Shown here: positions 1 to 24,963 of the stretch, in pieces
How positions within the stretch are numbered: the stretch's first letter is position 1
How the letters are laid out: each line of letters starts with the position of its first letter
Translations under genes and position numbers: made by a program
Source of the DNA: a virus
Direction: 5' to 3' (one strand)
UHGV virus genome: UHGV-0134179
Length of the DNA: 24,963 bases
Notes under the pieces: model-generated
What the model saw: the letters and a program-made list of their open reading frames with translations, nothing else
Told to the model about the DNA's origin: nothing
Database searches by the model: none

Positions 1-2
1 TG

Positions 3-203
3 GTTGGGGCTGAAAAAGAGCGGCGCCGCACAAAGGCTGAGGACGTTATCGTCCCGTTAGCGCGTGCTGTGAAATACGGAATGGCTACCTTGGATGAAAA
101 AACGCGACTGGAACACTGGGAAAAATACTCCGTTCTGCTCAGTCGTGTTAACCCTGATGATGCCCCAGATATTGAATGGCCTGTGATGCCGGAAGTTCAT
201 TAA
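3..203 (+). CDS. hypothetical protein, C-terminal 66 codons only (5' end lies upstream of the window)
   Basis: Open frame from the window edge to TAA at 201-203, translating [66 protein letters not shown]. The antisense ORF 57-269 in the track reads as low-complexity junk. No family recognised. Confidence 0.3.
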
Positions 204-311
204 GTGATAGCTATGGAATGGCCTCAGAAAAAATGGGTCCTTCCTGAGACTTTTGTAAGGCACGGGCATTGCGCGCCGCAGTGTTTTTGTAGCTACGGGT
301 TTTCAATTTGA

Positions 312-493
312 TTCACACTTGCGCACTTTCACACTTGTCACTTTTTGTTATGGGTTTGTTAATCGTGAGTGGTGGCAAGGGATTGCGGGAAGTTTCGATA
401 ATTTTTGATTCACAGTTTGATTTACACATTCAGTCTAAAAAGTGTGAACCCTTCACACTTTGTGTGCACAGTCGGTGTGCAGGGTTCACACTT
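312..493. repeat. array of TTCACACTT repeats (direct and inverted) upstream of the Nu1-like gene; candidate cosB/pac-type binding sites
   Basis: Exact TTCACACTT at 312-320, 328-336, 452-460 and 485-493; inverted copy AAAGTGTGAA at 439-448 forming a perfect palindrome AAAGTGTGAA-CCC-TTCACACTTT (439-461); degenerate copies at 409-417 and 422-430; TGTGCACA palindrome at 463-470. Confidence 0.6.
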
Positions 494-513
494 CGTCAGC
501 GAGGTAGGTTGTT

Positions 514-1098
514 ATGTTAATGTCAGTAAGCCAGTACGCCGAGCACAGCGGCATGAGTCGCCGGTCATTTTACAACTGGGAAAGTAAGCAGGGATTCCCG
601 GCTCGGGTTGACGGGAAGATTGACCAGGAGGCTTGCGATGCTTACCTGGCCCGTTACCGTGACAGTCATGATCCGCGCGCTCAGAACGCGAAAAGCAAAG
701 CGGTGGTATCCGATGGCCGCATTGTTGCTGGTAGCACTCTGGTAGAGATGAGTGTTGCGGAGATTAAACGCATCATAGCGTCAGGCGTCACCAAGGTGAC
801 CGGGATGGATCCGGACGAGCGAGCCCAGGTTGCTGCAAAGGCCGTAGAGCTGTTTGTAAGCGAAGGCCCCTATAACCCGCCTGTAACGTTCGGCGGTTAC
901 CGGCTGTCGATTGTTGAAACGCCAGATGATGAAATCGGGCAGATCATCGCGGGCGGTGCGTTTGGTCTGTCTGCATATGATGTGATCTACGAGTGCCGGG
1001 ATTACACCCTGACTCTCATGAGTGATGAAACTGAAGAAACAGCCATGCGGAGGGTTATACCTTCGTTGCTGTATGCCCTGGCCGACGATACCAACTAA
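514..1098 (+). CDS. Nu1-like small terminase subunit / winged-HTH DNA-binding protein (194 aa)
   Basis: N-terminus SQYAEHSGMSRRSFYNWESKQGFP follows the recalled lambda Nu1 HTH pattern (KKQLADIFGASIRTIQNWQEQGMP). GAGGTAGG RBS before the ATG. Sits immediately downstream of the repeat array. Product call is recall-based, not computed. Confidence 0.6.
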   Translation: MLMSVSQYAEHSGMSRRSFYNWESKQGFPARVDGKIDQEACDAYLARYRDSHDPRAQNAKSKAVVSDGRIVAGSTLVEMSVAEIKRIIASGVTKVTGMDPDERAQVAAKAVELFVSEGPYNPPVTFGGYRLSIVETPDDEIGQIIAGGAFGLSAYDVIYECRDYTLTLMSDETEETAMRRVIPSLLYALADDTN

Positions 1099-1128
1099 AT
1101 CAAAGTGTGCCAGCGGGCTCCTGTTATT

Positions 1129-1156
1129 CCAGCCCTTCGGGGCTGGCTTTTTATTT
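1129..1156 (+). terminator. rho-independent terminator downstream of the Nu1-like gene
   Basis: 7-bp GC-rich stem CCAGCCC / GGGCTGG with TTCG loop (1129-1146) followed by CTTTTTATTT. Confidence 0.6.
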
Positions 1157-1200
1157 CGTTACTCAGGGTGTAGTCGGTTATCTGTAGGACTGGAGAATGT

Positions 1201-1392
1201 ATGGTGTTAAAACAGAAGAAAATCGAGGCGGTAATTGAAGAGCTGGCCCGCCTGCAGGGGCATGAGTTAAACGCCGCCGATATGCTGGAGTTACGTTGCA
1301 GGGTTGCGGGAACGCTCGCAGCAAAAGAACGGCATCGTCGGCGCATGACTGCCCCAGAATATCATTGGCGGAAGCCAGCACCTCGCCGATAA
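1201..1392 (+). CDS. hypothetical small protein (63 aa), possibly an orphan or gene remnant
   Basis: ORF with GGAGAA RBS 5 nt upstream of ATG; basic C-terminus; no recognisable family; lies at the boundary of the AT-rich insertion. Confidence 0.3.
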   Translation: MVLKQKKIEAVIEELARLQGHELNAADMLELRCRVAGTLAAKERHRRRMTAPEYHWRKPAPRR

Positions 1393-1688
1393 ACTCTTTC
1401 TTCTGGCTGGTGCTGGTGGTCAAATTCCGAGCGATACCGATATTCCTGTATCGTTTTTAACCGCGTCGCTAAAAGATATGCGGTTAACGAAATGACAGTT
1501 AAACTGGCTGAGTTATTGCATATTTACCATCCCGTAAGCACCGTACACTGCATCTATCTACCAAACACATCAAGTATGACGGATTGTGGATTGTTTACTG
1601 GTTGAACAGCATTGTAATGCTCGGATTATCAGCAAAACCCGACTTACAGATTTGATCGAATTTCTGACTTTGCCGCAGCATCTACCAT

Positions 1689-2819
1689 CTATTTTCTTTG
1701 AATTCCTTTTCCCGAGTTTAAATCTGGATTGTTTATCAATAGCTTTCCATCTATAAGTAAAGCATCTATTTCATCTTGCTCCATTACATGAGATAGAATG
1801 TCAAAGCTATTGTATTTGGAGTTAAGTAAATCATCTAGCTTGGCATTTATTCTCTCGAGAAAGTATTTGTGCTGAGTTAATTCATTTTTCAATTTTTCGC
1901 GTTCATAACCATTCAAATTTAAGTTGGTGTCAATCTCATGCTGTTTTTCTTCGGTGAAGTTATTGAAAGCAGTTAGTCGATAATTCATCAGTGCTTCTAG
2001 TTCGCACTTGACTCTAAATATGAAATCTTTATGCCTATTGATATTGCTATCAGAGTAGTTGCCGCTAATTATTATTTCACAAATTCTACCCGCAACTAAT
2101 CGTTCAAAAACTGAGAAAACAGAGTGCATTAGGACTTTAGACTCGAAGAATTTATCAGGGTAATAGCATAAATTATTGCTTTCTATATAATAATTGAACC
2201 CAGTAGAGTAGGCTTCTGGTTCAGATTTTAATAATTGCCTGAACCGTTCTCTTTGTAGTATATATATTTCAAAGCAATCGTCATTGCACCTAACTATTCG
2301 GGATAAATATATATCCCTCATTGAATGGTCAAACGCTAGATCTGGGATACTTCTGAAACTATCTACAATTGTTTCTGAAACCCTTTCAAATCTTGATTGC
2401 TCTTCAATAATTTGATGATTTCTAATGTCAGAACAAAGATTAGATATATAGGATAAGTTATTGTAAATAGAACCATACAGACTTATACCAAGTAAGGCTG
2501 GCATAATCCCATATGTATTATCTATATTTACTTTTTCCAGTCCTGCAGTGTCACTTATTCTTCCTTTCTCAACACAGGCGGTCGTTGACAATCCACGTAA
2601 CTCACCACTGCTAATATTCATTAGGTCTCTGGATGAGTCTTTTTTAAAAACAACTCTGTAAAAAGTATCATTTTCTGATCCAGATGTATGCATTTTAAGA
2701 ATTTGATTGAATACATAATCCAATGGAGAATTAGATATGAAAACTGGGTTGGGAATCAATTTCTCCAACATTGGGTTATTTTTAAATATGACCTGAATAC
2801 TCTTGGGTAAATCTGACAT
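1689..2819 (-). CDS. hypothetical protein (376 aa), cargo gene of unknown function
   Basis: Long ORF in clearly AT-rich DNA, opposite strand to the phage late operon. AAGG RBS upstream. No signal peptide or TM segment seen; no Walker or other catalytic motif recognised. Confidence 0.7.
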   Translation of the reverse strand: MSDLPKSIQVIFKNNPMLEKLIPNPVFISNSPLDYVFNQILKMHTSGSENDTFYRVVFKKDSSRDLMNISSGELRGLSTTACVEKGRISDTAGLEKVNIDNTYGIMPALLGISLYGSIYNNLSYISNLCSDIRNHQIIEEQSRFERVSETIVDSFRSIPDLAFDHSMRDIYLSRIVRCNDDCFEIYILQRERFRQLLKSEPEAYSTGFNYYIESNNLCYYPDKFFESKVLMHSVFSVFERLVAGRICEIIISGNYSDSNINRHKDFIFRVKCELEALMNYRLTAFNNFTEEKQHEIDTNLNLNGYEREKLKNELTQHKYFLERINAKLDDLLNSKYNSFDILSHVMEQDEIDALLIDGKLLINNPDLNSGKGIQRK

Positions 2820-2846
2820 TGTGCTTACCTTTTTGAAGTTACGATG

Positions 2847-3311
2847 TTATATTCTAGGGCCTTCTAGGTGACATTGGTATGATGCTCCTCCATGTTCGTT
2901 AATAAACCAATCAATGGCATGCCCGGAAAGTCTGTCGATTGAAACGTGTGATATCTGATACCATGATTCACCGTCTCTTGATGCCTCTACAATATATTCT
3001 ATTTCTTTATCGTTTATCACCGGTTTTATCACCCGGAATAAAGTATCGTCCCGTCCCTGCGATTCATTATCGACGGACACAATCACCCCTCGGCTAAACC
3101 AGTTTGCTGTTCTACCATTTCCTGCGCACGTATCACCTGAGTCAATTCGCATATCAAAGCAGAGTTTATTATTCAATAGATAAGGTACAGGCCAAATTCC
3201 GGAGTCTGTGTTGCCATTTTTATCCTGAGGATCGCACACTATGAGGGATGTTCCTGATGCCATGAACGGCAGAGTGAACAATAGCGCAAAAGACAAAATT
3301 TTATAGTTCAT
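2847..3311 (-). CDS. secreted Cys-containing protein (154 aa precursor), cargo gene of unknown function
   Basis: Start taken at the internal Met (3311), giving a signal-peptide-like N-terminus MNYKILSFALLFTLPFMASG. GGTGGTGA RBS just upstream. Four Cys in the mature part. The track ORF extends to 3392 but the extension translates the RBS region. Confidence 0.6.
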   Translation of the reverse strand: MNYKILSFALLFTLPFMASGTSLIVCDPQDKNGNTDSGIWPVPYLLNNKLCFDMRIDSGDTCAGNGRTANWFSRGVIVSVDNESQGRDDTLFRVIKPVINDKEIEYIVEASRDGESWYQISHVSIDRLSGHAIDWFINEHGGASYQCHLEGPRI

Positions 3312-3409
3312 AAAATCACCACCCACATCAATAACTCCGCTTTTTCGGAGCAGCACTGTGACCGTGCCGCCTTCATCGCGCCTAAGAGCCACCGCCAGAC
3401 TTAACCTTA

Positions 3410-3437
3410 ATTATGTCCCGATAAACAATTACTGCAA
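3410..3437 (-). promoter_or_regulatory. candidate sigma70 promoter for the reverse-strand cassette
   Basis: On the minus strand: TTGCAG (-35, plus coords 3432-3437), 16-nt spacer, CATAAT (-10, 3410-3415). Pattern match only. Confidence 0.25.
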
Positions 3438-3544
3438 CATCGTATCCCAGACTTAAAGGATATTTTACCTCTTCTCTGCCTCATCCCACCTCCCGAACTA
3501 AGGGACTTCGTTAGGGACTACAAGTCACTTTGATTTCGAATTAA

Positions 3545-3712
3545 GTCATTAAATATCATTATGATAACAACGATGTCTTGAACTGGGAAGAGATACTTGA
3601 TCAACGCCAGCGGGAAATTGAGTCCTGCCTGAAGCGCGGACTTCCATTACCGAGCTGGGCGCAGGCGGATCAGTTCGCCAGCCAGACAATTACCGATCCG
3701 GAGGAAAAGTGA
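3545..3712 (+). pseudogene. 3' remnant of a portal-like gene (about 55 codons, no start codon)
   Basis: Open frame without an ATG ending in TGA at 3710-3712, overlapping the GTG start of the protease (GTGA) as the portal/protease junction does in lambda. Translation ...NDVLNWEEILDQRQREIESCLKRGLPLPSWAQADQFASQTITDPEEK. GC-rich, unlike the adjacent cassette. Portal identity is inferred from position. Confidence 0.4.
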
Positions 3713-4575
3713 ATCTACCTCATCTGGCCCAGCGCCTTTTTAATACACCGCTGGCGCTACACCCGAGCAAAGCTGAAGTCATCATGGCATCCGTTATGGA
3801 CCGGTTTGGTATCAGTAAAATCGAATCCTCTCTTGCCATGGATGATGACTGGTATGGATACGACGATAACCGGGGGCGGGAATCCCGTAGCGACCCGGGT
3901 TATGACAATGTGCTGGGCGTCGCTGTCATCCCGATATGTGGGACCCTGGTGCAGAAGCTGGGTAGCCTGCGCCCATACAGTGGTATGACAGGCTATGACG
4001 GCATTCGTCAGGCCTTCCTGACCGCGATGGAAGACCCCGATATTACGGGGATCTGCCTGGATATTGATTCGCCAGGCGGCGAGGTTGCCGGATGTTTCGA
4101 TCTGGTCGATGTCATTTATGGCGCCCGCGGGAAAAAGCCCATCCATGCCATCCTGACGGAAAGCGCCTATTCCGCCGCCTATGCGATTGCCAGTGCGGCG
4201 GACCGGATTTCTGTTCCCCGAACCGGTGGTGTGGGCTCAGTTGGCGTGATTACTATGCACCTTGACTGGACCCAGCGGATTAAAGATGACGGACTCAAAG
4301 TCACCATCATCACCTACGGTTCCCGTAAGGCTGAGGGGTCACCGCTGAGAGAGCTGTCAGATGAAGCGCTGGAGGCTATTCAGCAGGACATTAACACCAT
4401 GGGCGAATTGTTTGTGAATACCGTCGCCAGAAATCGGGGGATTAGCGCAAAGGTTATCAAAAGTACTCAGGCTGCCTGTTTTATGGCTGCTGATGGTGTG
4501 GAACTTGGACTGGCTGATGAGGTGTGTCCTCCTGATGCTGCGTTCAGAAACTTACTTGAAAAAACAGGAGCCTGA
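3709..4575 (+). CDS. prohead (head maturation) protease, S49 / lambda gpC-like
   Basis: GTG start. Motifs NLPHLA, PYSGMTGYDGI and DIDSPGGEVAG match recalled lambda gpC / SppA-type S49 peptidase signatures. Confidence 0.88.
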   Translation: MNLPHLAQRLFNTPLALHPSKAEVIMASVMDRFGISKIESSLAMDDDWYGYDDNRGRESRSDPGYDNVLGVAVIPICGTLVQKLGSLRPYSGMTGYDGIRQAFLTAMEDPDITGICLDIDSPGGEVAGCFDLVDVIYGARGKKPIHAILTESAYSAAYAIASAADRISVPRTGGVGSVGVITMHLDWTQRIKDDGLKVTIITYGSRKAEGSPLRELSDEALEAIQQDINTMGELFVNTVARNRGISAKVIKSTQAACFMAADGVELGLADEVCPPDAAFRNLLEKTGA

Positions 4576-4576
4576 A

Positions 4577-5167
4577 ATGGCGAAGAAAAAGACATTTAGT
4601 TTTGCTCATCTTATTGGCCGTGGCGCGGCTGCTTCCGAAGAGGAAGAAGACAAAAAGGCCAAAAAAGCGAAAGGCCGTCGCGCGGAAGAGGATGAGCGCG
4701 AAGATGATGCCGAGGACGATGAACGCGAAGATGACGCGGAAGACGACGAGCGTGATGATGACGCTGAAGATGACGGTGACGACCCGGATGCGGCGGAAGA
4801 CGATGAAGATTCCGAAGATGACGGCGACGATGACCGCAAAGAAAGCAAAGCGGTGAAAAATGCCCGCGCCGCCGAGCGTAAACGTTGCGCCCGTATCTTC
4901 GGCAGTAAGCACGCTGCGGCGAATCCGTCACTGGCCGCTTCACTCGCATTCAATACCGGGATGAGCTCTGCCGCCGCTATCGATGTTCTGGCATCCACGG
5001 CGCCAGCCTTGCAACCAAAGGCAACGCGCGGGCGCTCTCTCGATCAGCGCATGCAGGAAAGCCATGATGTCCGTCTGAATCCGGATGGCGGCAAGAAAGA
5101 GAACGGTAAATCGGCACTGGTAAACCAGATGACCGGCCTCTACAACTCCATTAAAGGAGAGAAATAA
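4577..5167 (+). CDS. acidic scaffold-like head protein (196 aa)
   Basis: Start at internal ATG 4577 with AGGAG RBS; the track ORF from 4493 overlaps the protease. Long acidic repeat EDDAEDDER x3. Position between protease and decoration/capsid genes. Confidence 0.6.
   Translation: MAKKKTFSFAHLIGRGAAASEEEEDKKAKKAKGRRAEEDEREDDAEDDEREDDAEDDERDDDAEDDGDDPDAAEDDEDSEDDGDDDRKESKAVKNARAAERKRCARIFGSKHAAANPSLAASLAFNTGMSSAAAIDVLASTAPALQPKATRGRSLDQRMQESHDVRLNPDGGKKENGKSALVNQMTGLYNSIKGEK
4688..4786 (+). repeat. roughly 27-bp tandem coding repeats (acidic EDDAEDDER units) inside the scaffold-like gene
   Basis: Three consecutive GA-rich units encoding EDEREDDAEDD / EREDDAEDD / ERDDDAEDD; creates long spurious antisense ORFs. 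Confidence 0.5.
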
Positions 5168-5574
5168 TGGATCAATTTGGTCAGAATGCCTTTGCACCTG
5201 GCATGAAGAGTTCAGTGTTTGTGCCGGATCAGTTAATTGCCGGTACACTGCAACTGGTCACTGACACCGGCACGATCACCGGCGGTGTGTATAAGCGTGG
5301 CACTGTGCTTGGCATGATCACCGCCAGTGGCAAATATACAGCCAGTGTGAAAACCGCAACGGATGGTAGCGAGACGCCAGCGGCCATTCTGGTTGATGAT
5401 GTTGACGCTTCCACCCATGGCGATCAGTCCGGCGGCCTGTACCTGATGGGCGAGTTCAACCAGAATCATATTATTTTTGACGATTCCTGGACTGCGCCGG
5501 AACTGAAAACAGCACTACGCCCGCTGGCCATTTTCCTGAAAGACAGCGCCCAGGCACCTTTAACCACCTCCTGA
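5167..5574 (+). CDS. head decoration protein (lambda gpD-like)
   Basis: 135 aa; AGGAGA RBS; TAATG overlap with the previous gene; immediately upstream of the major capsid gene. C-terminal GGLYLMGEFNQNHIIFDDSWTAPELKTALRP resembles the recalled lambda gpD C-terminus. Confidence 0.6.
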   Translation: MDQFGQNAFAPGMKSSVFVPDQLIAGTLQLVTDTGTITGGVYKRGTVLGMITASGKYTASVKTATDGSETPAAILVDDVDASTHGDQSGGLYLMGEFNQNHIIFDDSWTAPELKTALRPLAIFLKDSAQAPLTTS

Positions 5575-5672
5575 TTTATCCCTCATTTCTCCTGGCGAAT
5601 GCTTTAACGGGCAGGCGCTGACCTATTTAAAATTTATGCCAGCGTCTAGCTGGCATTATCAAGAGACTGAAT

Positions 5673-6722
5673 ATGGAAAATATTTATGATACCAGTGTGC
5701 TGGTGCAGGTCGTTCCTAACCTGAAAACCAGTCAGAACTGGCTGCTTGATCGCTTCTTCCCGAACGTCGTGACTTATGAGACCGAAGAAGTAGCGATTGA
5801 CGTGGATGTCGGCCTGCGTCGTATGGCGCCATTCGTCTCCCCGCTGGTGGAAGGTAAGCTGGTCGAGTCCCGTAAATACCAGACCAATACGTTCAAACCG
5901 GCGTACATCAAAGACAAGCGGGCGCCGGACCTGCGTAAACCTATCCGCCGCCAGATTGGTGAGCGTATTGGCGGTGAATATACCGCCGCAGAACGCGAAA
6001 TGTTGAACCTGCAGTTTGAGATGACTGATCAGATTGACATGATCAACCGTCGTCTTGAATGGATGGCGGCCAGCGCGCTGGTGTCCGGTACCGTCACGGT
6101 TTCCGGGGAAGGCTATGAAACCAAAGTGGTGGATTTTGGGCGCTCTCCGGATTTGACTATCACTCTGAGTGGTTCAGATAAGTGGCCGTTGACGGTTGCC
6201 GCTGGTGCCACTAATACCCAGCCCTCTGATGATATTGAAATCTGGCAGACGCTTTTCCTGAAAGAATCCGGTTCCGTCGCGACAGATCTGGTGTTCACAA
6301 GCAAGTCATGGCGTGCTTTCCGACTGGACACCACCATCAAAGATAACGCCATCACGTTCCCGGCGCTGAGCCCGTTTGGTAACCAGATTAATGCTGGTCC
6401 ACAGGCGATGAAGGGCGCTATTTATAAAGGTCGCTGGGGTAACTTTGACCTCTGGTTATATAACGACTGGTTTATTGACCCACTTGATAATGTCGAGAAG
6501 CCGATGATCCCCGACGGCGCCGTTATTATGTCTGGCGCTGATCTGATGGGGACCCGCGCTTTTGGCGTTATCCTGGACCCGGCATTTAACTACGGTCCCC
6601 TGGCCTATGCGCCAAAATCCTGGGTGAAAGAAGATCCGGCCCAGCGTCTTATCCTGATGCAATCCTCCCCGCTGGTTATTCCGAGCCGGGTAAACGCATC
6701 CCTCTGCGCGACGGTGGTCTGA
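5673..6722 (+). CDS. major capsid protein (lambda gpE-like)
   Basis: 349 aa; C-terminus PKSWVKEDPAQRLILMQSSPLVIP parallels recalled lambda gpE YPKNWVTTGDPAREFTMIQSAPLMLL; N-terminal RFFP...MAPFVSPLVEG parallels gpE LFFRE...MALYVSPIVSG. Confidence 0.88.
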   Translation: MENIYDTSVLVQVVPNLKTSQNWLLDRFFPNVVTYETEEVAIDVDVGLRRMAPFVSPLVEGKLVESRKYQTNTFKPAYIKDKRAPDLRKPIRRQIGERIGGEYTAAEREMLNLQFEMTDQIDMINRRLEWMAASALVSGTVTVSGEGYETKVVDFGRSPDLTITLSGSDKWPLTVAAGATNTQPSDDIEIWQTLFLKESGSVATDLVFTSKSWRAFRLDTTIKDNAITFPALSPFGNQINAGPQAMKGAIYKGRWGNFDLWLYNDWFIDPLDNVEKPMIPDGAVIMSGADLMGTRAFGVILDPAFNYGPLAYAPKSWVKEDPAQRLILMQSSPLVIPSRVNASLCATVV

Positions 6723-6723
6723 T

Positions 6724-7101
6724 ATGGCAAAAATCTCTAAAACCGAGCAGGTCGATGATCTGAATGCGGAAGGCGCCACCGAAGACGCCCTGAATATCGA
6801 CGACCTGAATGCCGGCGGCAGCGTTCAGATGACGCATCAGTATGACGAAAAAGACGGCGATTCATCTGATGATCAGGATGACGATGAAGAAGATTTTCAG
6901 GAAGTAGCGGAACCTGAGTTTGTGGTCCTGAAAGGGAACTGCATTCGCCATGACGGTGAGGTTTACCGGGAAAACTCCCTTATTCCGGTCTCCGGTAAGG
7001 ATGCCGAGCGTCTGCTGGCCGCAGGTGTAATTGCCGATGTCCATGCTCTGCGACAGCGCGCGTTATCTGCTGCGCGTGGTGTGAAAATAACAACGGAGTG
7101 A
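6724..7101 (+). CDS. hypothetical head-associated protein (125 aa, acidic N-terminus)
   Basis: Tightly packed after the capsid gene (2-nt gap), matching the position of lambda FI; no sequence signature recognised. Confidence 0.5.
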   Translation: MAKISKTEQVDDLNAEGATEDALNIDDLNAGGSVQMTHQYDEKDGDSSDDQDDDEEDFQEVAEPEFVVLKGNCIRHDGEVYRENSLIPVSGKDAERLLAAGVIADVHALRQRALSAARGVKITTE

Positions 7102-7105
7102 GCAT

Positions 7106-7465
7106 ATGGGCGTGGACTGGGATTTACATCTTCTGAGTCCGCTCCATGGCGTGTTTGGCGATGAGCATGAGTACCGTCCCCGCAACGGTACTCCTTTTAC
7201 GATTAACGGTATTTTTGACCGTGGCTATGCGCAGGTTGCAGAAAATCTTGATGGTGATTCAGAAATTAACACCTCCAGCCCAATGCTTGGGGTGCGCGAT
7301 GCTGAATTTCGTCAGTTGGGTAAACCGCAACCTGCCGTATCTGACCGTGTGTTTATCAAAACGGTCGGAGGTCAGATCATCAATCAGTTATTTGTTGTGT
7401 CCAACGTCGAACCGGACAGCCATGGCGGCTCACGTCTTGTTCTCAATGTGGCGAAAACCCGATGA
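7106..7465 (+). CDS. head-tail joining protein (lambda FII-like / Mu gp36-like)
   Basis: 119 aa; GIFDRGYAQVAE...SSPMLGVRDAEFRQL...DRVFI...HGGSRLVL parallels recalled lambda FII GVFDDPENISYAGQGVRVEGSSPSLFVRTDEVRQL...GGSCHLWL. Confidence 0.6.
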   Translation: MGVDWDLHLLSPLHGVFGDEHEYRPRNGTPFTINGIFDRGYAQVAENLDGDSEINTSSPMLGVRDAEFRQLGKPQPAVSDRVFIKTVGGQIINQLFVVSNVEPDSHGGSRLVLNVAKTR

Positions 7466-8007
7466 ATGCTTCCGCAATACGACACATGGTCGTGGCCGCG
7501 CTGAAAGATAAAACGGCTGCCGCCGATCGTGTTTATTCCCCGCGTGACTGGGCAACTTCGCCGGACCTGTACCCAGCGTTGCTTGTTCAGACGCCATTTG
7601 ATCACAAAAAGGCGCAGGGGCGAAATGTCCCGGCCTTTACCTCTTTGACCACCGTTCGCATTACTGGCCGGGTTCAGGAGTACGACAGTGAAACCACTGA
7701 TGATGGCGCCATGCGCGCGGAGGTTGCGCTGGAAGAGCTCCGGGAACAGGTAGAAAGGGCGGTGATTAACAGCTACGAGTTAACCCGGAACATCCAGAAA
7801 TATGCGGAGGTCCGCTCGACGATTGATGTTGATGCGGATGGTGAAGCGCATATGGGCCAGCTGCTTATCGAAATTGATATTGAGCACTATCAGGGACCGG
7901 AAGACTTTTATCCGGTCGATACGGTGCCGCTGGCGGGGATCGACATCACCATCGACATGCCGGACGGTACGCCGCAGCCGGGCGTAAAAATAGACCTTCA
8001 GGAGTAA
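7462..8007 (+). CDS. putative neck / tail-completion protein (Mu gp37-like position)
   Basis: 181 aa; 4-nt overlap with the previous gene; position between connector and sheath genes. Confidence 0.5.
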   Translation: MNASAIRHMVVAALKDKTAAADRVYSPRDWATSPDLYPALLVQTPFDHKKAQGRNVPAFTSLTTVRITGRVQEYDSETTDDGAMRAEVALEELREQVERAVINSYELTRNIQKYAEVRSTIDVDADGEAHMGQLLIEIDIEHYQGPEDFYPVDTVPLAGIDITIDMPDGTPQPGVKIDLQE

Positions 8008-8009
8008 TC

Positions 8010-8195
8010 ATGTTTGTAAAACCGAAGGACGGGCTCAGCGTTCGCTGCCCTGTCAGGGGGGAGCCTTTGCCTAAAGATGGCGCGGAGGTACCTGATAATA
8101 CGTTCTGGCGTCGCCGCCTGAAGGATGGCGACGTCAGTCTGGTACCGGAAAAGGGCGTTAAAAACGCCGTAAAAAAAGAGGGCGTAATTAAATGA
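8010..8195 (+). CDS. small conserved protein upstream of tail sheath (DUF2635-like)
   Basis: 61 aa; GLSVRCPVRGEPLPKDGAEVPDNTFWRRRLKDGDVSLV matches my recollection of the small protein preceding sheath genes in Mu-like prophages; overlaps the sheath start by 4 nt. Confidence 0.5.
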   Translation: MFVKPKDGLSVRCPVRGEPLPKDGAEVPDNTFWRRRLKDGDVSLVPEKGVKNAVKKEGVIK

Positions 8196-9703
8196 CCGTT
8201 CCATTTTCGCGAGTTCCCGGCAATTTACGTGTGCCGCTTTTTTATGTGGAGTTTGATAACTCCATGGCCAACACGGCGACGGCTACACAACGAACGCTGT
8301 TGATTGGTCAGATGCTGGCATCAGGCTCTACACAGGAAAAAATCCCGGTAAAAGTCTCCTCTCCCAATGCGGTGGGTGAGCTCACCGGAAAAGGATCAAT
8401 GCTGCATGGCATGATGACGGCGTATCAAAAAAACGATACTGCTGCGGAGGTCTGGATCCTTCCGCTGGCTGATGATGCGGATTCGATGGCAGTGGCAACT
8501 GGCAGTATCAAGGTTGCCACACAGGCGGCAGAAACCGGCGTTATCTCTCTTTATATTGCTGGCGTTCGCGTACAACTGACCGTACTGGCGACTGACACTC
8601 CGGCTCAGATTGCCACTGCGCTGGTCGCGGCGATTACCCGCAAAACGGAACTGCCGGTGACAGCTGCTGTAAAAGCCGATGCAACGGATACCGTGACACT
8701 GACGGCCAAAAATGCCGGGTTGCTGGGCAATGGTATTGATATCAGGCTGAATTATCTCGGTGTTCAGGGTGGTGAGGTGACGCCCGCGGGCCTGACACTC
8801 ACCATCACGGGCATGACCGGCGGCGCCGGCGCGCCGGATTTTGTTGATGCCCTTGGCAACCTGCAGGATAAGACCTTTGATTTTGTCATCAACCCTTATT
8901 ATGACACCGCATCACTGGATGCCATCAGAGAATTTCTGAACGATGCAACCGGCCGCTGGGCATGGGATAAACAGCTTTATGGCCACGCATTCACCACTAC
9001 CAACGGCACTTACGCCGAGCTTGGCACCAAAGGGGAAACCCGTAATAACCAGCATGAGTCACTGCTTGGCGTGTACCGCTCACCATCACCGCGTTATATC
9101 TGGGCGGCGGCACTGACAGGGGCCGCTGCACCCAGCCTGCGTAATGACCCCGGACGCCCGCTACAAAGTCTGCCTGTTTATGGCGTGCTGGCACCGGACC
9201 TGGCGGATCGCTTTGAACTGACAGAGCGCAATAACCTGCTGTACAGCGGCATCTCCACTTACACCGTGGGTGATGACGGTACGGTGATGATTGAAAACCT
9301 GATTACCACCTACCAGAAAAACAGCTATGGCGACGAAGACGACAGTTACCTGCAGGTGGAAACGCTCTTCAGCCTGATGTTTGTCACACGATATCTCCGC
9401 ACTGCAGTGACCAGTAAATTTGGTCGCATGAAGCTGGCCGCGGATGGCACGCGTTTTGCGCCGGGGGCGGCGATTGTGACGCCAAACATCATCAGAGCCG
9501 ATCAGATCGCGGAATACCAGACGCTGGTCTTTAACGGCTACGCGCAGGACGCTGAGGCCTTCGCCAGAAACATTATCGTGGAGCAGAACAAAACAAACCC
9601 GAACCGCGTCGATGTGTTGTGGCCGGGAACGCTTATGAACCAGTTGCGCATCTTCGCGCTGCTTAACCAGTTCCGCCTGCAGGCTGAATCAACAGGAGCA
9701 TAA
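8192..9703 (+). CDS. contractile tail sheath protein (Mu gpL-like)
   Basis: 503 aa; position and size; followed by tube, chaperone and tape-measure genes in Mu order. Confidence 0.8.
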   Translation: MTVPFSRVPGNLRVPLFYVEFDNSMANTATATQRTLLIGQMLASGSTQEKIPVKVSSPNAVGELTGKGSMLHGMMTAYQKNDTAAEVWILPLADDADSMAVATGSIKVATQAAETGVISLYIAGVRVQLTVLATDTPAQIATALVAAITRKTELPVTAAVKADATDTVTLTAKNAGLLGNGIDIRLNYLGVQGGEVTPAGLTLTITGMTGGAGAPDFVDALGNLQDKTFDFVINPYYDTASLDAIREFLNDATGRWAWDKQLYGHAFTTTNGTYAELGTKGETRNNQHESLLGVYRSPSPRYIWAAALTGAAAPSLRNDPGRPLQSLPVYGVLAPDLADRFELTERNNLLYSGISTYTVGDDGTVMIENLITTYQKNSYGDEDDSYLQVETLFSLMFVTRYLRTAVTSKFGRMKLAADGTRFAPGAAIVTPNIIRADQIAEYQTLVFNGYAQDAEAFARNIIVEQNKTNPNRVDVLWPGTLMNQLRIFALLNQFRLQAESTGA

Positions 9704-9706
9704 AAC

Positions 9707-10078
9707 ATGGCTGGAGATACCACTAATCGCCTGGCAGGTACCGCTTATGTCACCGTAAACGGGGTGACAGTTATGGTGGAGGGCTCATTCAAGTATCAGA
9801 CCTCCACTGTTAACCGTACCACGCTGACAGGCATGGACGGTGTGCATGGCTACAAAGAAAAGCCGGTTGCCCCGTATATTTCTGCCCGTCTTCGCGACAG
9901 CGGCGGTACCAACGTATTGGGTTTTAACAAACAGACGAACGTCAACGTGATCGCCGAACTGGCGAACGGAAAGACTATTATCGGTCGCGCGCTATGGACG
10001 GTGAACGTTCAGGAAGTGGAAAGCGAAGATGCAGTGTTTGATGTTCGCTGGGAAGGCCGGGACGTAACGGAGAACTAA
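9707..10078 (+). CDS. tail tube protein (Mu gpM-like)
   Basis: 123 aa; immediately after the sheath gene. Confidence 0.7.
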   Translation: MAGDTTNRLAGTAYVTVNGVTVMVEGSFKYQTSTVNRTTLTGMDGVHGYKEKPVAPYISARLRDSGGTNVLGFNKQTNVNVIAELANGKTIIGRALWTVNVQEVESEDAVFDVRWEGRDVTEN

Positions 10079-10079
10079 G

Positions 10080-10358
10080 ATGGCAGAACTTGAACGCACC
10101 AAAGTCATTCCCCTCATCAAGCCTCTGGTCGATGAGGCGCAAAAAACACGCTATGAGCAACTGGAGCTGAAGGCGCCGACGCTCAGCCAGGCAGAGCAGT
10201 TCTACGAAAAGCAGGCATCGTCTACTTCACTGGCGGCGATGCGCCTGCTGATCTCGCTGGTCACGGATACGCGGGAAAGTGTGCTTCAGCCGATGGATTT
10301 TATCGACTTCCGAAAATGCGAGGAGTTTTTGCTCGGTTTTTTGACCTGGAAGCCCTGA
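10080..10358 (+). CDS. tail assembly chaperone (short form)
   Basis: 92 aa acidic protein between tube and tape-measure genes; overlapped at its 3' end by a -1 frame ORF running to the tape-measure start. Confidence 0.6.
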   Translation: MAELERTKVIPLIKPLVDEAQKTRYEQLELKAPTLSQAEQFYEKQASSTSLAAMRLLISLVTDTRESVLQPMDFIDFRKCEEFLLGFLTWKP

Positions 10359-10507
10359 CCGCCTGGCAGGAAACGGCGGCTGACGTCACATTTTATTTCC
10401 GCTGGACAGAAGACAGGGCATGGGGCATGACCTATGCCCGTCTGAAGTGGTGGGTATCGCAGGCCTCCCGTATCAATAAACTCAGGAATCCCGAACCCGA
10501 TGAGTAA
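10337..10507 (+). other. putative programmed -1 ribosomal frameshift site and extension giving a long-form chaperone (G/GT-like)
   Basis: Slippery heptamer T_TTT_TTG at 10337-10343 in the zero frame of the chaperone, 15 nt before its stop; the -1 frame stays open to 10507 and overlaps the tape-measure ATG. Confidence 0.45.
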
Positions 10508-12353
10508 TTCTTTCGACTTTGAGCTGGTGGCCAGCGACCAGGCGACGGAAGCCATTGAGCGTATCAATGAGGCTATCCGTGATCTGGAACCAAAGCTGGA
10601 TAAAACCAAAGAGGGACTCCAGTTAGGAGGGCAGGAGACCCTCGATGGACTGAACGGCTTTATTTCCCGCTTCGAAAATCTGTCCAAAAATGCCCGTGAT
10701 AATGTTCAGTACATCGGGGACATGGTACCGCCGCTGAAGATGGTCGGTGAGCTCTCCGGTAAGCTGGCATCGCTGGGGGTGGTTGGAGCGGCGGGATATG
10801 GGCTAAAACAGATTGCCTACGGTTTCCATGAGGCCTCAAGGGAAGCCTATAACCTCGATGTCGCCGCGAAAAATGCGGGTATGCGAGTGGACGATTTTTC
10901 CCGCCTGTCCGGTGCCATGCGGATACTGGGTGCTGATGGCGACAGTGCAAATTCCTCCATCGAGGGGATGGCTAAAAGCCTGAAGGAGGCCGCCAGCGGT
11001 GCCAACAGCCAGGTGCTCGGCGCATTGTCACAGATTGGCGTTCAGATCCAGAAAAACAACGATGGATCCGTTGATACGCTGAGAACGCTGGAGTCGATAG
11101 CACGCGTTTTCCCGAGTCTGCGACCGGACCAGCAGAAATCAGTTTCCGATGCCCTCGGGTTGACGCCGGAAATGCTGGCGCTGATGCGTGAAGGCGTACG
11201 GATGAAAGCATTGCTGGCTAAATCTGATGAACTTGGCCTGACGGTTGATCCGGAACTTAACCGGCAATTGTCCGAGGTTAACGGCTCCATGAATGAGCTG
11301 GGCGCTGCATGGGATGGGCTGAAAAACCGTTCGAAAAACTCTCTGTTTAAGGGATTGCTTTCCGATGGATCGGTGAAAGACGGTCTTGAAGGTGTGACCG
11401 ACTTGTTCACGAATGGCGATTTCACCGGGCTGTCGCATGCGCTGGGGTTTATCAGTAGCAAGGATGCCGGGAAGCTACGCCGCATTCAGGGTGATAAGGC
11501 GCTGTATAACACCCTTTCCCGGCGCGAGCGCGGAGCGGTGGATGCCGGCTTTATGACTGATGCCGTCCGTAAACGCTACGACGCGCAATATGGCGCCGGG
11601 GACAGAGCTGAACAACTCCGAAATGATTTGTCTGTCATCCTGCCAGCAGGTGCAGCAGCTCCACGCAGAGAAGTGAATTACAGCCAGCCATCTAACCAGG
11701 CACTAGGCCTGAGAAATAATAACCCCGGCAATCTCCGGATAGCGCCTAATGCGACCGGGGTGAATCGTGGTTTCGTCACTTATGACAACAGCAGCGACGG
11801 GCTGGCGGCAATGGCCCGGCAACTGATGTTATATGGCGATCGTGGGAATAACACGCTGAACAGCATGATCCACACTTATGCGCCACGCTCGGAAAATGAT
11901 ACGCAGTCCTATATCAATTCAGTATCGGCCGCGACAGGTATTCAACCCCAGCAGCGGGTGGATCTGCATAACCCGGAGGTGCTGAAGTCAGTCATGGCGG
12001 CCATGATTCAGCATGAGAATGGGGCGCAGCCATATTCTGAAGATGAGATACGGGCGGCAATTCAGACGGCTATCAGTGATCCGCGCTGGTCTGGTCTTCG
12101 TGACAGCCGAGTGCTCAGCCAGCAGAGAGAGAACATCCTCGTACCGCAACCGGACAAGTTTAACAGTTCCTCAATCCTGACAGCTTCCGGTAATGGGAGA
12201 GACACTGTCAGTGAAAACCTGACCCGGTCTCTCAAAGAGGCGATGGCCGATCAGAAAATGAAGCTGGAAATCACCCTGGTCAATGATAAGGGGGAGAAGA
12301 AAACCTATAACGTCGAGGATAACGGCAGAATAACAACCGCCATGAATTACTAA
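10500..12353 (+). CDS. tail tape measure protein
   Basis: 617 aa; largest ORF of the tail block; directly downstream of the frameshifted chaperone pair. Confidence 0.75.
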   Translation: MSNSFDFELVASDQATEAIERINEAIRDLEPKLDKTKEGLQLGGQETLDGLNGFISRFENLSKNARDNVQYIGDMVPPLKMVGELSGKLASLGVVGAAGYGLKQIAYGFHEASREAYNLDVAAKNAGMRVDDFSRLSGAMRILGADGDSANSSIEGMAKSLKEAASGANSQVLGALSQIGVQIQKNNDGSVDTLRTLESIARVFPSLRPDQQKSVSDALGLTPEMLALMREGVRMKALLAKSDELGLTVDPELNRQLSEVNGSMNELGAAWDGLKNRSKNSLFKGLLSDGSVKDGLEGVTDLFTNGDFTGLSHALGFISSKDAGKLRRIQGDKALYNTLSRRERGAVDAGFMTDAVRKRYDAQYGAGDRAEQLRNDLSVILPAGAAAPRREVNYSQPSNQALGLRNNNPGNLRIAPNATGVNRGFVTYDNSSDGLAAMARQLMLYGDRGNNTLNSMIHTYAPRSENDTQSYINSVSAATGIQPQQRVDLHNPEVLKSVMAAMIQHENGAQPYSEDEIRAAIQTAISDPRWSGLRDSRVLSQQRENILVPQPDKFNSSSILTASGNGRDTVSENLTRSLKEAMADQKMKLEITLVNDKGEKKTYNVEDNGRITTAMNY

Positions 12354-12361
12354 CCCTATTA

Positions 12362-12384
12362 AACCGCCACCCTGGCGGTTTTTT
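12362..12384 (+). terminator. terminator-like hairpin between the tape-measure and N genes
   Basis: AACCGCCA-CCC-TGGCGGTT stem-loop followed by TTTT, then an AGGAGG RBS and ATG at 12400. Confidence 0.45.
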
Positions 12385-12399
12385 AATTCAGGAGGCCTG

Positions 12400-13800
12400 A
12401 TGGCAATTATCCAGGATGCAATAACTTCTCTGATGGGGGGCGGTGGTAGTGAGGACTGGTTGAGCCAGCTACGTCCCGGCTCGTTCCGGGGCGTGCCTTT
12501 TGCTGTGGTGAATGAGGAAGGCAGTCATGGCCGGCGGCAGGCGGTTCATGAATATCCATACCGTGATACCGCCTGGATTGAGGATATGGGGCGCGGGACA
12601 CGGCGATTTATTATCCGTGGCTTTATCGTCCAGAACAGTCTGGTATACGGCGGTGGCGACGTTATTTCTCAGCGCCAGTCATTGATCAATGCGTGTGAAG
12701 CTAAGGGGAGCGGTACGCTCATTCACCCCACGCTGGGGGAGATGACCGTTTCAATACCTGAGAACGGTTTAAGGCTTTCCGGCTCCGCCGACAACGGCCG
12801 TTCGTTTGAATTTACCCTGATGGTCATTGAGTCGGGGTTAAAGGTCTTTGCCGTTACCGACAGTGCCGCCGCGGGGGATACCGTTGGCACCAACTTTCTG
12901 AAGCTGGTTAGTACGACGGTTGCCAGTACCCTCGCGAGAATTAAAAGCGAGATCCGTGGTGTGTCGCAGGGGATTCAGACCATCAGGGGAACCGTGACGT
13001 TCTGGACCAATATGGTGGATAACACCATCAGTGAGGTAACAAACGTCAGTAACGTGCTGGATTCTACTTTCGGGAATAATCGTTACGGGCGTTACAGCAA
13101 GGGGACCGTAGGCGGGAGCTCTTCGGGTATTAACGGCAATCGTGATGCCGATGACTCAGAAGACCATCAGGCATTGTCTGAACAGGTTACCGCCCGGGCG
13201 GTGATGGATCGCCAGGCTGTGCTCGCTACAACGGCTGCACTGAATGAATCTGTATTGGTCGAGGAATTTGTTCAGGGCGTTGCCGATGTGATTAATCGCA
13301 TTCTGTCCAGCGCCGGTAGCGTGAGTGACAAAATTGCCGCATTTGAAAAACTGGCGGCTTCAACCAGTACCGGATACCAGCGTTCCGAAAGCAGCCAGCA
13401 ACTGGCTGGCACCATGAACACGCTGATCGTAGTGCTATGTACCGGAGCCATGACGGATGCTGCTGCAGATTACAACCCAACCAGTCGTAATGAGGCCGAA
13501 GAAATCACTCAACGCGTAGCCGGGCAACTGGATACCGCGTTACTACTGGCGGGCGACCGTGGCGATGATGATCTTTATACGGCATTGATGGGCGTGAGAA
13601 CCGCTTTTCTGAATACCATGGCTCAGACTTCAGCCGGGCTGAGTGAGTTGATGCAAATAAATACCGCGGTGCCGGTTCCTGCCCTGGTACTGGCCAACCG
13701 CCTGTATCAGGATGCCTCGCGGGCAAATGAACTGATACAGGAGGCCAGCGTACCGCATCCGGCATTTATGCCGACGACGATGAAGGTGTTGAGACAATGA
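12400..13800 (+). CDS. DNA circularization protein N-like tail protein (Mu gpN-like)
   Basis: 466 aa; N-terminal WLSQLRPGSFRGVPF matches the recalled conserved N-terminus of Mu N-family proteins. Confidence 0.75.
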   Translation: MAIIQDAITSLMGGGGSEDWLSQLRPGSFRGVPFAVVNEEGSHGRRQAVHEYPYRDTAWIEDMGRGTRRFIIRGFIVQNSLVYGGGDVISQRQSLINACEAKGSGTLIHPTLGEMTVSIPENGLRLSGSADNGRSFEFTLMVIESGLKVFAVTDSAAAGDTVGTNFLKLVSTTVASTLARIKSEIRGVSQGIQTIRGTVTFWTNMVDNTISEVTNVSNVLDSTFGNNRYGRYSKGTVGGSSSGINGNRDADDSEDHQALSEQVTARAVMDRQAVLATTAALNESVLVEEFVQGVADVINRILSSAGSVSDKIAAFEKLAASTSTGYQRSESSQQLAGTMNTLIVVLCTGAMTDAAADYNPTSRNEAEEITQRVAGQLDTALLLAGDRGDDDLYTALMGVRTAFLNTMAQTSAGLSELMQINTAVPVPALVLANRLYQDASRANELIQEASVPHPAFMPTTMKVLRQ

Positions 13801-14882
13801 GTACGGATAATGATCAGGATATTGTCTCCCTGACAGTGGGCGGAAAAATCATTGAAGGATGGGACTCTGTGCGGGTGACCCGTGGCATTGAGCGTTTTCC
13901 CTCCGATTTTGACCTGGGACTGATGGATTATTTTCCGGGAAGTGACCAGAAGCAGCTGGTAAAGGAAGGGATGTCTTGTCAGGTAAAGCTTGGTAACGAC
14001 CTGGTCGTGACGGGGTATGTTGATGACTGGTCGCCTGCTATTTCCCGTTCGCGCCATGAAGTCAGAGCCTCAGGCCGCAGTAAGTGCGCAGATCTCGTGG
14101 ATTGCTCTGCTGAATGGCCAAATAACGTCATCAATAACAGTAATGCGCTTGATATAGCCTCCCGCCTCGCATCCCATTACAACATTGGAGTAAGTACAGA
14201 CGTTGATGATCTGGTGAAAGTCCCGCAATTTTCCCTGAACTGGGGGGAATCGCCACAGGAAATACTTGATCGTGTCTCCCGCTGGTCGGCATTGCTTTAT
14301 TACGATCAGCCTGACGGTAACTTATTTCTGACCCGGGTGGGGACAAAGCGCGCGGCCAGCGGTATCGCAGAAGGGGTAAATATCGAACAGGCTTATTACC
14401 GCCGTTCGATGGCTGACCGCTTTTCTGATTACGTCGGCGTATCGATGAGCATTTCGCCGATTGCAGGATTCTCGCCTGATACGGCTTATGATTCGGTGAC
14501 GCTGGCGACGGCCCGCGATCCTGAGGCGGCCAGTATGCGTTACCGAAAACGGATCATTATTGTTGAAAGTACACTGATGGCTTCACAACAGGCTCAGCGA
14601 GCGATTGACTGGGAGATGAACCGCCGATACGGCCGTTCCCGTCAGTTAACGGTGACGATTGATTCCTGGCGCGATAAATCCGGGAAATTATGGGAGCCGA
14701 ATACGCTTATCCCGGTCAACATCCCGAGTCTGCAGCTGCCTGACACCGAAATGCTTATCGCAGAGGTGACTTATATCAGAAACAGTGACGGCACCCATGC
14801 GCGCCTTTATCTGATGCCCCCGGCGGCTTTCGCTGTCCAGCCTTATGCTTTTTACCAGCAAATACCCGGACTAAACCAATGA
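13797..14882 (+). CDS. tail/baseplate protein (Mu gpP / P2 gpD-like)
   Basis: 361 aa; 4-nt overlap with N; position before the spike gene. Confidence 0.7.
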   Translation: MSTDNDQDIVSLTVGGKIIEGWDSVRVTRGIERFPSDFDLGLMDYFPGSDQKQLVKEGMSCQVKLGNDLVVTGYVDDWSPAISRSRHEVRASGRSKCADLVDCSAEWPNNVINNSNALDIASRLASHYNIGVSTDVDDLVKVPQFSLNWGESPQEILDRVSRWSALLYYDQPDGNLFLTRVGTKRAASGIAEGVNIEQAYYRRSMADRFSDYVGVSMSISPIAGFSPDTAYDSVTLATARDPEAASMRYRKRIIIVESTLMASQQAQRAIDWEMNRRYGRSRQLTVTIDSWRDKSGKLWEPNTLIPVNIPSLQLPDTEMLIAEVTYIRNSDGTHARLYLMPPAAFAVQPYAFYQQIPGLNQ

Positions 14883-15460
14883 ATCAAAATTTAAAGAAAT
14901 CGGCCACACGCATCGCCGGCATGCTGGGCATTGGCCGTATTACCACGCAGAGAGATAGCGGGGTTGTGCAGGAAATCCAGTACCAGACTCCGCTGGAAGT
15001 GGCCAGCGCCCCGCGGCTCTCTGATTTTGGTTTTTCATCGGGGTTACCGGCGGGATCGGATGTGCTTATTGCCTTTCTCGGTGGGGACCGCTCCAGTCCC
15101 GTCGTCATTGCCTCTAACCATCAAAGCTTCCGGTATACCGGGCTTAAGCCAGGCGAAACCGTGGTCTATAACCAGCAGGGGATGAATATTCATCTGACCG
15201 AGGAGGGGATTTTCATTGATGCGAAAGGCAAAGATGTAGAGATCAATAATGCCAGAAACATCACCGCGACGGCAACGGAACAGGTAAAGCTGGTTACCCC
15301 CAAACTCCTGGTGACGGGTGACATCATCGATAACTGCGAGACGAACAATTCAACGCTCAAAGCGCTGCGGGATGCTCACAACAATCATGACCATGACGTT
15401 AAAGAAGTTCAGTCCGGCGATAGCAAGATCACAAGCGAAAAAACAGAGAGTCAGGTATGA
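14879..15460 (+). CDS. baseplate spike / assembly protein V-like
   Basis: 193 aa; VLIAFLGGDRSSPVVIAS resembles the gpV OB-fold motif; His-rich C-terminal HNNHDHD. Confidence 0.7.
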   Translation: MNQNLKKSATRIAGMLGIGRITTQRDSGVVQEIQYQTPLEVASAPRLSDFGFSSGLPAGSDVLIAFLGGDRSSPVVIASNHQSFRYTGLKPGETVVYNQQGMNIHLTEEGIFIDAKGKDVEINNARNITATATEQVKLVTPKLLVTGDIIDNCETNNSTLKALRDAHNNHDHDVKEVQSGDSKITSEKTESQV

Positions 15461-15906
15461 GTGATATTTCCTCATTCTGGGATGTGGATGCCATTCATGC
15501 TGACTGGCAAACCGGTAACGGCGTACTGACATCTGAGAATGATATGCACACGGCCATTATTATCAGTTTGTTTACTGACGGACTGGCGCGCGCTGATGAT
15601 GATTATGAAGGAACTGACCGCCGCGGCTGGTGGGGGGATCTGGACAACGACCGGAATATTGGCTCAAGGCTGTGGCTACTGCGGCGTGAAAAACTGACGC
15701 GCGAAGTGGCGATGAGAGCTGAAGATTACGCCGAAGAGGCTCTGGCCTGGATGAAGTCGGATGGTATTGCAGCAGCGATAGAGGCTCAGTCAGAGATTGT
15801 TTTCCCGAACAGGCTGAACCTCATCATCCGGTATTTGCCGCCGACGGGGGACTGGCAGGAGTTCAAATTCTTCTGGCTATGGGAGCAACTGAATAATGCC
15901 ATTTAA
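15457..15906 (+). CDS. baseplate protein (GPW / gp25-like, Mu gp46-like)
   Basis: 149 aa; size and position between spike and J-like genes. Confidence 0.65.
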   Translation: MSDISSFWDVDAIHADWQTGNGVLTSENDMHTAIIISLFTDGLARADDDYEGTDRRGWWGDLDNDRNIGSRLWLLRREKLTREVAMRAEDYAEEALAWMKSDGIAAAIEAQSEIVFPNRLNLIIRYLPPTGDWQEFKFFWLWEQLNNAI

Positions 15907-17044
15907 GCGGAAAACACTGAGCGAGCTCCGGCAGGAGAATCGCCAGTTTATGCAGGCAGAGCTTGAAAGTGTTGGCGCGTTGTTACGGTTTGGCAACCTT
16001 AAGGTGCTCGCTGATATGGATGCGGGCATGGCCCATCTGCACTACGCCTACCTGGATTATATTGCCCGTCAGAGCACGCCTTTCACCTCTACCGATGAGT
16101 GGCTTGCCGGATGGATGGCGCTAAAGCAGATTTACCGAAAAGCCGCAACGGCAGCACGCTCTCCGGCGGCGAAAGTTACCGGAACACCGGGAAAAACACT
16201 GTCAAAAGGGGCTGTGTTAAACCGTGATGATGGTTACCAGTACATAACCGATGACGCCATAACGATAAATACCACTGGCAGTGCGACGGTCGCCGTAACA
16301 GCGGTTTTGCCGGATATCACAGACGATGTGACAGGAGGAGGCGCTTCCGGAAATGCCGATGCTGGCACCATTCTTACACTGGATGCTAATGCCCCCGGCA
16401 TAGACAGCTCGGTCACGCTGATTGAGCCTGCCACCGGCGGCGCTAACATTGAAAGTGAAGAGGATTTCCGATTACGTGGTCTGCTGGCGTATCAGAATCC
16501 CCCGCAGGGAGGGAGTGACACTGATTATAAAAGCTGGGCTTTATCCGTGTCGGGGATCACCAGGGCATGGATACGGCGCCGGGGGATGGGGCCGGGTACC
16601 GTGGTGATTTACATCATGTGCGACGGCGATGATAAAACCAATCATGGATTCCCTGTAGGAACTGACGGTGTCTCTCAACTGGAAGAGTGGGGGGCTGTAA
16701 AAGCCACCGGGGATCAGGGGAGAGTTGCCGATTATATGTATCCGCTTGCGCCGGTTACCTCCCTTAACTATGTCTGCTCTCCCATCGAACGCGTTATCGA
16801 TTTTGAAATAAGCGGGATATCTGATGCCGACAGCGCAACGACTGCGGCCATTGCTGATGCGATTGACGGGGTATTGTTTGAATCTGCTAACCCGCTCGGC
16901 ACAGGGAAAATTTACCTTTCAGATCTCAACCGCGCAATAGGGGATGTTGCCGGTACTTCAGGTTATATCCTTGTGTCGCCTTCTGCGAATATTGAGCCGG
17001 GAGTTGGGGAGCTGGCTGTTCGTGGCGAGGTGAACTACACATGA
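15896..17044 (+). CDS. baseplate J-like protein (Mu gp47-like)
   Basis: 382 aa; position in the Mu-type order. Confidence 0.75.
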   Translation: MPFKRKTLSELRQENRQFMQAELESVGALLRFGNLKVLADMDAGMAHLHYAYLDYIARQSTPFTSTDEWLAGWMALKQIYRKAATAARSPAAKVTGTPGKTLSKGAVLNRDDGYQYITDDAITINTTGSATVAVTAVLPDITDDVTGGGASGNADAGTILTLDANAPGIDSSVTLIEPATGGANIESEEDFRLRGLLAYQNPPQGGSDTDYKSWALSVSGITRAWIRRRGMGPGTVVIYIMCDGDDKTNHGFPVGTDGVSQLEEWGAVKATGDQGRVADYMYPLAPVTSLNYVCSPIERVIDFEISGISDADSATTAAIADAIDGVLFESANPLGTGKIYLSDLNRAIGDVAGTSGYILVSPSANIEPGVGELAVRGEVNYT

Positions 17045-17715
17045 GCCTTTTCTCAACAGACGATTATCAGAAGGCACTGCAGGCGCTTATCCCCACCGGC
17101 CGAGCGTGGACACGGGATCCAAAAGCCGTTCAGGCCGCTGTACTGCGGGCCATTGCGGCCAGTTTCCAGCGTAGTGATAACGACGCACTTGCATTGCTGC
17201 GCGGTGCCTTTCCAAAAACTGCGACGATTATGCTCACCGAGTGGGAAAAAACACTCGGCTTGCCTGATGATTGCTCGATTGGCGAAGTGGATACGATTGC
17301 GAAGCGTCAGTCTGCCATTGTCTCGAAGCTCATCAGTACCGGTGGGCAGTCAAAGAGCTATTTCATCAGTATTGCCGCAGCAATGGGTTATACGATTTCG
17401 ATTAAGGAATACCGGCAGGCGCGTGCTGGCTTATCGGTATGTGGTGACGGGCTAAATGGGGATGACTGGCCATTTGTCTGGCTGGTAGAGGCGGAAGACA
17501 CAACGATAACTTATGCCCGTGCAGGTCTGAGTTATTGTGGTGATCCATTACGCTCCTGGGGTAATCGTCAGCTTGAGTGCCGGATAAATGCCCTTGCCCC
17601 CTCATACACCCTGGTCAAATTTGGCTATATATATTTCGGTTTTAACGATGAAGGGGTTTACGAAGTCACGCCTGAGTTTGCCAGAATATTTGATATCGCT
17701 TCCGGTTACGTTTAA
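17041..17715 (+). CDS. tail protein (Mu gp48 / YmfQ-like)
   Basis: 224 aa; 4-nt overlap with the J-like gene; immediately precedes the fibre gene. Confidence 0.6.
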   Translation: MSLFSTDDYQKALQALIPTGRAWTRDPKAVQAAVLRAIAASFQRSDNDALALLRGAFPKTATIMLTEWEKTLGLPDDCSIGEVDTIAKRQSAIVSKLISTGGQSKSYFISIAAAMGYTISIKEYRQARAGLSVCGDGLNGDDWPFVWLVEAEDTTITYARAGLSYCGDPLRSWGNRQLECRINALAPSYTLVKFGYIYFGFNDEGVYEVTPEFARIFDIASGYV

Positions 17716-17741
17716 TTCAGACATTTAAAAAGAAGGTTTAT

Positions 17742-18527
17742 ATGAGAAAAGTTGGCAGTACAACTGACACCGCTGATGTTAATGGTGAATACACTAATGG
17801 TAATGTCGCTAATGGTATTTCACCGACAATAATTAATGCTGAGATGATGAATACCTTTCAGCGTGAGCTGGTAAACGTTGTTGAAGGCGCGGGGCTTGAG
17901 CTTGATCCTGATGATGATTCACAGGTTCATAAAGCGATTGGTGGCGGTCGCCTGCTTAATATTGTCACATTTACGAAGTCAGGGACTTACACTCCAACTA
18001 AAGGGACGAAAAGAGTGCGGGTGAAAGTTTGGGGAGCGGGGGGAGGTGGCCAGAATGCTCCAGTTAATGTGGGCGCATCTGGTGGTTGTGCTGGTGGGTT
18101 TTCGGAAGGGTTATTTAATATTTCTGATAACGAAACTATATCTGTGACGATAGGTACTGGTGGCAGTGCTGTTGCTGCTGGTGTCGCGTCTAAAGGCGGG
18201 AACGGTGGTGATACAAGGTTCGGGAGTTTAATCTCAGCTACTGGAGGGAGTGGTGGCGGGTCTACAGTTCCTGCTGGAGGTATCGGAAGTGGCGGGAACA
18301 TTTTAAATATTACTGGCGGAATATCTCAAGGTGGTCTGTATTATGGTTCTGATGCTTTTATTGGCGGGGCTGGAGGATCTGCATTTTCATCAACGGGTGG
18401 CAATGGCCACTTCGGTAGTTCTGGCGATGATGGCGGTTTCCCCGGCTCAGGTGGTGCCGGGGGGAATGGTAACTATTCATCAGGAAAAGGAGCGAATGGT
18501 TTAGTTTACCTTGAAGAGTTTTCCTGA
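17742..18527 (+). CDS. tail fibre protein with glycine-rich C-terminal domain
   Basis: 261 aa; N-terminal ADVNGEYTNGNVANGISPTIINAEMMNTFQRELVNVVEG resembles conserved fibre N-termini; the C-terminal ~170 aa are dominated by GG/GGxGG repeats. Confidence 0.65.
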   Translation: MRKVGSTTDTADVNGEYTNGNVANGISPTIINAEMMNTFQRELVNVVEGAGLELDPDDDSQVHKAIGGGRLLNIVTFTKSGTYTPTKGTKRVRVKVWGAGGGGQNAPVNVGASGGCAGGFSEGLFNISDNETISVTIGTGGSAVAAGVASKGGNGGDTRFGSLISATGGSGGGSTVPAGGIGSGGNILNITGGISQGGLYYGSDAFIGGAGGSAFSSTGGNGHFGSSGDDGGFPGSGGAGGNGNYSSGKGANGLVYLEEFS

Positions 18528-19597
18528 TTATTTTTGCTTTGAGCGTCCGCCCTTATTTTTGCTCTAATTTTAATTAGTGGCTTGTCTATTAATATTACAC
18601 AAACGATCCCAAGTGCAATTGATATTGGGTAGCCTAATAAAAAGATAGATAAACCACGATTTTCACCACCAATAGCAAGCCATGCTAGAAATCCGCCAAA
18701 ATATTGACAAAGAAAAATTGGATAGGCCAGATCACCAAACCACTTGAGTATTTTCTCAAGATGTATGTTTGTCTTTATTTTTAATAATGCCAGGGTTGTA
18801 AATAATGCTATTGCATTATTGGTGTAGTAAAGTATTATGTTGTACTGACCTAATGCATTAATTGTATATAAATACCAATTGGTAATAAAAATCCCAATGC
18901 AGATAAATGTTATTAAAAAAGCCTTGTGTGGAGAAAGATACATAGCTTTGAACTTTCTATGGGCAAAATAACCCAGAGAACCCATGCTAAAAGGAAGTGT
19001 TGCAGCAAGGAATGGGAAATACGCCATATCAAAAGAATGGTGAACTACATATACGTAAGCATGATAAAGCAGTGAAAGCAGAATCGACGTAATGGCTGTA
19101 AATTTATTTCTGGCTATGAAAAGCCACAATAAAAAATAACATGTTATCTCAACACCCACTGACCATGATGATGTGACTATTCTGAATCTATTACCATCAA
19201 TAGCAAAGTGATAAATGGATGAAAAGGCACCGAATGGATTTGCTACAGCATTATCAGAAAGGAAAGCCCAGGGGAAGATTAAGAGGTTTCCTAATAAATC
19301 TCCAGGCAAGAAATTGCCTGTCCAGTTTGAATGGAATTCCTTTGCGGATGGAATTAATTTTATAATAAGAAAGCCCATGACGAGAAAAAATATATATGCC
19401 GGGAATAACCTCAGTATTCTATTTTTCCAAAACATAGAGAAGTTGAACTTGTATGTTTCATGCAAAATGTATGTTATTAAAAAGCCACTAATAACATAGA
19501 AGCAATTCACTGCAAAGTTGCCAAGTGCAGGTATGCGAGCCGTTAAGTGAAAAGCAATGACGCACGATGCCAAAAAAAACCTTATTAGGCCAAGCAT
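18506..19597 (-). CDS. acyltransferase family 3 membrane protein (O-antigen acetylase-like lysogenic-conversion candidate)
   Basis: 363 aa, AT-rich, highly hydrophobic with many predicted TM segments. N-terminus LGLIRFFLASCVIAFH aligns with the AT3 GLRG...H motif and is followed by FYVISGFLI. Opposite strand to the fibre genes. Confidence 0.8.
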   Translation of the reverse strand: MLGLIRFFLASCVIAFHLTARIPALGNFAVNCFYVISGFLITYILHETYKFNFSMFWKNRILRLFPAYIFFLVMGFLIIKLIPSAKEFHSNWTGNFLPGDLLGNLLIFPWAFLSDNAVANPFGAFSSIYHFAIDGNRFRIVTSSWSVGVEITCYFLLWLFIARNKFTAITSILLSLLYHAYVYVVHHSFDMAYFPFLAATLPFSMGSLGYFAHRKFKAMYLSPHKAFLITFICIGIFITNWYLYTINALGQYNIILYYTNNAIALFTTLALLKIKTNIHLEKILKWFGDLAYPIFLCQYFGGFLAWLAIGGENRGLSIFLLGYPISIALGIVCVILIDKPLIKIRAKIRADAQSKNNQENSSR

Positions 19598-19860
19598 TAT
19601 TTTATCTCCGCGCCAATATCGCGCATTTTATATATTACATTGTTAAGTTGCTCATCAGACAGAACAAGCTGAGCTGCAATGTAAAACAGTATGTGTTTTG
19701 ACATTACCCTGGGGCTCTCTCCGCCAGTGTATTTCCGCCATTGGCTATCGCTGGCTACACCTGCGAGCCCTGCCATTTGGTTTCCGGAGTAATTTAGTGC
19801 GGATTTCAGTCTGGCTAAATCTTCCTGCGTTGGAGGGGTGTATTTATTTATTAATATCAT
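19597..19860 (-). CDS. small XRE-like HTH protein co-transcribed with the acyltransferase
   Basis: Start taken at ATG 19860 (the track ORF starts at GTG 19884). HTH-like segment SGNQMAGLAGVASDSQWRKYTGG. Its TAA overlaps the acyltransferase ATG (TAATG at 19595-19599). Confidence 0.5.
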   Translation of the reverse strand: MILINKYTPPTQEDLARLKSALNYSGNQMAGLAGVASDSQWRKYTGGESPRVMSKHILFYIAAQLVLSDEQLNNVIYKMRDIGAEIK

Positions 19861-19961
19861 TCTCTTATTTAACCGTTTAAACACGTATGGCGATGTTAGC
19901 CCTGAAGGGGCGGGGCGTCAATCTTAATTGCTTCATTGAAAAGATGAAGACAGGAACAGGT

Positions 19962-21977
19962 ATGGACAAAAGATATAATACCGGCAATCCAAGACCCTCA
20001 AATAGCATGAAGGATCTGAATGATAATGCCCTGGCGTACGATGATTTCCTGAACAGCGAAAGCGATACTTTTATAGATCGTTTTGGTAACGCCCAGGATA
20101 CGATGATTGGGGCTACTAAAAAAATGGCAGCTGCTACCGACGCTGTTATTGATGAAGCCCGCCAAAACCTGATCCCTCTGAGCAAGCAATACATGACGCT
20201 TGCTGATGCACAGGCGGATATAGCGAATATCCCTGAAGGGAGCACAACGTATTACCGCAGCCCTGATGATAGTGCGCTTGCTATTGAGGTTATCAACAAT
20301 AGCGGTGCGCTGTCAGCGACGGGCAGAGTAATGCCATCTCAGGGGTATGTAGACAGGGTGATAAACACCTCAACAGCCAACGAAAATATTGTAATCACTC
20401 TTGACGCTGACGCCAGCCCCGTAGAGGTTCGAGATGATTTTGGCGGGGTGAATATTCCGGGGGTTCCTGCTCCAGTACAGGATATTTTGCAACAGGTGCA
20501 GAAGAGCGCCGCCCCGGCCATCCTTCGTCTGACTGACGCTGAGAATGCCGCATACACCTCTGTTGACGAATATGGAGACATTTATGCACCGGAGATGCCG
20601 TCCAGTATTCAACGTTTATTGCTGGCGATGAAAAAGGATGTTGATAAGCTTAGAAAGCAAGGGATGATTCTGGATGCCAGAGATTGCGGGCTCAACACGA
20701 AAACCGGTGAAGACTCACAGCGTGCAATTCAGCGCGGATATAACTGGTTGTCCGGGAATGGCGGCGGCCATCTTTACGTCCCGGCTGGCTATTTTAAAAT
20801 GGCGATCCCTGTTGTTCCTCGTTCCGGCGTCGCCTTACATGGTGCCGGCATCGGTGCGACTAATTTTCTTCCTTACGGTTATTTGTCTGCATTTGAGTAT
20901 GTAGGGGACGAAACATACATCGAAAACCTTCAGTTTACCGACTTCACCATTGATGGCGAAAATCAGCAACTTCATCCGACAAGAGGTTATATCCCTAACA
21001 TTAAGGGAATTCTCCTCCAGTATTACCGGAATACTGTTTTTGACCGCATCAAAATCCAGAATACCGGTGCAACAGGGTTAGGGACGGACATGCCGGATAA
21101 TGTGTCTATTATGCGCGTGGTCACTGAAAACTGCGGCCGTCTCGGCGTTGTCGGTGATTTAGGGGCTTCCGGTATTGGGCTGGGAACCGGCTTCCTTAAC
21201 AGTGAGCCTATCTTTGTTTATCAGACAGTGAATAAACACAATAAGAACTACGGTATATTTTACGAACCACAGCGCGGTGTGGGTGTTGCCCGTGACACCA
21301 TCGCAGTTGGAAATGTGTGTGAGTACAATCATGCCGGAATGGCCGATTGTGGAATAGATGGCCTGATCGCTATTGGCAATAACCTGCGTTTCAATGAATA
21401 TGGGTTTAAAGGCTCACCGGGTACAAACGGTGCGGGAAACCCCGGAAACCGTGGCATTCTGAAGGACAACCATATCAACGGTAATACTAAACATGGTATT
21501 TATCTTTATACGGATAAAGGATTGGCTATAGAGGGTGAATATAATTACTCCGGCAATCGTATAGCTGATAACGAACTCGACGGCATACATGTTGAATATG
21601 TTCATACGTCTGCGAAATTACTGAACAGTAAGTTTGCGGATAATGAAATTTATCGTAATGGTCGTCATGGCTTTAATTTTGTCAGCGGCAATCTGGTCAA
21701 TGTGGACATTATGAATAACCGACTCTGGAACAACGGACGTACAGAAGTGGGGGATGCCATAGCTGGTGCAGCAGATATGATGAAATGTGGAATTACTGGC
21801 AATAAAATCCGCGACACGCAGGATGCGGCTACCCAGCAGTATCCGGTTAATCTCTCTGGGGCACTGACCGACATGGATATTTCGTTCAACCATTGTGTCG
21901 GAAATGCCCGAAATACTTTAAATCTGACCGGTGCACAAACTCGTGTAACCACACTTAACAATCCCGGGATCGCATAA
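19962..21977 (+). CDS. tailspike protein with parallel beta-helix (polysaccharide depolymerase-like) domain
   Basis: Start chosen at ATG 19962 (AGGA RBS 6 nt upstream); in-frame alternatives at 19887 and 19944. Repeated beta-helix-type units rich in N/G/D (NHINGNTKHGIYLY, GNRIADNELDGIHVEY, ADNEIYRNGRHGFNF, MNNRLWNNGRTEVG). Confidence 0.75.
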   Translation: MDKRYNTGNPRPSNSMKDLNDNALAYDDFLNSESDTFIDRFGNAQDTMIGATKKMAAATDAVIDEARQNLIPLSKQYMTLADAQADIANIPEGSTTYYRSPDDSALAIEVINNSGALSATGRVMPSQGYVDRVINTSTANENIVITLDADASPVEVRDDFGGVNIPGVPAPVQDILQQVQKSAAPAILRLTDAENAAYTSVDEYGDIYAPEMPSSIQRLLLAMKKDVDKLRKQGMILDARDCGLNTKTGEDSQRAIQRGYNWLSGNGGGHLYVPAGYFKMAIPVVPRSGVALHGAGIGATNFLPYGYLSAFEYVGDETYIENLQFTDFTIDGENQQLHPTRGYIPNIKGILLQYYRNTVFDRIKIQNTGATGLGTDMPDNVSIMRVVTENCGRLGVVGDLGASGIGLGTGFLNSEPIFVYQTVNKHNKNYGIFYEPQRGVGVARDTIAVGNVCEYNHAGMADCGIDGLIAIGNNLRFNEYGFKGSPGTNGAGNPGNRGILKDNHINGNTKHGIYLYTDKGLAIEGEYNYSGNRIADNELDGIHVEYVHTSAKLLNSKFADNEIYRNGRHGFNFVSGNLVNVDIMNNRLWNNGRTEVGDAIAGAADMMKCGITGNKIRDTQDAATQQYPVNLSGALTDMDISFNHCVGNARNTLNLTGAQTRVTTLNNPGIA

Positions 21978-23395
21978 TGACGACTATCTTACAAAGTAAT
22001 ATGAAAATTAAAGGTAATGTGAAGTTACCTTCAGTTAACGCCCCTCTCCCGGATGGAGCTAATTTATTCGCAGACTTCTCCTCTGGCCGTTACGTCATTA
22101 AACATGCCAGTGGTAATGTAATACGATCGGCATCTCTGACTGACATTTTGTCATTTAGTCGTGCCAGTACGGCTACAAGAGTAGGCAAAAACGGACTGAT
22201 TGAGTATCTTGGCACTGATGAACCAGCGATTGATTATCACCCTGTGACGCATGAATGCCTGGGATTGCGCGTAGAGTTATCATCCATTAACCGTATTGCC
22301 TGGTCTCAGGATTTCACCAAAACAGATAGCTGGACGCCATCCGGTATAACGCTGACAGCGAATGATGCTGTCTCTCCTGACGGTAACACCACAGCAACCA
22401 AAATTATTGAAAAAGCTGGATCCTCTGCAGTGCCCAGAACGCTCCTGGCGCTGACAACCAGCGACGCTACAACTGCCCCGTATACCTTCAGCATCTTTGC
22501 TAAAGCAAATACGGCCGGGGTTATTCAACTGGCCGCTCAGGGAGCTGTGTCACCTGTTGCCTTTGCGAACTTCGATCTTCGGAGTGGTAAAATTGGCAAG
22601 GTGTCTTCAGGTTCATCAACCATTGGGATACTACAGGTGACGATGGAGGAATATATTAATGGTTGGTATCGCTGCGCCATTACCATAACACCTTCATCTG
22701 CGGCCTCTCCTCAGTTTACGTTTGCGCTGGTGAATAATGACAGCAGCTCTGACGCGATTCCTTCATATCTCCCCGATACACCAAAATCTGTATGGATTTG
22801 GGGGGCGCAGCCAGAGCGCAAGGACGGTGCGACATCTTATATTCCCACGGCCGGCGCAGAAGTCACCCGAAACAGCGACATGTGCACCACGCCATCCACA
22901 ACGCAGTTTATTTCTGCTGCCGCAGGTACCGTAATGACCAGCGTTATACATCCACATAGCCTGCAACTGCTCAGCGGTGCCTATGGATCATTATCCTGCG
23001 CTGTCGTACTGGATAACACAGTCGAGGGGCCAAACATCCGGTTTTCATATCGTCCTCCGTCAAAAGGTGCTGCTGAGGGGGCTGCTCTTGGCGTGGCGCC
23101 TGATACAACAGGGGTTGCACAGAATCTTGAGATTCCCAGCATGGCATCAGTAAGAGACAATGATCAGTCATGCATATTCGCCTTTGACGGTAGCGCGATG
23201 ACGACAAAACTGTTTGATGGTTACAACTGGTACTCTCGCTCTGTTAGCGCATTCCCGCCGGCGCTTTCACGGTTGTGTATCGGTCGCTCGTATATGGGTG
23301 CAACGAATTACTTTAACGGACACATCAGGAAAATCATCTACTGGCCCACTGCGTTAGGCAATGCTGAAATGGAGGAGATTCTCTCTTATCAGTGA
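21977..23395 (+). CDS. tail fibre / receptor-binding protein with C-terminal LamG (ConA-like) domain
   Basis: 472 aa; ATG overlaps the tailspike stop (TAATG). C-terminus YFNGHIRKIIYWPTALGNAEMEEI matches the LamG_3-type motif F.G.IDEVRIYNRALSAEEI. Confidence 0.6.
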   Translation: MTTILQSNMKIKGNVKLPSVNAPLPDGANLFADFSSGRYVIKHASGNVIRSASLTDILSFSRASTATRVGKNGLIEYLGTDEPAIDYHPVTHECLGLRVELSSINRIAWSQDFTKTDSWTPSGITLTANDAVSPDGNTTATKIIEKAGSSAVPRTLLALTTSDATTAPYTFSIFAKANTAGVIQLAAQGAVSPVAFANFDLRSGKIGKVSSGSSTIGILQVTMEEYINGWYRCAITITPSSAASPQFTFALVNNDSSSDAIPSYLPDTPKSVWIWGAQPERKDGATSYIPTAGAEVTRNSDMCTTPSTTQFISAAAGTVMTSVIHPHSLQLLSGAYGSLSCAVVLDNTVEGPNIRFSYRPPSKGAAEGAALGVAPDTTGVAQNLEIPSMASVRDNDQSCIFAFDGSAMTTKLFDGYNWYSRSVSAFPPALSRLCIGRSYMGATNYFNGHIRKIIYWPTALGNAEMEEILSYQ

Positions 23396-23413
23396 TAAGT
23401 GGGTTTAGTAAAG

Positions 23414-23432
23414 AGGGCGCAATTAGCGCCCT
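23414..23432. terminator. hairpin between convergent genes (possible bidirectional terminator)
   Basis: AGGGCGC-AATTA-GCGCCCT stem-loop between the + strand stop at 23395 and the - strand stop at 23445; weak flanking T/A runs. Confidence 0.35.
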
Positions 23433-23444
23433 TCACGTTGATTT

Positions 23445-23786
23445 CTACTTCAATTCGAATTTATCAGAGAGGTAAGAGAAAATCTTTTTGCCTTTTTCAG
23501 TGAATTTTCCATCTTTAGTTAATAAATCATATCTTTTTAAAGTGGTTATTGGTGCACCAATTAAGTAGCCAGATTCAACCAATCGCTCAATGTCGTGTGG
23601 TATGTAGCCCCAATCGGTAAAGTTATAATCTTTATTACCATTTTTCATGTAATATTCAAAGTAGTCTTGTATCGTATCTAATACGCCATCATCAGGCTTT
23701 AAATCTTCGTTAAGCTCTTTAATGAAAACATCAAAGCTGTAACCTGTCTTAGGTTTGATGGCACATATATAAACTTTTTTATTCAT
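23445..23786 (-). CDS. hypothetical small protein (113 aa), cargo
   Basis: AT-rich ORF with AGGAAA RBS; Tyr/Asp/Lys-rich; no family recognised; downstream partner of the 246-aa gene. Confidence 0.55.
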   Translation of the reverse strand: MNKKVYICAIKPKTGYSFDVFIKELNEDLKPDDGVLDTIQDYFEYYMKNGNKDYNFTDWGYIPHDIERLVESGYLIGAPITTLKRYDLLTKDGKFTEKGKKIFSYLSDKFELK

Positions 23787-23917
23787 GTTATTTCCTGTTA
23801 TATTTATATAGCGATTGGTGGGGGCTAGAAATTTTCGTGCATCTTAAATAGTCGAGTTAGTATAAAGGGTTCTGGGCGGTTGATACTGTAGTGCCCAGGC
23901 AACTGGTGTACTATGAA

Positions 23918-24658
23918 CTATTTATTAGCAATATTGTCGTAAAAAAATTTTTGATTTTGTATTCTCAAAAGTGCTTCACTTAAGTCGAATTTTTTAAGTC
24001 TTTGATTATCCATGCCAGCATTTAAAATTAATGCTAATGTATAAGTTGAATTGATTTTCTCATCACTCAGCGGAGATATTCTATCTGGGAGATCTGATAA
24101 AATGGCAATATTTAAAAAATGTTTATATTCCTCTCTGAGTCTATTTAATATTGTATTTATAATCACCATAACTTCCTGTCCATATTGGATGGCTTGTTTT
24201 TGATCTGGTATTAATCCTTTATGAATTACATCGTTTCTAAAACTTACGCTTTTTTTACTAAGTAGTAATGGTTTTTCTTTTAATTCGGTAAAGTAAAGGA
24301 ATATAAAAGCACCTAATTGCCTTTCAGATTGGCTGGATATTTCCTTCCATGTATTAATGAAGGACTCTAACTCTATATCTTTGCTGAGGCATATTGTTTT
24401 GATAAAGAACTCATAAAATCTTTCTAGTGCAGATGTGAACGATGAGACAGCTTCTCTATAATATCCATCAATTATTGCATGAGCTCCTATTTCAAAGAGG
24501 ATCTCAAATTTTTGGTTCATCAAGTCGAGAATATTAGCATGTCCGTTGGGGCATGTGAATTCGTAGCTCCAATCATTTTTAATTTCAAGTTTTGAGGGTA
24601 AACATTCTGTCTCAGAATCCTGCGATGAGCATTCAGAACAATATACATGGAATTTCAT
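23918..24658 (-). CDS. hypothetical protein with N-terminal zinc-ribbon and RNxxxH (HEPN-like) motif (246 aa), cargo
   Basis: AGAGGA RBS; Cys7/Cys10 (CSEC), Cys19 and Cys36-Pro-Asn-Gly-His40; FRNDVIHKG at residues 140-148 (DNA 24221-24238) fits the HEPN Rx4-6H signature. Motif-level evidence only. Confidence 0.6.
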   Translation of the reverse strand: MKFHVYCSECSSQDSETECLPSKLEIKNDWSYEFTCPNGHANILDLMNQKFEILFEIGAHAIIDGYYREAVSSFTSALERFYEFFIKTICLSKDIELESFINTWKEISSQSERQLGAFIFLYFTELKEKPLLLSKKSVSFRNDVIHKGLIPDQKQAIQYGQEVMVIINTILNRLREEYKHFLNIAILSDLPDRISPLSDEKINSTYTLALILNAGMDNQRLKKFDLSEALLRIQNQKFFYDNIANK

Positions 24659-24840
24659 TGGAATCCTCTTTGAGATCTACAGTGTTGGGCTGATTCTACA
24701 AGCTTATCTAAAAGGCAGTGGTCAATAAGCAATCGATCTTTTATGTACTATAGCGCAGAAAGAGTGTTTTTCATACGGGAAATTTGGCTTTGTTGAATAA
24801 ATCAGCTTCAGGACGAGTGACTCTGTAGCTGACCGGGTTT

Positions 24841-24963
24841 TCAGGCAATACGCACGCTTTCTGGCATACCAGCCTTCGTTATTTTATTCAGCGCTCGTAC
24901 CAGGGCCATAGCCTCCGCAACCTGACCATCGTAGTCACGCAGCGTCAGTGAACCCCCGAACAG
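24841..24963 (-). CDS. hypothetical protein, C-terminal 40 codons only (5' end beyond the window)
   Basis: Minus-strand open frame from the window edge to TGA (plus coords 24841-24843), translating ...LFGGSLTLRDYDGQVAEAMALVRALNKITKAGMPESVRIA; GC-rich like the phage backbone. Confidence 0.3.
   Translation of the reverse strand: MFGGSLTLRDYDGQVAEAMALVRALNKITKAGMPESVRIA

What the first reader, a model, noticed from the sequence alone, without database searches (positions are those of the whole stretch)
300..510. Dense TTCACACTT repeat array with a perfect palindrome upstream of the Nu1-like gene (cosB/pac-like site)
Four exact TTCACACTT copies, one inverted copy forming the perfect 23-bp palindrome AAAGTGTGAA-CCC-TTCACACTTT (439-461), two degenerate copies and a TGTGCACA palindrome are packed into about 200 bp right before the gene for an HTH protein resembling small terminase. 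This mirrors the lambda cosB R-site arrangement bound by gpNu1. Alternatively the repeats could be operators of a late-gene regulator. Another AAAGTGTG occurs at 1102-1109, just after the gene.
Basis: seen in the sequence. Interest (0 to 1): 0.55.

Follow-up and report, generated by a model that had tools for sequence, protein, structure and literature searches.

The report
Satellite cosB repeats for packaging hijack
The repeats are most likely the DNA-packaging recognition site (cosB) of a phage satellite, read by the satellite's own terminase-like DNA-binding protein so that a helper phage's packaging machine fills capsids with satellite DNA instead of phage DNA.

Summary
TTCACACTT occurs exactly five times in the 25-kb window, all between 312 and 493 (0.17 expected by chance).

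The array lies 48 bp downstream of a lambda-type cosQ/cosN core. GGGTCCT is at 235-241 and the predicted nick is after 264, the same 30-bp geometry as phage lambda. The array also lies directly upstream of a 194-aa gene.

[quoted passage not shown] No terminase large subunit gene follows it.

The same cos, repeat array, 194-aa gene and 63-aa gene form the right end of phage-inducible chromosomal islands (PICIs) at fis, hpt and yicC, in the slot that rppA occupies in EcCICFT073.

Helper-type prophages share the cosQ/cosN core. At the same +47 to +50 offset they carry other repeats (GGTAACA or TGTCCCA) before genuine full-length TerS genes.

Across 17-18 related loci the repeats come in two flavours, TTCACAC and TTGACAC. 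The flavour tracks residues 17 and 19 of the predicted recognition helix (Arg/Phe versus Gln/Leu) without exception, over at least 4-6 independent switches.

Verdict: this is a satellite-specific cosB read by an Rpp-like redirecting protein of an uncharacterised family. It is a new variant of a known kind. Binding and packaging have not been tested.

The parts
235..241 (+). cosQ-like heptamer GGGTCCT
   Evidence: Identical to lambda cosQ (48473-48479). It lies at the same 30-nt distance from the ACG|GG nick position. It is invariant in 14 aligned loci and shared with helper prophages and Citrobacter phage phiNP.
261..280 (+). cosN-like site CACG|GGCATTGCGCGC|CGCA. The nick is predicted after 264 and the 12-nt cohesive end at 265-276.
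   Evidence: Inferred from positional alignment with the mapped ends of lambda. The site is nearly invariant across satellites and helper phages. The flanks CACG/CGTG are symmetric in several loci. Virion ends have not been mapped.
286..311 (+). Conserved spacer block (TAGCTAC...TTTTCAATTTGA) between cosN and the first repeat
   Evidence: Conserved in both satellites and helper phages. It fixes the cosN-to-first-repeat distance.
312..341 (+). cosB block 1, the R3-equivalent: TTCACAC at 312 and 328 plus degenerate CAC units (TTGCGCAC, TTGTCAC)
   Evidence: Starts at +48 from the predicted nick. Other satellites start at +49/+50, helper repeats at +47 to +50, and lambda R3 spans bp 50-65. In most relatives this block is three tandem units 7 bp apart.
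342..403 (.). Variable spacer between the two repeat blocks
   Evidence: Poorly conserved in the 14-locus alignment. There is no convincing IHF consensus.
404..429 (+). cosB block 2: TTTGATTCACAG and TTTGATTTACAC, direct degenerate copies
   Evidence: D2. The columns TTTGATT.ACA.TTTGATT.ACAC are invariant or nearly so across loci, and the dot position switches C/G with flavour.
439..461 (.). Inverted pair AAAGTGTGAA-CCC-TTCACACTTT
   Evidence: (I7), 100% complementary. Conserved in all C-flavour loci. G-flavour loci have GTGTCAA-G-TTGACAG at this place.
475..493 (.). Second inverted pair GTGTGcA-GGG-TTCACACTT, the reverse complement of the first
   Evidence: I2: 19 nt, 95%. In L008, L010 and L015 the left half is an exact GTGTGAA. 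It ends 21 bp before the ATG.
514..1098 (+). Gene for the 194-aa protein: a TerS-type winged-HTH DNA-binding domain (aa 1 to ~60), a linker, and an orphan C-terminal domain
   Evidence: - PHROG57 matches aa 1-61 only.
- 51% identity over 69 aa to a helper-type TerS DBD.
- The C-domain has only 13 hits in 1.84 billion representatives.
- 119 homologs, all Enterobacterales and all 'hypothetical'.
559..582 (+). Codons 16-23, the predicted recognition helix (RRSFYNWE)
   Evidence: AF2 predicts a helix at 16-23. R17/F19 go with TTCACAC and Q17/L19 with TTGACAC in every one of 17 loci.
1129..1155 (+). Intrinsic terminator after the 194-aa gene
   Evidence: 7-bp stem with 6 GC pairs, followed by CTTTTTATTT.
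1201..1392 (+). 63-aa gene, the conserved neighbour of the module
   Evidence: phrog_7271/1561. Homologous to the 93-aa ORF that follows rppA/cos2 in EcCICFT073. Present after the 194-aa gene in L001, L003 and L025.

Best explanation
Window 235-513 is the cos site of a PICI-type phage satellite. It keeps the helper phage's cosQ and cosN, which the helper's large terminase needs for cutting and for ending packaging. It replaces the helper's cosB with its own array of about nine TTCACAC half-sites: tandem copies at the R3 position, two direct copies, and two inverted pairs.

The 194-aa protein encoded just downstream binds these half-sites through the recognition helix of its Nu1/TerS-type winged helix-turn-helix. 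Residues 17 and 19 read the third base of the motif.

The protein lacks the conserved C-terminal half that helper TerS proteins use to hold TerL. It therefore most likely acts like Rpp of EcCICFT073: it associates with the helper's TerS through the shared DBD surfaces and/or its own C-terminal domain, diverts terminase from the helper's cosB to the satellite's cosB, and so promotes satellite packaging at the helper's expense.

**Shown here:** the sequence anatomy, the conservation, the co-variation, the domain relationships and the genomic context.

**Inferred:** DNA binding, the nick position, the interaction with helper TerS, and interference with the helper.
For: 1. **Non-random array.** Five exact copies against 0.17 expected.
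2. **Lambda geometry.** cosQ GGGTCCT, then 30 nt to ACG|GG. The first repeat is at +48; lambda R3 spans bp 50-65.
3. **Same core in real phages.** Phage phiNP and lambdoid E. coli prophages have the same cosQ/cosN core. It is followed at +47 to +50 by other repeat families (GGTAACA, TGTCCCA), then by full-length PHROG57 TerS, TerL, gpW and portal.
4. **Phylogenetic footprint.** The repeats are invariant and the spacers are variable across 14 loci from about 9 genera.
5. **Specificity co-variation.**
   - 9 loci have 4-6 TTCACAC, no TTGACAC, and an SRR[SA]F helix. 9 loci have 5-7 TTGACAC, no TTCACAC, and an SRQAL helix.
   - R17/F19 versus Q17/L19 are fully discriminating, with at least 6 flavour changes on the C-domain tree and 4 on the N-domain tree.
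   - L008 and L009 have 91%-identical C-domains and opposite flavours.
6. **Domain logic.**
   - The helper TerS proteins share a ~95%-identical C-terminal half and differ in their DBDs.
   - The 194-aa protein has a homologous DBD, 51% identical over 69 aa, and an unrelated orphan C-domain.
   - RppA shows the same DBD-only match to PHROG57.
7. **Context.**
   - The module is the right end of PICIs at hpt, fis and yicC.
   - It sits in the rppA slot and is followed by a homologue of the gene that follows rppA.
   - E. coli 2022CK-00450 carries both such a PICI and a prophage with the same cos core.
8. **No promoter.** No sigma-70 promoter match in 150-1450.
Against: - There are no experimental data on binding, cutting or packaging for this family.
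- The nick position is inferred from lambda only.
- The repeats and the HTH codons are adjacent, so part of the co-variation could reflect co-inheritance of one recombination cassette. That does not explain why every copy in an array carries the same base.
- Sequence similarity to RppA-C is confined to about 26 HTH residues (hhalign probability 24%).
- The predicted C-domain shows no Rpp-like long coiled-coil helix, and its most conserved part is modelled with low confidence. The Rpp-like partnership with helper TerS is therefore an analogy.
- Known Rpp PICIs have no repeated R sequences, so this cosB is built differently.
- Half-site spacing in the inverted pairs differs between the flavours (3 bp versus 1 bp).
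- The window is a metagenome contig that begins inside the satellite's late zone. The satellite's integrase, primase and other core genes are seen only in relatives.
Confidence: 0.62

Rival explanations
1. The site and binding protein are the same, but the 194-aa protein is a self-sufficient satellite small terminase, as in SaPI TerS. Its orphan C-terminal domain oligomerises and recruits the helper's TerL directly, with no need for helper TerS.
For: - The protein is TerS-sized (194 aa, versus 189-201 aa for helper TerS).
- Its C-domain is strongly conserved (invariant PPxTFGxYRL and AGGAF), as expected for a protein-protein interface.
- Rpp proteins are shorter (139-154 aa) and are not homologous beyond the HTH.
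Against: - The C-terminal half shared by the helper TerS proteins (~95% identical between flavours) is entirely absent.
- The match to PHROG57 stops at residue 61, as it does for RppA.
- The C-domain occurs nowhere else, including in phage TerS.
Confidence: 0.17
2. The repeats are operators of a MerR/excisionase-type transcription factor. The 194-aa protein autoregulates its own expression or that of the satellite's late zone, and the adjacency to cos is incidental.
For: - The fold hits include MerR-family regulators and excisionases.
- One source names a homolog 'DNA-binding transcriptional MerR regulator' (P0002).
- The last inverted pair ends 21 bp before the ATG, next to the ribosome-binding site.
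- A terminator follows the gene.
Against: - No sigma-70 promoter match in the region.
- About nine half-sites spread over 180 bp, with a tandem block at a fixed +48 from cosN, is not operator-like.
- Genuine phage TerS genes of the same supergroup have the same layout with their own repeats.
- The best structural matches are a TerS DBD and RppC.
- The gene occupies the rppA slot of PICIs.
- A secondary autoregulatory role is not excluded; lambda R1 also lies just before Nu1.
Confidence: 0.1
3. The repeats serve something else: iterons of a satellite replication origin, or an RNA/ssDNA hairpin element formed by 440-493.
For: - Iteron-like direct repeats are present.
- 440-493 can fold into a long hairpin, and the 300-515 RNA fold has z = -2.7.
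Against: - In complete relatives the primase/SSB replication zone lies about 6 kb upstream, and PICI origins map downstream of pri.
- The direct copies at 312-336 and 404-429 take no part in the hairpin.
- G-flavour loci have a different arrangement of inverted sites.
- There is no Rfam family; only two sub-threshold chance hits.
Confidence: 0.03

Closest known systems
Rpp / cos1 module of the E. coli PICI EcCICFT073 (Fillol-Salom et al. 2019, PMC6739421; Murialdo & Feiss 2022, PMC9026076)
   Same: - It sits at the right end of a Gram-negative PICI.
- cosQ and cosN are like the helper's, and cosB is different.
- The gene directly downstream encodes a protein whose only similarity to Nu1-type TerS is the N-terminal winged HTH. 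PHROG57 matches aa 7-47 of RppA and aa 1-61 here.
- It is followed by a homologous small gene (phrog_1561/7271).
- RppC is the second-best structural match.
   Different: - There is no sequence homology beyond about 26 HTH residues.
- The protein is 194 aa against 139-154 aa, and its orphan C-domain has no predicted coiled coil.
- The cosN sequence is that of a different helper group: GGCATTGCGCGC, not lambda's GGGCGGCGACCT.
- cosB is a ~180-bp array of about nine repeated half-sites. Rpp PICIs have no repeated R sequences, and a single R3-like site has been proposed for them.
Phage lambda cosB (R3-I1-R2-R1) and gpNu1
   Same: - The order is cosQ, cosN, then repeats, then the gene for the winged-HTH protein.
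- The cosQ-to-nick distance is the same 30 nt.
- The first site lies about +48 to +65 from the nick.
- Direct and inverted sites are mixed, and the last site lies just before the start codon.
   Different: - The repeat sequence is different and there are more, shorter sites.
- No clear IHF site.
- The protein lacks Nu1's oligomerisation and gpA-binding parts.
- No terL follows the gene.
- The element is a satellite.
Packaging-specificity cassettes of lambdoid phages (lambda versus 21 versus N15 cosB/TerS DBD; reviewed in PMC9026076)
   Same: The cosB repeats and the TerS-type DBD change together while the rest of the packaging apparatus stays the same. Here there are four flavours on one cosQ/cosN core: GGTAACA, TGTCCCA, TTCACAC and TTGACAC.
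   Different: Two of the four flavours belong to satellites and are attached to a non-TerS C-domain. The two satellite flavours differ by a single base in the motif and by two helix residues.
SaPI-encoded small terminase (pac-type PICIs of Gram-positive cocci)
   Same: The satellite encodes its own packaging-specificity subunit, which redirects the helper's TerL to satellite DNA.
   Different: SaPI TerS is a complete TerS acting on a pac site, with headful packaging. Here the site is a cos site and the protein has only the DBD in common with TerS.

Membership tests
Lambda-type cos site (cosQ-cosN-cosB) | cosQ heptamer upstream of cosN at a fixed distance | tested here: met
   Heptamer GGGTCCT at 235-241. 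It lies 30 nt from its first base to the ACG|GG junction, exactly as in lambda 48473-48502. It is invariant in 14 loci.
Lambda-type cos site (cosQ-cosN-cosB) | cosN: staggered nicks giving 12-nt cohesive ends, with partial two-fold symmetry | tested here: inconclusive
   The conserved CACG-GGCATTGCGCGC-CG(C/T)(A/G) aligns with lambda's nick positions and has symmetric flanks in several loci. No virion ends are available. The phiNP record is circular.
Lambda-type cos site (cosQ-cosN-cosB) | cosB: repeated R sites between cosN and the small-subunit gene, with the first (R3) about 50-65 bp from the nick | tested here: met
   The first TTCACAC is at +48. About nine half-sites lie between +48 and +229, and the ATG is at +250. 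Lambda R3 spans bp 50-65.
Lambda-type cos site (cosQ-cosN-cosB) | IHF site (I1) between R3 and R2 | tested here: inconclusive
   Only one 1-mismatch match to WATCAANNNNTTR, at 410-422 (-), and it overlaps a repeat. Lambda's own I1 also scores 1 mismatch. The spacer 342-403 is not conserved.
Lambda-type cos site (cosQ-cosN-cosB) | R sites bound by the adjacent winged-HTH protein and needed for packaging | not testable with these tools
   Indirect support only: perfect co-variation of the repeat base with helix residues 17 and 19.
Nu1-type small terminase (PHROG57) | N-terminal winged-HTH DNA-binding domain | tested here: met
   - PHROG57 matches aa 1-61, E 5e-8.
- 51% identity over 69 aa to a helper-type TerS.
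Nu1-type small terminase (PHROG57) | Central oligomerisation and C-terminal TerL-binding regions homologous to the family | tested here: not met
   Lambda Nu1 and the helper TerS proteins match PHROG57 over their full length. The 194-aa protein matches only aa 1-61. BLASTP finds no similarity to helper TerS beyond aa ~69. The C-domain is an orphan.
Nu1-type small terminase (PHROG57) | Gene immediately followed by, or overlapping, the large terminase gene | tested here: not met
   In the window a terminator, a 63-aa gene and two reverse-strand genes follow. In the PICIs L001, L004 and L025 host genes follow within 0.5-2 kb.
Rpp (redirecting phage packaging) proteins of Gram-negative PICIs | Encoded in a PICI just downstream of a cos whose cosQ/cosN match the helper and whose cosB does not | tested here: met
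   Relatives of the module close PICIs at hpt, fis and yicC. The cos core is shared with the helper prophages and the repeats are different. EcCICFT073 has the same layout.
Rpp (redirecting phage packaging) proteins of Gram-negative PICIs | Sequence homology to RppA/B/C | tested here: not met
   hhalign of the family profile against RppA aligns 26 columns of the HTH only, probability 24%. phmmer and hmmsearch against PDB sequences do not find RppC.
Rpp (redirecting phage packaging) proteins of Gram-negative PICIs | TerS-like DBD plus a C-terminal coiled-coil dimerisation domain | tested here: inconclusive
   The DBD is met. The AF2 model (pLDDT 67) shows short helices and a low-confidence stretch at 117-151, with no long C-terminal helix.
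Rpp (redirecting phage packaging) proteins of Gram-negative PICIs | Binds helper TerS, blocks helper packaging and promotes PICI packaging | not testable with these tools
   Inference only, from the missing TerL-binding half and from the 51%-identical DBD (including helices 1 and 3) shared with a helper TerS.
Gram-negative PICI / helper-embedded satellite | Integrase, AlpA-type regulator, Bro zone, primase/SSB zone and late zone, all in one orientation, 10-20 kb | tested here: inconclusive
   Met for the relatives L025 (complete, yicC) and L001 (hpt). The window is a contig that starts in the late zone, so its own integrase and primase cannot be seen. The right junction lies inside a helper portal gene, as described for helper-embedded satellites.

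The most novel reading that the evidence does not exclude
This is a second, unrelated family of satellite 'redirecting' proteins that arose independently of Rpp. It took a helper TerS DNA-binding domain and fused it to a new C-terminal domain, and it comes with an explicit multi-site cosB. Within the family, a two-residue change in the recognition helix (R17Q, F19L) together with a concerted C-to-G change in every repeat has repeatedly produced mutually exclusive packaging specificities. Co-resident satellites and helpers that share one cosN would thereby avoid cross-packaging.
Probability: 0.45. Interest if true: 0.65.

Novelty: new variant of a known kind. Interest (0 to 1): 0.55.

Why it matters
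The only mechanism worked out so far for packaging hijack by cos-type satellites of Gram-negative bacteria is Rpp. In Rpp islands the DNA site has never been defined, because they show no repeated R sequences.

This family offers an obvious, countable set of sites and a natural specificity switch of one base and two residues. It also has helper phages on the same cosQ/cosN core with two further repeat codes.

That makes the recognition code of Nu1-type DNA-binding domains directly testable. It also makes testable how satellites partition a shared terminase.

On the practical side, it gives a sequence signature for annotating about 120 'hypothetical' proteins and for finding the packaging sites of PICIs in Klebsiella, Raoultella, Yersinia, Serratia, Pectobacterium and E. 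coli: GGGTCCT, then N23, then GGCATTGCGCGC, then about 35 nt, then tandem TT[CG]ACAC.

Tried and rejected
- **Near-identity search against phage records:** no match for 1-1500. The distant search found only phiNP and BZS1 through the helper-type TerS.
- **Pfam, NCBIfam and PDB sequence searches with the 194-aa protein or its family profile:** nothing significant.
- **Similarity of the C-terminal tail (VIPSLLYAL) to lambda Nu1's gpA-binding tail (LIPGLLSEY):** considered and dropped, because the actual helper TerS proteins do not share it.
- **IHF site in the spacer:** not supported.
- **Circular contig or assembly wrap-around** as an explanation for the tail-fibre-assembly gene upstream of cos: no terminal overlap. 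Relatives show that satellites themselves carry tail-fibre genes there.
- **Defence-system identity of the two cargo genes:** no PADLOC or Pfam hit.
- **Known RNA family in the region:** none.
- **Copy at 1102-1109 as a distal site:** rejected, because it does not co-vary and is not conserved.
- **H31 as a second example of the 3582 breakpoint:** it turned out to be an intact prophage.

Full report
**1. The observation**

TTCACACTT occurs exactly at 312, 328, 452 and 485 on the + strand and at 440-448 on the - strand. It occurs nowhere else in the 24,963-base window. Dinucleotide-preserving shuffles give 0.17 copies on average, and none of 100 reached five.

The 10-bp inverted repeat AAAGTGTGAA/TTCACACTTT at 439-461 is exact. 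Its 3-bp centre is not self-complementary. Two degenerate direct copies carry the same TTTGATT prefix as the first copy (404-429, D2). A second inverted pair, GTGTGcA-GGG-TTCACAC at 475-493, is the reverse complement of the first (I2).

**2. What lies around it**

*Upstream.*
- The window opens with the 3' end of a tail-fibre-assembly gene (1-203).
- From 228 to 309 there is a block found in about 55 E. coli genomes, where it lies just upstream of a ~190-aa gene, terL, gpW and portal.
- Anchored on GGGTCCT, this block aligns with the mapped ends of phage lambda. In lambda, cosQ GGGTCCT (48473-79) is followed after 30 nt by ...TACG|GGGCGGCGACCT. In the window, GGGTCCT (235-241) is followed after 30 nt by ...CACG|GGCATTGCGCGC.
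- I therefore read 235-241 as cosQ and 261-280 as cosN, with the nick predicted after 264. This is an inference from position; no ends have been mapped.
- The first repeat starts at +48. Lambda R3 spans bp 50-65.

*Downstream.*
- The 194-aa ORF at 514-1098 has no Pfam or NCBIfam family.
- It matches PHROG57 (Nu1-type small terminase) only over residues 1-61.
- It is followed by a strong terminator (1129-1155), a 63-aa gene, two reverse-strand genes of unknown function, and a 44-codon remnant of a portal gene.
- After that come an S49 protease, gpD, gpE and a contractile tail. No terL follows the 194-aa gene.

**3. The module belongs to a satellite**

The stretch 234-1355 is 94% identical to the right end of an island next to hpt in E. 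coli VG1046-3E9. That island carries an antirepressor, an Icd-like gene, a toprim primase and SSB.

- A complete 16-kb island at yicC ends in the same way. It runs from integrase through HTH regulator, AntA/B, Icd, primase, SSB and PerC to cos, a 195-aa gene and a 62-aa gene.
- In Raoultella ornithinolytica the module abuts fis/dusB.
- fis, hpt and yicC are the sites reported for Gram-negative PICIs.

The rest of the window, from 3582 onward, is 98.5% identical to lambdoid, contractile-tailed E. coli prophages. Between the same cos core and the end of portal, those prophages carry TerS, TerL, gpW and portal. The junction lies 43 codons before the portal stop. This fits a helper-embedded satellite or a recombination scar. 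The window is a whole metagenome contig and is not circular, so the left part of the satellite cannot be seen.

**4. The EcCICFT073 comparison**

In the model PICI the order is cosQ, cosN (lambda type), about 70 bp, rppA (144 aa), an inverted second cos, and then a 93-aa ORF.

- That 93-aa ORF is homologous to the window's 63-aa ORF (phrog_1561/7271, shared C-terminal YHW[KR]KP motif).
- RppA matches PHROG57 only at residues 7-47. Lambda Nu1 and the helper TerS proteins match it over their full length. The 194-aa protein behaves like RppA in this respect.
- Beyond the HTH there is no similarity to RppA.
- The C-terminal domain (aa 74-194) has only 13 hits among 1.84 billion representative proteins. 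Twelve are family members or fragments of them; the thirteenth is one weak hit to a long repetitive protein.

**5. Helper phages have the same layout with other repeats**

After the shared core, two repeat families occur at the same offset.
- E. coli prophage L002 and Citrobacter phage phiNP carry GGTAACA repeats starting at +49/+50.
- Prophages L028 and L029 carry eight TGTCCCA copies starting at +47.
- In both cases the repeats run up to an annotated or full-length PHROG57 TerS gene.

The two helper TerS types are ~95% identical in their C-terminal halves and differ in the DBD. In this phage group, DBD and repeats therefore form a specificity cassette on a constant terminase. The 194-aa protein's first 69 residues are 51% identical to the TGTCCCA-type TerS, and nothing after that matches. 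E. coli 2022CK-00450 carries both a PICI with the module and such a prophage.

**6. Conservation and co-variation**

Eighteen loci from Raoultella, Yersinia, Pectobacterium, Morganella, Edaphovirga, Acerihabitans, Rahnella, Brenneria, Hafnia and E. coli encode homologs that are 55-94% identical. All have the same upstream architecture.

- In a 14-locus alignment the invariant columns are cosQ, cosN, the spacer block and the repeats. The sequence between the repeat blocks is variable.
- The repeats come in two flavours. Nine loci have 4-6 TTCACAC and no TTGACAC. Nine have 5-7 TTGACAC and no TTCACAC.
- The flavour matches residues 17 and 19 of the predicted recognition helix (helix 16-23) without exception in the 17 loci put on the tree: Arg/Phe versus Gln/Leu. 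This holds over at least six changes on a tree of the C-terminal domain and four on a tree of the N-terminal domain.
- Sliding identity shows the exchange. Window versus L006/L025 is 92-95% identical in the cos core, 35-60% from 315 to 540, and 85-97% from 746 on.
- L008 and L009 have 91%-identical C-domains and opposite flavours.
- Adjacent DNA can be co-inherited, but that does not explain why every copy in an array carries the same base. A single reader protein does.

**7. Mechanism**

The best reading is a satellite cosB bound by the satellite's TerS-type DBD. The protein lacks the conserved TerL-holding half of the helper TerS. The most economical model is therefore the Rpp model: association with helper TerS and redirection of terminase to the satellite cos.

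Three alternatives remain.
- An autonomous satellite TerS is the main alternative.
- A transcriptional operator role is less likely, for four reasons: no promoter match, too many sites, a fixed offset from cosN, and the same layout before real TerS genes. It could still coexist with packaging for the site next to the start codon.
- Origin iterons or an RNA hairpin explain little.

**8. What is not part of it**

AAAGTGTG at 1102-1109 does not switch with flavour and is not conserved. TGTGCACA at 463-470 is only partly conserved, and its role is open.

**9. Novelty**

The principle is known from Rpp: a PICI with helper-like cosQ/cosN, its own cosB and a DBD-bearing redirecting protein. Three things appear new.
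- The protein family. All 119 homologs are 'hypothetical' and the C-domain is an orphan.
- The explicit multi-site cosB. Rpp islands have no repeated R sequences.
- The two natural specificities.

Searches of the held literature for PICI together with cosB, and for 'redirecting phage packaging', found only the Rpp papers and reviews.

I rate it a new variant of a known kind, with interest 0.55.

Noticed in passing
window 3560-3712 (junction at ~3582): The satellite-like left part of the contig joins a lambdoid, contractile-tailed prophage 43 codons before the end of its portal gene. TerS, TerL, gpW and most of portal, which intact relatives carry between cos and this point, are missing here. 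This fits a helper-embedded satellite in gene B, or a recombination or deletion scar.
   Followed up: partly
window 1689-2819 (-) and 2847-3392 (-): Two cargo genes (376 aa and 181 aa) lie between the 63-aa gene and the junction. They have no Pfam or PADLOC match and no E. coli DNA match. Only the 181-aa protein hits a PHROG of unknown function (phrog_26680). They sit where PICIs usually carry accessory or defence genes.
   Followed up: partly
window 1201-1392; L024 3374-3655: The 63-aa ORF is homologous to the 93-aa ORF that follows rppA/cos2 in EcCICFT073 (phrog_7271/1561, shared C-terminal YHW[KR]KP...RR). It is a conserved neighbour of unknown function next to Rpp-type genes in unrelated PICI lineages.
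   Followed up: partly
L002 4031-4227; L021 3031-3106; L028 23519-23711; L029 3540-3730: Helper-type prophages and phage phiNP share the cosQ/cosN core but carry two other repeat families at the same +47 to +50 offset: GGTAACA and TGTCCCA (8 copies). Their TerS proteins have near-identical C-terminal halves and different DNA-binding domains.
   Followed up: yes
L025 and L029 (E. coli 2022CK-00450, NZ_CP104681.1): One genome holds both a yicC PICI with the TTGACAC module and a prophage with the same cos core and a TGTCCCA cosB. This is a candidate natural satellite-helper pair.
   Followed up: partly
window 1-203; L003 4662-5689: The satellites carry tail-fibre (Gp53-like_C) and tail-fibre-assembly genes immediately upstream of their cos. 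Some of these islands may therefore alter the host range of the particles that carry them.
   Followed up: no
window 862-966 (aa 117-151 of the 194-aa protein): The most conserved stretch of the protein (NPPVTFGGYRL...IIAGGAFGL, many invariant residues) is modelled with pLDDT below 50. It may fold only on binding a partner.
   Followed up: no
window 440-493: The two 17-bp inverted-pair sites are reverse complements of each other, so the stretch can form a ~25-bp hairpin in RNA or single-stranded DNA just upstream of the ribosome-binding site. Rfam gives only two sub-threshold chance hits here.
   Followed up: partly
window 18506-19597 (-): An Acyl_transf_3 family acyltransferase gene lies on the opposite strand inside the tail-fibre region of the prophage. 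It is probably a surface-polysaccharide modification (lysogenic conversion) gene.
   Followed up: no
window 4577-5167: A 196-aa protein with a highly acidic repetitive stretch (DDAEDDERE repeats) is encoded between the S49 protease and the decoration protein. It is probably a scaffold-like protein.
   Followed up: no
L018 5683-5760 (Brenneria corticis): One relative has a different cosN sequence (CACGGGCTGGGCGACGCCCCG, closer to lambda's GGGCGGCGACCT) but keeps the TTGACAC cosB and the 194-aa homolog. cosN and cosB therefore appear to be exchanged independently.
   Followed up: no

What the first reader, a model, noticed from the sequence alone, without database searches (positions are those of the whole stretch)
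1099..3712. Packaging module appears gutted: large terminase and portal replaced by an AT-rich reverse-strand cassette
The head module is lambda-type and co-linear with lambda (cos, Nu1, A, W, B, C, Nu3, D, E, FII). Here a Nu1-like gene (514-1098) is followed directly by an intrinsic terminator, an orphan 63-codon ORF and about 2.4 kb of AT-rich DNA on the opposite strand. There is then a GC-rich open frame with no start codon (3545-3712) whose TGA overlaps the GTG start of the C-type protease, as the portal gene does in lambda. No ORF anywhere in the window could encode a large terminase (about 600+ aa) or a full portal (about 500 aa). This suggests a deletion or replacement that should make the prophage unable to package DNA, while the rest of the virion module stays intact. 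The element could be a cryptic prophage kept for its cargo or tail, or a recent cargo acquisition.
Basis: partly seen in the sequence, partly recalled or inferred. Interest (0 to 1): 0.7.

Follow-up and report, generated by a model that had tools for sequence, protein, structure and literature searches.

The report
Phage satellite inserted in portal gene
The apparent hole in this prophage's packaging module is most likely the right-hand end of a phage satellite (a PICI) that has inserted site-specifically into the 3' end of the helper prophage's portal gene, a published arrangement (helper-embedded PICI) seen here at an insertion site not in the published list.

Summary
A 194-aa Nu1-like gene, a terminator and a 63-codon ORF are followed by 2.2 kb of AT-rich reverse-strand cargo. 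Then come 42 codons of portal 3' end overlapping the S49 protease start. The window has no large terminase and no full portal.

The "gutted prophage" reading is not the best one. Window 1-3581 is not the prophage's DNA. It is the late zone, cargo hotspot and attachment arm of a PICI-type satellite. Free relatives are 16-17 kb islands (integrase, AlpA, primase, cos, this same gene) at hpt or dinD.

The portal breakpoint is identical to the base in six other contigs. Relatedness switches exactly there: near-identical satellites are joined to phage lineages about 20% diverged. The portal fragment evolved under purifying selection (pN/pS 0.08-0.18). A doubled 12-bp-period motif lies about 80 bp upstream of the junction. 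These point to repeated site-specific integration, as in the helper-embedded PICIs of Tommasini et al. 2023.

The site, portal codon ~501, is not among their listed sites.

The left junction (portal 5' end plus satellite integrase) could not be reached. Whether terminase and the rest of portal lie upstream of the window is inferred, not shown.

The parts
1..203 (+). 3' end of a satellite late-zone gene (tail-fibre assembly protein, Caudo_TAP)
   Evidence: The sibling contig L004 carries the full 141-aa Caudo_TAP gene here. It is preceded by Gp53-like_C and by 154/164/258/57/58-aa genes. These are 88% identical in DNA to the E. coli VG1046-3E9 island.
234..309 (+). cos block (candidate cosQ/cosN) shared by the satellite and the helper phage family
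   Evidence: Identical block in the window, the free island and the intact prophage (alignment A1). Present in 75 of 80 intact helper-family phages at a median 92.8% identity, about 3.07 kb upstream of the portal start, just before TerS and TerL.
312..493 (+). Five exact copies of TTCACACTT (four direct, one inverted): candidate cosB-type binding sites for the satellite's own wHTH protein
   Evidence: All five exact copies in the 25-kb window fall within these 182 bp. At the equivalent position the helper prophage has unrelated GGTAACAG-type repeats.
514..1098 (+).
   Evidence: PHROG 57 small terminase, E=5e-8, residues 1-61 only. 35-51% identity to helper TerS over the N-terminal ~50-68 aa, with the rest unrelated. 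119 homologue clusters, all Enterobacterales. None in 50,697 phage genomes. It sits after cos in free PICI-type islands L006, L012 and L045.
1129..1155 (+). Intrinsic-terminator-like hairpin and T-run
   Evidence: 7-pair stem with 6 GC pairs, followed by CTTTTTATTT.
1201..1392 (+). 63-aa ORF that always follows the wHTH gene in this satellite family (function unknown)
   Evidence: phrog_7271, E=1.4e-22. Present in the free islands and in all composites. Absent from 80 intact helper-family phages. Homology to free islands ends at 1388.
1689..2819 (-). 376-aa cargo gene of unknown function (AT-rich, horizontally mobile)
   Evidence: 57 homologue clusters scattered over Klebsiella, Vibrio, Proteus, Citrobacter and Paraburkholderia. 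Also found as cargo of an ICE and of an integrase-bearing island. AlphaFold pLDDT 84, helical bundle, no significant PDB match; the best is JukB 9jht_B at E=0.02.
2847..3311 (-). 154-aa cargo gene with an N-terminal signal-peptide-like segment (the ORF extends to 3392 from an upstream GTG)
   Evidence: phrog_26680, E=1e-58, over residues 28-181. Called as 154 aa in L007-L011.
3393..3581 (+). Non-coding satellite arm of the attachment junction (attR, P-type arm), with the doubled motif AAGGGACTtcgtTAGGGACT at 3500-3519
   Evidence: 85% conserved among all composites. The doubled motif has a 12-bp period and starts 82 bp before the junction. It occurs once per composite locus and nowhere in 1.5 Mb of intact helper phages. 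Published HE-PICI attP sites have a doubled 12-bp-period motif 81+/-2 bp upstream of the centre, with a different sequence (PMC10111431).
3582..3592 (+). Candidate crossover/identity block ACTGGGAAGAG
   Evidence: Homology to the intact portal starts at 3582. The last satellite-allele-specific base is 3572 and the first phage-lineage-specific base is 3593. GACTGGGA(A/G)GA occurs exactly once in each of 80 intact portal genes.
3584..3712 (+). Displaced 3' end of the helper portal gene (codons ~503-544 plus the stop overlapping the S49 start)
   Evidence: Amino-acid identical to the Ec1117 portal C-terminus. Between composites pN/pS is 0.08-0.18 and pS is 0.42-0.71. Lies outside the Pfam Phage_portal_2 domain, which covers aa 38-417.
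3709..20317 (+). Right arm of the helper prophage: S49 protease, scaffold, decoration, major capsid, connectors, sheath, tube, tape-measure-position gene, DNA circularization, baseplate, fibre genes
   Evidence: 98.8% identical over 16.7 kb to the intact 45-kb yecE prophage of E. coli Ec1117, with every ORF at the same length.

Best explanation
Window 1-3581 is the right-hand end of a PICI-type phage satellite that integrated, by its own tyrosine integrase, into codon ~501 of the portal gene of a lambda-head/Mu-tail prophage. [quoted passage not shown]

Reading left to right, the window holds:
- the end of the satellite's late zone;
- its cos site, whose nicking region is copied from the helper while its repeats are its own;
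- its own winged-HTH protein in the small-terminase position, and the 63-aa ORF that always follows it;
- an accessory cargo hotspot with two AT-rich reverse-strand genes;
- the non-coding attachment arm;
- the crossover block ACTGGGAAGAG;
- the displaced last 42 codons of the helper's portal gene, and then the intact right arm of the helper.

Shown here:
- the satellite identity of the left side;
- the shared cos block;
- the exact recurrence of the junction with different partners;
- purifying selection on the portal fragment.

Inferred from the published HE-PICI model:
- the satellite's replication genes, AlpA and integrase lie to the left of the window;
- beyond them lie the first ~500 codons of portal, gpW, the large terminase and the helper's own small terminase;
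- the portal gene is silent until the satellite excises;
- the satellite's wHTH protein then steers the helper terminase to the satellite cos.
For: 1. The left side is satellite DNA.
- Window 234-1388 is 93% identical to the end of a 17-kb island between gcd and hpt in E. coli VG1046-3E9. That island carries int, HTH, AntA/B, Icd-like, DUF4222, a Toprim-D5 primase, SSB, cos, the 194-aa gene, the 63-aa gene and cargo.
- The same layout, with AlpA, is found in K. variicola (L045) and at yicC/dinD in E. coli (L012).
- The islands are flanked by direct repeats.
- The same primase (98-99% identity) serves capsid-forming PICIs.

2. The right side is the right arm of an otherwise complete prophage family.

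3. The junction is identical to the base in seven contigs.

4. Relatedness switches at the junction.
- L008 vs L010: 0 differences in 2,002 bp to the left, then 49 in the next 319 bp, the first at +11.
- L007 vs L010: 7 vs 64.
- Window vs L008: 259 to the left, the last at -10, vs 2 to the right.
- Crossovers confined to a window of about 20 bp in three or more independent comparisons fit integrase action and do not fit homologous recombination.

5. The portal fragment shows pN/pS 0.08-0.18, whereas a relic stranded once would drift towards 1.

6. The doubled 12-bp-period motif about 80 bp upstream of the junction is unique to this arm. It matches the published HE-PICI attP architecture (PMC10111431).

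7. Satellite genes and helper late genes run in the same direction, as in all published HE-PICIs.

8. In L008 the phage arm ends at the phage's own attR, followed by a Klebsiella-type yecE fragment. The phage part is therefore a normally integrated prophage arm.

9. The cos block is shared with 75 of 80 intact helper-family phages. Three E. coli genomes with a free satellite of this family also carry a prophage of the helper family.
Against: - The left junction (portal 5' end, crossover block, satellite integrase) was never seen. No contig or locus I could fetch reaches it.
- The integrase and AlpA of the embedded elements themselves are unseen.
- The arm motif (AGGGACT) differs from the published HE-PICI motif (TGTATTGC), and the site is not in their list. 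Membership of their integrase clade is doubtful.
- None of 59 E. coli complete genomes with this phage family has an interrupted portal, and the junction 27-mer is absent from the IMG/VR set. The configuration is therefore rare in these collections.
- The most common relative among those read (L008 type, 12 similar places) has lost S49 through gp48. Some of these composites are decaying.
Confidence: 0.68

Rival explanations
1. Abandoned helper-embedded satellite. The junction arose by site-specific integration as above, but in this genome the helper's left arm (integrase to portal 5' end, including the terminase) has since been deleted or truncated. The prophage remnant would then truly be unable to package, and the satellite would wait for a new helper.
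For: Tommasini et al. note that many HE-PICI helpers look truncated in the chromosome. The L008-type relatives have an internal deletion from S49 to gp48. The window itself holds no TerL or portal.
Against: In the window, every late gene from S49 to the fibre genes is intact and 98.8% identical to a complete prophage, with low dN/dS. There is no sign of decay. Nothing is known about the left side either way.
Confidence: 0.17
2. A single illegitimate deletion or replacement removed TerL, gpW and most of portal from one prophage and put a cargo cassette in their place. The arrangement then spread by descent and homologous recombination.
For: The window has a stranded portal 3' end, lacks TerL, and has a foreign AT-rich insert.
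Against: The gene to the left is not the phage's TerS, and at least 12 kb to the left is satellite DNA. Phage arms with synonymous divergence above 1 share the same breakpoint, while the adjacent non-coding arm is 85% identical. Relatedness switches within about 20 bp of the junction in several independent pairs. The fragment is under purifying selection.
Confidence: 0.06
3. Elongated PICI. The satellite has captured the helper's late genes from the portal 3' end to the tail fibres, and the whole ~36-kb unit moves as one large satellite that needs only TerL, gpW and portal from a helper.
For: PICIs with up to 17 captured helper late genes exist, and capture is proposed to start from HE-PICI sites. 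At ~36 kb the unit would be about 79% of the 45-kb helper genome, which is near the lower limit for cos packaging as I recall it from lambda.
Against: In L008 the phage arm ends at the phage's own attR in the chromosomal yecE site, not at a satellite att site. Identical satellites sit next to different phage lineages, which fits a satellite moving without the arm.
Confidence: 0.06
4. Assembly chimera joining a satellite contig and a prophage contig.
For: The window is a short-read metagenome contig at 9.4x coverage.
Against: The same junction appears in an independent Logan assembly, in NCBI isolate genomes with contigs over 1 Mb, and in further ENA and JGI-scan contigs.
Confidence: 0.01

Closest known systems
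Helper-embedded PICIs (HE-PICIs; Tommasini, Mageeney & Williams 2023, NAR Genom Bioinform, PMC10111431), e.g. Eco567.11capE in the capsid gene and the B:Phage_portal_2:38/227/241 groups in portal genes
   Same: - A PICI lies inside a lambda-type late gene of a prophage.
- It has the same orientation as the late genes.
- The junction is precise and recurrent.
- A doubled 12-bp-period motif lies about 80 bp upstream of the crossover.
- A stretch of roughly 260-280 bp around cos is shared with the helper.
- The late zone contains helper-derived genes.
- Some helpers are truncated.
   Different: - The site is at portal codon ~501 of 544, outside the Pfam portal domain and not among the 14 (+1) listed sites.
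- The arm motif is AGGGACT, not TGTATTGC.
- The satellite carries a 194-aa wHTH gene plus its own repeat array after cos, whereas 11capE is described as lacking terS.
- The elements are larger (about 17-20 kb versus about 11 kb).
- The integrase and attL are unseen here.
cos-type Gram-negative PICIs with Rpp (EcCICFT073 and relatives; Fillol-Salom et al. 2019, PMC6739421; Murialdo & Feiss 2022, PMC9026076)
   Same: - The cosQ/cosN region is nearly identical to the helper's and is followed by unrelated sequence.
- A satellite gene for a winged-HTH protein sits where terS would be.
- The gene order is int, AlpA, primase, late zone.
   Different: - Rpp proteins are 139-154 aa and their PICI cos sites have no repeated R sequences. 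Here the protein is 194 aa, the length of the helper TerS, and is preceded by five exact 9-bp repeats.
- There is no detectable sequence similarity to any PDB chain, which I would expect to include RppC and lambda Nu1 structures if they are in that copy.
- Binding to helper TerS or TerL is untested.
hpt and fis PICIs and capsid-forming PICIs of Enterobacteriaceae
   Same: Free relatives of the window's satellite sit at the gcd/hpt site with a 19-bp direct repeat. They share a 98-99% identical primase with cf-PICIs at fis and hpt.
   Different: The window's element abuts a portal gene fragment instead of hpt or fis. It has no capsid, portal or TerL genes of its own in the part seen.
Cryptic prophages crippled by deletion
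   Same: Essential packaging genes are missing from the stretch examined.
   Different: The breakpoint is recurrent and site-specific. The flanking DNA is a satellite, and the remaining late genes show no decay.

Membership tests
Helper-embedded PICI (HE-PICI) | Satellite with PICI gene organisation (integrase/AlpA, Bro zone, primase/SSB, late zone) | tested here: inconclusive
   The embedded relatives L008 and L010 show DUF4222, primase, SSB, cargo, late zone, cos and the wHTH gene. The integrase and AlpA of embedded copies lie beyond the reachable DNA. Free relatives L006, L012 and L045 have the full order, including int and AlpA.
Helper-embedded PICI (HE-PICI) | Right junction (attR) inside a prophage late gene, precise and shared by independent instances | tested here: met
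   Identical breakpoint in portal codon ~501 in seven contigs. Relatedness switches within 3572-3593.
Helper-embedded PICI (HE-PICI) | Left junction (attL): 5' part of the same late gene next to the satellite integrase, with an identity block shared with attR | not testable with these tools
   No fetched locus reaches it. The pattern and portal scans found none.
Helper-embedded PICI (HE-PICI) | Same transcriptional orientation as the interrupted late gene | tested here: met
   The primase, the wHTH gene and S49 are all on one strand in the window and in L007-L011.
Helper-embedded PICI (HE-PICI) | Doubled arm motif tgTGTATTGCantgTGTATTGCa 81+/-2 bp upstream (and 132 bp downstream) of the attP centre | tested here: not met
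   A doubled motif with the same 12-bp period lies at the same distance (3500-3519, 82 bp before 3582), but its sequence is AAGGGACTtcgtTAGGGACT. The architecture is shared and the sequence is not. The downstream copy cannot be tested.
Helper-embedded PICI (HE-PICI) | Integrase belonging to the 11capE clade | not testable with these tools
   The integrase of the embedded element was not seen.
Helper-embedded PICI (HE-PICI) | Excision restores the late gene (attB) and yields a circular attP | not testable with these tools
   Needs induction with junction PCR or deep sequencing. Purifying selection on the displaced fragment is indirect support only.
Lambda Nu1-type small terminase of the resident phage | Encoded next to and co-evolving with a gpA-type TerL; C-terminal TerL-binding region; present in phages of the family | tested here: not met
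   There is no TerL downstream. It is absent from 50,697 phage genomes and from 80 intact helper-family phages, except for 35-51% identity over the N-terminal DNA-binding part.
Rpp (redirecting phage packaging) proteins of cos PICIs | PICI-encoded wHTH protein after a helper-like cosN that binds helper TerS and retargets terminase | tested here: inconclusive
   The position and N-terminal wHTH are met. The size (194 aa versus 139-154 aa) and the repeat array differ. No sequence match to solved structures. The interaction is not testable here.
Prophage crippled by a single deletion | A unique breakpoint inherited by descent, with flanks that co-diverge on both sides | tested here: not met
   The flanks do not co-diverge: 0 vs 49, 7 vs 64 and 259 vs 2 differences on the two sides of the junction.

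The most novel reading that the evidence does not exclude
This may be a separate lineage of helper-embedded satellites. It would use an integrase with a different arm motif to target the extreme 3' end of the portal gene of lambda-head/Mu-tail phages of Escherichia and Klebsiella. It would carry its own small-terminase-like specificity factor with a five-repeat cosB, helper-derived tail-fibre and tape-measure-like genes, and a defence-like cargo hotspot right next to attR. If the integrase falls outside the published HE-PICI clade, embedding in helper late genes would have evolved more than once.
Probability: 0.4. Interest if true: 0.55.

Novelty: new member of a known kind. Interest (0 to 1): 0.38.

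Why it matters
- **Annotation.** A prophage that seems to lack terminase and portal in a short contig may simply be interrupted by a satellite. Calling it cryptic from such a contig would be wrong.
- **Biology.** The case adds a further portal target site and a different arm motif to the helper-embedded PICI phenomenon. It shows near-identical satellites hopping between phage lineages about 20% diverged in Klebsiella and Escherichia.
- **Packaging.** It pairs helper embedding with a TerS-like packaging-specificity module. The published HE-PICI model element is described as lacking terS.
- **Cargo.** The cargo slot next to attR carries an uncharacterised 376-aa gene family that also travels on ICEs. 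It is a reasonable candidate for an anti-phage function.

Tried and rejected
- **376-aa or 181-aa protein as a divergent terminase or portal.** Rejected. No Pfam, PHROG, PADLOC or NCBIfam hit. The AlphaFold model is a helical bundle with no significant PDB match.
- **63-aa ORF as a TerL N-terminal relic.** No similarity to the helper TerL or to any six-frame translation of the helper prophage.
- **Fold of the 194-aa protein.** The model has pLDDT 72. Only weak MerR/excisionase-type wHTH matches were found, and there was no PDB sequence hit.
- **Reaching the left junction.** All of these failed:
  - GTDB scan with the primase: 28 free satellites, no composite.
  - Look-ups of near-identical primases: these returned cf-PICIs and a free hpt PICI. 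No exact primase match was available.
  - IMG/VR scan for the junction 27-mer: 0 hits.
  - IMG/VR scan for a predicted attL/attP pattern: four chance hits.
  - Metagenome scan for the arm 22-mer: two more attR-side contigs only.
  - IMG/VR portal query: only full-length portals among the best 80.
- **E. coli complete genomes.** No copy of the cassette or arm, and no interrupted portal in this phage family.
- **Similarity of the attR arm to the right ends of free satellites.** None found.
- **First dN/dS run on the portal fragment.** It used the wrong frame and was replaced.
Full report
**Observation**

- The 194-aa ORF (514-1098) is followed by a strong terminator-like hairpin (1129-1155) and a 63-aa ORF (1201-1392).
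- Two reverse-strand ORFs of 376 and 181/154 aa follow, in DNA of 37.5% GC flanked by 51-52% GC.
- A start-less open frame ends in a TGA that overlaps the GTG of an S49 protease.
- tblastn with the TerL and portal of an intact relative finds only the last 41-42 portal codons in the window.
- The window is an entire metagenome contig. An independent Logan assembly has the same arrangement at 99.2% identity, so it is not a chimera.

**The right side is a normal prophage arm**

- Window 3582-20317 is 98.8% identical to a complete 45-kb prophage in the yecE site of E. coli Ec1117.
- That prophage has, in order: cos, a 193-aa TerS-like gene, gpA-type TerL, gpW, a lambda-family portal, S49, scaffold, decoration, major capsid, connectors and a Mu-like contractile tail.
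- All late ORFs in the window keep the lengths of that relative.
- At least 321 relatives of its portal exist in the IMG/VR set. The 80 best all have a full-length portal.

**The left side is not that phage**

- Homology to the intact prophage stops at 3582. It reappears only in a 76-bp block at 234-309.
- Window 234-1388 is instead 93% identical to the end of a 17-kb island between gcd and hpt in E. coli VG1046-3E9. The 4.3 kb that the sibling contig adds to the left is 88% identical to the same island.
- That island and its relatives at yicC/dinD in E. coli and at gcd/hpt in K. variicola share one gene order: integrase, (AlpA), antirepressor-type genes, DUF4222, Toprim/D5 primase, SSB, variable cargo, a few late-zone genes, cos, the 194/195-aa gene, the 62/63-aa gene, variable cargo, then the end of the island. 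They are flanked by direct repeats.
- This is the Gram-negative PICI layout. The same primase at 98-99% identity serves capsid-forming PICIs.
- The 194-aa protein family has 119 clusters, all in Enterobacterales. It is absent from 50,697 phage genomes.
- Only its N-terminal ~65 residues resemble the TerS of helper-family phages, at 35-51% identity.
- The 76-bp block is in 75 of 80 intact helper-family phages, just upstream of TerS. After it the phage has GGTAACAG-type repeats, while the satellite has five exact TTCACACTT copies. These are the only exact copies in the window.
- This matches the cos/Rpp logic described for E. coli PICIs: a shared nicking site and a private recognition module.

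**The junction**

- The 376-aa gene led to Klebsiella genomes and metagenome contigs with the same composite: satellite, cassette, portal fragment, S49 and the rest of the late genes.
- They align with the window over about 10 kb at only 77-81% identity. Yet the breakpoint is the same base in all of them.
- Fine mapping shows that relatedness changes at the junction:

| Pair | Differences left of junction (2,002 bp) | Differences right of junction (319 bp) | Position of nearest difference |
|---|---|---|---|
| L008 vs L010 | 0 | 49 | first at +11 |
| L007 vs L010 | 7 | 64 | first at +19 |
| Window vs L008 | 259 | 2 | last on the left at -10 |

- The left boundary of the cassette, by contrast, is a gradual recombination zone inside the 62-aa gene.
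- Late genes differ between composites with dS above 1 and dN/dS of 0.02-0.2, while the non-coding arm next to the junction is 85% identical.
- The 42-codon portal fragment shows pS 0.42-0.71 and pN/pS 0.08-0.18. In the window it is amino-acid identical to an intact portal.
- A single ancient deletion predicts co-divergence of both flanks and neutral drift of the fragment. Neither is seen.
- Repeated integrase-mediated insertion of a mobile satellite into functional portal genes predicts exactly what is seen.
- The target GACTGGGA(A/G)GA occurs once in each of 80 intact portals.
- The arm carries a doubled motif, AAGGGACTtcgtTAGGGACT, starting 82 bp before the junction. It is found nowhere else in any fetched locus.

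**Known biology**

- Tommasini, Mageeney and Williams (2023, PMC10111431) described helper-embedded PICIs. They mapped 491 PICIs inside lambda-type late genes at 14 sites, including three in portal genes.
- These PICIs are oriented like the late genes. They have a doubled 12-bp-period motif 81+/-2 bp upstream of the attP centre and share about 258 bp around cos with the helper.
- For one element the authors showed experimentally that the composite excises first and the satellite excises afterwards. They also note truncated helpers and PICIs that captured long runs of late genes.
- The window fits this configuration in every feature that could be tested except the motif sequence.
- Its site lies outside the Pfam portal domain. 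It is not among their sites, and its core sequence is not in the supplementary text held.

**What remains open**

- I could not see the left junction, so the presence of the portal 5' end, gpW and TerL upstream of the satellite in this genome is inferred.
- In the L008 relatives the phage arm ends at the phage's own attR, followed by a Klebsiella-type yecE fragment. This argues that the phage part is a normally integrated prophage arm rather than satellite-captured DNA.
- The same relatives have an internal deletion from S49 to gp48. Decay of helpers around embedded satellites does therefore occur.
- My estimates are:
  - about 0.68 for an embedded satellite with the helper's left arm present;
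  - about 0.17 for the same origin with the left arm lost;
  - small probabilities for a one-off deletion, for late-gene capture and for an assembly artefact.

**Cargo**

- The 376-aa protein belongs to a small, patchily distributed family. It also rides on an ICE and on another integrase island.
- It has no family assignment. It folds confidently into a helical bundle with no solved relative. The best match, JukB, is weak.
- Its neighbour is a small protein with a signal-peptide-like N-terminus, known only as phrog_26680.
- Their position in the variable slot next to attR suggests an accessory role, possibly anti-phage. This is conjecture.

**Verdict**

The "gutted packaging module" is best explained by a known phenomenon, a helper-embedded PICI. 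The window holds a new member of that kind, with an unlisted portal site and a different arm motif.

Noticed in passing
window 23396-24963 (ORFs 23445-23786 and 23918-24658, both on the - strand): A second AT-rich (GC 0.356) reverse-strand cargo block lies at the far end of the prophage arm, after the tail-fibre genes. The 246-aa protein has a weak HEPN-type match (PADLOC Csx1/Csm6, E=0.0025) and an RNDVIH (Rx4H) motif.
   Followed up: partly
window 18506-19597 (- strand) and 19887-23395: An Acyl_transf_3 acyltransferase sits on the opposite strand among the fibre genes. Homology to the Ec1117 prophage ends at 20317, inside a 696-aa beta-helix tail-spike gene. A 472-aa gene with no family follows. 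This looks like a swapped receptor-binding module.
   Followed up: partly
L007 12487-14343, L045 16867-18741, L008/L010 12828-13658; L004 4237-5198: Satellites of this family carry helper-like tail genes just upstream of cos. One is a 618-624-aa protein about 67% identical in DNA to part of the helper's tape-measure-position gene (window 10500-12353). Another is a 276-aa protein whose N-terminus is 59% identical to the helper Gly_rich_2 fibre protein. In the window's own lineage there are Gp53-like_C and Caudo_TAP genes.
   Followed up: partly
L008 (GCA_900775065.1) versus the window: The most frequent relative among the contigs read (12 similar places) has a clean deletion from inside S49 (window 3967) to inside the gp48/YmfQ gene (window 17088). 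The satellite and the fibre genes are kept.
   Followed up: partly
L043, L044, L047-L052: Capsid-forming PICIs at the fis and hpt sites of Klebsiella use a primase 98-99% identical to that of the embedded satellites L008 and L010. The replication module is therefore exchanged between very different satellite types.
   Followed up: no
L007/L009 16833-18913; L008/L010/L045 (Pkinase + PP2C pair): The internal variable slot of these satellites holds a GAPS4-type pair (PDDEXK_GAPS4, GAPS4b_N) in one backbone and a Ser/Thr kinase with a PP2C phosphatase in another.
   Followed up: no
L002 8813-8983; L008/L010/L011 upstream of cos; L005 22121-22399: Satellites keep the last 57 codons of the helper gene that precedes cos (a 212-aa protein, annotated as a P22_AR_N fragment) together with the cos block. 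The shared stretch is about 280 bp at 86% identity.
   Followed up: partly
E. coli NZ_CP104681.1, NZ_CM169492.1, NZ_CM173843.1: Three of the four E. coli complete genomes that carry a free satellite of this family also carry a prophage of the helper family (portal region 83% identical to Ec1117). This fits a helper-satellite pairing.
   Followed up: partly
L057 (OGVK01014146.1), last 20 bases: One metagenome variant of the junction arm reads ...CCCATATCGTGACTGGG instead of ...ACCATGTCTTGAACTGGG. This is a one-base difference immediately next to the crossover block. The contig ends there.
   Followed up: no

What the first reader, a model, noticed from the sequence alone, without database searches (positions are those of the whole stretch)
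3709..18527. Mosaic virion module: lambda-type head genes joined to a complete Mu-type contractile tail and baseplate gene set
The protease, decoration, capsid and FII-like genes follow lambda order and show lambda-like motifs. From the FII-like gene onward the order matches the Mu/FluMu tail block gp36-gp49 exactly (neck proteins, sheath, tube, frameshifted chaperone, tape measure, N, P, V, W, J, gp48, fibre). The junction lies around 7100-7500.
Basis: partly seen in the sequence, partly recalled or inferred. Interest (0 to 1): 0.4.

Follow-up and report, generated by a model that had tools for sequence, protein, structure and literature searches.

The report
Known lambda-head, Mu-tail prophage with embedded satellite

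Summary
Observation confirmed. Window 3709-18527 encodes, in order: an S49 protease, a scaffold, gpD, gpE, an FI-position protein and FII. These are followed by a tail terminator, DUF2635, sheath, tube, a frameshifted chaperone, a tape measure, and Mu N, P, gp45-gp48 and a fibre.

Every gene is colinear with two isolated, viable myoviruses: Citrobacter phiNP (53-91% aa) and Serratia vB_SspM_BZS1 (39-92% aa). The same capsid-to-sheath block is in 51 of 5426 complete E. coli genomes, and an Acetobacter phage shares the layout. GC content and identity show no break at the junction. The last lambda-family gene is FII (ends 7465). The first Mu-specific gene is DUF2635 (starts 8010).

The module is not complete in the window. 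TerS, TerL, gpW and all but the last 127 nt of the portal gene are missing. Window 1-3581 is the right end of a roughly 17-kb PICI satellite integrated in the portal gene (10-bp core at 3582-3591). Relatives show the other junction, with TerS-TerL-gpW-portal to its left. Helper-embedded PICIs were described in 2023, but this site and integrase lineage are not in that catalogue.

The parts
3..203 (+). 3' end of a tail-fibre assembly (Caudo_TAP) gene belonging to the satellite's late zone. The contig breaks here.
   Evidence: The independent contig L009 and relative L207 have a complete 141-aa Caudo_TAP gene at this position.
234..309 (+). The satellite's cos region, with cosN GCATTGCGCGCC at 266-277.
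   Evidence: Exact match to the experimentally determined 12-nt 5' overhang of BZS1 (PMC7556043). The same 12-mer lies upstream of TerS in all intact relatives, in phiNP and in the stand-alone satellites L007/L010. The 77-bp block is shared with L001.
312..493 (+). Five copies of the 9-mer TTCACACTT (one inverted) between cosN and the TerS-like gene. Candidate cosB.
   Evidence: Binding by the 194-aa protein is inferred, not shown.
514..1098 (+). Satellite TerS-like protein (194 aa). It has a Nu1-type N-terminal DNA-binding domain and an unrelated C-terminal part.
   Evidence: phrog_57 (terminase small subunit) matches residues 1-61 only. 35% identity over 49 aa to the helper TerS, E 2e-5. The helper TerS and lambda Nu1 match phrog_57 over their full length.
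1129..1156 (+). Intrinsic terminator after the TerS-like gene.
   Evidence: 7-bp stem with 6 GC pairs, followed by a T run.
1201..1392 (+). Small conserved satellite gene (63 aa, phrog_7271).
   Evidence: It follows the TerS-like gene in every satellite relative.
1689..2819 (-). Satellite cargo gene orf376, 34% GC, function unknown.
   Evidence: No hit in Pfam, NCBIfam, PADLOC or PHROGs. 57 homologue clusters scattered over Klebsiella, Vibrio, Chromobacterium, Proteus and Paraburkholderia.
2847..3392 (-). Satellite cargo gene. The likely product is 154 aa starting at the internal Met, with a predicted signal peptide.
   Evidence: phrog_26680, E 1e-58, over residues 28-181. Called as 154 aa in relatives. 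Sequence.
3582..3591 (+). attR core ACTGGGAAGA of the embedded satellite.
   Evidence: Alignment of attB, attL and attR in relatives L206/L207/L211 and in the window.
3582..3708 (+). Last 127 nt of the helper's lambda-family portal gene.
   Evidence: 97.5% identical to the 3' end of intact portal genes.
3709..4575 (+). Prohead protease, S49 family (lambda C cognate).
   Evidence: Pfam, E 5e-28. 37% identity to lambda C.
4577..5167 (+). Acidic scaffold protein (Nu3 position).
   Evidence: phrog_6382, plus weak matches to the C-terminal parts of protease-scaffold fusions. The role is assigned by position.
5167..5574 (+). Head decoration protein (lambda D family).
   Evidence: Pfam HDPD, E 1e-22.
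5673..6722 (+). Major capsid protein (lambda E family).
   Evidence: Pfam Phage_cap_E, E 2e-61. 31% identity to lambda E.
6724..7101 (+). 125-aa acidic protein in the FI position, function unassigned.
   Evidence: No Packaging_FI match. Only a sub-threshold DUF7210 hit, phrog_24496, and no match among solved structures.
7106..7465 (+). Head closure / head-tail joining protein (lambda FII family).
   Evidence: Pfam Phage_attach, E 3.5e-13. phrog_82 'head closure Hc1'.
7462..8007 (+). Tail terminator protein.
8010..8195 (+). DUF2635 protein (Mu gp38 cognate).
   Evidence: Pfam, E 1e-20. 45% identity to Mu gp38.
8192..9703 (+). Tail sheath (Mu L cognate).
   Evidence: Pfam sheath domains. 39% identity to Mu L over the full length.
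9707..10078 (+). Tail tube (Mu M family).
   Evidence: Pfam Tail_tube, E 1e-35. Mu M hits the same family.
10080..10507 (+). Tail assembly chaperone. The short form ends at 10358. A -1 frameshift at T_TTT_TTG (10337-10343) extends it to 10507.
   Evidence: Pfam Phage_TAC_7. Sequence. The heptamer is conserved at the same place in L001 and phiNP, as TTTTTTA in BZS1 and as TTTTTTC in SfV.
10500..12353 (+). Tape measure protein.
   Evidence: phrog_2276, E 5e-142.
12400..13800 (+). Mu N (gp43) cognate, with the DNA circularisation N-terminal domain.
   Evidence: Pfam, E 3e-31.
13797..14882 (+). Baseplate hub (Mu P/gp44 cognate).
   Evidence: Three GpP/gp44 Pfam domains. 30% identity to Mu.
14879..15460 (+). 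Central spike (Mu gp45 cognate).
   Evidence: Pfam Phage_Mu_Gp45.
15457..15906 (+). Baseplate wedge (Mu gp46 cognate).
   Evidence: Pfam GP46, E 3e-32.
15896..17044 (+). Baseplate J-like protein (Mu gp47 cognate).
   Evidence: Pfam Baseplate_J, E 6e-53.
17041..17715 (+). Baseplate wedge (Mu gp48 cognate).
   Evidence: Pfam Phage_Mu_Gp48, E 5.5e-31.
17742..18527 (+). Short tail fibre.
   Evidence: The N-terminal 66 aa match tail-fibre N-termini in PHROGs. The C-terminal part matches Gly_rich_2.
18506..19884 (-). Inserted non-structural genes (moron) on the opposite strand: an acyltransferase (O-antigen acetylase type) and a 95-aa regulator-like gene.
   Evidence: Pfam Acyl_transf_3. Same position and orientation as BZS1 p24/p25. 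Discussed as a serotype-conversion gene in PMC7556043.
19887..23395 (+). Two further receptor-binding genes: a 696-aa tailspike with a beta-helix, and a 472-aa protein with a spike-fibre domain.
   Evidence: Pfam Beta_helix. NCBIfam GTA_spike_fiber and PHROG tail families. Only the N-terminal 22% is shared with relatives that carry other C-terminal domains.

Best explanation
Window 3709-18527 is the late (virion) operon of a temperate, lambdoid, cos-packaging myovirus of the phiNP / vB_SspM_BZS1 type.

How the virion is built (inferred from the families and from the relatives):
- A lambda-family portal, an S49 protease and a separate scaffold assemble a gpE shell. gpD then decorates the shell.
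- DNA is cut at a cos site with a 12-nt 5' overhang and packaged by a Nu1/gpA-type terminase.
- gpW and an FII-family protein close the head.
- FII docks on a hexameric tail terminator that caps a Mu-type contractile tail. That tail consists of DUF2635, sheath, tube, a frameshifted chaperone, a tape measure, N, a P hub, a gp45 spike, gp46-48 wedges and a short fibre, plus two tailspikes further downstream.

The head-tail combination is ancestral to a lineage found across Enterobacterales and also in an Acetobacter phage.

In this contig the head block begins at the protease because a PICI-type satellite of about 17 kb is integrated in the portal gene, at the 10-bp core ACTGGGAAGA, 127 nt before the stop codon. 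Window 1-3581 is the satellite's right end. It carries its own copy of the helper's cosN, a Nu1-like DNA-binding protein with its own repeat array, a small conserved gene and two cargo genes. TerS, TerL, gpW and the 5' 1.5 kb of the portal gene are expected to the left of the satellite's integrase, off the contig.

By analogy with published helper-embedded PICIs, an intact portal can be made only after the satellite excises.

Shown: gene families, order, colinearity, the cos motif, attR, and attL with the upstream genes in relatives.
Inferred: assembly roles, the timing of excision, and the function of the satellite's TerS-like protein.
For: Families and order.

Same architecture in isolated phages. 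BZS1 has cos ends and myovirus morphology (PMC7556043). phiNP has a 70-nm head and a 115-nm contractile tail and lysogenises E. coli K-12 (PMC3072379).

Distribution:
- The exact S49 protein is on record in 116 blocks of the collection. All 10 places shown carry TerS-GpA TerL-gpW-Phage_portal_2 upstream, plus lambdoid Q and lysis genes.
- 51 of 5426 complete E. coli genomes carry capsid-to-sheath as one contiguous block at 78-99.6% nt identity.
- 321 IMG/VR contigs encode this portal.
- Acetobacter phage phiAP1 shares head, FII, terminator and tail genes in the same order at 26-59% aa.

Terminator fold. Frameshift site. cosN.

Satellite:
- The same junction is in an independent contig that is 99.2% identical over 4.4 kb.
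- The junction is identical in five further contigs whose phage side and satellite side are differently combined.
- Relatives L206, L207 and L211 show TerS-TerL-gpW-portal(561-562 aa)|int-AlpA-AntA-...-primase-SSB-...-TerS'-orf62-orf380-orf154|S49, with attL and attR sharing the core with attB. L213 shows the same left junction, but its contig ends before the right junction.
- Stand-alone satellites of the same build end right after the cargo genes.
- The HE-PICI concept and its portal-gene sites are published (PMC10111431).
Against: - The attL side is not in the window, and no longer contig with the exact window sequence was found. The embedded configuration here rests on attR plus relatives that are 81-89% identical in the satellite part.
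- The terminator model has only moderate confidence (pLDDT 63.7).
- The FI-position and scaffold proteins have no family-level support.
- No expression or particle data exist for this element itself.
Confidence: 0.88

Rival explanations
1. A recent, novel recombinant: a lambda-like head module was newly joined to a Mu-like tail module at about 7100-7500.
For: By sequence family, the head genes match lambda and the tail genes match Mu.
Against: - The same join, gene for gene, is in phiNP, BZS1, 51 complete E. coli genomes and an Acetobacter phage.
- GC content is flat across the join.
- Identity to phiNP and BZS1 is continuous across it: FII 68/57%, terminator 78/67%, DUF2635 88/57%.
- Identity to lambda and Mu themselves is only 28-45%.
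Confidence: 0.02
2. A defective prophage remnant in which TerS-TerL-gpW-portal were deleted and replaced by foreign DNA, so that the remaining virion genes are decaying.
For: - The four genes are absent from the window, and only a 127-nt portal stub remains.
- Decayed copies of this prophage do exist: L020 lacks the genes from the FI-position gene to N, and L033 lacks S49 to gp48.
Against: - The breakpoint is exactly the attR of an integrated satellite, whose attL and the 'missing' genes are present in relatives.
- The identical junction recurs with shuffled partners.
- All 19 downstream ORFs keep the lengths seen in intact prophages.
Confidence: 0.05
3. An elongated PICI, or a PICI-prophage fusion, that has captured the helper's late genes from the protease to the tail and sits at a chromosomal site. 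It would then depend on another helper for terminase and portal.
For: - Capture by PICIs of up to 17 consecutive helper late genes is reported, and capture at the integration site has been suggested (PMC10111431).
- The left end of this contig is unseen.
Against: - In every relative where the left end is visible (L206, L207, L211, L213), the satellite's integrase abuts the portal 5' part, with gpW, TerL and TerS upstream.
- The right end of the composite is a normal prophage end.
Confidence: 0.05

Closest known systems
Serratia phage vB_SspM_BZS1 (MT843275; Bujak et al. 2020, PMC7556043)
   Same: - Identical gene order from the protease to gp48 and the fibre. The full order in BZS1 starts at cos-TerS-TerL-gpW-portal.
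- Also shared: the opposite-strand acyltransferase with a small regulator gene, and the two downstream tail and virion proteins.
- Capsid 92% aa, gp48 83%, other proteins 39-74%.
- Identical 12-nt cosN.
   Different: - The tape measure is only 39% identical.
- The fibre and tailspike C-terminal domains differ.
- The acyltransferase is not homologous.
- BZS1 has no embedded satellite.
- Different host genus.
Citrobacter phage phiNP (OR565852; Petty et al. 2011, PMC3072379; Magaziner et al. 2019, PMC6456863)
   Same: - Same order of head, neck, tail and baseplate genes at 53-91% aa.
- Same cosN.
- Same TTTTTTG frameshift site.
- Infects and lysogenises E. coli K-12.
   Different: - Different fibre and fibre-assembly genes, and no tailspike pair.
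- Different cargo genes.
- Integrates at ssrA.
- No embedded satellite.
Phage lambda head module (Nu1-A-W-B-C/Nu3-D-E-FI-FII)
   Same: Same families and order for C, D, E and FII in the window, and for Nu1, A, W and B in intact relatives. Cohesive-end packaging.
   Different: - Only 31-37% identity where BLAST detects any similarity.
- The protease and scaffold are separate genes.
- No Packaging_FI family match.
- The tail is contractile, not lambda's Z-U-V-G-T-H-M-L-K-I-J set.
Phage Mu tail module (gp36-gp49), and SfV/ST64B-type phages that carry it
   Same: gp38, L, M, gp41, N, P and gp45-gp48 have cognates in the same Pfam families and the same order. Identity is 28-45% to Mu and 22-48% to SfV.
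   Different: - No Mu gp36 or gp37 family match.
- Different tape-measure family, and a different, shorter fibre.
- No G-segment.
- Mu is a transposable phage with its own head type. SfV has an HK97-type head (Phage_connect_1, Phage_HCP).
- Intact relatives of the window have lambdoid early and lysis genes.
Helper-embedded PICIs (Tommasini, Mageeney & Williams 2023, PMC10111431)
   Same: - A 16.7-17.1-kb element with int-AlpA-(Bro/AntA zone)-primase-SSB-late zone.
- Co-oriented with the helper's late genes and integrated inside one of them.
- Short identity block (10 bp).
- Carries a copy of the helper's cos.
- Relatives sit at hpt and fis.
   Different: - The site is after portal residue about 505, outside the Phage_portal_2 profile. 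The published portal sites are at profile positions 38, 227 and 241, plus a putative site at 21.
- The junction strings are absent from the paper's attL and attR files.
- The integrase is only 24-27% identical to capE:80-type, hpt-type and fis-type integrases.
- It encodes a Nu1-like protein, whereas 11capE and EcCICFT073 lack terS.
- The helper has a Mu-type contractile tail.

Membership tests
phiNP / BZS1-type temperate myoviruses | Colinear late operon from the protease to gp48 and the fibre, with significant protein identity throughout. | tested here: met
   All 19 genes hit both genomes in order, at 53-91% and 39-92% aa. Annotations.
phiNP / BZS1-type temperate myoviruses | cos site with the 12-nt overhang GCATTGCGCGCC. 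| tested here: met
   The motif is present in the window, but in the satellite's copy (266-277). It lies upstream of TerS in all intact relatives. Cleavage itself is not testable here.
phiNP / BZS1-type temperate myoviruses | Lambda-type TerS, TerL (GpA), gpW and portal upstream of the protease. | tested here: inconclusive
   Absent from the window except for the portal's last 127 nt. Present in all intact relatives, and upstream of the satellite in L206, L207, L211 and L213.
Lambda-type head module | S49 protease, gpD decoration protein, gpE capsid protein and FII, in that order. | tested here: met
   Pfam matches above the gathering scores. Order as in lambda.
Lambda-type head module | FI packaging protein between E and FII. 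| tested here: not met
   Lambda FI hits Packaging_FI at E 5e-59. The window's 125-aa protein does not.
Mu-type contractile tail module | gp38, L, M, gp41, N, P, gp45, gp46, gp47 and gp48 families in Mu order. | tested here: met
   The window proteins and the Mu proteins hit the same Pfam families. tblastn positions run monotonically along Mu.
Mu-type contractile tail module | Mu neck proteins gp36 (PF07030) and gp37 (PF08873). | tested here: not met
Transposable Mu-like phages | Mu-type head genes and a transposition-based life style. | tested here: not met
   The head genes are lambda-type. Intact relatives carry lambdoid Q, RusA, NinG and lysis genes and a cos site.
SfV / ST64B-type phages | HK97-type head and connector genes joined to a Mu-type tail. 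| tested here: not met
   The SfV head genes give no hit to the window's head genes. The SfV connectors belong to Phage_connect_1 and Phage_HCP. The tail part is shared at 22-48%.
Helper-embedded PICI (HE-PICI) | int, alpA and primase co-oriented, 10-20 kb, no full virion gene set. | tested here: inconclusive
   These genes lie off the contig. They are present in relatives L206, L207 and L211, whose right part is 81-89% identical to window 1-3581.
Helper-embedded PICI (HE-PICI) | Integrated within a helper late gene, with attL and attR sharing a short identity block with attB. | tested here: met
   attR is in the window at 3582-3591. attL, attR and attB share the core ACTGGGAAGA in relatives.
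Helper-embedded PICI (HE-PICI) | Integrase belongs to the 11capE-related clade, and the site is one of the 14 published sites. | tested here: not met
   24-27% identity to capE:80-type, hpt-type and fis-type integrases. The site is outside the Phage_portal_2 profile. The junction strings are not in the paper's supplements (one file was truncated when stored). No phylogeny was run.

The most novel reading that the evidence does not exclude
The satellite whose right end occupies window 1-3591 may represent a second, independent origin of helper embedding. Its tyrosine integrase lies outside the published HE-PICI clade and targets the C-terminal end of the portal gene of lambda-head/Mu-tail myoviruses. 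It carries its own Nu1-like DNA-binding protein and repeat array next to a copy of the helper's cosN, which suggests a way of steering the helper's terminase to satellite DNA. It also carries an uncharacterised two-gene cargo (orf376 plus an exported 154-aa protein).
Probability: 0.5. Interest if true: 0.5.

Novelty: new member of a known kind. Interest (0 to 1): 0.3.

Why it matters
The head-tail mosaic adds nothing new. It is one more copy of a phage type that has been isolated, imaged and sequenced, and that is present in about 1% of complete E. coli genomes.

The useful result is a correction. An apparently truncated head module next to low-GC foreign genes is here the signature of a satellite embedded in the helper's portal gene, not of prophage decay. 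This matters for prophage-completeness calls in metagenomes.

If the satellite's integrase lineage and portal C-terminal site are indeed undescribed, helper embedding would extend beyond one integrase clade and to helpers with contractile tails. The satellite's Nu1-like protein with its own cosB-like repeats would then be a testable packaging-redirection mechanism.

Tried and rejected
1. Nucleotide search of 3709-18527 against the phage collection found only one partial 75% hit, to phiNP. Protein searches were needed to see the relatives.

2. I first read the loss of TerL, gpW and the portal as a deletion or replacement in a defective prophage (notes). I rejected this.

3. I first took the 194-aa protein for the phage's own TerS. 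It shares only the N-terminal 50-60 aa with the helper TerS.

4. I looked in the window for the att repeat of the hpt-type satellite. It is absent.

5. I searched for the exact junction in JGI metagenome contigs, GTDB representative genomes and IMG/VR. There were no matches.

6. I searched IMG/VR with the portal protein to find truncated portals. Only full-length matches ranked among the 80 loci returned.

7. Sequence searches of solved structures with the three neck proteins found nothing significant. The terminator had to be identified by fold.

8. PADLOC, NCBIfam and Pfam gave nothing for orf376 or orf181. orf376 has no tblastn hit in the phage collection.

9. Two primase representatives (P0181, P0179) led only to hpt- and fis-site satellites and to capsid-forming PICIs, not to the portal site. 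The exact primase sequence, obtained through the cluster look-up, gave the answer.

10. The promoter scan of 1-3800 found no more sites than chance.

Full report
**What the window is.** It is a whole metagenome contig (ENA ERZ1744285, NODE_418, 24,963 bp). From 3582 to about 20,300 it is 98.5-98.8% identical to prophages in many E. coli chromosomes. GC content is 0.52-0.55 from 4 to 17 kb and drops to 0.34-0.43 at 1-3 kb and 18-20 kb.

**Check of the observation.**

Pfam assigns the head genes as follows:
- 3709-4575: Peptidase_S49.
- 5167-5574: lambda head decoration protein D.
- 5673-6722: Phage_cap_E.
- 7106-7465: Phage_attach, the lambda FII family.

Pfam assigns the tail genes as follows:
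- 8010-8195: DUF2635.
- 8192-9703: three sheath domains.
- 9707-10078: Tail_tube.
- 10080-10358: Phage_TAC_7.
- 12400-13800: DNA_circ_N.
- 13797-14882: the GpP/gp44 domains.
- 14879-15460: Phage_Mu_Gp45.
- 15457-15906: GP46.
- 15896-17044: Baseplate_J.
- 17041-17715: Phage_Mu_Gp48.
- 17742-18527: a glycine-rich fibre-like protein.

Mu's own gp38-gp48 hit the same families in the same order. tblastn gives 37% and 31% identity to lambda C and E. It gives 28-45% to Mu gp38, L, N, P and gp45-48, at positions that increase monotonically along Mu.

The chaperone frameshift is real in sequence. T_TTT_TTG lies at 10337-10343 in the zero frame, and the -1 frame is open to 10507, overlapping the tape-measure start. 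The heptamer sits at the same place in phiNP. It appears as TTTTTTA in BZS1 and as TTTTTTC in SfV. The observation therefore stands.

**The neck.**

Mu gp36 and gp37 hit their own Pfam families (PF07030, PF08873). The window proteins do not. Gene 7106-7465 is a lambda FII-family head-closure protein (also phrog_82).

It is therefore the tail terminator. The last lambda-specific family ends at 7465 and the first Mu-specific family begins at 8010. The 125-aa protein in the FI position has no Packaging_FI match.

**Is the mosaic novel? No.**

The two best phage hits for the capsid protein and for the sheath are the same two phages:
- Serratia vB_SspM_BZS1: 91.7% and 65.9%.
- Citrobacter phiNP: 88.8% and 74.8%.

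Their annotated genomes have the same order: cos-TerS-TerL-gpW-portal-protease-scaffold-D-E-x-FII-terminator-DUF2635-sheath-tube-chaperone-tape measure-N-P-gp45-gp48-fibre. In BZS1 the shared order continues into the opposite-strand acyltransferase and the downstream tail proteins. Every window gene from the protease to the fibre hits both genomes in order.

Both phages are characterised. BZS1 is a myovirus with a 12-nt 5' cohesive end, and its authors noted related prophages in Serratia, E. coli and Pectobacterium (PMC7556043). phiNP makes particles with a 70-nm head and a 115-nm contractile tail and lysogenises E. coli K-12 (PMC3072379; PMC6456863).

The lineage is widespread:
- The exact protease sequence is on record in 116 blocks of the collection. 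In all ten places shown, TerS, a GpA-type TerL, gpW and a lambda-family portal precede it, with lambdoid Q and lysis genes further upstream.
- 51 of 5426 complete E. coli genomes carry the capsid-to-sheath segment as one piece at 78-99.6% identity.
- 321 IMG/VR contigs encode the portal.
- Acetobacter phage phiAP1 has the same head, FII, terminator and tail genes in the same order at 26-59% identity.
- A Pararheinheimera phage joins the same head type to a P2-type tail.

The join is old and is inherited as a unit. Neither GC content nor identity to relatives changes across it.

**Why the head block starts at the protease.**

Homology to intact prophages begins at 3582, inside the portal gene, 127 nt before its stop. 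To the left the window contains, in order:
- The 3' end of a fibre-assembly gene.
- A 77-bp block shared with the region upstream of the phage TerS (234-309).
- A 194-aa protein.
- A strong intrinsic terminator.
- A 63-aa gene.
- Two low-GC genes on the minus strand (orf376, and orf181/154).

The 77-bp block contains GCATTGCGCGCC at 266-277. This is the experimentally determined BZS1 overhang. It is also present upstream of TerS in every intact relative and in phiNP. Between it and the 194-aa gene lie five TTCACACTT repeats.

The 194-aa protein shares only its N-terminal 50-60 residues with the helper's Nu1-family TerS.

Window 234-1388 is about 93-94% identical to part of a 17,020-bp element in E. 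coli VG1046-3E9. That element is bounded by 22-nt direct repeats between gcd and hpt. Its gene content is int, AlpA-type regulator, AntA, Icd-like, primase, SSB..., cos, TerS-like, orf63, cargo, and it has no capsid, portal, TerL or tail genes. A second such element lies between yicC and dinD in a strain that also carries a prophage of this family. These are gram-negative PICI satellites. Close primase relatives are also found in capsid-forming PICIs at the hpt and fis sites.

**The junction is real and recurrent.**

An independent Logan contig has the same junction and is 99.2% identical over 4.4 kb. Homologues of orf376 (80-87% aa) sit in the same arrangement in five further contigs, including Klebsiella chromosomes.

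All of them share the junction ...ATGATAAYAACSATGTCTTGA|ACYGGGAAGAG.... The phage-side and satellite-side variants are combined differently among them.

Through the exact primase sequence I reached four relatives in which the other end is visible. The order there is:

TerS - TerL - gpW - portal ORF of 561-562 aa | int (417 aa) - AlpA - AntA - ... - primase - SSB - ... - fibre - fibre-assembly gene - TerS-like - orf62 - orf380 - orf154 | S49 protease.

The attachment sites read as follows:
- attL: GAGGACTGGGAAGA|AACTC.
- attR: TTGAACYGGGAAGAGATAC.
- Empty site (attB): GAGGACTGGGAAGAGATAC.
- This gives a 10-bp core and an element of 16.7-17.1 kb.

Integration cuts the portal after about residue 505 of 544 and replaces the last 39 residues with 56 unrelated ones.

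The window is therefore the right end of a satellite embedded in its helper's portal gene, followed by the helper's remaining late genes. The contig ends in repeats: a fibre-assembly gene on the left, and on the right an IS element adjacent to the last gene.

**Comparison with the literature on embedded satellites.**

Helper-embedded PICIs were described by Tommasini, Mageeney and Williams (PMC10111431). They reported 491 of them at 14 sites in cognates of lambda late genes. Their portal sites are at Phage_portal_2 profile positions 38, 227 and 241, plus a putative site at 21. They also reported PICI subfamilies at hpt and fis. In their model the interrupted late gene cannot be expressed intact until the satellite excises.

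I saw their major site independently. In IMG/VR loci L084 and L102 a related satellite splits a gpE-family capsid gene at ...YVKPKH|.

The site in this window differs in several respects:
- It lies outside the Phage_portal_2 profile, which covers residues 38-417.
- Its junction strings are absent from the paper's attL and attR files. One spreadsheet was truncated when stored.
- Its integrase is only 24-27% identical to the capE:80-type, hpt-type and fis-type integrases.
- No later paper in the searchable library describes it.

This part is a likely new variant of a known kind. However, I did not run an integrase phylogeny, and the window itself shows only attR.

**Beyond the right end of the finding.**

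After the fibre come an opposite-strand acyltransferase and a small regulator-like gene. They occupy the same position as in BZS1, where O-antigen modification was proposed.

Next come a 696-aa beta-helix tailspike and a 472-aa protein with a spike-fibre domain. Relatives share only the N-terminal fifth of the tailspike and carry other C-terminal domains. These genes belong to the virion module, so it ends at about 23,395, not at 18,527. Two low-GC minus-strand genes follow (23445-24658).

**Verdict.**

The interpretation as an unusual mosaic is not. This is an ordinary member of the phiNP/BZS1-type temperate myoviruses.

Noticed in passing
window 1-3591: Right end of a roughly 17-kb PICI satellite embedded in the helper's portal gene (attR core ACTGGGAAGA at 3582-3591). 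The site and the integrase lineage, seen in relatives L206, L207 and L211, are not among the published HE-PICI sites.
   Followed up: yes
window 266-277 and 312-493: The satellite carries an exact copy of the helper's 12-nt cosN, followed by five TTCACACTT repeats and a protein that has only the Nu1-like DNA-binding domain. This looks like a private cosB and recognition protein for redirecting packaging.
   Followed up: partly
window 1689-3392 (minus strand): Two-gene, 34%-GC cargo in the satellite: orf376 and an exported 154-aa protein. orf376 has no known domain and 57 homologue clusters scattered across Gamma- and Betaproteobacteria. Candidate defence or exclusion genes.
   Followed up: partly
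window 18506-19884 (minus strand): Acyltransferase (O-antigen acetylase type) plus a 95-aa regulator-like gene, inserted between the fibre and tailspike genes. BZS1 has the same arrangement. A likely serotype-conversion insert.
   Followed up: partly
window 19887-23395: Tailspike whose N-terminal fifth is conserved, while relatives carry different C-terminal domains (annotated as SGNH hydrolase, CotH kinase family or TolB family). This indicates modular swapping of host-range domains. The second protein has a GTA-type spike-fibre domain.
   Followed up: partly
window 23445-24658 (minus strand): Two low-GC genes at the prophage end (113 and 246 aa). The 246-aa protein has a weak, sub-threshold PADLOC hit to a CARF+HEPN (Csx1/Csm6) model, E 0.0025. 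The same pair occurs next to unrelated siphovirus tail genes in L012, so it is mobile cargo.
   Followed up: no
L084 and L102 (IMG/VR), about 5.0-17.7 kb: A related PICI splits a gpE-family major capsid gene at ...YVKPKH| and itself encodes a full-length gpE-like protein. That protein's C-terminal part is 47-50% identical to the helper's capsid protein. This matches the published E:Phage_cap_E:80 site.
   Followed up: partly
L020 13016-13597 and L033 8229-9110: Decayed copies of the same prophage. One has a deletion fusing the FI-position gene to N. The other has a deletion from the protease to gp48, with the embedded satellite still in place.
   Followed up: no
L032/L034 16.8-18.9 kb, and L033/L035/L116 13-17 kb: Satellites of this family carry variable cargo between the replication and late zones: a GAPS4-type pair (PDDEXK_GAPS4 + GAPS4b_N), or a Ser/Thr kinase + PP2C phosphatase pair.
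   Followed up: no
E. coli 2022CK-00450 (L030, and hit H133): A stand-alone satellite with the same cos / TerS-like module (between yicC and dinD) and a phiNP/BZS1-type prophage co-occur in one genome. This fits a helper-satellite pair acting in trans.
   Followed up: no

What the first reader, a model, noticed from the sequence alone, without database searches (positions are those of the whole stretch)
10316..10507. Likely programmed -1 frameshift (T_TTT_TTG) producing a long-form tail assembly chaperone
The 92-aa chaperone ORF is overlapped in the -1 frame by an ORF that runs to the tape-measure ATG. The slippery heptamer TTTTTTG (10337-10343) sits 15 nt before the zero-frame stop, the conserved G/GT-type arrangement in tailed phages.
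Basis: partly seen in the sequence, partly recalled or inferred. Interest (0 to 1): 0.4.

Follow-up and report, generated by a model that had tools for sequence, protein, structure and literature searches.

The report
P2-type tail chaperone frameshift site
A prophage tail gene carries the same slippery sequence (TTTTTTG) that phage P2 uses to make a short and a long version of its tail assembly chaperone; it is a well-supported but ordinary example of a known phage trick that public annotations of this phage lineage have missed.

Summary
ORF1 (10080-10358, 92 aa) is a tail assembly chaperone: Pfam PF10109, between tube and tape-measure genes, with a TAC-like predicted fold. Its only in-frame X_XXY_YYZ heptamer, T_TTT_TTG (10337-10343), lies 12 nt before the TGA. 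The -1 frame stays open to TAA 10505-10507, which overlaps the tape-measure ATG (ATGAGTAA).

In 54 distinct relatives (72-99.8% nt identity), third-position variability switches from frame 0 to frame -1 after the ORF1 stop. GTTTTTTGACCTGG is invariant. 29 of the 54 have no -1-frame start codon upstream of the heptamer, so the tail can only be reached by shifting frame.

The -1 tail is a divergent P2 E' domain (hhalign 95.8%, E 6.9e-9). P2 uses the same GGT TTT TTG codons, the same 91-92/142 aa products and the same stop/start overlap.

The best explanation is therefore a P2 E/E+E'-type programmed -1 ribosomal frameshift giving a 142-aa long chaperone. Notably, it sits in a Mu-like tail module, whereas Mu itself uses a -2 shift.

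No downstream RNA structure is conserved. A conserved SD-like GAGG 13 nt upstream is a candidate stimulator; this is inferred, not shown.

This is a new, unannotated member of a known kind, of low-to-moderate interest. No experiment exists for this phage.

The parts
10080..10358 (+). Short tail assembly chaperone gene (gpE-like, 92 aa, 10.7 kDa), read in the zero frame
10320..10325 (+). SD-like GAGGAG (core GAGG 10320-10323), 13 nt upstream of the heptamer; candidate frameshift stimulator (inferred)
   Evidence: GAGG is invariant in 54 distinct relatives. GAG 10320 is the only one of the 88 ORF1 codons other than Met and Trp, outside the heptamer/overlap zone, whose third position never varies, although GAA and GAG are used about equally elsewhere (215 vs 203). 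The same GAGG at the same spacing is present in BZS1, L012 and L013. Sharma et al. 2014 (PMC4066793) list GAGG/GGAG/AGGA 6-17 nt upstream as experimentally stimulatory.
10337..10343 (+). Slippery heptamer T_TTT_TTG (P-site TTT Phe, A-site TTG Leu in frame 0)
   Evidence: In frame, and the only such heptamer in ORF1. Present at the same position in all 94 sequences examined (the window plus 93 related loci), as TTTTTTG or TTTTTTA. 10336-10349 is invariant in 54 distinct sequences, although TTG makes up only 4% of Leu codons and TTC 37% of Phe codons elsewhere in ORF1. The codons GGT TTT TTG are identical to those of the verified P2 E/E+E' site.
10343..10507 (+). -1 frame extension (E'-like domain, 54 aa plus TAA stop). 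Fused to residues 1-88 of ORF1 it gives a 142-aa, 16.7-kDa long form
   Evidence: Third-position variability peaks in frame -1 (0.82 bits against 0.36 and 0.18). The synonymous fraction is 0.39 in frame -1 against 0.11 and 0.05 in the other frames. There are no stop variants in frame -1, against 8 and 10 in the others. phrog_10636, E 1.8e-20. hhalign against P2 E': 95.8%, E 6.9e-9, and 6 of 14 homologues hit PF06528. AF2 pLDDT 91.8, three helices.
10500..12353 (+). Tape measure protein gene; its ATG overlaps the stop of the -1 ORF (ATGAGTAA)
   Evidence: phrog_2276 tape measure, E 4.8e-142. The same 8-nt ATGAGTAA overlap is seen between P2 E' and T.

Best explanation
This is a P2 E/E+E'-type programmed -1 ribosomal frameshift in the tail assembly chaperone gene of a temperate E. 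coli prophage. The prophage has a lambda-like head module and a Mu-like contractile tail module.

Most ribosomes translate ORF1 to TGA 10356 and make a 92-aa chaperone.

A minority shift frame. With tRNA-Phe on TTT (10338-40) in the P site and tRNA-Leu on TTG (10341-43) in the A site, these ribosomes slip one base back onto TTT TTT (10337-42). They resume at GAC (10343) and read 54 more codons to TAA 10505. The product is a 142-aa protein: the chaperone domain plus an E'-like three-helix domain (junction ...CEEFLLGFL|DLEALTAW...).

By analogy with lambda G/GT and P2 E/E+E', the common N-domain coats the tape-measure protein and the rare C-domain recruits the tube protein. The fixed short:long ratio is what tail assembly needs.

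What is shown here:
- the in-frame heptamer;
- coding in frame -1 only downstream of it;
- the absence of an independent start;
- homology of both halves to P2 E and E'.

What is inferred:
- that the shift is ribosomal and tandem;
- its efficiency;
- the role of the conserved upstream GAGG as an anti-SD-pairing stimulator;
- the division of labour of the two domains.
For: Geometry.

Family and context:
- PF10109 for ORF1. The neighbours are sheath, tube, TMP, DNA_circ_N and gpP/gp44, then gp45, gp46, J and gp48.
- The ORF1 model has a TAC fold.

Comparative evidence:
- All 94 sequences examined (the window plus 93 related loci) keep the in-frame TTTTTTG/A and a -1 ORF of about 50 codons. That ORF ends at or just before the TMP start wherever a TMP start could be called.
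- In 54 distinct sequences the third-position entropy peak moves from frame 0 (1.03 bits) to frame -1 (0.82 bits) after the ORF1 stop. The same holds in the 29 sequences that have no -1-frame start upstream of the heptamer (0.75 against 0.08 and 0.19).
- Synonymous fraction is 0.39 in frame -1 against 0.11 and 0.05, with zero stop variants.
- 10336-10349 is invariant, against a background in which every other degenerate third position in the first 80 codons varies, except GAG 10320.

Homology to the verified case:
- The P2 record annotates a -1 frameshift at the G of GGT TTT TTG, with E 91 aa and E+E' 142 aa, and E' overlapping T by ATGAGTAA.
- BLASTP across the junction gives E 4e-4.
- P2 E+E' hits phrog_166 and phrog_10636, as ours does.
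- The tail profile against P2 E' by hhalign gives 95.8%, E 6.9e-9, and 6 of 14 tail homologues hit PF06528.
- The tail folds confidently (pLDDT 91.8).

No terminator or promoter lies in the gap.
Against: - There are no protein or reporter data for this phage or its close relatives.
- RefSeq/PGAP and the phiNP and BZS1 records annotate only the 92-aa ORF.
- The window's own tail does not reach Pfam PF06528.
- In an E. coli reporter, U_UUU_UUG alone gave only 0.12% frameshifting, and 0.25-0.77% with heterologous stimulators (Sharma 2014 supplement). The heptamer by itself is therefore weak and context must help.
- No conserved downstream structure was found: MFE z-score 0.13, alifold -6.2 kcal/mol with no covariation, and no Rfam hit.
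- The GAGG element lies in codons for conserved Cys-Glu-(Glu/Asp/Val). Only one silent position supports it, and it is absent from a distant relative (L098).
Confidence: 0.88

Rival explanations
1. Transcriptional slippage. RNA polymerase adds one extra U in the U6 run, so a fraction of mRNAs carry U7 and encode the fusion in a single frame. The junction would then be ...GFF|DLEAL..., with Phe instead of Leu at residue 88.
For: The site is a homopolymer of six T, and a +1-nt insertion gives exactly the -1 frame. The heptamer alone is a poor ribosomal shifter in E. coli reporters. A database assembly with T7 reads as a continuous 134-aa fusion, which shows that the product is viable as an ORF.
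Against: From general knowledge of bacterial transcriptional slippage (reviewed in PMC5009743), productive slippage usually needs runs of about 8-9 or more A/T; six is short. What is conserved is the full X_XXY_YYZ register, including the G/A at position 7 and the T supplied by the preceding NGT codon. That fits tandem tRNA re-pairing. In P2 the event is annotated and cited as a translational frameshift. The T7 assembly also carries a second indel nearby, which suggests sequencing error.
Confidence: 0.07
2. Independent small gene. The -1 ORF is translated on its own from ATG 10316 (63 aa) or from an internal start, and no fusion protein is made.
For: The window has an ATG at 10316 in the -1 frame. 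Gene callers have called homologous small ORFs of 39-82 aa in many genomes.
Against: 29 of 54 distinct relatives have a -1-frame stop between 10316 and the heptamer and no ATG/GTG/TTG upstream of it. In 5 of them the frame opens exactly at the heptamer. The first conserved downstream start is ATG 10427, yet the frame -1 codon signature is already present across 10359-10426 in those 29 sequences. There is no SD sequence before ATG 10316. GAGGAG lies downstream of that ATG.
Confidence: 0.03
3. Chance arrangement. The 141-nt stretch between the chaperone and tape-measure genes is a non-coding spacer, and the heptamer is incidental.
For: Public annotations leave the stretch empty. In-frame XXXYYYZ heptamers occur about once per 330 codons in this window.
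Against: Codon-phase and synonymous/non-synonymous signatures show purifying selection in frame -1. The peptide is conserved down to 47% identity (BZS1) and beyond. It is homologous to P2 E'. The predicted domain folds confidently. No terminator or promoter is present.
Confidence: 0.01

Closest known systems
Bacteriophage P2 gpE / gpE+E' programmed -1 frameshift (Christie et al. 2002, J Bacteriol 184:6522; GenBank AF063097)
   Same: [quoted passage not shown]
- Products of 91-92 aa and 142 aa.
- The -1 ORF stop overlaps the tape-measure ATG as ATGAGTAA, and both tape-measure proteins start with M-S-N.
- The N-part is in PF10109/phrog_166. The tail is related to E' (phrog_10636; hhalign 95.8%).
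- No downstream hairpin: reported absent in P2 (PMC3091744) and absent here.
   Different: - Only about 25% identity across the junction.
- The window's tail does not itself reach Pfam PF06528.
- 12 nt lie between heptamer and stop here, against 18 nt in P2.
- The surrounding tail module is Mu-like (DUF2635, DNA circulation protein, gp44-gp48), not P2-like FETUD.
- The upstream SD-like element differs: GAGG at 13 nt here, AGGTGG at 4 nt in P2.
Bacteriophage lambda gpG / gpGT (Levin et al. 1993; Xu, Hendrix & Duda 2004, 2013, 2014)
   Same: Same logic and gene position: two overlapping ORFs between the major tail/tube gene and the tape-measure gene, a -1 shift near the end of the first ORF, and a long form made at a low fixed ratio (30:1 in lambda, per PMC5009743). 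A TAC-like fold is predicted.
   Different: The slippery sequence differs (G_GGA_AAG in lambda; from general knowledge). There is no detectable sequence similarity. Lambda has a non-contractile tail.
Bacteriophage Mu gp41 / gp41-frameshift product (verified -2 frameshift; GenBank AF083977 Mu_41/Mu_56)
   Same: The flanking genes are the same (Mup38-like DUF2635, sheath L, tube M, TMP, N/gp43, P/gp44 and so on), and the chaperone gene sits in the same position.
   Different: Mu shifts by -2, into the +1 frame. Here the +1 frame closes after 8 codons. Mu gp41 is 144 aa and belongs to PF23746/phrog_508, which ORF1 does not match.

Membership tests
Conserved tail-assembly-chaperone frameshift of long-tailed dsDNA phages (Xu, Hendrix & Duda 2004) | Two overlapping ORFs located between the major tail/tube gene and the tape-measure gene | tested here: met
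   Tube 9707-10078, ORF1 10080-10358, -1 ORF to 10507, TMP 10500-12353.
Conserved tail-assembly-chaperone frameshift of long-tailed dsDNA phages (Xu, Hendrix & Duda 2004) | A slippery sequence in the correct register within the overlap, conserved among relatives | tested here: met
   T_TTT_TTG is in frame at 10337-10343. It is kept in all 94 sequences examined (the window plus 93 related loci) and invariant in 54 distinct sequences.
Conserved tail-assembly-chaperone frameshift of long-tailed dsDNA phages (Xu, Hendrix & Duda 2004) | The downstream ORF is protein-coding but has no initiation signal of its own | tested here: met
   The codon-phase switch and the synonymous excess are in frame -1. 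29 of 54 relatives lack any upstream -1-frame start.
Conserved tail-assembly-chaperone frameshift of long-tailed dsDNA phages (Xu, Hendrix & Duda 2004) | The fusion protein is detected and required for tail assembly | not testable with these tools
   Needs immunoblotting or mass spectrometry, plus genetics.
P2 gpE / gpE+E' family | The N-terminal chaperone domain belongs to PF10109 (Phage_TAC_7) | tested here: met
   29.9 bits against a cut-off of 25, E 5.6e-7. P2 E+E' scores 47.8 bits in the same family.
P2 gpE / gpE+E' family | The frameshift-encoded C-terminal domain belongs to PF06528 (Phage_P2_GpE) | tested here: inconclusive
   The window's tail gives no PF06528 hit even at E<=10. However, 6 of 14 phmmer homologues of the tail do hit it (best E 9.3e-6). 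The tail profile aligns to P2 E' at 95.8% probability, E 6.9e-9, and P2 E' hits phrog_10636. It is best described as a divergent relative.
P2 gpE / gpE+E' family | -1 shift at TTTTTTG, with the E' stop overlapping the tape-measure start | tested here: met
   Same GGT TTT TTG codons and same ATGAGTAA overlap.
Mu gp41-type chaperone with -2 frameshift | Chaperone in PF23746 (Gp41_Mu), and an extension ORF in the +1/-2 frame | tested here: not met
   ORF1 has no PF23746 hit, whereas Mu gp41 scores 119.5 bits. The +1 frame closes after 8 codons.
Spiral-type tail assembly chaperone fold (HK97 gp10, YqbN, rbstp2171) | The predicted structure resembles solved TACs | tested here: met
SD-stimulated -1 frameshift sites (dnaX, IS911 type) | An SD-like sequence 6-17 nt upstream of the motif that is conserved beyond coding needs and raises frameshifting | tested here: inconclusive
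   GAGG sits at 10320-10323, 13 nt upstream, and is invariant, including one silent position. It meets the sequence and spacing criteria of Sharma 2014. Stimulation is untested, and the element is absent in the distant relative L098.

The most novel reading that the evidence does not exclude
The enterobacterial clade to which this prophage belongs compensates for an intrinsically weak U_UUU_UUG heptamer (about 0.1% on its own in E. coli reporters) with a conserved internal Shine-Dalgarno-like GAGG 13 nt upstream, rather than with any 3' RNA structure. On this reading it would be a dnaX/IS911-style SD-stimulated frameshift inside a phage tail chaperone gene. The whole P2-type E/E'/T-start cassette would also have been exchanged as a unit into a Mu-type tail module, whose prototype uses a -2 shift.
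Probability: 0.3. Interest if true: 0.35.

Novelty: new member of a known kind. Interest (0 to 1): 0.25.

Why it matters
For annotation: the long chaperone form (142 aa) is missing from RefSeq/PGAP annotation of this prophage and from the GenBank records of phages phiNP and BZS1. As a result, 141 nt between the chaperone and tape-measure genes are left looking non-coding. The prophage is present in at least 19 complete E. coli genomes, and the same chaperone/-1 ORF arrangement was found in the Citrobacter, Salmonella, Kluyvera, Edwardsiella, Raoultella, Serratia and Xenorhabdus genome loci examined. Adding a ribosomal_slippage join at 10343 would correct an essential tail gene.

For biology: it shows that the type of frameshift (P2-like -1 against Mu-like -2) travels with the chaperone gene, not with the rest of the Mu-like tail module. 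It also offers a clean natural test case for how a weak U_UUU_UUG motif reaches useful efficiency without a 3' structure. It does not open a new question.

Tried and rejected
1. **Downstream stimulatory structure.** The single-sequence fold of 10344-10423 has a z-score of 0.13. RNAalifold on 24 diverse relatives gave -6.2 kcal/mol, mostly G-U pairs, one compensatory change, and one 'helix' that pairs the heptamer itself. Rfam found nothing at E<=1. Rejected.
2. **+1/-2 shift as in Mu.** The +1 frame closes after 8 codons here and in most relatives (2-18 codons in 93 of the 94 sequences, 95 in L013). Rejected.
3. **The second T-run, GAG TTT TTG (10325-10331).** It is not X_XXY_YYZ (the X is G) and it is variable in relatives (TAT CTG and others). 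Rejected as the shift site.
4. **Direct Pfam or NCBIfam assignment of the -1 tail.** No significant hit. Homology to E' had to be shown through PHROGs, a phmmer search of 1.8 billion representatives and hhalign.
5. **Fold search of the 54-aa tail model against the PDB.** Nothing meaningful (best E 5.7).
6. **PDB sequence search with the fusion profile.** Only a spurious hit, E 0.0015, to a ribosomal protein.
7. **Structure prediction of the fusion itself.** The two halves were modelled separately.
8. **Christie et al. 2002 (PMC135442).** Could not be read. P2 facts come from the GenBank annotation and from PMC3091744 and PMC5009743.
9. **Fetching more distant E'-like loci.** The alignment was too diverse for pattern search, and single-protein scans gave one usable locus, L098.
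10. **The Raoultella 134-aa 'natural fusion'.** It has T7 plus a second nearby indel, so it was treated as an assembly error rather than as evidence.

Full report
**1. Observation**

- ORF1 is 10080-10358 (92 aa).
- In its reading frame the 3' end reads ... GAG GAG TTT TTG CTC GGT TTT TTG ACC TGG AAG CCC TGA. TTTTTTG at 10337-10343 is therefore a canonical X_XXY_YYZ heptamer (T_TTT_TTG), and it is the only one in ORF1.
- The ORF listed as 10316-10507 lies in the -1 frame, which is open from 10157. It ends at TAA 10505-10507, overlapping the ATG (10500) of the next gene as ATGAGTAA.
- The +1 frame closes after 8 codons.
- Twelve nucleotides (four codons) separate the heptamer from the TGA.

In-frame XXXYYYZ heptamers are not rare in this window: 19 in 6237 codons of plus-strand genes. 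Only this one sits at the very end of its gene and opens a -1 run that passes the zero-frame stop (56 codons). A -1 run that long is seen from only 4% of codon positions.

**2. What the genes are**

The window is a prophage. It is about 99.4% identical over this region to 13 complete E. coli chromosomes and matches 19 in all. No close isolated phage exists; the nearest are Citrobacter phage phiNP (72-75% nt identity) and Serratia phage BZS1 (68%).

The head genes are lambda-like: an S49 protease, a gpD-like decoration protein and a gpE-like capsid protein.

The tail genes are Mu-like:
- DUF2635/Mup38;
- sheath, 8192-9703;
- tube, 9707-10078;
- ORF1;
- tape-measure protein, 10500-12353;
- DNA-circulation protein, 12400-13800;
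- gpP/gp44 hub, 13797-14882;
- then gp45, gp46, J and gp48.

**3. Is the -1 frame really translated, and how is it reached?**

I collected 93 related loci in addition to the window itself (94 sequences), from annotated genomes, GTDB genomes and IMG/VR. Every one keeps an in-frame TTTTTTG (or TTTTTTA) at the same protein position (the invariant F87-L88). Every one also keeps a -1 ORF of about 50 codons, which ends at or just before the tape-measure start wherever that start could be called.

Ninety of the sequences share the window's exact layout. They collapse to 54 distinct sequences, 72-99.8% identical to the window. In these:

- *Codon phase.* Within ORF1 upstream of the heptamer, column entropy peaks at frame 0 third positions (1.03 bits against 0.31 and 0.17). 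Downstream of the ORF1 stop it peaks at frame -1 third positions (0.82 against 0.36 and 0.18).
- *Synonymous changes.* Downstream of the stop, 39% of codon variants are synonymous in frame -1, against 11% and 5% in the other frames. No variant creates a stop in frame -1, while 8 and 10 do in the others.
- *No independent start.* In 29 of the 54 there is no ATG/GTG/TTG in the -1 frame upstream of the heptamer, because a stop lies at 10319 or 10334. In five, the frame opens exactly at the heptamer. In those 29 the frame -1 signature is already present between 10359 and 10426, before the first conserved in-frame ATG at 10427.
- *An invariant core.* 10336-10349 (GT TTT TTG ACC TGG) never varies, and the preceding codon is always NGT. 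This holds although TTG is only 4% of the other Leu codons and TTC 37% of the other Phe codons in ORF1.

The tail is therefore coding, and ribosomes can only reach it by changing frame between 10337 and 10358. This rules out chance and independent initiation.

The peptide (DLEALTAWQETAADVTFYFRWTEDRAWGMTYARLKWWVSQASRINK...) matches phrog_10636 at E 1.8e-20. It is predicted with high confidence to form a small three-helix domain (pLDDT 91.8).

**4. Relation to P2, lambda and Mu**

*P2.* The GenBank record (AF063097) annotates gpE (91 aa) and gpE+E' (142 aa, joined CDS, '-1 frameshift'), with the shift at the G of GGT TTT TTG. E' overlaps gene T by ATGAGTAA. The experimental basis is Christie et al. 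2002, as cited in PMC3091744.

The present locus has:
- the same three codons;
- products of 92 and 142 aa;
- the same 8-nt stop/start overlap;
- a tape-measure protein that also begins M-S-N.

Sequence similarity is low but real:
- BLASTP across the junction gives E 4e-4.
- P2 E+E' hits both phrog_166 and phrog_10636.
- A phmmer search of 1.8 billion representative proteins with the 54-aa tail found 16 proteins, 13 of them small ORFs of 39-82 aa. Six of the 14 aligned sequences hit Pfam PF06528, 'Phage P2 GpE'.
- The profile of these sequences aligns to P2 E' with 95.8% probability, E 6.9e-9.

The window's own tail does not reach PF06528, so it is a divergent relative.

*Mu.* By contrast, Mu, whose tail module otherwise matches this one, has a verified -2 frameshift (AF083977 annotation; PMC5009743). 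Its gp41 belongs to PF23746/phrog_508, which ORF1 does not match. The chaperone and frameshift cassette here is therefore P2-type inside a Mu-type tail module.

*A distant relative.* L098 carries a tandem-duplicated chaperone domain, an in-frame T_TTT_TTC and an E'-like -1 ORF. The T-rich site is thus a feature of the wider family.

**5. Mechanism**

The best-supported model is tandem -1 ribosomal slippage. tRNA-Phe (P site, UUU 10338-40) and tRNA-Leu (A site, UUG 10341-43) re-pair to UUU UUU (10337-42), and decoding resumes at GAC 10343. This gives ...CEEFLLGFL-DLEALTAW..., a protein of 142 aa and 16.7 kDa, alongside the 92-aa, 10.7-kDa form.

No conserved 3' stimulator exists: MFE z-score 0.13, a weak alifold consensus with no covariation, and no Rfam hit. 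The same is reported for P2.

This is notable because, in an E. coli reporter, UUUUUUG alone gave only 0.118% frameshifting, and 0.25-0.77% with IS911 or IS3 stimulators (Sharma et al. 2014 supplement). P2-type sites, however, are said to shift 2-3 times more than lambda's 1:30 (PMC5009743).

One candidate for the missing stimulus is an internal SD-like GAGG(AG) at 10320-10325, 13 nt upstream of the heptamer.
- GAGG is invariant in all 54 sequences.
- It is present at the same spacing in BZS1, L012 and L013.
- Of the 88 codons in ORF1 other than Met and Trp, only six have an invariant third position. Five lie in the heptamer/overlap zone and the sixth is this GAG, although GAA and GAG are used about equally elsewhere.
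- The sequence and spacing fall within those shown to be stimulatory in E. coli.

This idea rests on one silent site, and it does not extend to L098. It is an inference.

The functional roles follow lambda G/GT work (PMC5009743) and were not tested here. In that model the N-domain coats the tape measure, the E'-like domain recruits the tube protein, and the ratio is fixed by frameshift efficiency.

**6. Rivals**

- *Transcriptional slippage at T6.* It would give the same frame change but Phe instead of Leu at residue 88. It is disfavoured by the short run and by conservation of the full heptamer register, but not excluded (about 7%).
- *Independent initiation.* Contradicted by the comparative data (about 3%).
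- *Non-coding spacer.* Contradicted by the comparative data (about 1%).
- *The Raoultella T7 assembly.* It reads as a fused 134-aa protein but carries a second indel and is probably a homopolymer error.

**7. Novelty and verdict**

The phenomenon is textbook (Levin 1993; Christie 2002; Xu 2004).

What is new is limited:
- The frameshift is not annotated in this lineage (RefSeq/PGAP, phiNP, BZS1).
- It is not mentioned in the two papers on related phages that I could search.
- The cassette is P2-type in a Mu-type module.
- An upstream SD-like element may assist a weak heptamer.

Verdict:
- It is a new member of a known kind.
- Interest is 0.25.
- Confidence in a programmed -1 frameshift producing a 142-aa long chaperone is about 0.88.
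- The remaining uncertainty is the lack of any direct protein evidence and the question of ribosomal against transcriptional slippage.

Noticed in passing
window 8171-8177 (in gene 8010-8195): There is an in-frame A_AAA_AAA heptamer 16 nt before the stop of the DUF2635/Mup38-like gene. The -1 frame runs only 6 codons and stops at 8189-8191, just before the sheath ATG at 8192. It is probably incidental, but it is a strong slippery motif.
   Followed up: no
window 10500-12353, residues ~389-530: The C-terminal part of the tape-measure protein matches PHROG families labelled endolysin and tail injection transglycosylase (phrog_873 E 2.4e-42, phrog_7182 E 4.6e-15). This suggests an embedded peptidoglycan-hydrolase-like domain.
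   Followed up: no
window 18506-19597 (- strand): An Acyl_transf_3 family gene lies on the opposite strand, between a glycine-rich tail-fibre gene (17742-18527) and a beta-helix tailspike-like gene (19887-21977). It may be an O-antigen acetyltransferase, that is a lysogenic-conversion cargo gene.
   Followed up: no
window 24785-24963: The last ~180 nt match the IS903 transposase at 87-88% identity (hits in P7, HK022 and SJ46), so the window ends inside an IS element.
   Followed up: no
L096 1755-1765 (Raoultella ornithinolytica GCA_901420735.1): This assembly has seven T instead of six at the slip site, so the chaperone and the E'-like tail read as one 134-aa ORF (P0001). A second indel near the 3' end garbles the last ~10 residues. 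Likely homopolymer assembly errors.
   Followed up: partly
L098 668-1345 (IMGVR_UViG_3300031250_000031): This distant, high-GC relative has a chaperone gene containing two tandem TAC domains. An in-frame T_TTT_TTC lies 4 nt before its stop, followed by an E'-like -1 ORF. This fits phrog_166 being a 201-position profile that ORF1 matches at 104-195 and P2 gpE at 15-94.
   Followed up: partly
window 7106-7465 and 7146-7511: Two ORFs of more than 118 aa overlap almost completely in different frames on the + strand. RefSeq annotates only the first (head-tail joining protein) in the near-identical E. coli prophage. The second is probably spurious.
   Followed up: no

Follow-up and report, generated by a model that had tools for sequence, protein, structure and literature searches.

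What do two small genes, read against the late operon of a prophage and lodged between its tail-fibre and tailspike genes, do there? The locus lies in a stretch of viral DNA of 24,963 nucleotides (UHGV virus genome UHGV-0134179), which as a whole is referred to here as the window. The two genes encode an acyltransferase of the AT3 family and a small protein with a predicted helix-turn-helix (HTH) fold. The questions to be answered are which substrate the acyltransferase is likely to modify, what the HTH protein contributes, and whether either is matched to the neighbouring tailspike.

Layout of the locus and prophage context

The pair is located on the minus strand, between a Gly-rich fibre gene (17742-18527, plus strand; Pfam Gly_rich_2) and a tailspike gene (19962-21977, plus strand; Pfam Beta_helix). 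The HTH gene (19597-19860) comes first and codes for 87 residues, its assignment being based on homologue lengths and predicted fold; it belongs to phrog_20491. It is followed by the AT3-only acyltransferase gene (18506-19597), which codes for 363 residues, is identified by Pfam, PHROG and sequence motifs, and would be the cargo of a moron unit. The original prediction had described an antisense pair of this kind between a Gly-rich fibre and a beta-helix tailspike, and the open reading frames are as it placed them, with Pfam in agreement. It gave the span of the pair as 18506-19884, of which the AT3 coordinates hold and the outer end does not: the small open reading frame 19597-19884 is a mechanical one with a GTG start, and since all 87 homologues are about 87 residues long, translation really begins at the ATG at 19860. 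The gap from this start to the start of the spike gene is 101 nt, the true start of the latter being 19962 according to the annotation of E. coli HS and to the gene calls on contigs with the window's arrangement.

The HTH and AT3 genes share a TAATG stop/start overlap (19595-19599, minus strand). The junction reads ...ATA AAA TAATG CTT..., with base 19597 common to the stop and to the next start, and the ATG of AT3 is preceded by a GGAG Shine-Dalgarno sequence about 9 nt upstream; the proposed translational coupling can thus be read directly from the sequence. At its other end, AT3 overlaps the Gly-rich fibre gene, 3' end to 3' end, by 22 bp (18506-18527, from the open reading frame coordinates), an overlap that E. 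coli HS shares. No convincing intrinsic terminator was found after AT3. The GC content is 35% for AT3, 43% for the HTH gene and 53% for the baseplate genes.

The prophage has a lambda-like head and a Mu-like tail, and it has no terminase and portal genes: the window is a defective Escherichia-type prophage. Among 5426 complete E. coli genomes, 32 carry the pair with 98-99% nucleotide identity, a carriage of approximately 0.6% that includes the reference commensal HS. Both open reading frames are intact in all ten copies examined, and the pair is thus more than a chance feature. A search for near-identical DNA in sequenced phages found none. The right-hand 4.5 kb of the window has no near match in the 5426 complete E. 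coli genomes, with the exception of an IS903-like end, and an Rfam search with the window and two cassette loci gave no match.

The acyltransferase

Pfam identifies the larger protein as Acyl_transf_3 (PF01757; E=1.4e-15, 57.6 bits against a cut-off of 31), with residues 4-336 aligning to profile positions 6-323 of 326, and it also matches phrog_3333, 'O-acetyltransferase' (E=9e-22). This is the only Pfam domain in the 363 residues, and there is no fused SGNH domain. The defining motifs of AT3 proteins are R/K-X10-H in TM1 and RXXR in the first cytoplasmic loop (PMC9558356). The motifs R6-X10-H17, FYVISGF, R60xxR63 and W145S..E150..Y154 are conserved in the alignment, and across its 26 sequences, which include Sf6 and phiV10 Oac, R6...H17 is nearly invariant while R60 and R63 are invariant. 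By Kyte-Doolittle hydropathy, residues 1-336 contain 9-10 separate hydrophobic segments, in keeping with the about ten TM helices of AT3 proteins. As judged from its sequence, AT3 is a polytopic acyltransferase with intact catalytic motifs.

Its cluster has 314 member sequences. A tblastn search of 50,697 phage records returned only a 29%-identical match in a Vibrio phage and weak fragments, Sf6 and phiV10 Oac not being found; a PDB sequence profile search gave no solved relative, and no paper turned up in the literature for the E. coli HS protein (accession WP_000901073). AT3 has a pN/pS of 0.09 against E. coli HS, where its gene is ECHS_RS10305, and is intact in all nine examined copies of the window's allele. 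Homologues from its subfamily fill the same fibre-adjacent antisense slot in prophages of Klebsiella, Pantoea and Pseudomonas. In Pantoea and Pseudomonas they have no HTH gene, and therefore the enzyme does not need the HTH protein.

It is worth adding that an SGNH/esterase tailspike next door was considered as the missing transferase partner of the AT3-only enzyme and rejected: the spike is a late-operon virion protein, and that of the window lacks an SGNH domain.

The HTH protein and its promoter

None of the Pfam HTH models reaches its threshold with the small protein (the best, HTH_31, scores 13.8 bits against 27, E=0.075), and in a PDB sequence profile search the best match, to AcrIF24, has only E=0.086. 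The AF2 model (pLDDT 90.8) predicts a five-helix lambda-repressor-like fold, and the HTH assignment rests on this predicted fold. The protein differs by 0-3 amino-acid changes across the E. coli and Klebsiella copies, and its gene has a pN/pS of 0.2-0.4.

A sigma-70-like promoter, TTGACG-17 nt-TAACAT (19893-19921, minus strand), lies approximately 30 nt 5' of the HTH start. Its 9 of 12 matches in the promoter scan do not reach significance by themselves, and the region shows no enrichment of promoter-like sites. The site is identical in all ten copies, and by position it is the homologue of the conserved promoter that the cassette has in the related loci, TTGACA-N4-TAGCACCAAAGGGGCTAttAT. Within its spacer is a degenerate 17-nt palindrome, CCGCCCC-TTC-AGGGCTA (19897-19913, minus strand), a putative operator for the HTH protein.

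The related loci give this palindrome its interest. Each of the 44 loci that were fetched has a single exact 17-nt palindrome, always at the homologous place in the promoter spacer, with the family consensus TAGCACCAAAGGGGCTA. Its sequence covaries with the residues ahead of the recognition helix, which is itself invariant (QWRKYTGG): in 18 of 19 loci ASNS goes with TAGCACC..GGGGCTA, DGR goes with TAGGCCC..GGGCCTA (5/5 loci), and GDH or GGE with AGACCC..GGGTCT (also 5/5). For the wider family, the position of the palindrome and its covariation with the helix suggest autorepression. In the window the palindrome has three mismatches to TAGCMCCNNNGGKGCTA and is not significant alone, and the recognition helix carries N38D; for these reasons the window's HTH protein may bind its degenerate site weakly or not at all.

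Related loci with the same HTH family

At least 13 loci in Enterobacterales have a member of the HTH family directly adjoining glycan-modifying cargo. Family members that are 55-72% identical are followed within a few bases by an AT3 gene in L007, L015, L030, L097 and L102; elsewhere the cargo is GT2 (L019), GT4 (L022), a hexapeptide acetyltransferase (L025, L028) or a Wzy-like protein, Wzy_C (L035, L038). In most of the homologous loci the cargo gene abuts or overlaps the HTH stop, by -19 to +12 nt. The AT3 cargoes of those loci are only 20-25% identical to the window's AT3, and the downstream cargo open reading frames of L020, L023, L026 and L037 have no Pfam match. A small tblastn reference panel was used to place the 80 HTH loci as tail-side or lysis-side, and it placed only a minority of them. 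It had been suggested that coupling of a putative regulator to the acetylase is unusual. Given these loci, and given that an HTH-AT3 cluster was already described in 2020 (PMC7556043), it is not.

Most loci have a further gene, about 38 nt upstream of the HTH gene, for a tail-anchored membrane protein of 51-60 residues, often without any cargo. By tblastn this gene was found in L102, L013 and L014; it was not found in L001 and L002 (E. coli), in L103, L104 and L108 (which have the window's arrangement) or in L096-L098 (Klebsiella).

One tentative reading, which we consider plausible without leaning towards it, is that of a portable platform which represses itself and is widespread among prophages of Gamma- and Betaproteobacteria. 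It would consist of the HTH gene, the palindrome and usually the small tail-anchored protein, with interchangeable genes for surface-glycan modification attached. If true, this would be a dedicated leader cassette for seroconversion, analogous to acr-aca loci, and its small membrane protein might be an additional effector that, for instance, inhibits host O-antigen assembly or excludes superinfecting phages.

Exchange of the neighbouring fibre and tailspike

The neighbours of the pair are far less constant than the pair itself. An identical AT3 (100% at the amino-acid level) adjoins either a 671-residue beta-helix spike or a GDSL-lipase spike of 949-972 residues, and the HTH protein is likewise 100% identical beside both of these unrelated spikes. 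Copies of AT3 that are approximately 98% identical adjoin spikes annotated as sialate O-acetylesterase, SGNH/GDSL hydrolase, CotH kinase family and TolB family. The tailspike combines a conserved N-terminal anchor (to about 20340) with an exchangeable beta-helix receptor domain: homology to E. coli prophages stops at 20260-20343, and in comparison with Klebsiella, residues 1-115 are 97% identical and the remainder is unrelated. Given these breakpoints in the spike N-terminus at about 20300, the specificity of the spike is swapped independently of AT3.

On the fibre side, nucleotide homology to the Klebsiella prophage L097 ends at 18012 and resumes at 19401. On this sequence comparison, the C-terminal domain of the fibre and most of AT3 (18012-19401) are one exchangeable block. 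The fibre is approximately 98% identical to that of Klebsiella over residues 1-98 and approximately 35% identical over the remainder. In the Klebsiella relative the HTH protein is 97% identical and AT3 only 49%, so that the AT3 allele changes along with the C-terminus of the Gly-rich fibre and not with the regulator block.

Function of the pair

The original prediction assigned to the locus an acetylation of surface glycan that affects phage adsorption. This is still the most reasonable function, because the AT3 motifs are intact, the gene is coupled to an HTH gene, and it is placed like oac of Sf6 and phiV10 and p24 of the Serratia phage BZS1; by analogy with these three phages, surface-glycan acetylation is probably the best reading of the AT3 activity. 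We are somewhat inclined to see the locus as a two-gene moron, in which an autorepressing HTH protein accompanies an AT3 that acetylates surface polysaccharide in the lysogen.

The unit would have a sigma-70 promoter of its own (19921-19893), with transcription running counter to the late operon. Its first gene would give an 87-residue DNA-binding protein of XRE/Cro fold, and the coupled second gene an integral-membrane acyltransferase of the AT3-only type. In the lysogen, AT3 would most likely move acetyl across the inner membrane onto a surface polysaccharide, with the O-antigen as the most probable acceptor, and the acetylation would alter the antigenic and phage-receptor properties of the cell. 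The HTH protein is most likely a small autorepressor similar to Aca or controller (C) proteins, which would bind the palindrome in the spacer of its own promoter and keep expression of its membrane-protein cargo steady and low. Promoter and HTH gene together would constitute a portable leader, joined to other glycan-modifying cargo in related prophages; the commonest form of the leader would also carry the gene for the small tail-anchored membrane protein, which the window has lost. The analysis itself establishes the genes with their motifs and fold, the selection on them, the synteny, the diversity of cargo, and the palindrome with its covariation; we infer the acetyl acceptor, the DNA binding, the repression and the expression in the lysogen.

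The presence of identical AT3 beside different tailspikes makes a serotype-specific acceptor hard to reconcile with the data, unless the sugar is common to many hosts. AT3 is also only 17-19% identical to the Sf6 and phiV10 Oac proteins and matches no NCBIfam model, and its acceptor may be other than O-antigen. AT3 might then acetylate a glycan other than the O-antigen that many hosts share, such as enterobacterial common antigen, LPS core, capsule, periplasmic glucans or peptidoglycan, and bring about a general change of the envelope and not a serotype conversion. AT3 proteins do act on many envelope glycans (PMC9558356), and such an acceptor would explain both how one AT3 allele can stand beside many spikes, in hosts with different insertion sites, and why the gene stays intact in a prophage without terminase and portal genes. 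We nevertheless think this rather unlikely. Every characterised phage-borne AT3 at this genomic position acts on O-antigen, and the other cargoes of the HTH leader (Wzy-like proteins and glycosyltransferases) are typical O-antigen converters. No similarity of AT3 to named families was found, and no NCBIfam model matches it or the HTH protein.

An alternative of about the same standing concerns the regulator. The HTH protein could be what is left of a pair with the missing tail-anchored protein, to which it was an antitoxin-like or immunity partner; as a relic it would lend its promoter to AT3 and not regulate it. In most loci the HTH gene does follow the gene for the tail-anchored protein, frequently with no cargo behind it; HigA-type antitoxins are among the fold matches of the HTH protein; and the window's palindrome is degenerate. 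A relic is nevertheless doubtful, given that the open reading frame is intact and under purifying selection (pN/pS 0.28-0.42) in a lineage without the small membrane-protein gene, and that the tight stop/start overlap with the cargo has been kept. Moreover, PADLOC defence models match neither the HTH protein nor the small TM protein, and they do not match AT3.

The original prediction went further and matched AT3 to the adjacent depolymerase: AT3 would acetylate the very glycan cleaved by the neighbouring tailspike, making the lysogen immune to phages with the same depolymerase. This logic is documented for Sf6 Oac and for BTP1 with OafB (PMC9558356), phiV10 Oac is annotated in this way, and in the window AT3 does adjoin the spike gene. 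The exchange pattern described above speaks against it. Identical AT3 and HTH proteins stand beside either a beta-helix spike or an unrelated GDSL-lipase spike, the spikes next to the ~98%-identical copies bring at least four further annotations, the N-terminal part of the spike contains the recombination breakpoints, and the Klebsiella AT3 allele co-varies with the fibre C-terminus. Matched masking is therefore quite improbable for this locus.

Phase-variable expression of the acetylase, by Dam/OxyR-type epigenetic switching or by slipped-strand mispairing, had also been raised and can practically be dismissed: Salmonella gtr/oafB operons are phase variable (PMC9558356) and AT3 codons 7-9 contain a T8 tract, but the promoter region (19861-19961, 101 nt) has no GATC, the only such sites being deep inside AT3, and T8, the sole homopolymer, has the same length in all nine independent copies of the window's allele, with every open reading frame in frame.

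To return to the proposed acetylating moron, its layout has already been published for a Serratia phage, and the locus is a fairly ordinary conversion gene with a regulator. It adds a further AT3 subfamily, a candidate for the phage O-antigen modifiers, which alter serotype, vaccine epitopes and phage susceptibility and thus bear on the typing of E. coli and Klebsiella and on phage therapy. Since AT3 is kept intact in a prophage without terminase and portal genes, it may benefit the host. If the acceptor sugar is indeed common to many serotypes, this would explain how one enzyme can serve phages with many tailspikes. The regulator is perhaps the more useful by-product: it provides a concrete candidate operator-repressor pair, and it marks a recurring slot for different glycan-modifying genes that could serve in the mining of new seroconversion genes.

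Comparison with known systems

Sf6 Oac (OacA) and phiV10 Oac are AT3-only proteins of approximately 330-360 residues that share R-X10-H, FxxISG, RxxR and WSxxxE with the window's AT3. In each of these temperate phages the gene runs antisense to the tailspike or fibre gene before it and converges with it, as in the window. Both proteins are annotated as O-antigen acetylases, that of phiV10 with a role in superinfection immunity, and their substrates are known. They are not close relatives of the window's AT3, the identities being 17% (Sf6) and 19% (phiV10); BLASTP with the window's AT3 gave E=0.002 for Sf6 Oac over 44 residues (the TM2-loop motif) and nothing significant for phiV10 Oac. Neither phage has an HTH gene upstream of oac, and in Sf6 oac has its own annotated promoter.

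Salmonella OafB (GtrC family 2) and BTP1 GtrC are prophage-associated AT3 O-antigen acetylases whose product blocks a tailspike (PMC9558356). They are AT3-SGNH fusions under Dam/OxyR phase variation, whereas the window's AT3 has neither an SGNH domain nor a GATC signature.

For the regulator, the nearest comparison is with Aca proteins and the C proteins of restriction-modification systems. The layout typical of these, a small HTH gene with an inverted repeat at its own promoter, is seen in 44 related loci, and the window has a degenerate form of it. The window's HTH protein has no sequence-level membership of either group, there are no anti-CRISPR or restriction-modification genes nearby, and the cargo consists instead of glycan-modifying enzymes and the small membrane protein.

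The system most similar to that in the window is the p26-p25-p24 cluster of Serratia phage vB_SspM_BZS1 (MT843275; Int J Mol Sci 2020;21:6709, PMC7556043), which has the same position and orientation: both are antisense between a tail-fibre gene and a large tail or spike protein, in a Mu-like baseplate module. BZS1 p25 is 67% identical to the window's HTH protein and is directly followed by an AT3 gene. There are also differences. BZS1 keeps p26, a gene for a small protein with a C-terminal TM segment, which the window does not have; its neighbouring tail protein carries a predicted deacetylase, that of the window is a beta-helix spike; and the AT3 cargo of L007, a Serratia locus close to BZS1, is of a different subfamily, 25% identical to the window's. 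For their cluster, the authors of the BZS1 study proposed O-antigen acetylation together with protection against superinfection (PMC7556043).

Gene organisation of the acyltransferase and HTH pair

The mechanical ORF list places an acyltransferase-3 (AT3) ORF of 363 codons at 18506-19597 on the minus strand, preceded on that strand by a small ORF of 95 codons called at 19597-19884. Pfam identifies the flanking plus-strand genes as a Gly_rich_2 fibre gene (17742-18527, a 261-aa ORF) and a Beta_helix tailspike, called as a 696-aa ORF at 19887-21977. The upstream neighbours of the region are baseplate J and Mu gp48, and downstream lies a protein with a GTA_spike_fiber domain. Read directly, the minus-strand junction of the pair is ...GAG ATA AAA TAATG CTT GGC, so that one base, 19597, belongs both to the small ORF's stop codon and to the AT3 start codon, with a GGAG about 9 nt upstream of the AT3 ATG. 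The AT3 ORF matches Pfam Acyl_transf_3 end to end (57.6 bits, cut-off 31), as well as PHROG 3333, 'O-acetyltransferase'. The ORF list, the junction and the Pfam and PHROG matches thus bear out the original prediction of an AT3 gene coupled through TAATG to a small upstream gene, antisense between fibre and tailspike. GC content is 35% in AT3 and 43% in the small gene, against 53% in the baseplate genes.

The predicted outer end of the small gene (19884) does not stand: all 87 database homologues are about 87 aa long and align from the methionine at 19860, and the start was therefore corrected to this ATG, giving a protein of 87 aa. The tailspike start was corrected to 19962, because it is so annotated in E. 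coli HS and so called on contigs sharing the window's arrangement. With these two starts, the divergent intergenic region is 101 nt. It is worth adding that the 87-aa gene is absent from the RefSeq annotation of E. coli HS (NC_009800, comparison locus L001:13199-13562) and Ec1117, and that several metagenome gene calls cut it to 59 aa, from the internal M29 (loci L105, L106, L108, L109); annotation pipelines thus overlook or shorten it systematically.

Conservation of the two proteins

The pair is present in 32 of 5426 complete E. coli genomes at 98-99% nucleotide identity, chromosomal every time, including the commensal reference strain HS. In the assembly collection, the AT3 protein recurs with no change of sequence in at least 53 indexed blocks. 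Of ten independent copies examined, nine have this AT3 allele; the tenth, a Klebsiella locus, aligns over the promoter-HTH part only. No copy has a broken HTH ORF, and AT3 is an intact ORF in each of the nine. Relative to HS, AT3 has a pN/pS of 0.09 and the small gene one of 0.28. Against homologues of 65-72% identity, at which synonymous sites are saturated, the small gene gives about 0.2-0.3.

The window AT3 was aligned with relatives, three other HTH-linked AT3s, Sf6 Oac and phiV10 Oac (26 sequences). Invariant or nearly invariant are R6 and H17 of the R/K-X10-H motif in TM1, V30, F33, S37 and G38 of the FxxISG motif, R60 and R63 of the RXXR motif, and W145, E150 and Y154. The R/K-X10-H and RXXR motifs are named as shared and functionally essential in a review of AT3 proteins (PMC9558356). 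Hydropathy analysis gives 9-10 hydrophobic segments. The same AT3 subfamily is also found without the HTH gene in Pantoea and Pseudomonas, in the same fibre-adjacent antisense slot, and the enzyme is therefore independent of the HTH protein. As an accessory gene, AT3 is itself ordinary.

The small protein scores below threshold in every Pfam HTH model (HTH_31, 13.8 bits against 27) and falls in PHROG 20491, 'unknown function'. Its fold matches include BswR, Aca2, C.Kpn2I, HigA2, Aca1, P22 c2 and the 434 repressor. The XRE-like identity originally proposed thus holds at the level of fold, but not at that of Pfam sequence models. By register, the recognition helix comprises residues 38-45, DSQWRKYT; W41, K43, Y44, T45, G46 and G47 are invariant across the family, and the window has D38 where the usual residue is N.

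Exchangeable modules at the locus

The window prophage has a lambda-like head and a Mu-like tail, and from about 3582 to about 20300 matches E. coli prophages at 98-99% identity. Homology to every E. coli copy stops within the tailspike N-terminus, at 20260-20343. In the E. coli records, the spikes downstream of the conserved pair are annotated as sialate O-acetylesterase, SGNH/GDSL hydrolase, CotH kinase family, TolB family or 'phage tail protein'. Exact-sequence look-up, the sharpest of the tests, shows identical AT3 and HTH adjoining a 671-aa beta-helix spike in contigs with the window's arrangement (L104-L107), and a 949-972-aa Lipase_GDSL_2 spike in two others (L103, L108). There is therefore no match between the acetylase and the specificity of the depolymerase next to it, and the proposal of receptor modification suited to the adjacent tailspike is not supported on this point.

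A Klebsiella pneumoniae prophage of the same lineage (baseplate 99% identical in nucleotide sequence) defines the module boundaries by the breaks in its identity to the window. Its promoter is identical and its HTH 97% identical, but its AT3 is only 49% identical; residues 1-115 of the spike are 97% identical and the remainder unrelated, and residues 1-98 of the fibre are about 98% identical and the remainder about 35%. One exchangeable block therefore covers the fibre C-terminus and most of AT3 (18012-19401), and a second, beyond about 20340, the spike receptor domain. Between them is a conserved linker (19401-20338) carrying the 5' end of AT3, the HTH gene, the promoter and the spike anchor.

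Many relatives have this acetyltransferase head-to-head with a tailspike carrying an SGNH, GDSL or sialate-O-acetylesterase domain (L001:13563-15557, L002:9563-11443, L103:2787-5705, L108:54-2903). One element would therefore encode both acetylase and deacetylase, a possibility already raised for phage BZS1; no domain of these kinds is present in the window's own spike. Downstream of this spike, the start of a 472-aa protein (21977-23395; NCBIfam GTA_spike_fiber, E=5.5e-35; phrog_5939 tail protein) overlaps the tailspike stop. This protein is a second receptor-binding protein, exchangeable separately.

Two other low-GC segments of the window were noted. At 297-3581 (33-36% GC), two antisense genes of unassigned function, 1689-2819 (no family match) and 2847-3392 (phrog_26680), stand in place of the large terminase, gpW and most of the portal gene of related E. 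coli prophages. The portal remnant is the last ~130 nt, before the S49 protease at 3709, and with these genes gone the prophage looks unable to package DNA. At the prophage end (23445-24963, 31-33% GC) is a second antisense pair, of 113 and 246 aa, the latter in phrog_19381 with a weak CARF+HEPN-like PADLOC match (E=0.0025), followed by an IS903/IS5-like end from ~24770. The region from ~20400 to ~24770, comprising the spike receptor domain, the 472-aa fibre protein and the 113- and 246-aa genes, has no near match among the 5426 complete E. coli genomes.

The HTH gene leads a cassette with varied cargo

Eighty loci with HTH relatives were fetched, from Enterobacterales, Pseudomonas, Burkholderiales and Neisseriales, together with several from contig look-ups and one sequenced phage. 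Most, from Enterobacterales to Burkholderiales, have a gene for a 51-60-aa protein 35-45 nt upstream of the HTH gene on the same strand (L003-L006, L010-L014, L016-L033, L041-L092; for example L013:4787-4960 and L102:4790-4963); the window has none. An amphipathic helix forms the N-terminal part of this tail-anchored protein, and a TM segment its C-terminal part; the consensus is ..TxAELEKIHAEIAKLMAETxKLNRExxWYPxxxAxxLIGAVAT... Pfam and PADLOC gave no match; its PHROG, 6330, is one of unknown function, and the protein faintly resembles XhlA-type 'hemolysin'.

In Enterobacterales, the gene abutting or overlapping the HTH stop is often, by Pfam, a surface-glycan enzyme: AT3 (window, L097, L007, L102, L015, L030, and L013 at +460 nt), GT2 (L019), GT4 (L022), hexapeptide acetyltransferase (L025, L028) or Wzy_C, O-antigen ligase/polymerase-like (L035, L038). 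The AT3s of L007, L015 and L030 are only 20-25% identical to that of the window, whereas the HTH proteins are 65-72% identical; the cargo is therefore interchangeable and the leader conserved.

A palindromic candidate operator in the cassette promoter

The cassette promoter is strikingly conserved across loci, as TTGACA-N4-TAGCACCAAAGGGGCTA-ttAT. Its spacer is filled by a 17-nt palindrome, whose last two bases begin the -10 element. Of 101 loci, 44 contain TAGCMCCNNNGGKGCTA without mismatch, each of them a single time and at the same promoter position. Loci with downstream cargo but no small TM gene (L007, L015, L028, L035) have this promoter directly upstream of the HTH gene.

The palindrome variants track the residues preceding the invariant QWRKYTGG. 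ASNS before QW goes with TAGCACC-N3-GGGGCTA (18/19 loci), DGR with TAGGCCC-N3-GGGCCTA (5/5), and GDH or GGE with AGACCC-N3-GGGTCT (5/5); AGGQ goes with TAGCCCC-N3-GGTGCTA and close variants in 10 of 17 loci, and SGNN with TAGCCCT-AAAA-GGGCTA and close variants in 5 of 7. This covariation is the best evidence for the palindrome as the putative operator of the HTH protein, and its placement between -35 and -10 would imply repression.

In the window and in its Klebsiella twin the homologous promoter reads TTGACG-17-TAACAT (window 19921-19893, minus strand). Here the palindrome is degenerate on the -35 side (CCGCCCC-TTC-AGGGCTA), with three mismatches, and is insignificant alone. Together with D38 it may represent a co-evolved weak pair, or a decayed operator.

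Further features of the cassette were observed. Some 35 loci have a perfect terminator-like hairpin, GCCCC-N4-GGGGC with a T-run, downstream of the small membrane-protein gene and ~31 nt ahead of the HTH ATG (e.g. L003:5960-6000, L030:4965-5000). It may be an attenuation point inside the cassette, in which case the HTH protein would come only from read-through or an internal start. Conservation also extends to the 5' leader that precedes the small membrane-protein gene (GAGGTAGCG-N5/6-CGCAGCCCG..CCCGAAAGGA; alignment A3; e.g. L013:4745-4765). A 7-bp hairpin within this leader has one covarying pair (GC 10, CG 8, AU 7); the leader has no match in Rfam. In six Photorhabdus species the small-TM and HTH cassette, with its own palindrome variant TAGCCCT-AAAA-GGGCTA, lies ~170 nt upstream of chromosomal nhaA (L029, L031-L034, L036), and may be a domesticated copy outside a prophage.

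Proposed function and comparison with known systems

We propose that the sigma-70 promoter at 19921-19893 would produce a short minus-strand transcript, HTH then AT3, opposing the late operon. The HTH protein would bind and repress its own promoter in the manner of the Aca and C proteins, holding the polytopic membrane protein constant at a tolerable level, and AT3 would acetylate a surface glycan in the lysogen. In the lytic cycle, late transcription across the unit would counteract the unit's own transcript. Gene content, motifs, fold, selection, synteny, exchange of cargo and the covarying palindrome are observed directly; transcription from the 19921-19893 promoter, DNA binding with repression, and the acetyl acceptor are inferred. 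The original prediction is confirmed as an observation and partly supported in its interpretation. The regulator cassette is a tractable, uncharacterised module, and the family-wide picture, with operator covariation, breadth of cargo and wide taxonomic spread, appears not to have been described before.

Enzymes of the OafB/GtrC type are AT3-SGNH fusions subject to Dam-dependent phase variation (PMC9558356). The window AT3 has neither feature, and no phase-variation signature was found at the locus, contrary to the suggestion of phase-variable expression. In Sf6 and phiV10, oac is likewise antisense, convergent after a spike or fibre gene, but the Oac proteins are only 17-19% identical to the window AT3. 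The closest published case is Serratia phage vB_SspM_BZS1, where p26 (with a C-terminal TM segment), p25 (HTH, 67% identical to that of the window) and p24 (AT3) lie antisense between a tail fibre and a deacetylase-bearing tail protein. The authors of that work suggested acetylation of the O-antigen and protection from superinfection, had 'no clue' on p25 and p26, and described three such pairs in S. proteamaculans 336X, each adjoining an acetyltransferase (PMC7556043).

What the first reader, a model, noticed from the sequence alone, without database searches (positions are those of the whole stretch)
19962..23395. Two consecutive receptor-binding proteins: beta-helix depolymerase-type tailspike and a LamG-domain fibre protein
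The 672-aa protein has an N-terminal adaptor-like region followed by long beta-helix repeats typical of polysaccharide-degrading tailspikes. The overlapping downstream 472-aa protein ends in a ConA/LamG-type jelly-roll motif. Together with the Gly-rich fibre at 17742-18527 this gives the element three putative adhesin genes, a branched receptor-binding apparatus unusual for a Mu-type tail, and probably reflects module exchange.
Basis: partly seen in the sequence, partly recalled or inferred. Interest (0 to 1): 0.4.

Follow-up and report, generated by a model that had tools for sequence, protein, structure and literature searches.

The report
Swappable tailspike plus lectin-like partner genes
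The last two late genes of this Klebsiella prophage remnant encode a sugar-cutting-type tailspike and a lectin-like partner that travel between phages as one unit, which is an ordinary though clear case of host-range module swapping.

Summary

Module exchange is strongly supported. Window 3582-20342 is 98-99% identical in DNA to E. coli prophages. Identity stops inside the spike gene at about residue 130. E. coli relatives carry TolB-like, CotH, SGNH or other bodies there. The same beta-helix body and partner occur behind at least three other N-terminal anchors, in siphoviruses, and inside an invertible segment.

"Unusual for a Mu-type tail" is not supported. Serratia phage BZS1 and dozens of E. 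coli prophages have the same layout. In BZS1 both the large receptor-binding protein and the gene downstream of it were found in virions.

Depolymerase activity and the partner's role are inferred. This prophage copy lacks terminase, gpW and most of the portal gene. It is a new member of a known kind, of low to moderate interest.

The parts
15896..17715 (+). Mu-type baseplate wedge genes, gp47/J-like (15896-17044) and gp48/YmfQ-like (17041-17715). This is the tail lineage on which the fibre and spike are presumed to mount.
   Evidence: PF04865 at E 5.8e-53 and PF10076 at E 5.5e-31. They are 65% and 83% identical to Serratia phage BZS1 p21 and p22.
17742..18527 (+). Short Gly-rich tail fibre of 261 aa, in the position of Mu S / P2 H. 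It has a roughly 66-aa N-terminal attachment region and a Gly-rich C-terminal domain.
   Evidence: PF21722 at E 1.6e-9, and tail-fibre PHROGs on residues 1-70. It matches the Pam3 myophage fibre 7yfw/7ypx at E 4e-4. The N-terminal 66 aa are 76% identical to BZS1 p23 and 53% to the phiNP tail collar fibre.
18506..19597 (-). Acyltransferase_3 (OafA/Oac-like) membrane protein of 363 aa. It is a moron on the opposite strand and converges on the fibre gene with a 22-nt overlap. It probably acetylates a surface polysaccharide in lysogens.
   Evidence: PF01757 at E 1.4e-15; phrog_3333 O-acetyltransferase. A gene of the same family sits in the same position in BZS1 (p24) and in the E. coli relatives (PMC7556043).
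19597..19884 (-). Small putative HTH regulator (95-aa ORF; annotated as 87 aa in E. coli), divergent from the spike gene.
   Evidence: phrog_20491 at E 8e-30. It is 67% identical to BZS1 p25, which is annotated as XRE family. RefSeq calls it a 'transcriptional regulator' in E. coli W21.
19962..20360 (+). Spike residues 1-133, the anchor and shoulder module. Residues 1 to about 60 are inherited with this tail lineage. Residues about 61-133 form a small beta-sandwich that is widely shared among receptor-binding proteins.
   Evidence: 85-94% identical to E. coli prophage proteins with unrelated bodies. 32% identical to the N-terminus of BZS1 p27. PHROG hits are confined to residues 4-230. Phages with other anchors share similarity only from residue 58-79 onward. 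Segment identities vary independently.
20342..20353 (.). Recombination breakpoint. DNA identity to E. coli prophages of 97-98% ends here, at about spike residue 127-131.
   Evidence: blastn of the window against L001, L004 and L005. There is no megablast hit for 20354-23440 in 5,426 E. coli genomes.
20361..20711 (+). Spike residues 134-250, the neck. It contains two copies of a roughly 35-aa motif (ITLDADASPVEVRDDFGGVNIPGVPAPVQDILQQV and LRLTDAENAAYTSVDEYGDIYAPEMPSSIQRLLLAM), followed by the helix that caps the beta-helix.
   Evidence: The monomer model has low confidence here, with pLDDT 38-57. The repeat is read directly from the sequence. This segment tracks partner divergence best, with Spearman rho 0.87 over 13 pairs.
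20712..21977 (+). Spike residues 251-671, the right-handed parallel beta-helix body. It runs to the C-terminus with no separate C-terminal domain.
21977..23395 (+). Partner protein of 472 aa. It has a disordered N-terminal tail (residues about 1-20), a GTA head-spike-fibre jelly-roll domain (HMM match at residues 99-299, nt 22271-22873) and a C-terminal LamG/ConA-like domain (residues about 340-472, nt 22994-23392). It is the last gene of the late operon.

Best explanation
The two genes form one portable, probably translationally coupled, receptor-binding cassette at the distal end of the late operon. The prophage has a lambda-type head and a Mu-type contractile tail.

Gene 1 is a three-part tailspike. 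Residues 1-133 attach it to the particle and are inherited with the baseplate genes. Residues 134-250 form a repeat-containing neck. Residues 251-671 form a right-handed beta-helix that binds a Klebsiella surface polysaccharide (capsule or O-antigen) and most likely cleaves it. The fold is closest to the AlgE-type epimerase/lyase and K1-lyase class.

Gene 2 is a lectin-like protein with two jelly-roll domains. It is made together with the spike, is carried on the virion, and binds carbohydrate. By analogy with the RcGTA head spike fibre, it would be held by its short N-terminal tail, most plausibly on the spike's neck or body rather than on the baseplate.

The cassette, from about spike residue 130 to the end of gene 2, was imported from the Klebsiella phage pool onto a backbone that is otherwise 98-99% identical to E. 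coli prophages. This retargeted the particle to Klebsiella.

Shown here: the folds, the domain boundaries, the breakpoint, the mosaicism, and the co-inheritance of body and partner across at least five anchor or tail contexts.

Inferred: trimerisation, enzymatic activity, the substrate, virion association of gene 2, and its docking site.
For: Folds.

Backbone and breakpoint: window 3582-20000 is 98.9% identical to E. coli Ec1117 and 11000-20342 is 98.2% identical to W21 and ES2. Nothing in 5,426 E. coli genomes matches 20354-23440. The spike is 100% identical to a Klebsiella quasipneumoniae protein and lies in K. quasipneumoniae chromosomal contigs.

The anchor swaps bodies: TolB-like, CotH, SGNH and sialate-esterase bodies all sit behind the same 133 aa.

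Body and partner travel together. The partner homologue lies immediately downstream in Kmi2C, RAH2 and Ec1-ASingh. It is also there in L006 (PF08400 anchor), L008 (PF18668 anchor), L025 (Serratia), L023 (invertible segment) and E. coli W21. The TAATG overlap is conserved in L006 and L008. E. coli spikes with non-helix bodies have unrelated second genes.

Partner divergence tracks the spike neck and body (rho 0.74-0.87), not the anchors (rho 0.2-0.5).

Function of relatives: the RcGTA head spike fibre is anchored by residues 2-10, and the tagged protein binds capsulated cells at about 100% against about 4% for a capsule-less mutant (PMC10218006).

Virion association by position: in BZS1, which has the same tail lineage and gene order, mass spectrometry of virions found both p27 and p28 (PMC7556043).

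Klebsiella depolymerases usually carry C-terminal CBM or lectin domains (PMC13385381). This spike has none, and the partner supplies two lectin-like domains.
Against: No enzymatic or binding data exist for this protein or any close relative that I found.

Phage Kmi2C, with a 44%-identical spike and a 46%-identical partner, produced no haloes, and its authors found no depolymerase.

Catalytic residues could not be assigned, and lyase, hydrolase and binding-only roles remain open. The top structural match, AlgE4, is an epimerase.

BZS1 p28 is only a positional analogue of the partner, not a homologue.

No fused spike-partner protein was found among the 146 retrievable proteins of the 150 best-scoring cluster representatives, so there is no Rosetta-stone support for physical association.

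The mirror-tree correlation rests on 13 non-independent pairs.

No + strand sigma-70-like site was found just upstream of the spike gene, which is separated from the late operon by two opposite-strand genes.

This prophage copy lacks terminase, gpW and about 470 aa of the portal protein. In this genome the proteins may therefore never be assembled into infectious particles.
Confidence: 0.62

Rival explanations
1. The 472-aa protein is not a virion adhesin. It is a non-structural assembly factor or chaperone needed to fold or trimerise this beta-helix, which lacks a C-terminal domain. It would play the role that Tfa, gp38 or gp57A play for fibres.
For: It always lies immediately downstream of the spike. 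Its start overlaps the spike's stop. It co-varies with the spike body, not with the anchor. The spike has neither a C-terminal trimerisation domain nor an intramolecular chaperone domain.
Against: It has no Caudo_TAP or other chaperone family hit. At 472 aa with two lectin folds it is unlike known fibre chaperones. Its homologous or structurally similar domains are surface-exposed virion parts: RcGTA head spike fibre 6TB9, Pa193 baseplate gp46, and the C-terminal part of proteins annotated as coliphage tail fibres. PHROG 5939 is annotated 'tail protein'. The positional analogue in BZS1 is virion-associated.
Confidence: 0.15
2. The two proteins are independent receptor-binding proteins that each dock separately on the baseplate. 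Together with the Gly-rich fibre they form a true three-adhesin branched apparatus.
For: There are three genes with receptor-binding-type folds after gp48. Branched multi-spike systems are known in Klebsiella phages. L008 carries several spike genes in a row.
Against: The partner's N-terminus does not co-vary with the baseplate-linked anchor. The partner stays with the beta-helix body on tails of quite different types: siphoviruses, gpJ-type tails and Mu-type tails. A baseplate-specific dock would not be expected to behave that way. No branching domain such as PF18668 or a T4 gp10-like domain was detected in the window proteins. In BZS1 the short fibre p23 was not among the 13 virion proteins detected.
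Confidence: 0.15
3. The beta-helix protein binds but does not cleave, or it modifies its substrate (for example as an epimerase), or it targets O-antigen rather than capsule. On this reading 'depolymerase' is the wrong label.
Confidence: 0.3
4. In this genome the genes are functionless relics. The prophage is a truncated remnant and nothing is assembled.
For: TerL, gpW and the first roughly 470 aa of the portal protein are missing and replaced by unrelated low-GC DNA. An IS903-like element lies just to the right.
Against: All ORFs from the S49 protease to the partner are intact and 98-99% identical to those of intact relatives. The same spike sequence occurs on 20 or more contigs. A complete tail module could still yield tailocin-like particles, or be rescued by recombination with a co-resident phage.
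Confidence: 0.3

Closest known systems
Serratia phage vB_SspM_BZS1 p23-p28 (Bujak et al. 2020, PMC7556043)
   Same: It has the same tail lineage: gp47 is 65% identical, gp48 83%, the N-terminus of the short fibre 76%, the regulator 67%, and the N-terminus of the large receptor-binding protein 32%. The gene order is the same: gp48, short fibre, acyltransferase and HTH regulator on the opposite strand, a large enzymatic receptor-binding protein, then a second gene. Both p27 and p28 were detected in virions by mass spectrometry.
   Different: The body of BZS1 p27 is an acetyl-esterase, not a beta-helix. p28 is 301 aa and is not homologous to the 472-aa partner. The acyltransferases show no BLAST similarity at E <= 0.01.
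Klebsiella phages vB_KmiS-Kmi2C (UYE91976 and UYE91975) and vB_Kpn_RAH2 (ORF46 and ORF47), and Escherichia phage Ec1-ASingh
   Same: Each has an adjacent homologous pair. The spike is 43-46% identical from residue 65-137 onward and the partner is 44-46% identical over its full length. The pair sits at the end of the tail module.
   Different: Kmi2C and RAH2 have siphovirus-type tail modules and different N-terminal anchors. Kmi2C showed no haloes. The pair was not recognised as a unit in the Kmi2C paper.
RcGTA head spike fibre Rcc01080 (PDB 6TB9; PMC7296036, PMC10218006)
   Same: It shares the jelly-roll 'GTA_spike_fiber' domain (phmmer E 3e-22 over partner residues 54-330; NF048003). It has a short N-terminal anchoring peptide and binds capsule.
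   Different: It sits on capsid vertices, not on a tail. It is 325 aa and matches only partner residues 54-330, so the partner's C-terminal LamG-like region has no counterpart in the alignment. It is not paired with a beta-helix enzyme.
Pseudomonas phage Pa193 gp46 and E217 gp45 baseplate wedge proteins (PDB 9B45, 8ENV)
   Different: There the domain is inserted into a core baseplate wedge protein. Here it is a separate terminal gene that is co-inherited with a spike.
Klebsiella capsule depolymerase tailspikes (K1 lyase 7W1C, K64-1 S2-4 9K4A, KP32gp38, KP34p57; DepoCatalog PMC13385381) and the AlgE4 A-module (2PYG)
   Different: Sequence identity is only 8-20%. This spike ends with the helix. 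Every DepoCatalog class is described with some C-terminal domain after the helix, often CBM- or lectin-like. Here lectin-like domains are encoded by a separate downstream gene. Activity and K-type are unknown.
Branched receptor-binding systems (KP32 gp37/gp38; CBA120 TSP1-4; G7C gp63.1/gp66)
   Same: The concept is the same: a second receptor-binding protein hangs on the first by a short N-terminal peptide, and the genes are consecutive.
   Different: No T4 gp10-like or PF18668 branching domain was detected in the window spike. The second protein here is a lectin-like protein, not a second enzyme.

Membership tests
Beta-helix (pectin-lyase-like) phage tailspike / depolymerase | Right-handed parallel beta-helix central domain | tested here: met
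Beta-helix (pectin-lyase-like) phage tailspike / depolymerase | A separate N-terminal particle-binding module that is exchangeable between bodies | tested here: met
   Residues 1-133 are 85-94% identical to proteins with TolB-like, CotH or other bodies. The body is found behind PF08400 and PF18668 anchors. Segment identities are mosaic.
Beta-helix (pectin-lyase-like) phage tailspike / depolymerase | Homotrimeric assembly | not testable with these tools
   Only monomer prediction was available. The neck at residues 134-230 has low confidence as a monomer.
Beta-helix (pectin-lyase-like) phage tailspike / depolymerase | Polysaccharide cleavage (identified catalytic residues, haloes) | not testable with these tools
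   Invariant charged residues are listed, but no structure-based catalytic alignment was possible. The related phage Kmi2C gave no haloes.
Beta-helix (pectin-lyase-like) phage tailspike / depolymerase | Gene located in the tail module and protein present in the virion | tested here: inconclusive
   The gene lies at the end of the tail module in the window and in Kmi2C, RAH2, L006, L008 and L025. Virion presence is shown only for the positional and N-terminal homologue BZS1 p27.
GTA head-spike-fibre domain proteins (NCBIfam NF048003) | HMM score above the curated cut-off | tested here: met
   121.5 bits against a cut-off of 36, at residues 99-299. Rcc01080 (6TB9) scores E 3e-22.
GTA head-spike-fibre domain proteins (NCBIfam NF048003) | Short N-terminal peptide that anchors the protein to a virion partner | tested here: inconclusive
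   Residues 1-14 have pLDDT below 50. Residues 1-55 are the best conserved part among close relatives, at 93%. The docking partner is unknown.
GTA head-spike-fibre domain proteins (NCBIfam NF048003) | Binds capsular polysaccharide | not testable with these tools
   Shown only for Rcc01080 (PMC10218006).
LamG / ConA-like lectin domain (Pfam PF13385 Laminin_G_3) | Pfam HMM hit above the gathering score in the window protein | tested here: not met
   No Pfam family at E <= 1 for the window protein.
LamG / ConA-like lectin domain (Pfam PF13385 Laminin_G_3) | ConA-like jelly-roll fold, and the family hit in homologues at the equivalent position | tested here: met
Mu-type contractile tail / baseplate | Sheath, tube, DNA-circulation protein, gpP/gp44, gp45, gp46, gp47 and gp48 in Mu order | tested here: met
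   Pfam PF04984, PF10618, PF07157, PF21683, PF06890, PF07409, PF04865 and PF10076. The head genes are lambda-type: S49 protease, gpD and gpE.
Mu-type host-range system (S/U fibres with Gin-invertible G segment) | Alternative fibre genes flanked by inverted repeats, with an adjacent invertase | tested here: not met
   The window has no invertase gene and no significant inverted repeats around the cassette. A distant relative of the cassette does sit in such a segment in K. pneumoniae.
Branched receptor-binding systems with a T4 gp10-like / TSP N-terminal branching domain | PF18668-type or gp10-like domain in the first receptor-binding protein | tested here: not met
   No such Pfam hit in the window spike. 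PF18668 is present in a relative, P0025.
Tail fibre assembly chaperones (Caudo_TAP and similar) | Family HMM hit in the downstream gene | tested here: not met
   No Pfam or NCBIfam chaperone family matches the 472-aa protein.

The most novel reading that the evidence does not exclude
The beta-helix spike and its lectin-like partner are an obligate two-component receptor-binding unit, a 'split' depolymerase. The carbohydrate-binding duet that other Klebsiella depolymerases carry at their C-terminus would here be supplied in trans and docked on the spike's neck. The pair would be a previously unrecognised portable cassette that phages of many tail types use to retarget themselves, across genera and even by DNA inversion.
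Probability: 0.3. Interest if true: 0.5.

Novelty: new member of a known kind. Interest (0 to 1): 0.3.

Why it matters
This is a clean natural example of host retargeting by exchange of receptor-binding modules. The late-gene backbone is 98-99% identical between E. coli prophages and this copy, which otherwise occurs in Klebsiella quasipneumoniae. It differs only from a breakpoint about 130 codons into the spike gene. That defines a usable splice point for engineering phages or tailocins with this tail.

The strict co-inheritance of the beta-helix body with a lectin-like partner suggests two practical consequences:
- Recombinant depolymerase screens that express the spike alone may miss a required or specificity-modifying subunit. 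In one published screen, 34 of 50 candidate prophage depolymerases gave no detectable recombinant expression and only 14 were active (PMC13123978).
- Tools that predict host range should treat the two genes as one unit.

Otherwise this is an ordinary prophage tail-end module.

Tried and rejected
- I searched the PDB by sequence with the full spike and with a 34-sequence profile. Nothing matched residues 1-230 at E < 1 apart from a spurious coiled-coil hit. The anchor and neck therefore have no solved relative by sequence.
- I used the last large protein search on residues 1-135. It returned mostly partial proteins cut at contig ends, named SGNH/GDSL hydrolase or sialate O-acetylesterase. That confirms the anchor is mostly paired with esterase bodies, but it gives no domain census.
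- I looked for a Rosetta-stone fusion. A search with the partner against 1.84 billion cluster representatives found 27,570 relatives. Many are giant multi-copy proteins. Nine fused candidates had no Pfam hits, and a profile of the spike matched none of the 146 retrievable top representatives.
- I scanned for a promoter in front of the spike gene and found no + strand site near 19885-19961. This is uninformative for activator-dependent late promoters.
- I looked for an invertible segment or repeats in the window and found only short matches at chance level.
- I tried to decide between lyase and hydrolase from the HMMER alignment to AlgE4. The aligned rungs do not clearly conserve the AlgE4 catalytic motif, so I left this open.
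- A PADLOC scan of the flanking opposite-strand genes gave only one weak HEPN-like hit at E 0.0025.
- I considered the upstream ATG at 19887 (696-aa ORF) as the true start and rejected it. The gene calls on record and the RefSeq homologues start at 19962, and an AGGA lies 8-11 nt upstream of it.


Full report
WHAT IS IN THE WINDOW

The window is a metagenome contig (ENA ERZ1744285, NODE_418). It is 99.97% identical over window 9962-24963 to a chromosomal contig of Klebsiella quasipneumoniae. It carries the late region of a prophage with a lambda-type head and a Mu-type contractile tail.
- Head genes: an S49 protease, a scaffold-like protein, a gpD decoration protein, a gpE capsid protein and an FII-like connector.
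- Tail genes: sheath, tube, chaperone, tape measure, DNA-circulation protein, gpP/gp44, gp45, gp46, gp47/J and gp48/YmfQ.

After gp48 the genes run in this order:
- a 261-aa Gly-rich short fibre at 17742-18527;
- two genes on the opposite strand, an Acyl_transf_3 membrane protein (18506-19597) and a small HTH regulator (19597-19884);
- back on the + strand, the two genes of the finding at 19962-21977 and 21977-23395.

A GC-rich hairpin at 23411-23435 follows. Two opposite-strand genes of unknown function and an IS903-like fragment close the window.

CHECK OF THE OBSERVATION

The second protein is 472 aa, and its model has mean pLDDT 83.5.
- By sequence it matches the RcGTA head spike fibre Rcc01080 (6TB9, E 3e-22) and the Pa193 and E217 baseplate wedge proteins.
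- It passes the NCBIfam GTA_spike_fiber model with 121.5 bits against a cut-off of 36, at residues 99-299.
- Pfam Laminin_G_3 is not detected in the window protein itself. It is detected above threshold at the equivalent C-terminal position (348-457) of a 50%-identical homologue and in more distant ones.
- Foldseek against viral models matches the whole two-domain architecture (TM 0.66-0.75). The matches include proteins annotated as tail fibres in coliphages EdH4, NBEco002 and 'rolling'.

MODULE EXCHANGE

Window 3582-20000 is 98.9% identical in DNA to a prophage of E. coli Ec1117, and 11000-20342 is 98.2% identical to prophages of E. coli W21 and ES2. Identity ends abruptly at nt 20342-20353, about 130 codons into the spike gene. 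The remaining 3.1 kb has no megablast match in 5,426 complete E. coli genomes.

In the E. coli relatives the same 133-residue N-terminus (85-94% identical) is fused to unrelated bodies. These are annotated as TolB-like, CotH kinase, SGNH/GDSL hydrolase and sialate O-acetylesterase, or are a distant beta-helix. Each body is followed by its own second gene.

Conversely, the window's beta-helix body (58-59% identical, from residue 58-75 onward) is fused elsewhere to other anchors:
- a lambda Stf-type anchor (PF08400);
- a TSP/gp66-type anchor (PF18668);
- siphovirus-type anchors in the isolated phages Kmi2C and RAH2, and another N-terminus in Ec1-ASingh.

Identities computed per segment across 33 homologues show that residues 1-60, 61-133, 134-250, 251-480 and 481-671 assort independently. 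One homologue scores 98/99/59/45/43 and another 25/18/66/98/94.

THE TWO GENES ARE ONE CASSETTE

Every context I examined that has this beta-helix family has a homologue of the 472-aa protein immediately downstream. These contexts are Kmi2C, RAH2, Ec1-ASingh, L006, L008, a Serratia prophage (L025), a K. pneumoniae prophage (L023) and E. coli W21. The TAATG stop/start overlap is conserved in L006 and L008. E. coli spikes with the same anchor but non-helix bodies have unrelated second genes.

A crude mirror-tree analysis on 13 spike and partner pairs shows that partner divergence tracks the spike neck (residues 134-250, rho 0.87) and body (0.52-0.78) more than the anchors (0.47-0.50). The sample is small and the pairs are not independent.

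The partner's first roughly 14 residues are disordered in the model. Residues 1-55 are the most conserved segment among close relatives. In RcGTA the homologous fibre is held by residues 2-10, and the rest binds capsule (PMC10218006).

Klebsiella depolymerases normally carry C-terminal CBM or lectin domains (PMC13385381). This spike has none, and the partner supplies two lectin-like domains. A search for fused spike-partner proteins found none. Physical association therefore remains an inference.

IS IT UNUSUAL FOR A MU-TYPE TAIL?

It is not unusual for this lineage. Serratia phage vB_SspM_BZS1 has homologous gp47 (65%), gp48 (83%), short-fibre N-terminus (76%), regulator (67%) and large-receptor-binding-protein N-terminus (32%). 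Its gene order is the same, including an acyltransferase on the opposite strand. Its authors detected both the large protein (p27, an acetyl-esterase) and the downstream gene product (p28) in virions by mass spectrometry. They also discussed the acetylase/deacetylase pairing (PMC7556043).

Sixty-three of 5,426 complete E. coli genomes match the head and tail backbone (window 1-17000), 22 of them at 95% identity or more. Roughly 65 E. coli records match the fibre, acyltransferase and anchor region at 95% or more. Klebsiella prophage receptor-binding proteins with pectin-lyase-like or SGNH domains and modular N-termini have been surveyed at scale (PMC13123978).

The arrangement does differ from phage Mu itself, which has S/U fibres and Gin inversion. 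No invertase or flanking inverted repeats occur in the window.

MECHANISM AND CAVEATS

The most likely reading is that the spike mounts on the baseplate through its N-terminal module and binds, and probably cleaves, a Klebsiella surface polysaccharide. The partner would add lectin-type binding. Import of the cassette retargeted an otherwise E. coli-type particle.

Activity is untested. Kmi2C, with a 44%-identical spike and a 46%-identical partner, produced no haloes. The best structural match is an epimerase. In a recent screen only 14 of 50 candidate prophage depolymerases were active. No sigma-70-like site precedes the spike gene, which is cut off from the late operon by the two opposite-strand genes.

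This copy of the prophage is also truncated. Only the last roughly 72 codons of the portal gene remain, and TerL and gpW are absent. They are replaced by unrelated low-GC DNA. Relatives that encode the identical S49 protease are intact.

VERDICT

It overreaches on rarity and on a branched three-adhesin apparatus.

This is a new member of known kinds: a beta-helix prophage tailspike and a protein with a GTA-spike-fibre/LamG lectin architecture. It sits in a layout already described for phage BZS1. The one feature I did not find described in the papers I searched is the strict, portable pairing of this beta-helix family with the lectin-like partner.

Noticed in passing
window 1-3709: The prophage is truncated on its left side. 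Only the last roughly 72 codons of the portal gene remain (3485-3709). The large terminase, gpW and the rest of the portal gene are absent. Intact relatives in E. coli and other genomes have TerL, gpW and portal directly upstream of the identical S49 protease. This copy cannot package DNA on its own.
   Followed up: yes
window 1689-3392 (- strand): There is a low-GC island (34-43% GC against about 53% for the prophage). It holds two ORFs of 376 aa and 181 aa with no Pfam or PADLOC hits, and the 181-aa ORF has a signal-peptide-like N-terminus. The island replaces the missing packaging genes. It was found on only one other assembly (SRR27905135), where tail-fibre genes of another phage lie further upstream.
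   Followed up: partly
window 3582-20342: The head and tail backbone is 98-99% identical in DNA to E. coli prophages integrated near yecD/aspS, although this element occurs in the Klebsiella quasipneumoniae chromosome. This is a cross-genus backbone that differs only in the receptor-binding cassette and the right end.
   Followed up: yes
window 18506-19884 (- strand): An OafA/Oac-type acyltransferase and a small HTH regulator are inserted on the opposite strand between the fibre gene and the spike gene. The acyltransferase overlaps the fibre gene's 3' end by 22 nt. The same insertion is conserved in E. coli relatives and in Serratia phage BZS1. It is probably a lysogenic-conversion module that acetylates the polysaccharide targeted by the esterase-type spikes of relatives. 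Its substrate in Klebsiella is unknown.
   Followed up: partly
L023 4362-11381 (K. pneumoniae GCA_053960475.1; also L024): A 43%-identical spike and a 47%-identical partner lie convergent to a 920-aa alternative receptor-binding protein (PF26209). They sit inside a 6.3-kb segment bracketed by 48-64-nt inverted repeats. The repeats cover the first five codons and the upstream region of both receptor-binding genes. A Resolvase/HTH_7 invertase gene lies just outside the segment. It looks like a Gin/Pin-type invertible host-range switch that alternates whole receptor-binding gene sets.
   Followed up: partly
window 23445-24658 (- strand) and 24786-24963: Two low-GC opposite-strand genes of 113 aa and 246 aa sit at the right end. 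The 246-aa protein matches phrog_19381 (unknown function) and has a weak HEPN-like PADLOC hit at E 0.0025. It may be a defence or moron gene. An IS903/IS5-family element follows, with 88% identity to the IS903 copies in phages P7 and SJ46.
   Followed up: partly
L001 (E. coli 38I23CPO002, Rac region near tonB/ompW): A second kind of E. coli locus holds only the distal piece: a truncated gp47, then gp48, Gly-rich fibre, acyltransferase, spike with a TolB-like body, and a second gene. It is fused to Rac-type recE/recT genes and has a Pin-like recombinase downstream. This right-end module therefore also survives as a prophage remnant.
   Followed up: no
window 20361-20711 (spike residues 134-250): The neck contains two tandem copies of a roughly 35-residue motif, of the form l.l.DA....v.v.D.fG.v..Pg.P..vQ.lL. 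The monomer model predicts this region poorly. The motif is conserved across the family consensus and may be a trimeric or partner-binding element.
   Followed up: no
protein family of window 21977-23395: The GTA-spike-fibre and LamG unit is very widespread. It has 27,570 cluster representatives at E <= 1e-3 among 1.84 billion. These include giant proteins of up to 6,808 aa with up to 13 matched stretches.
   Followed up: partly
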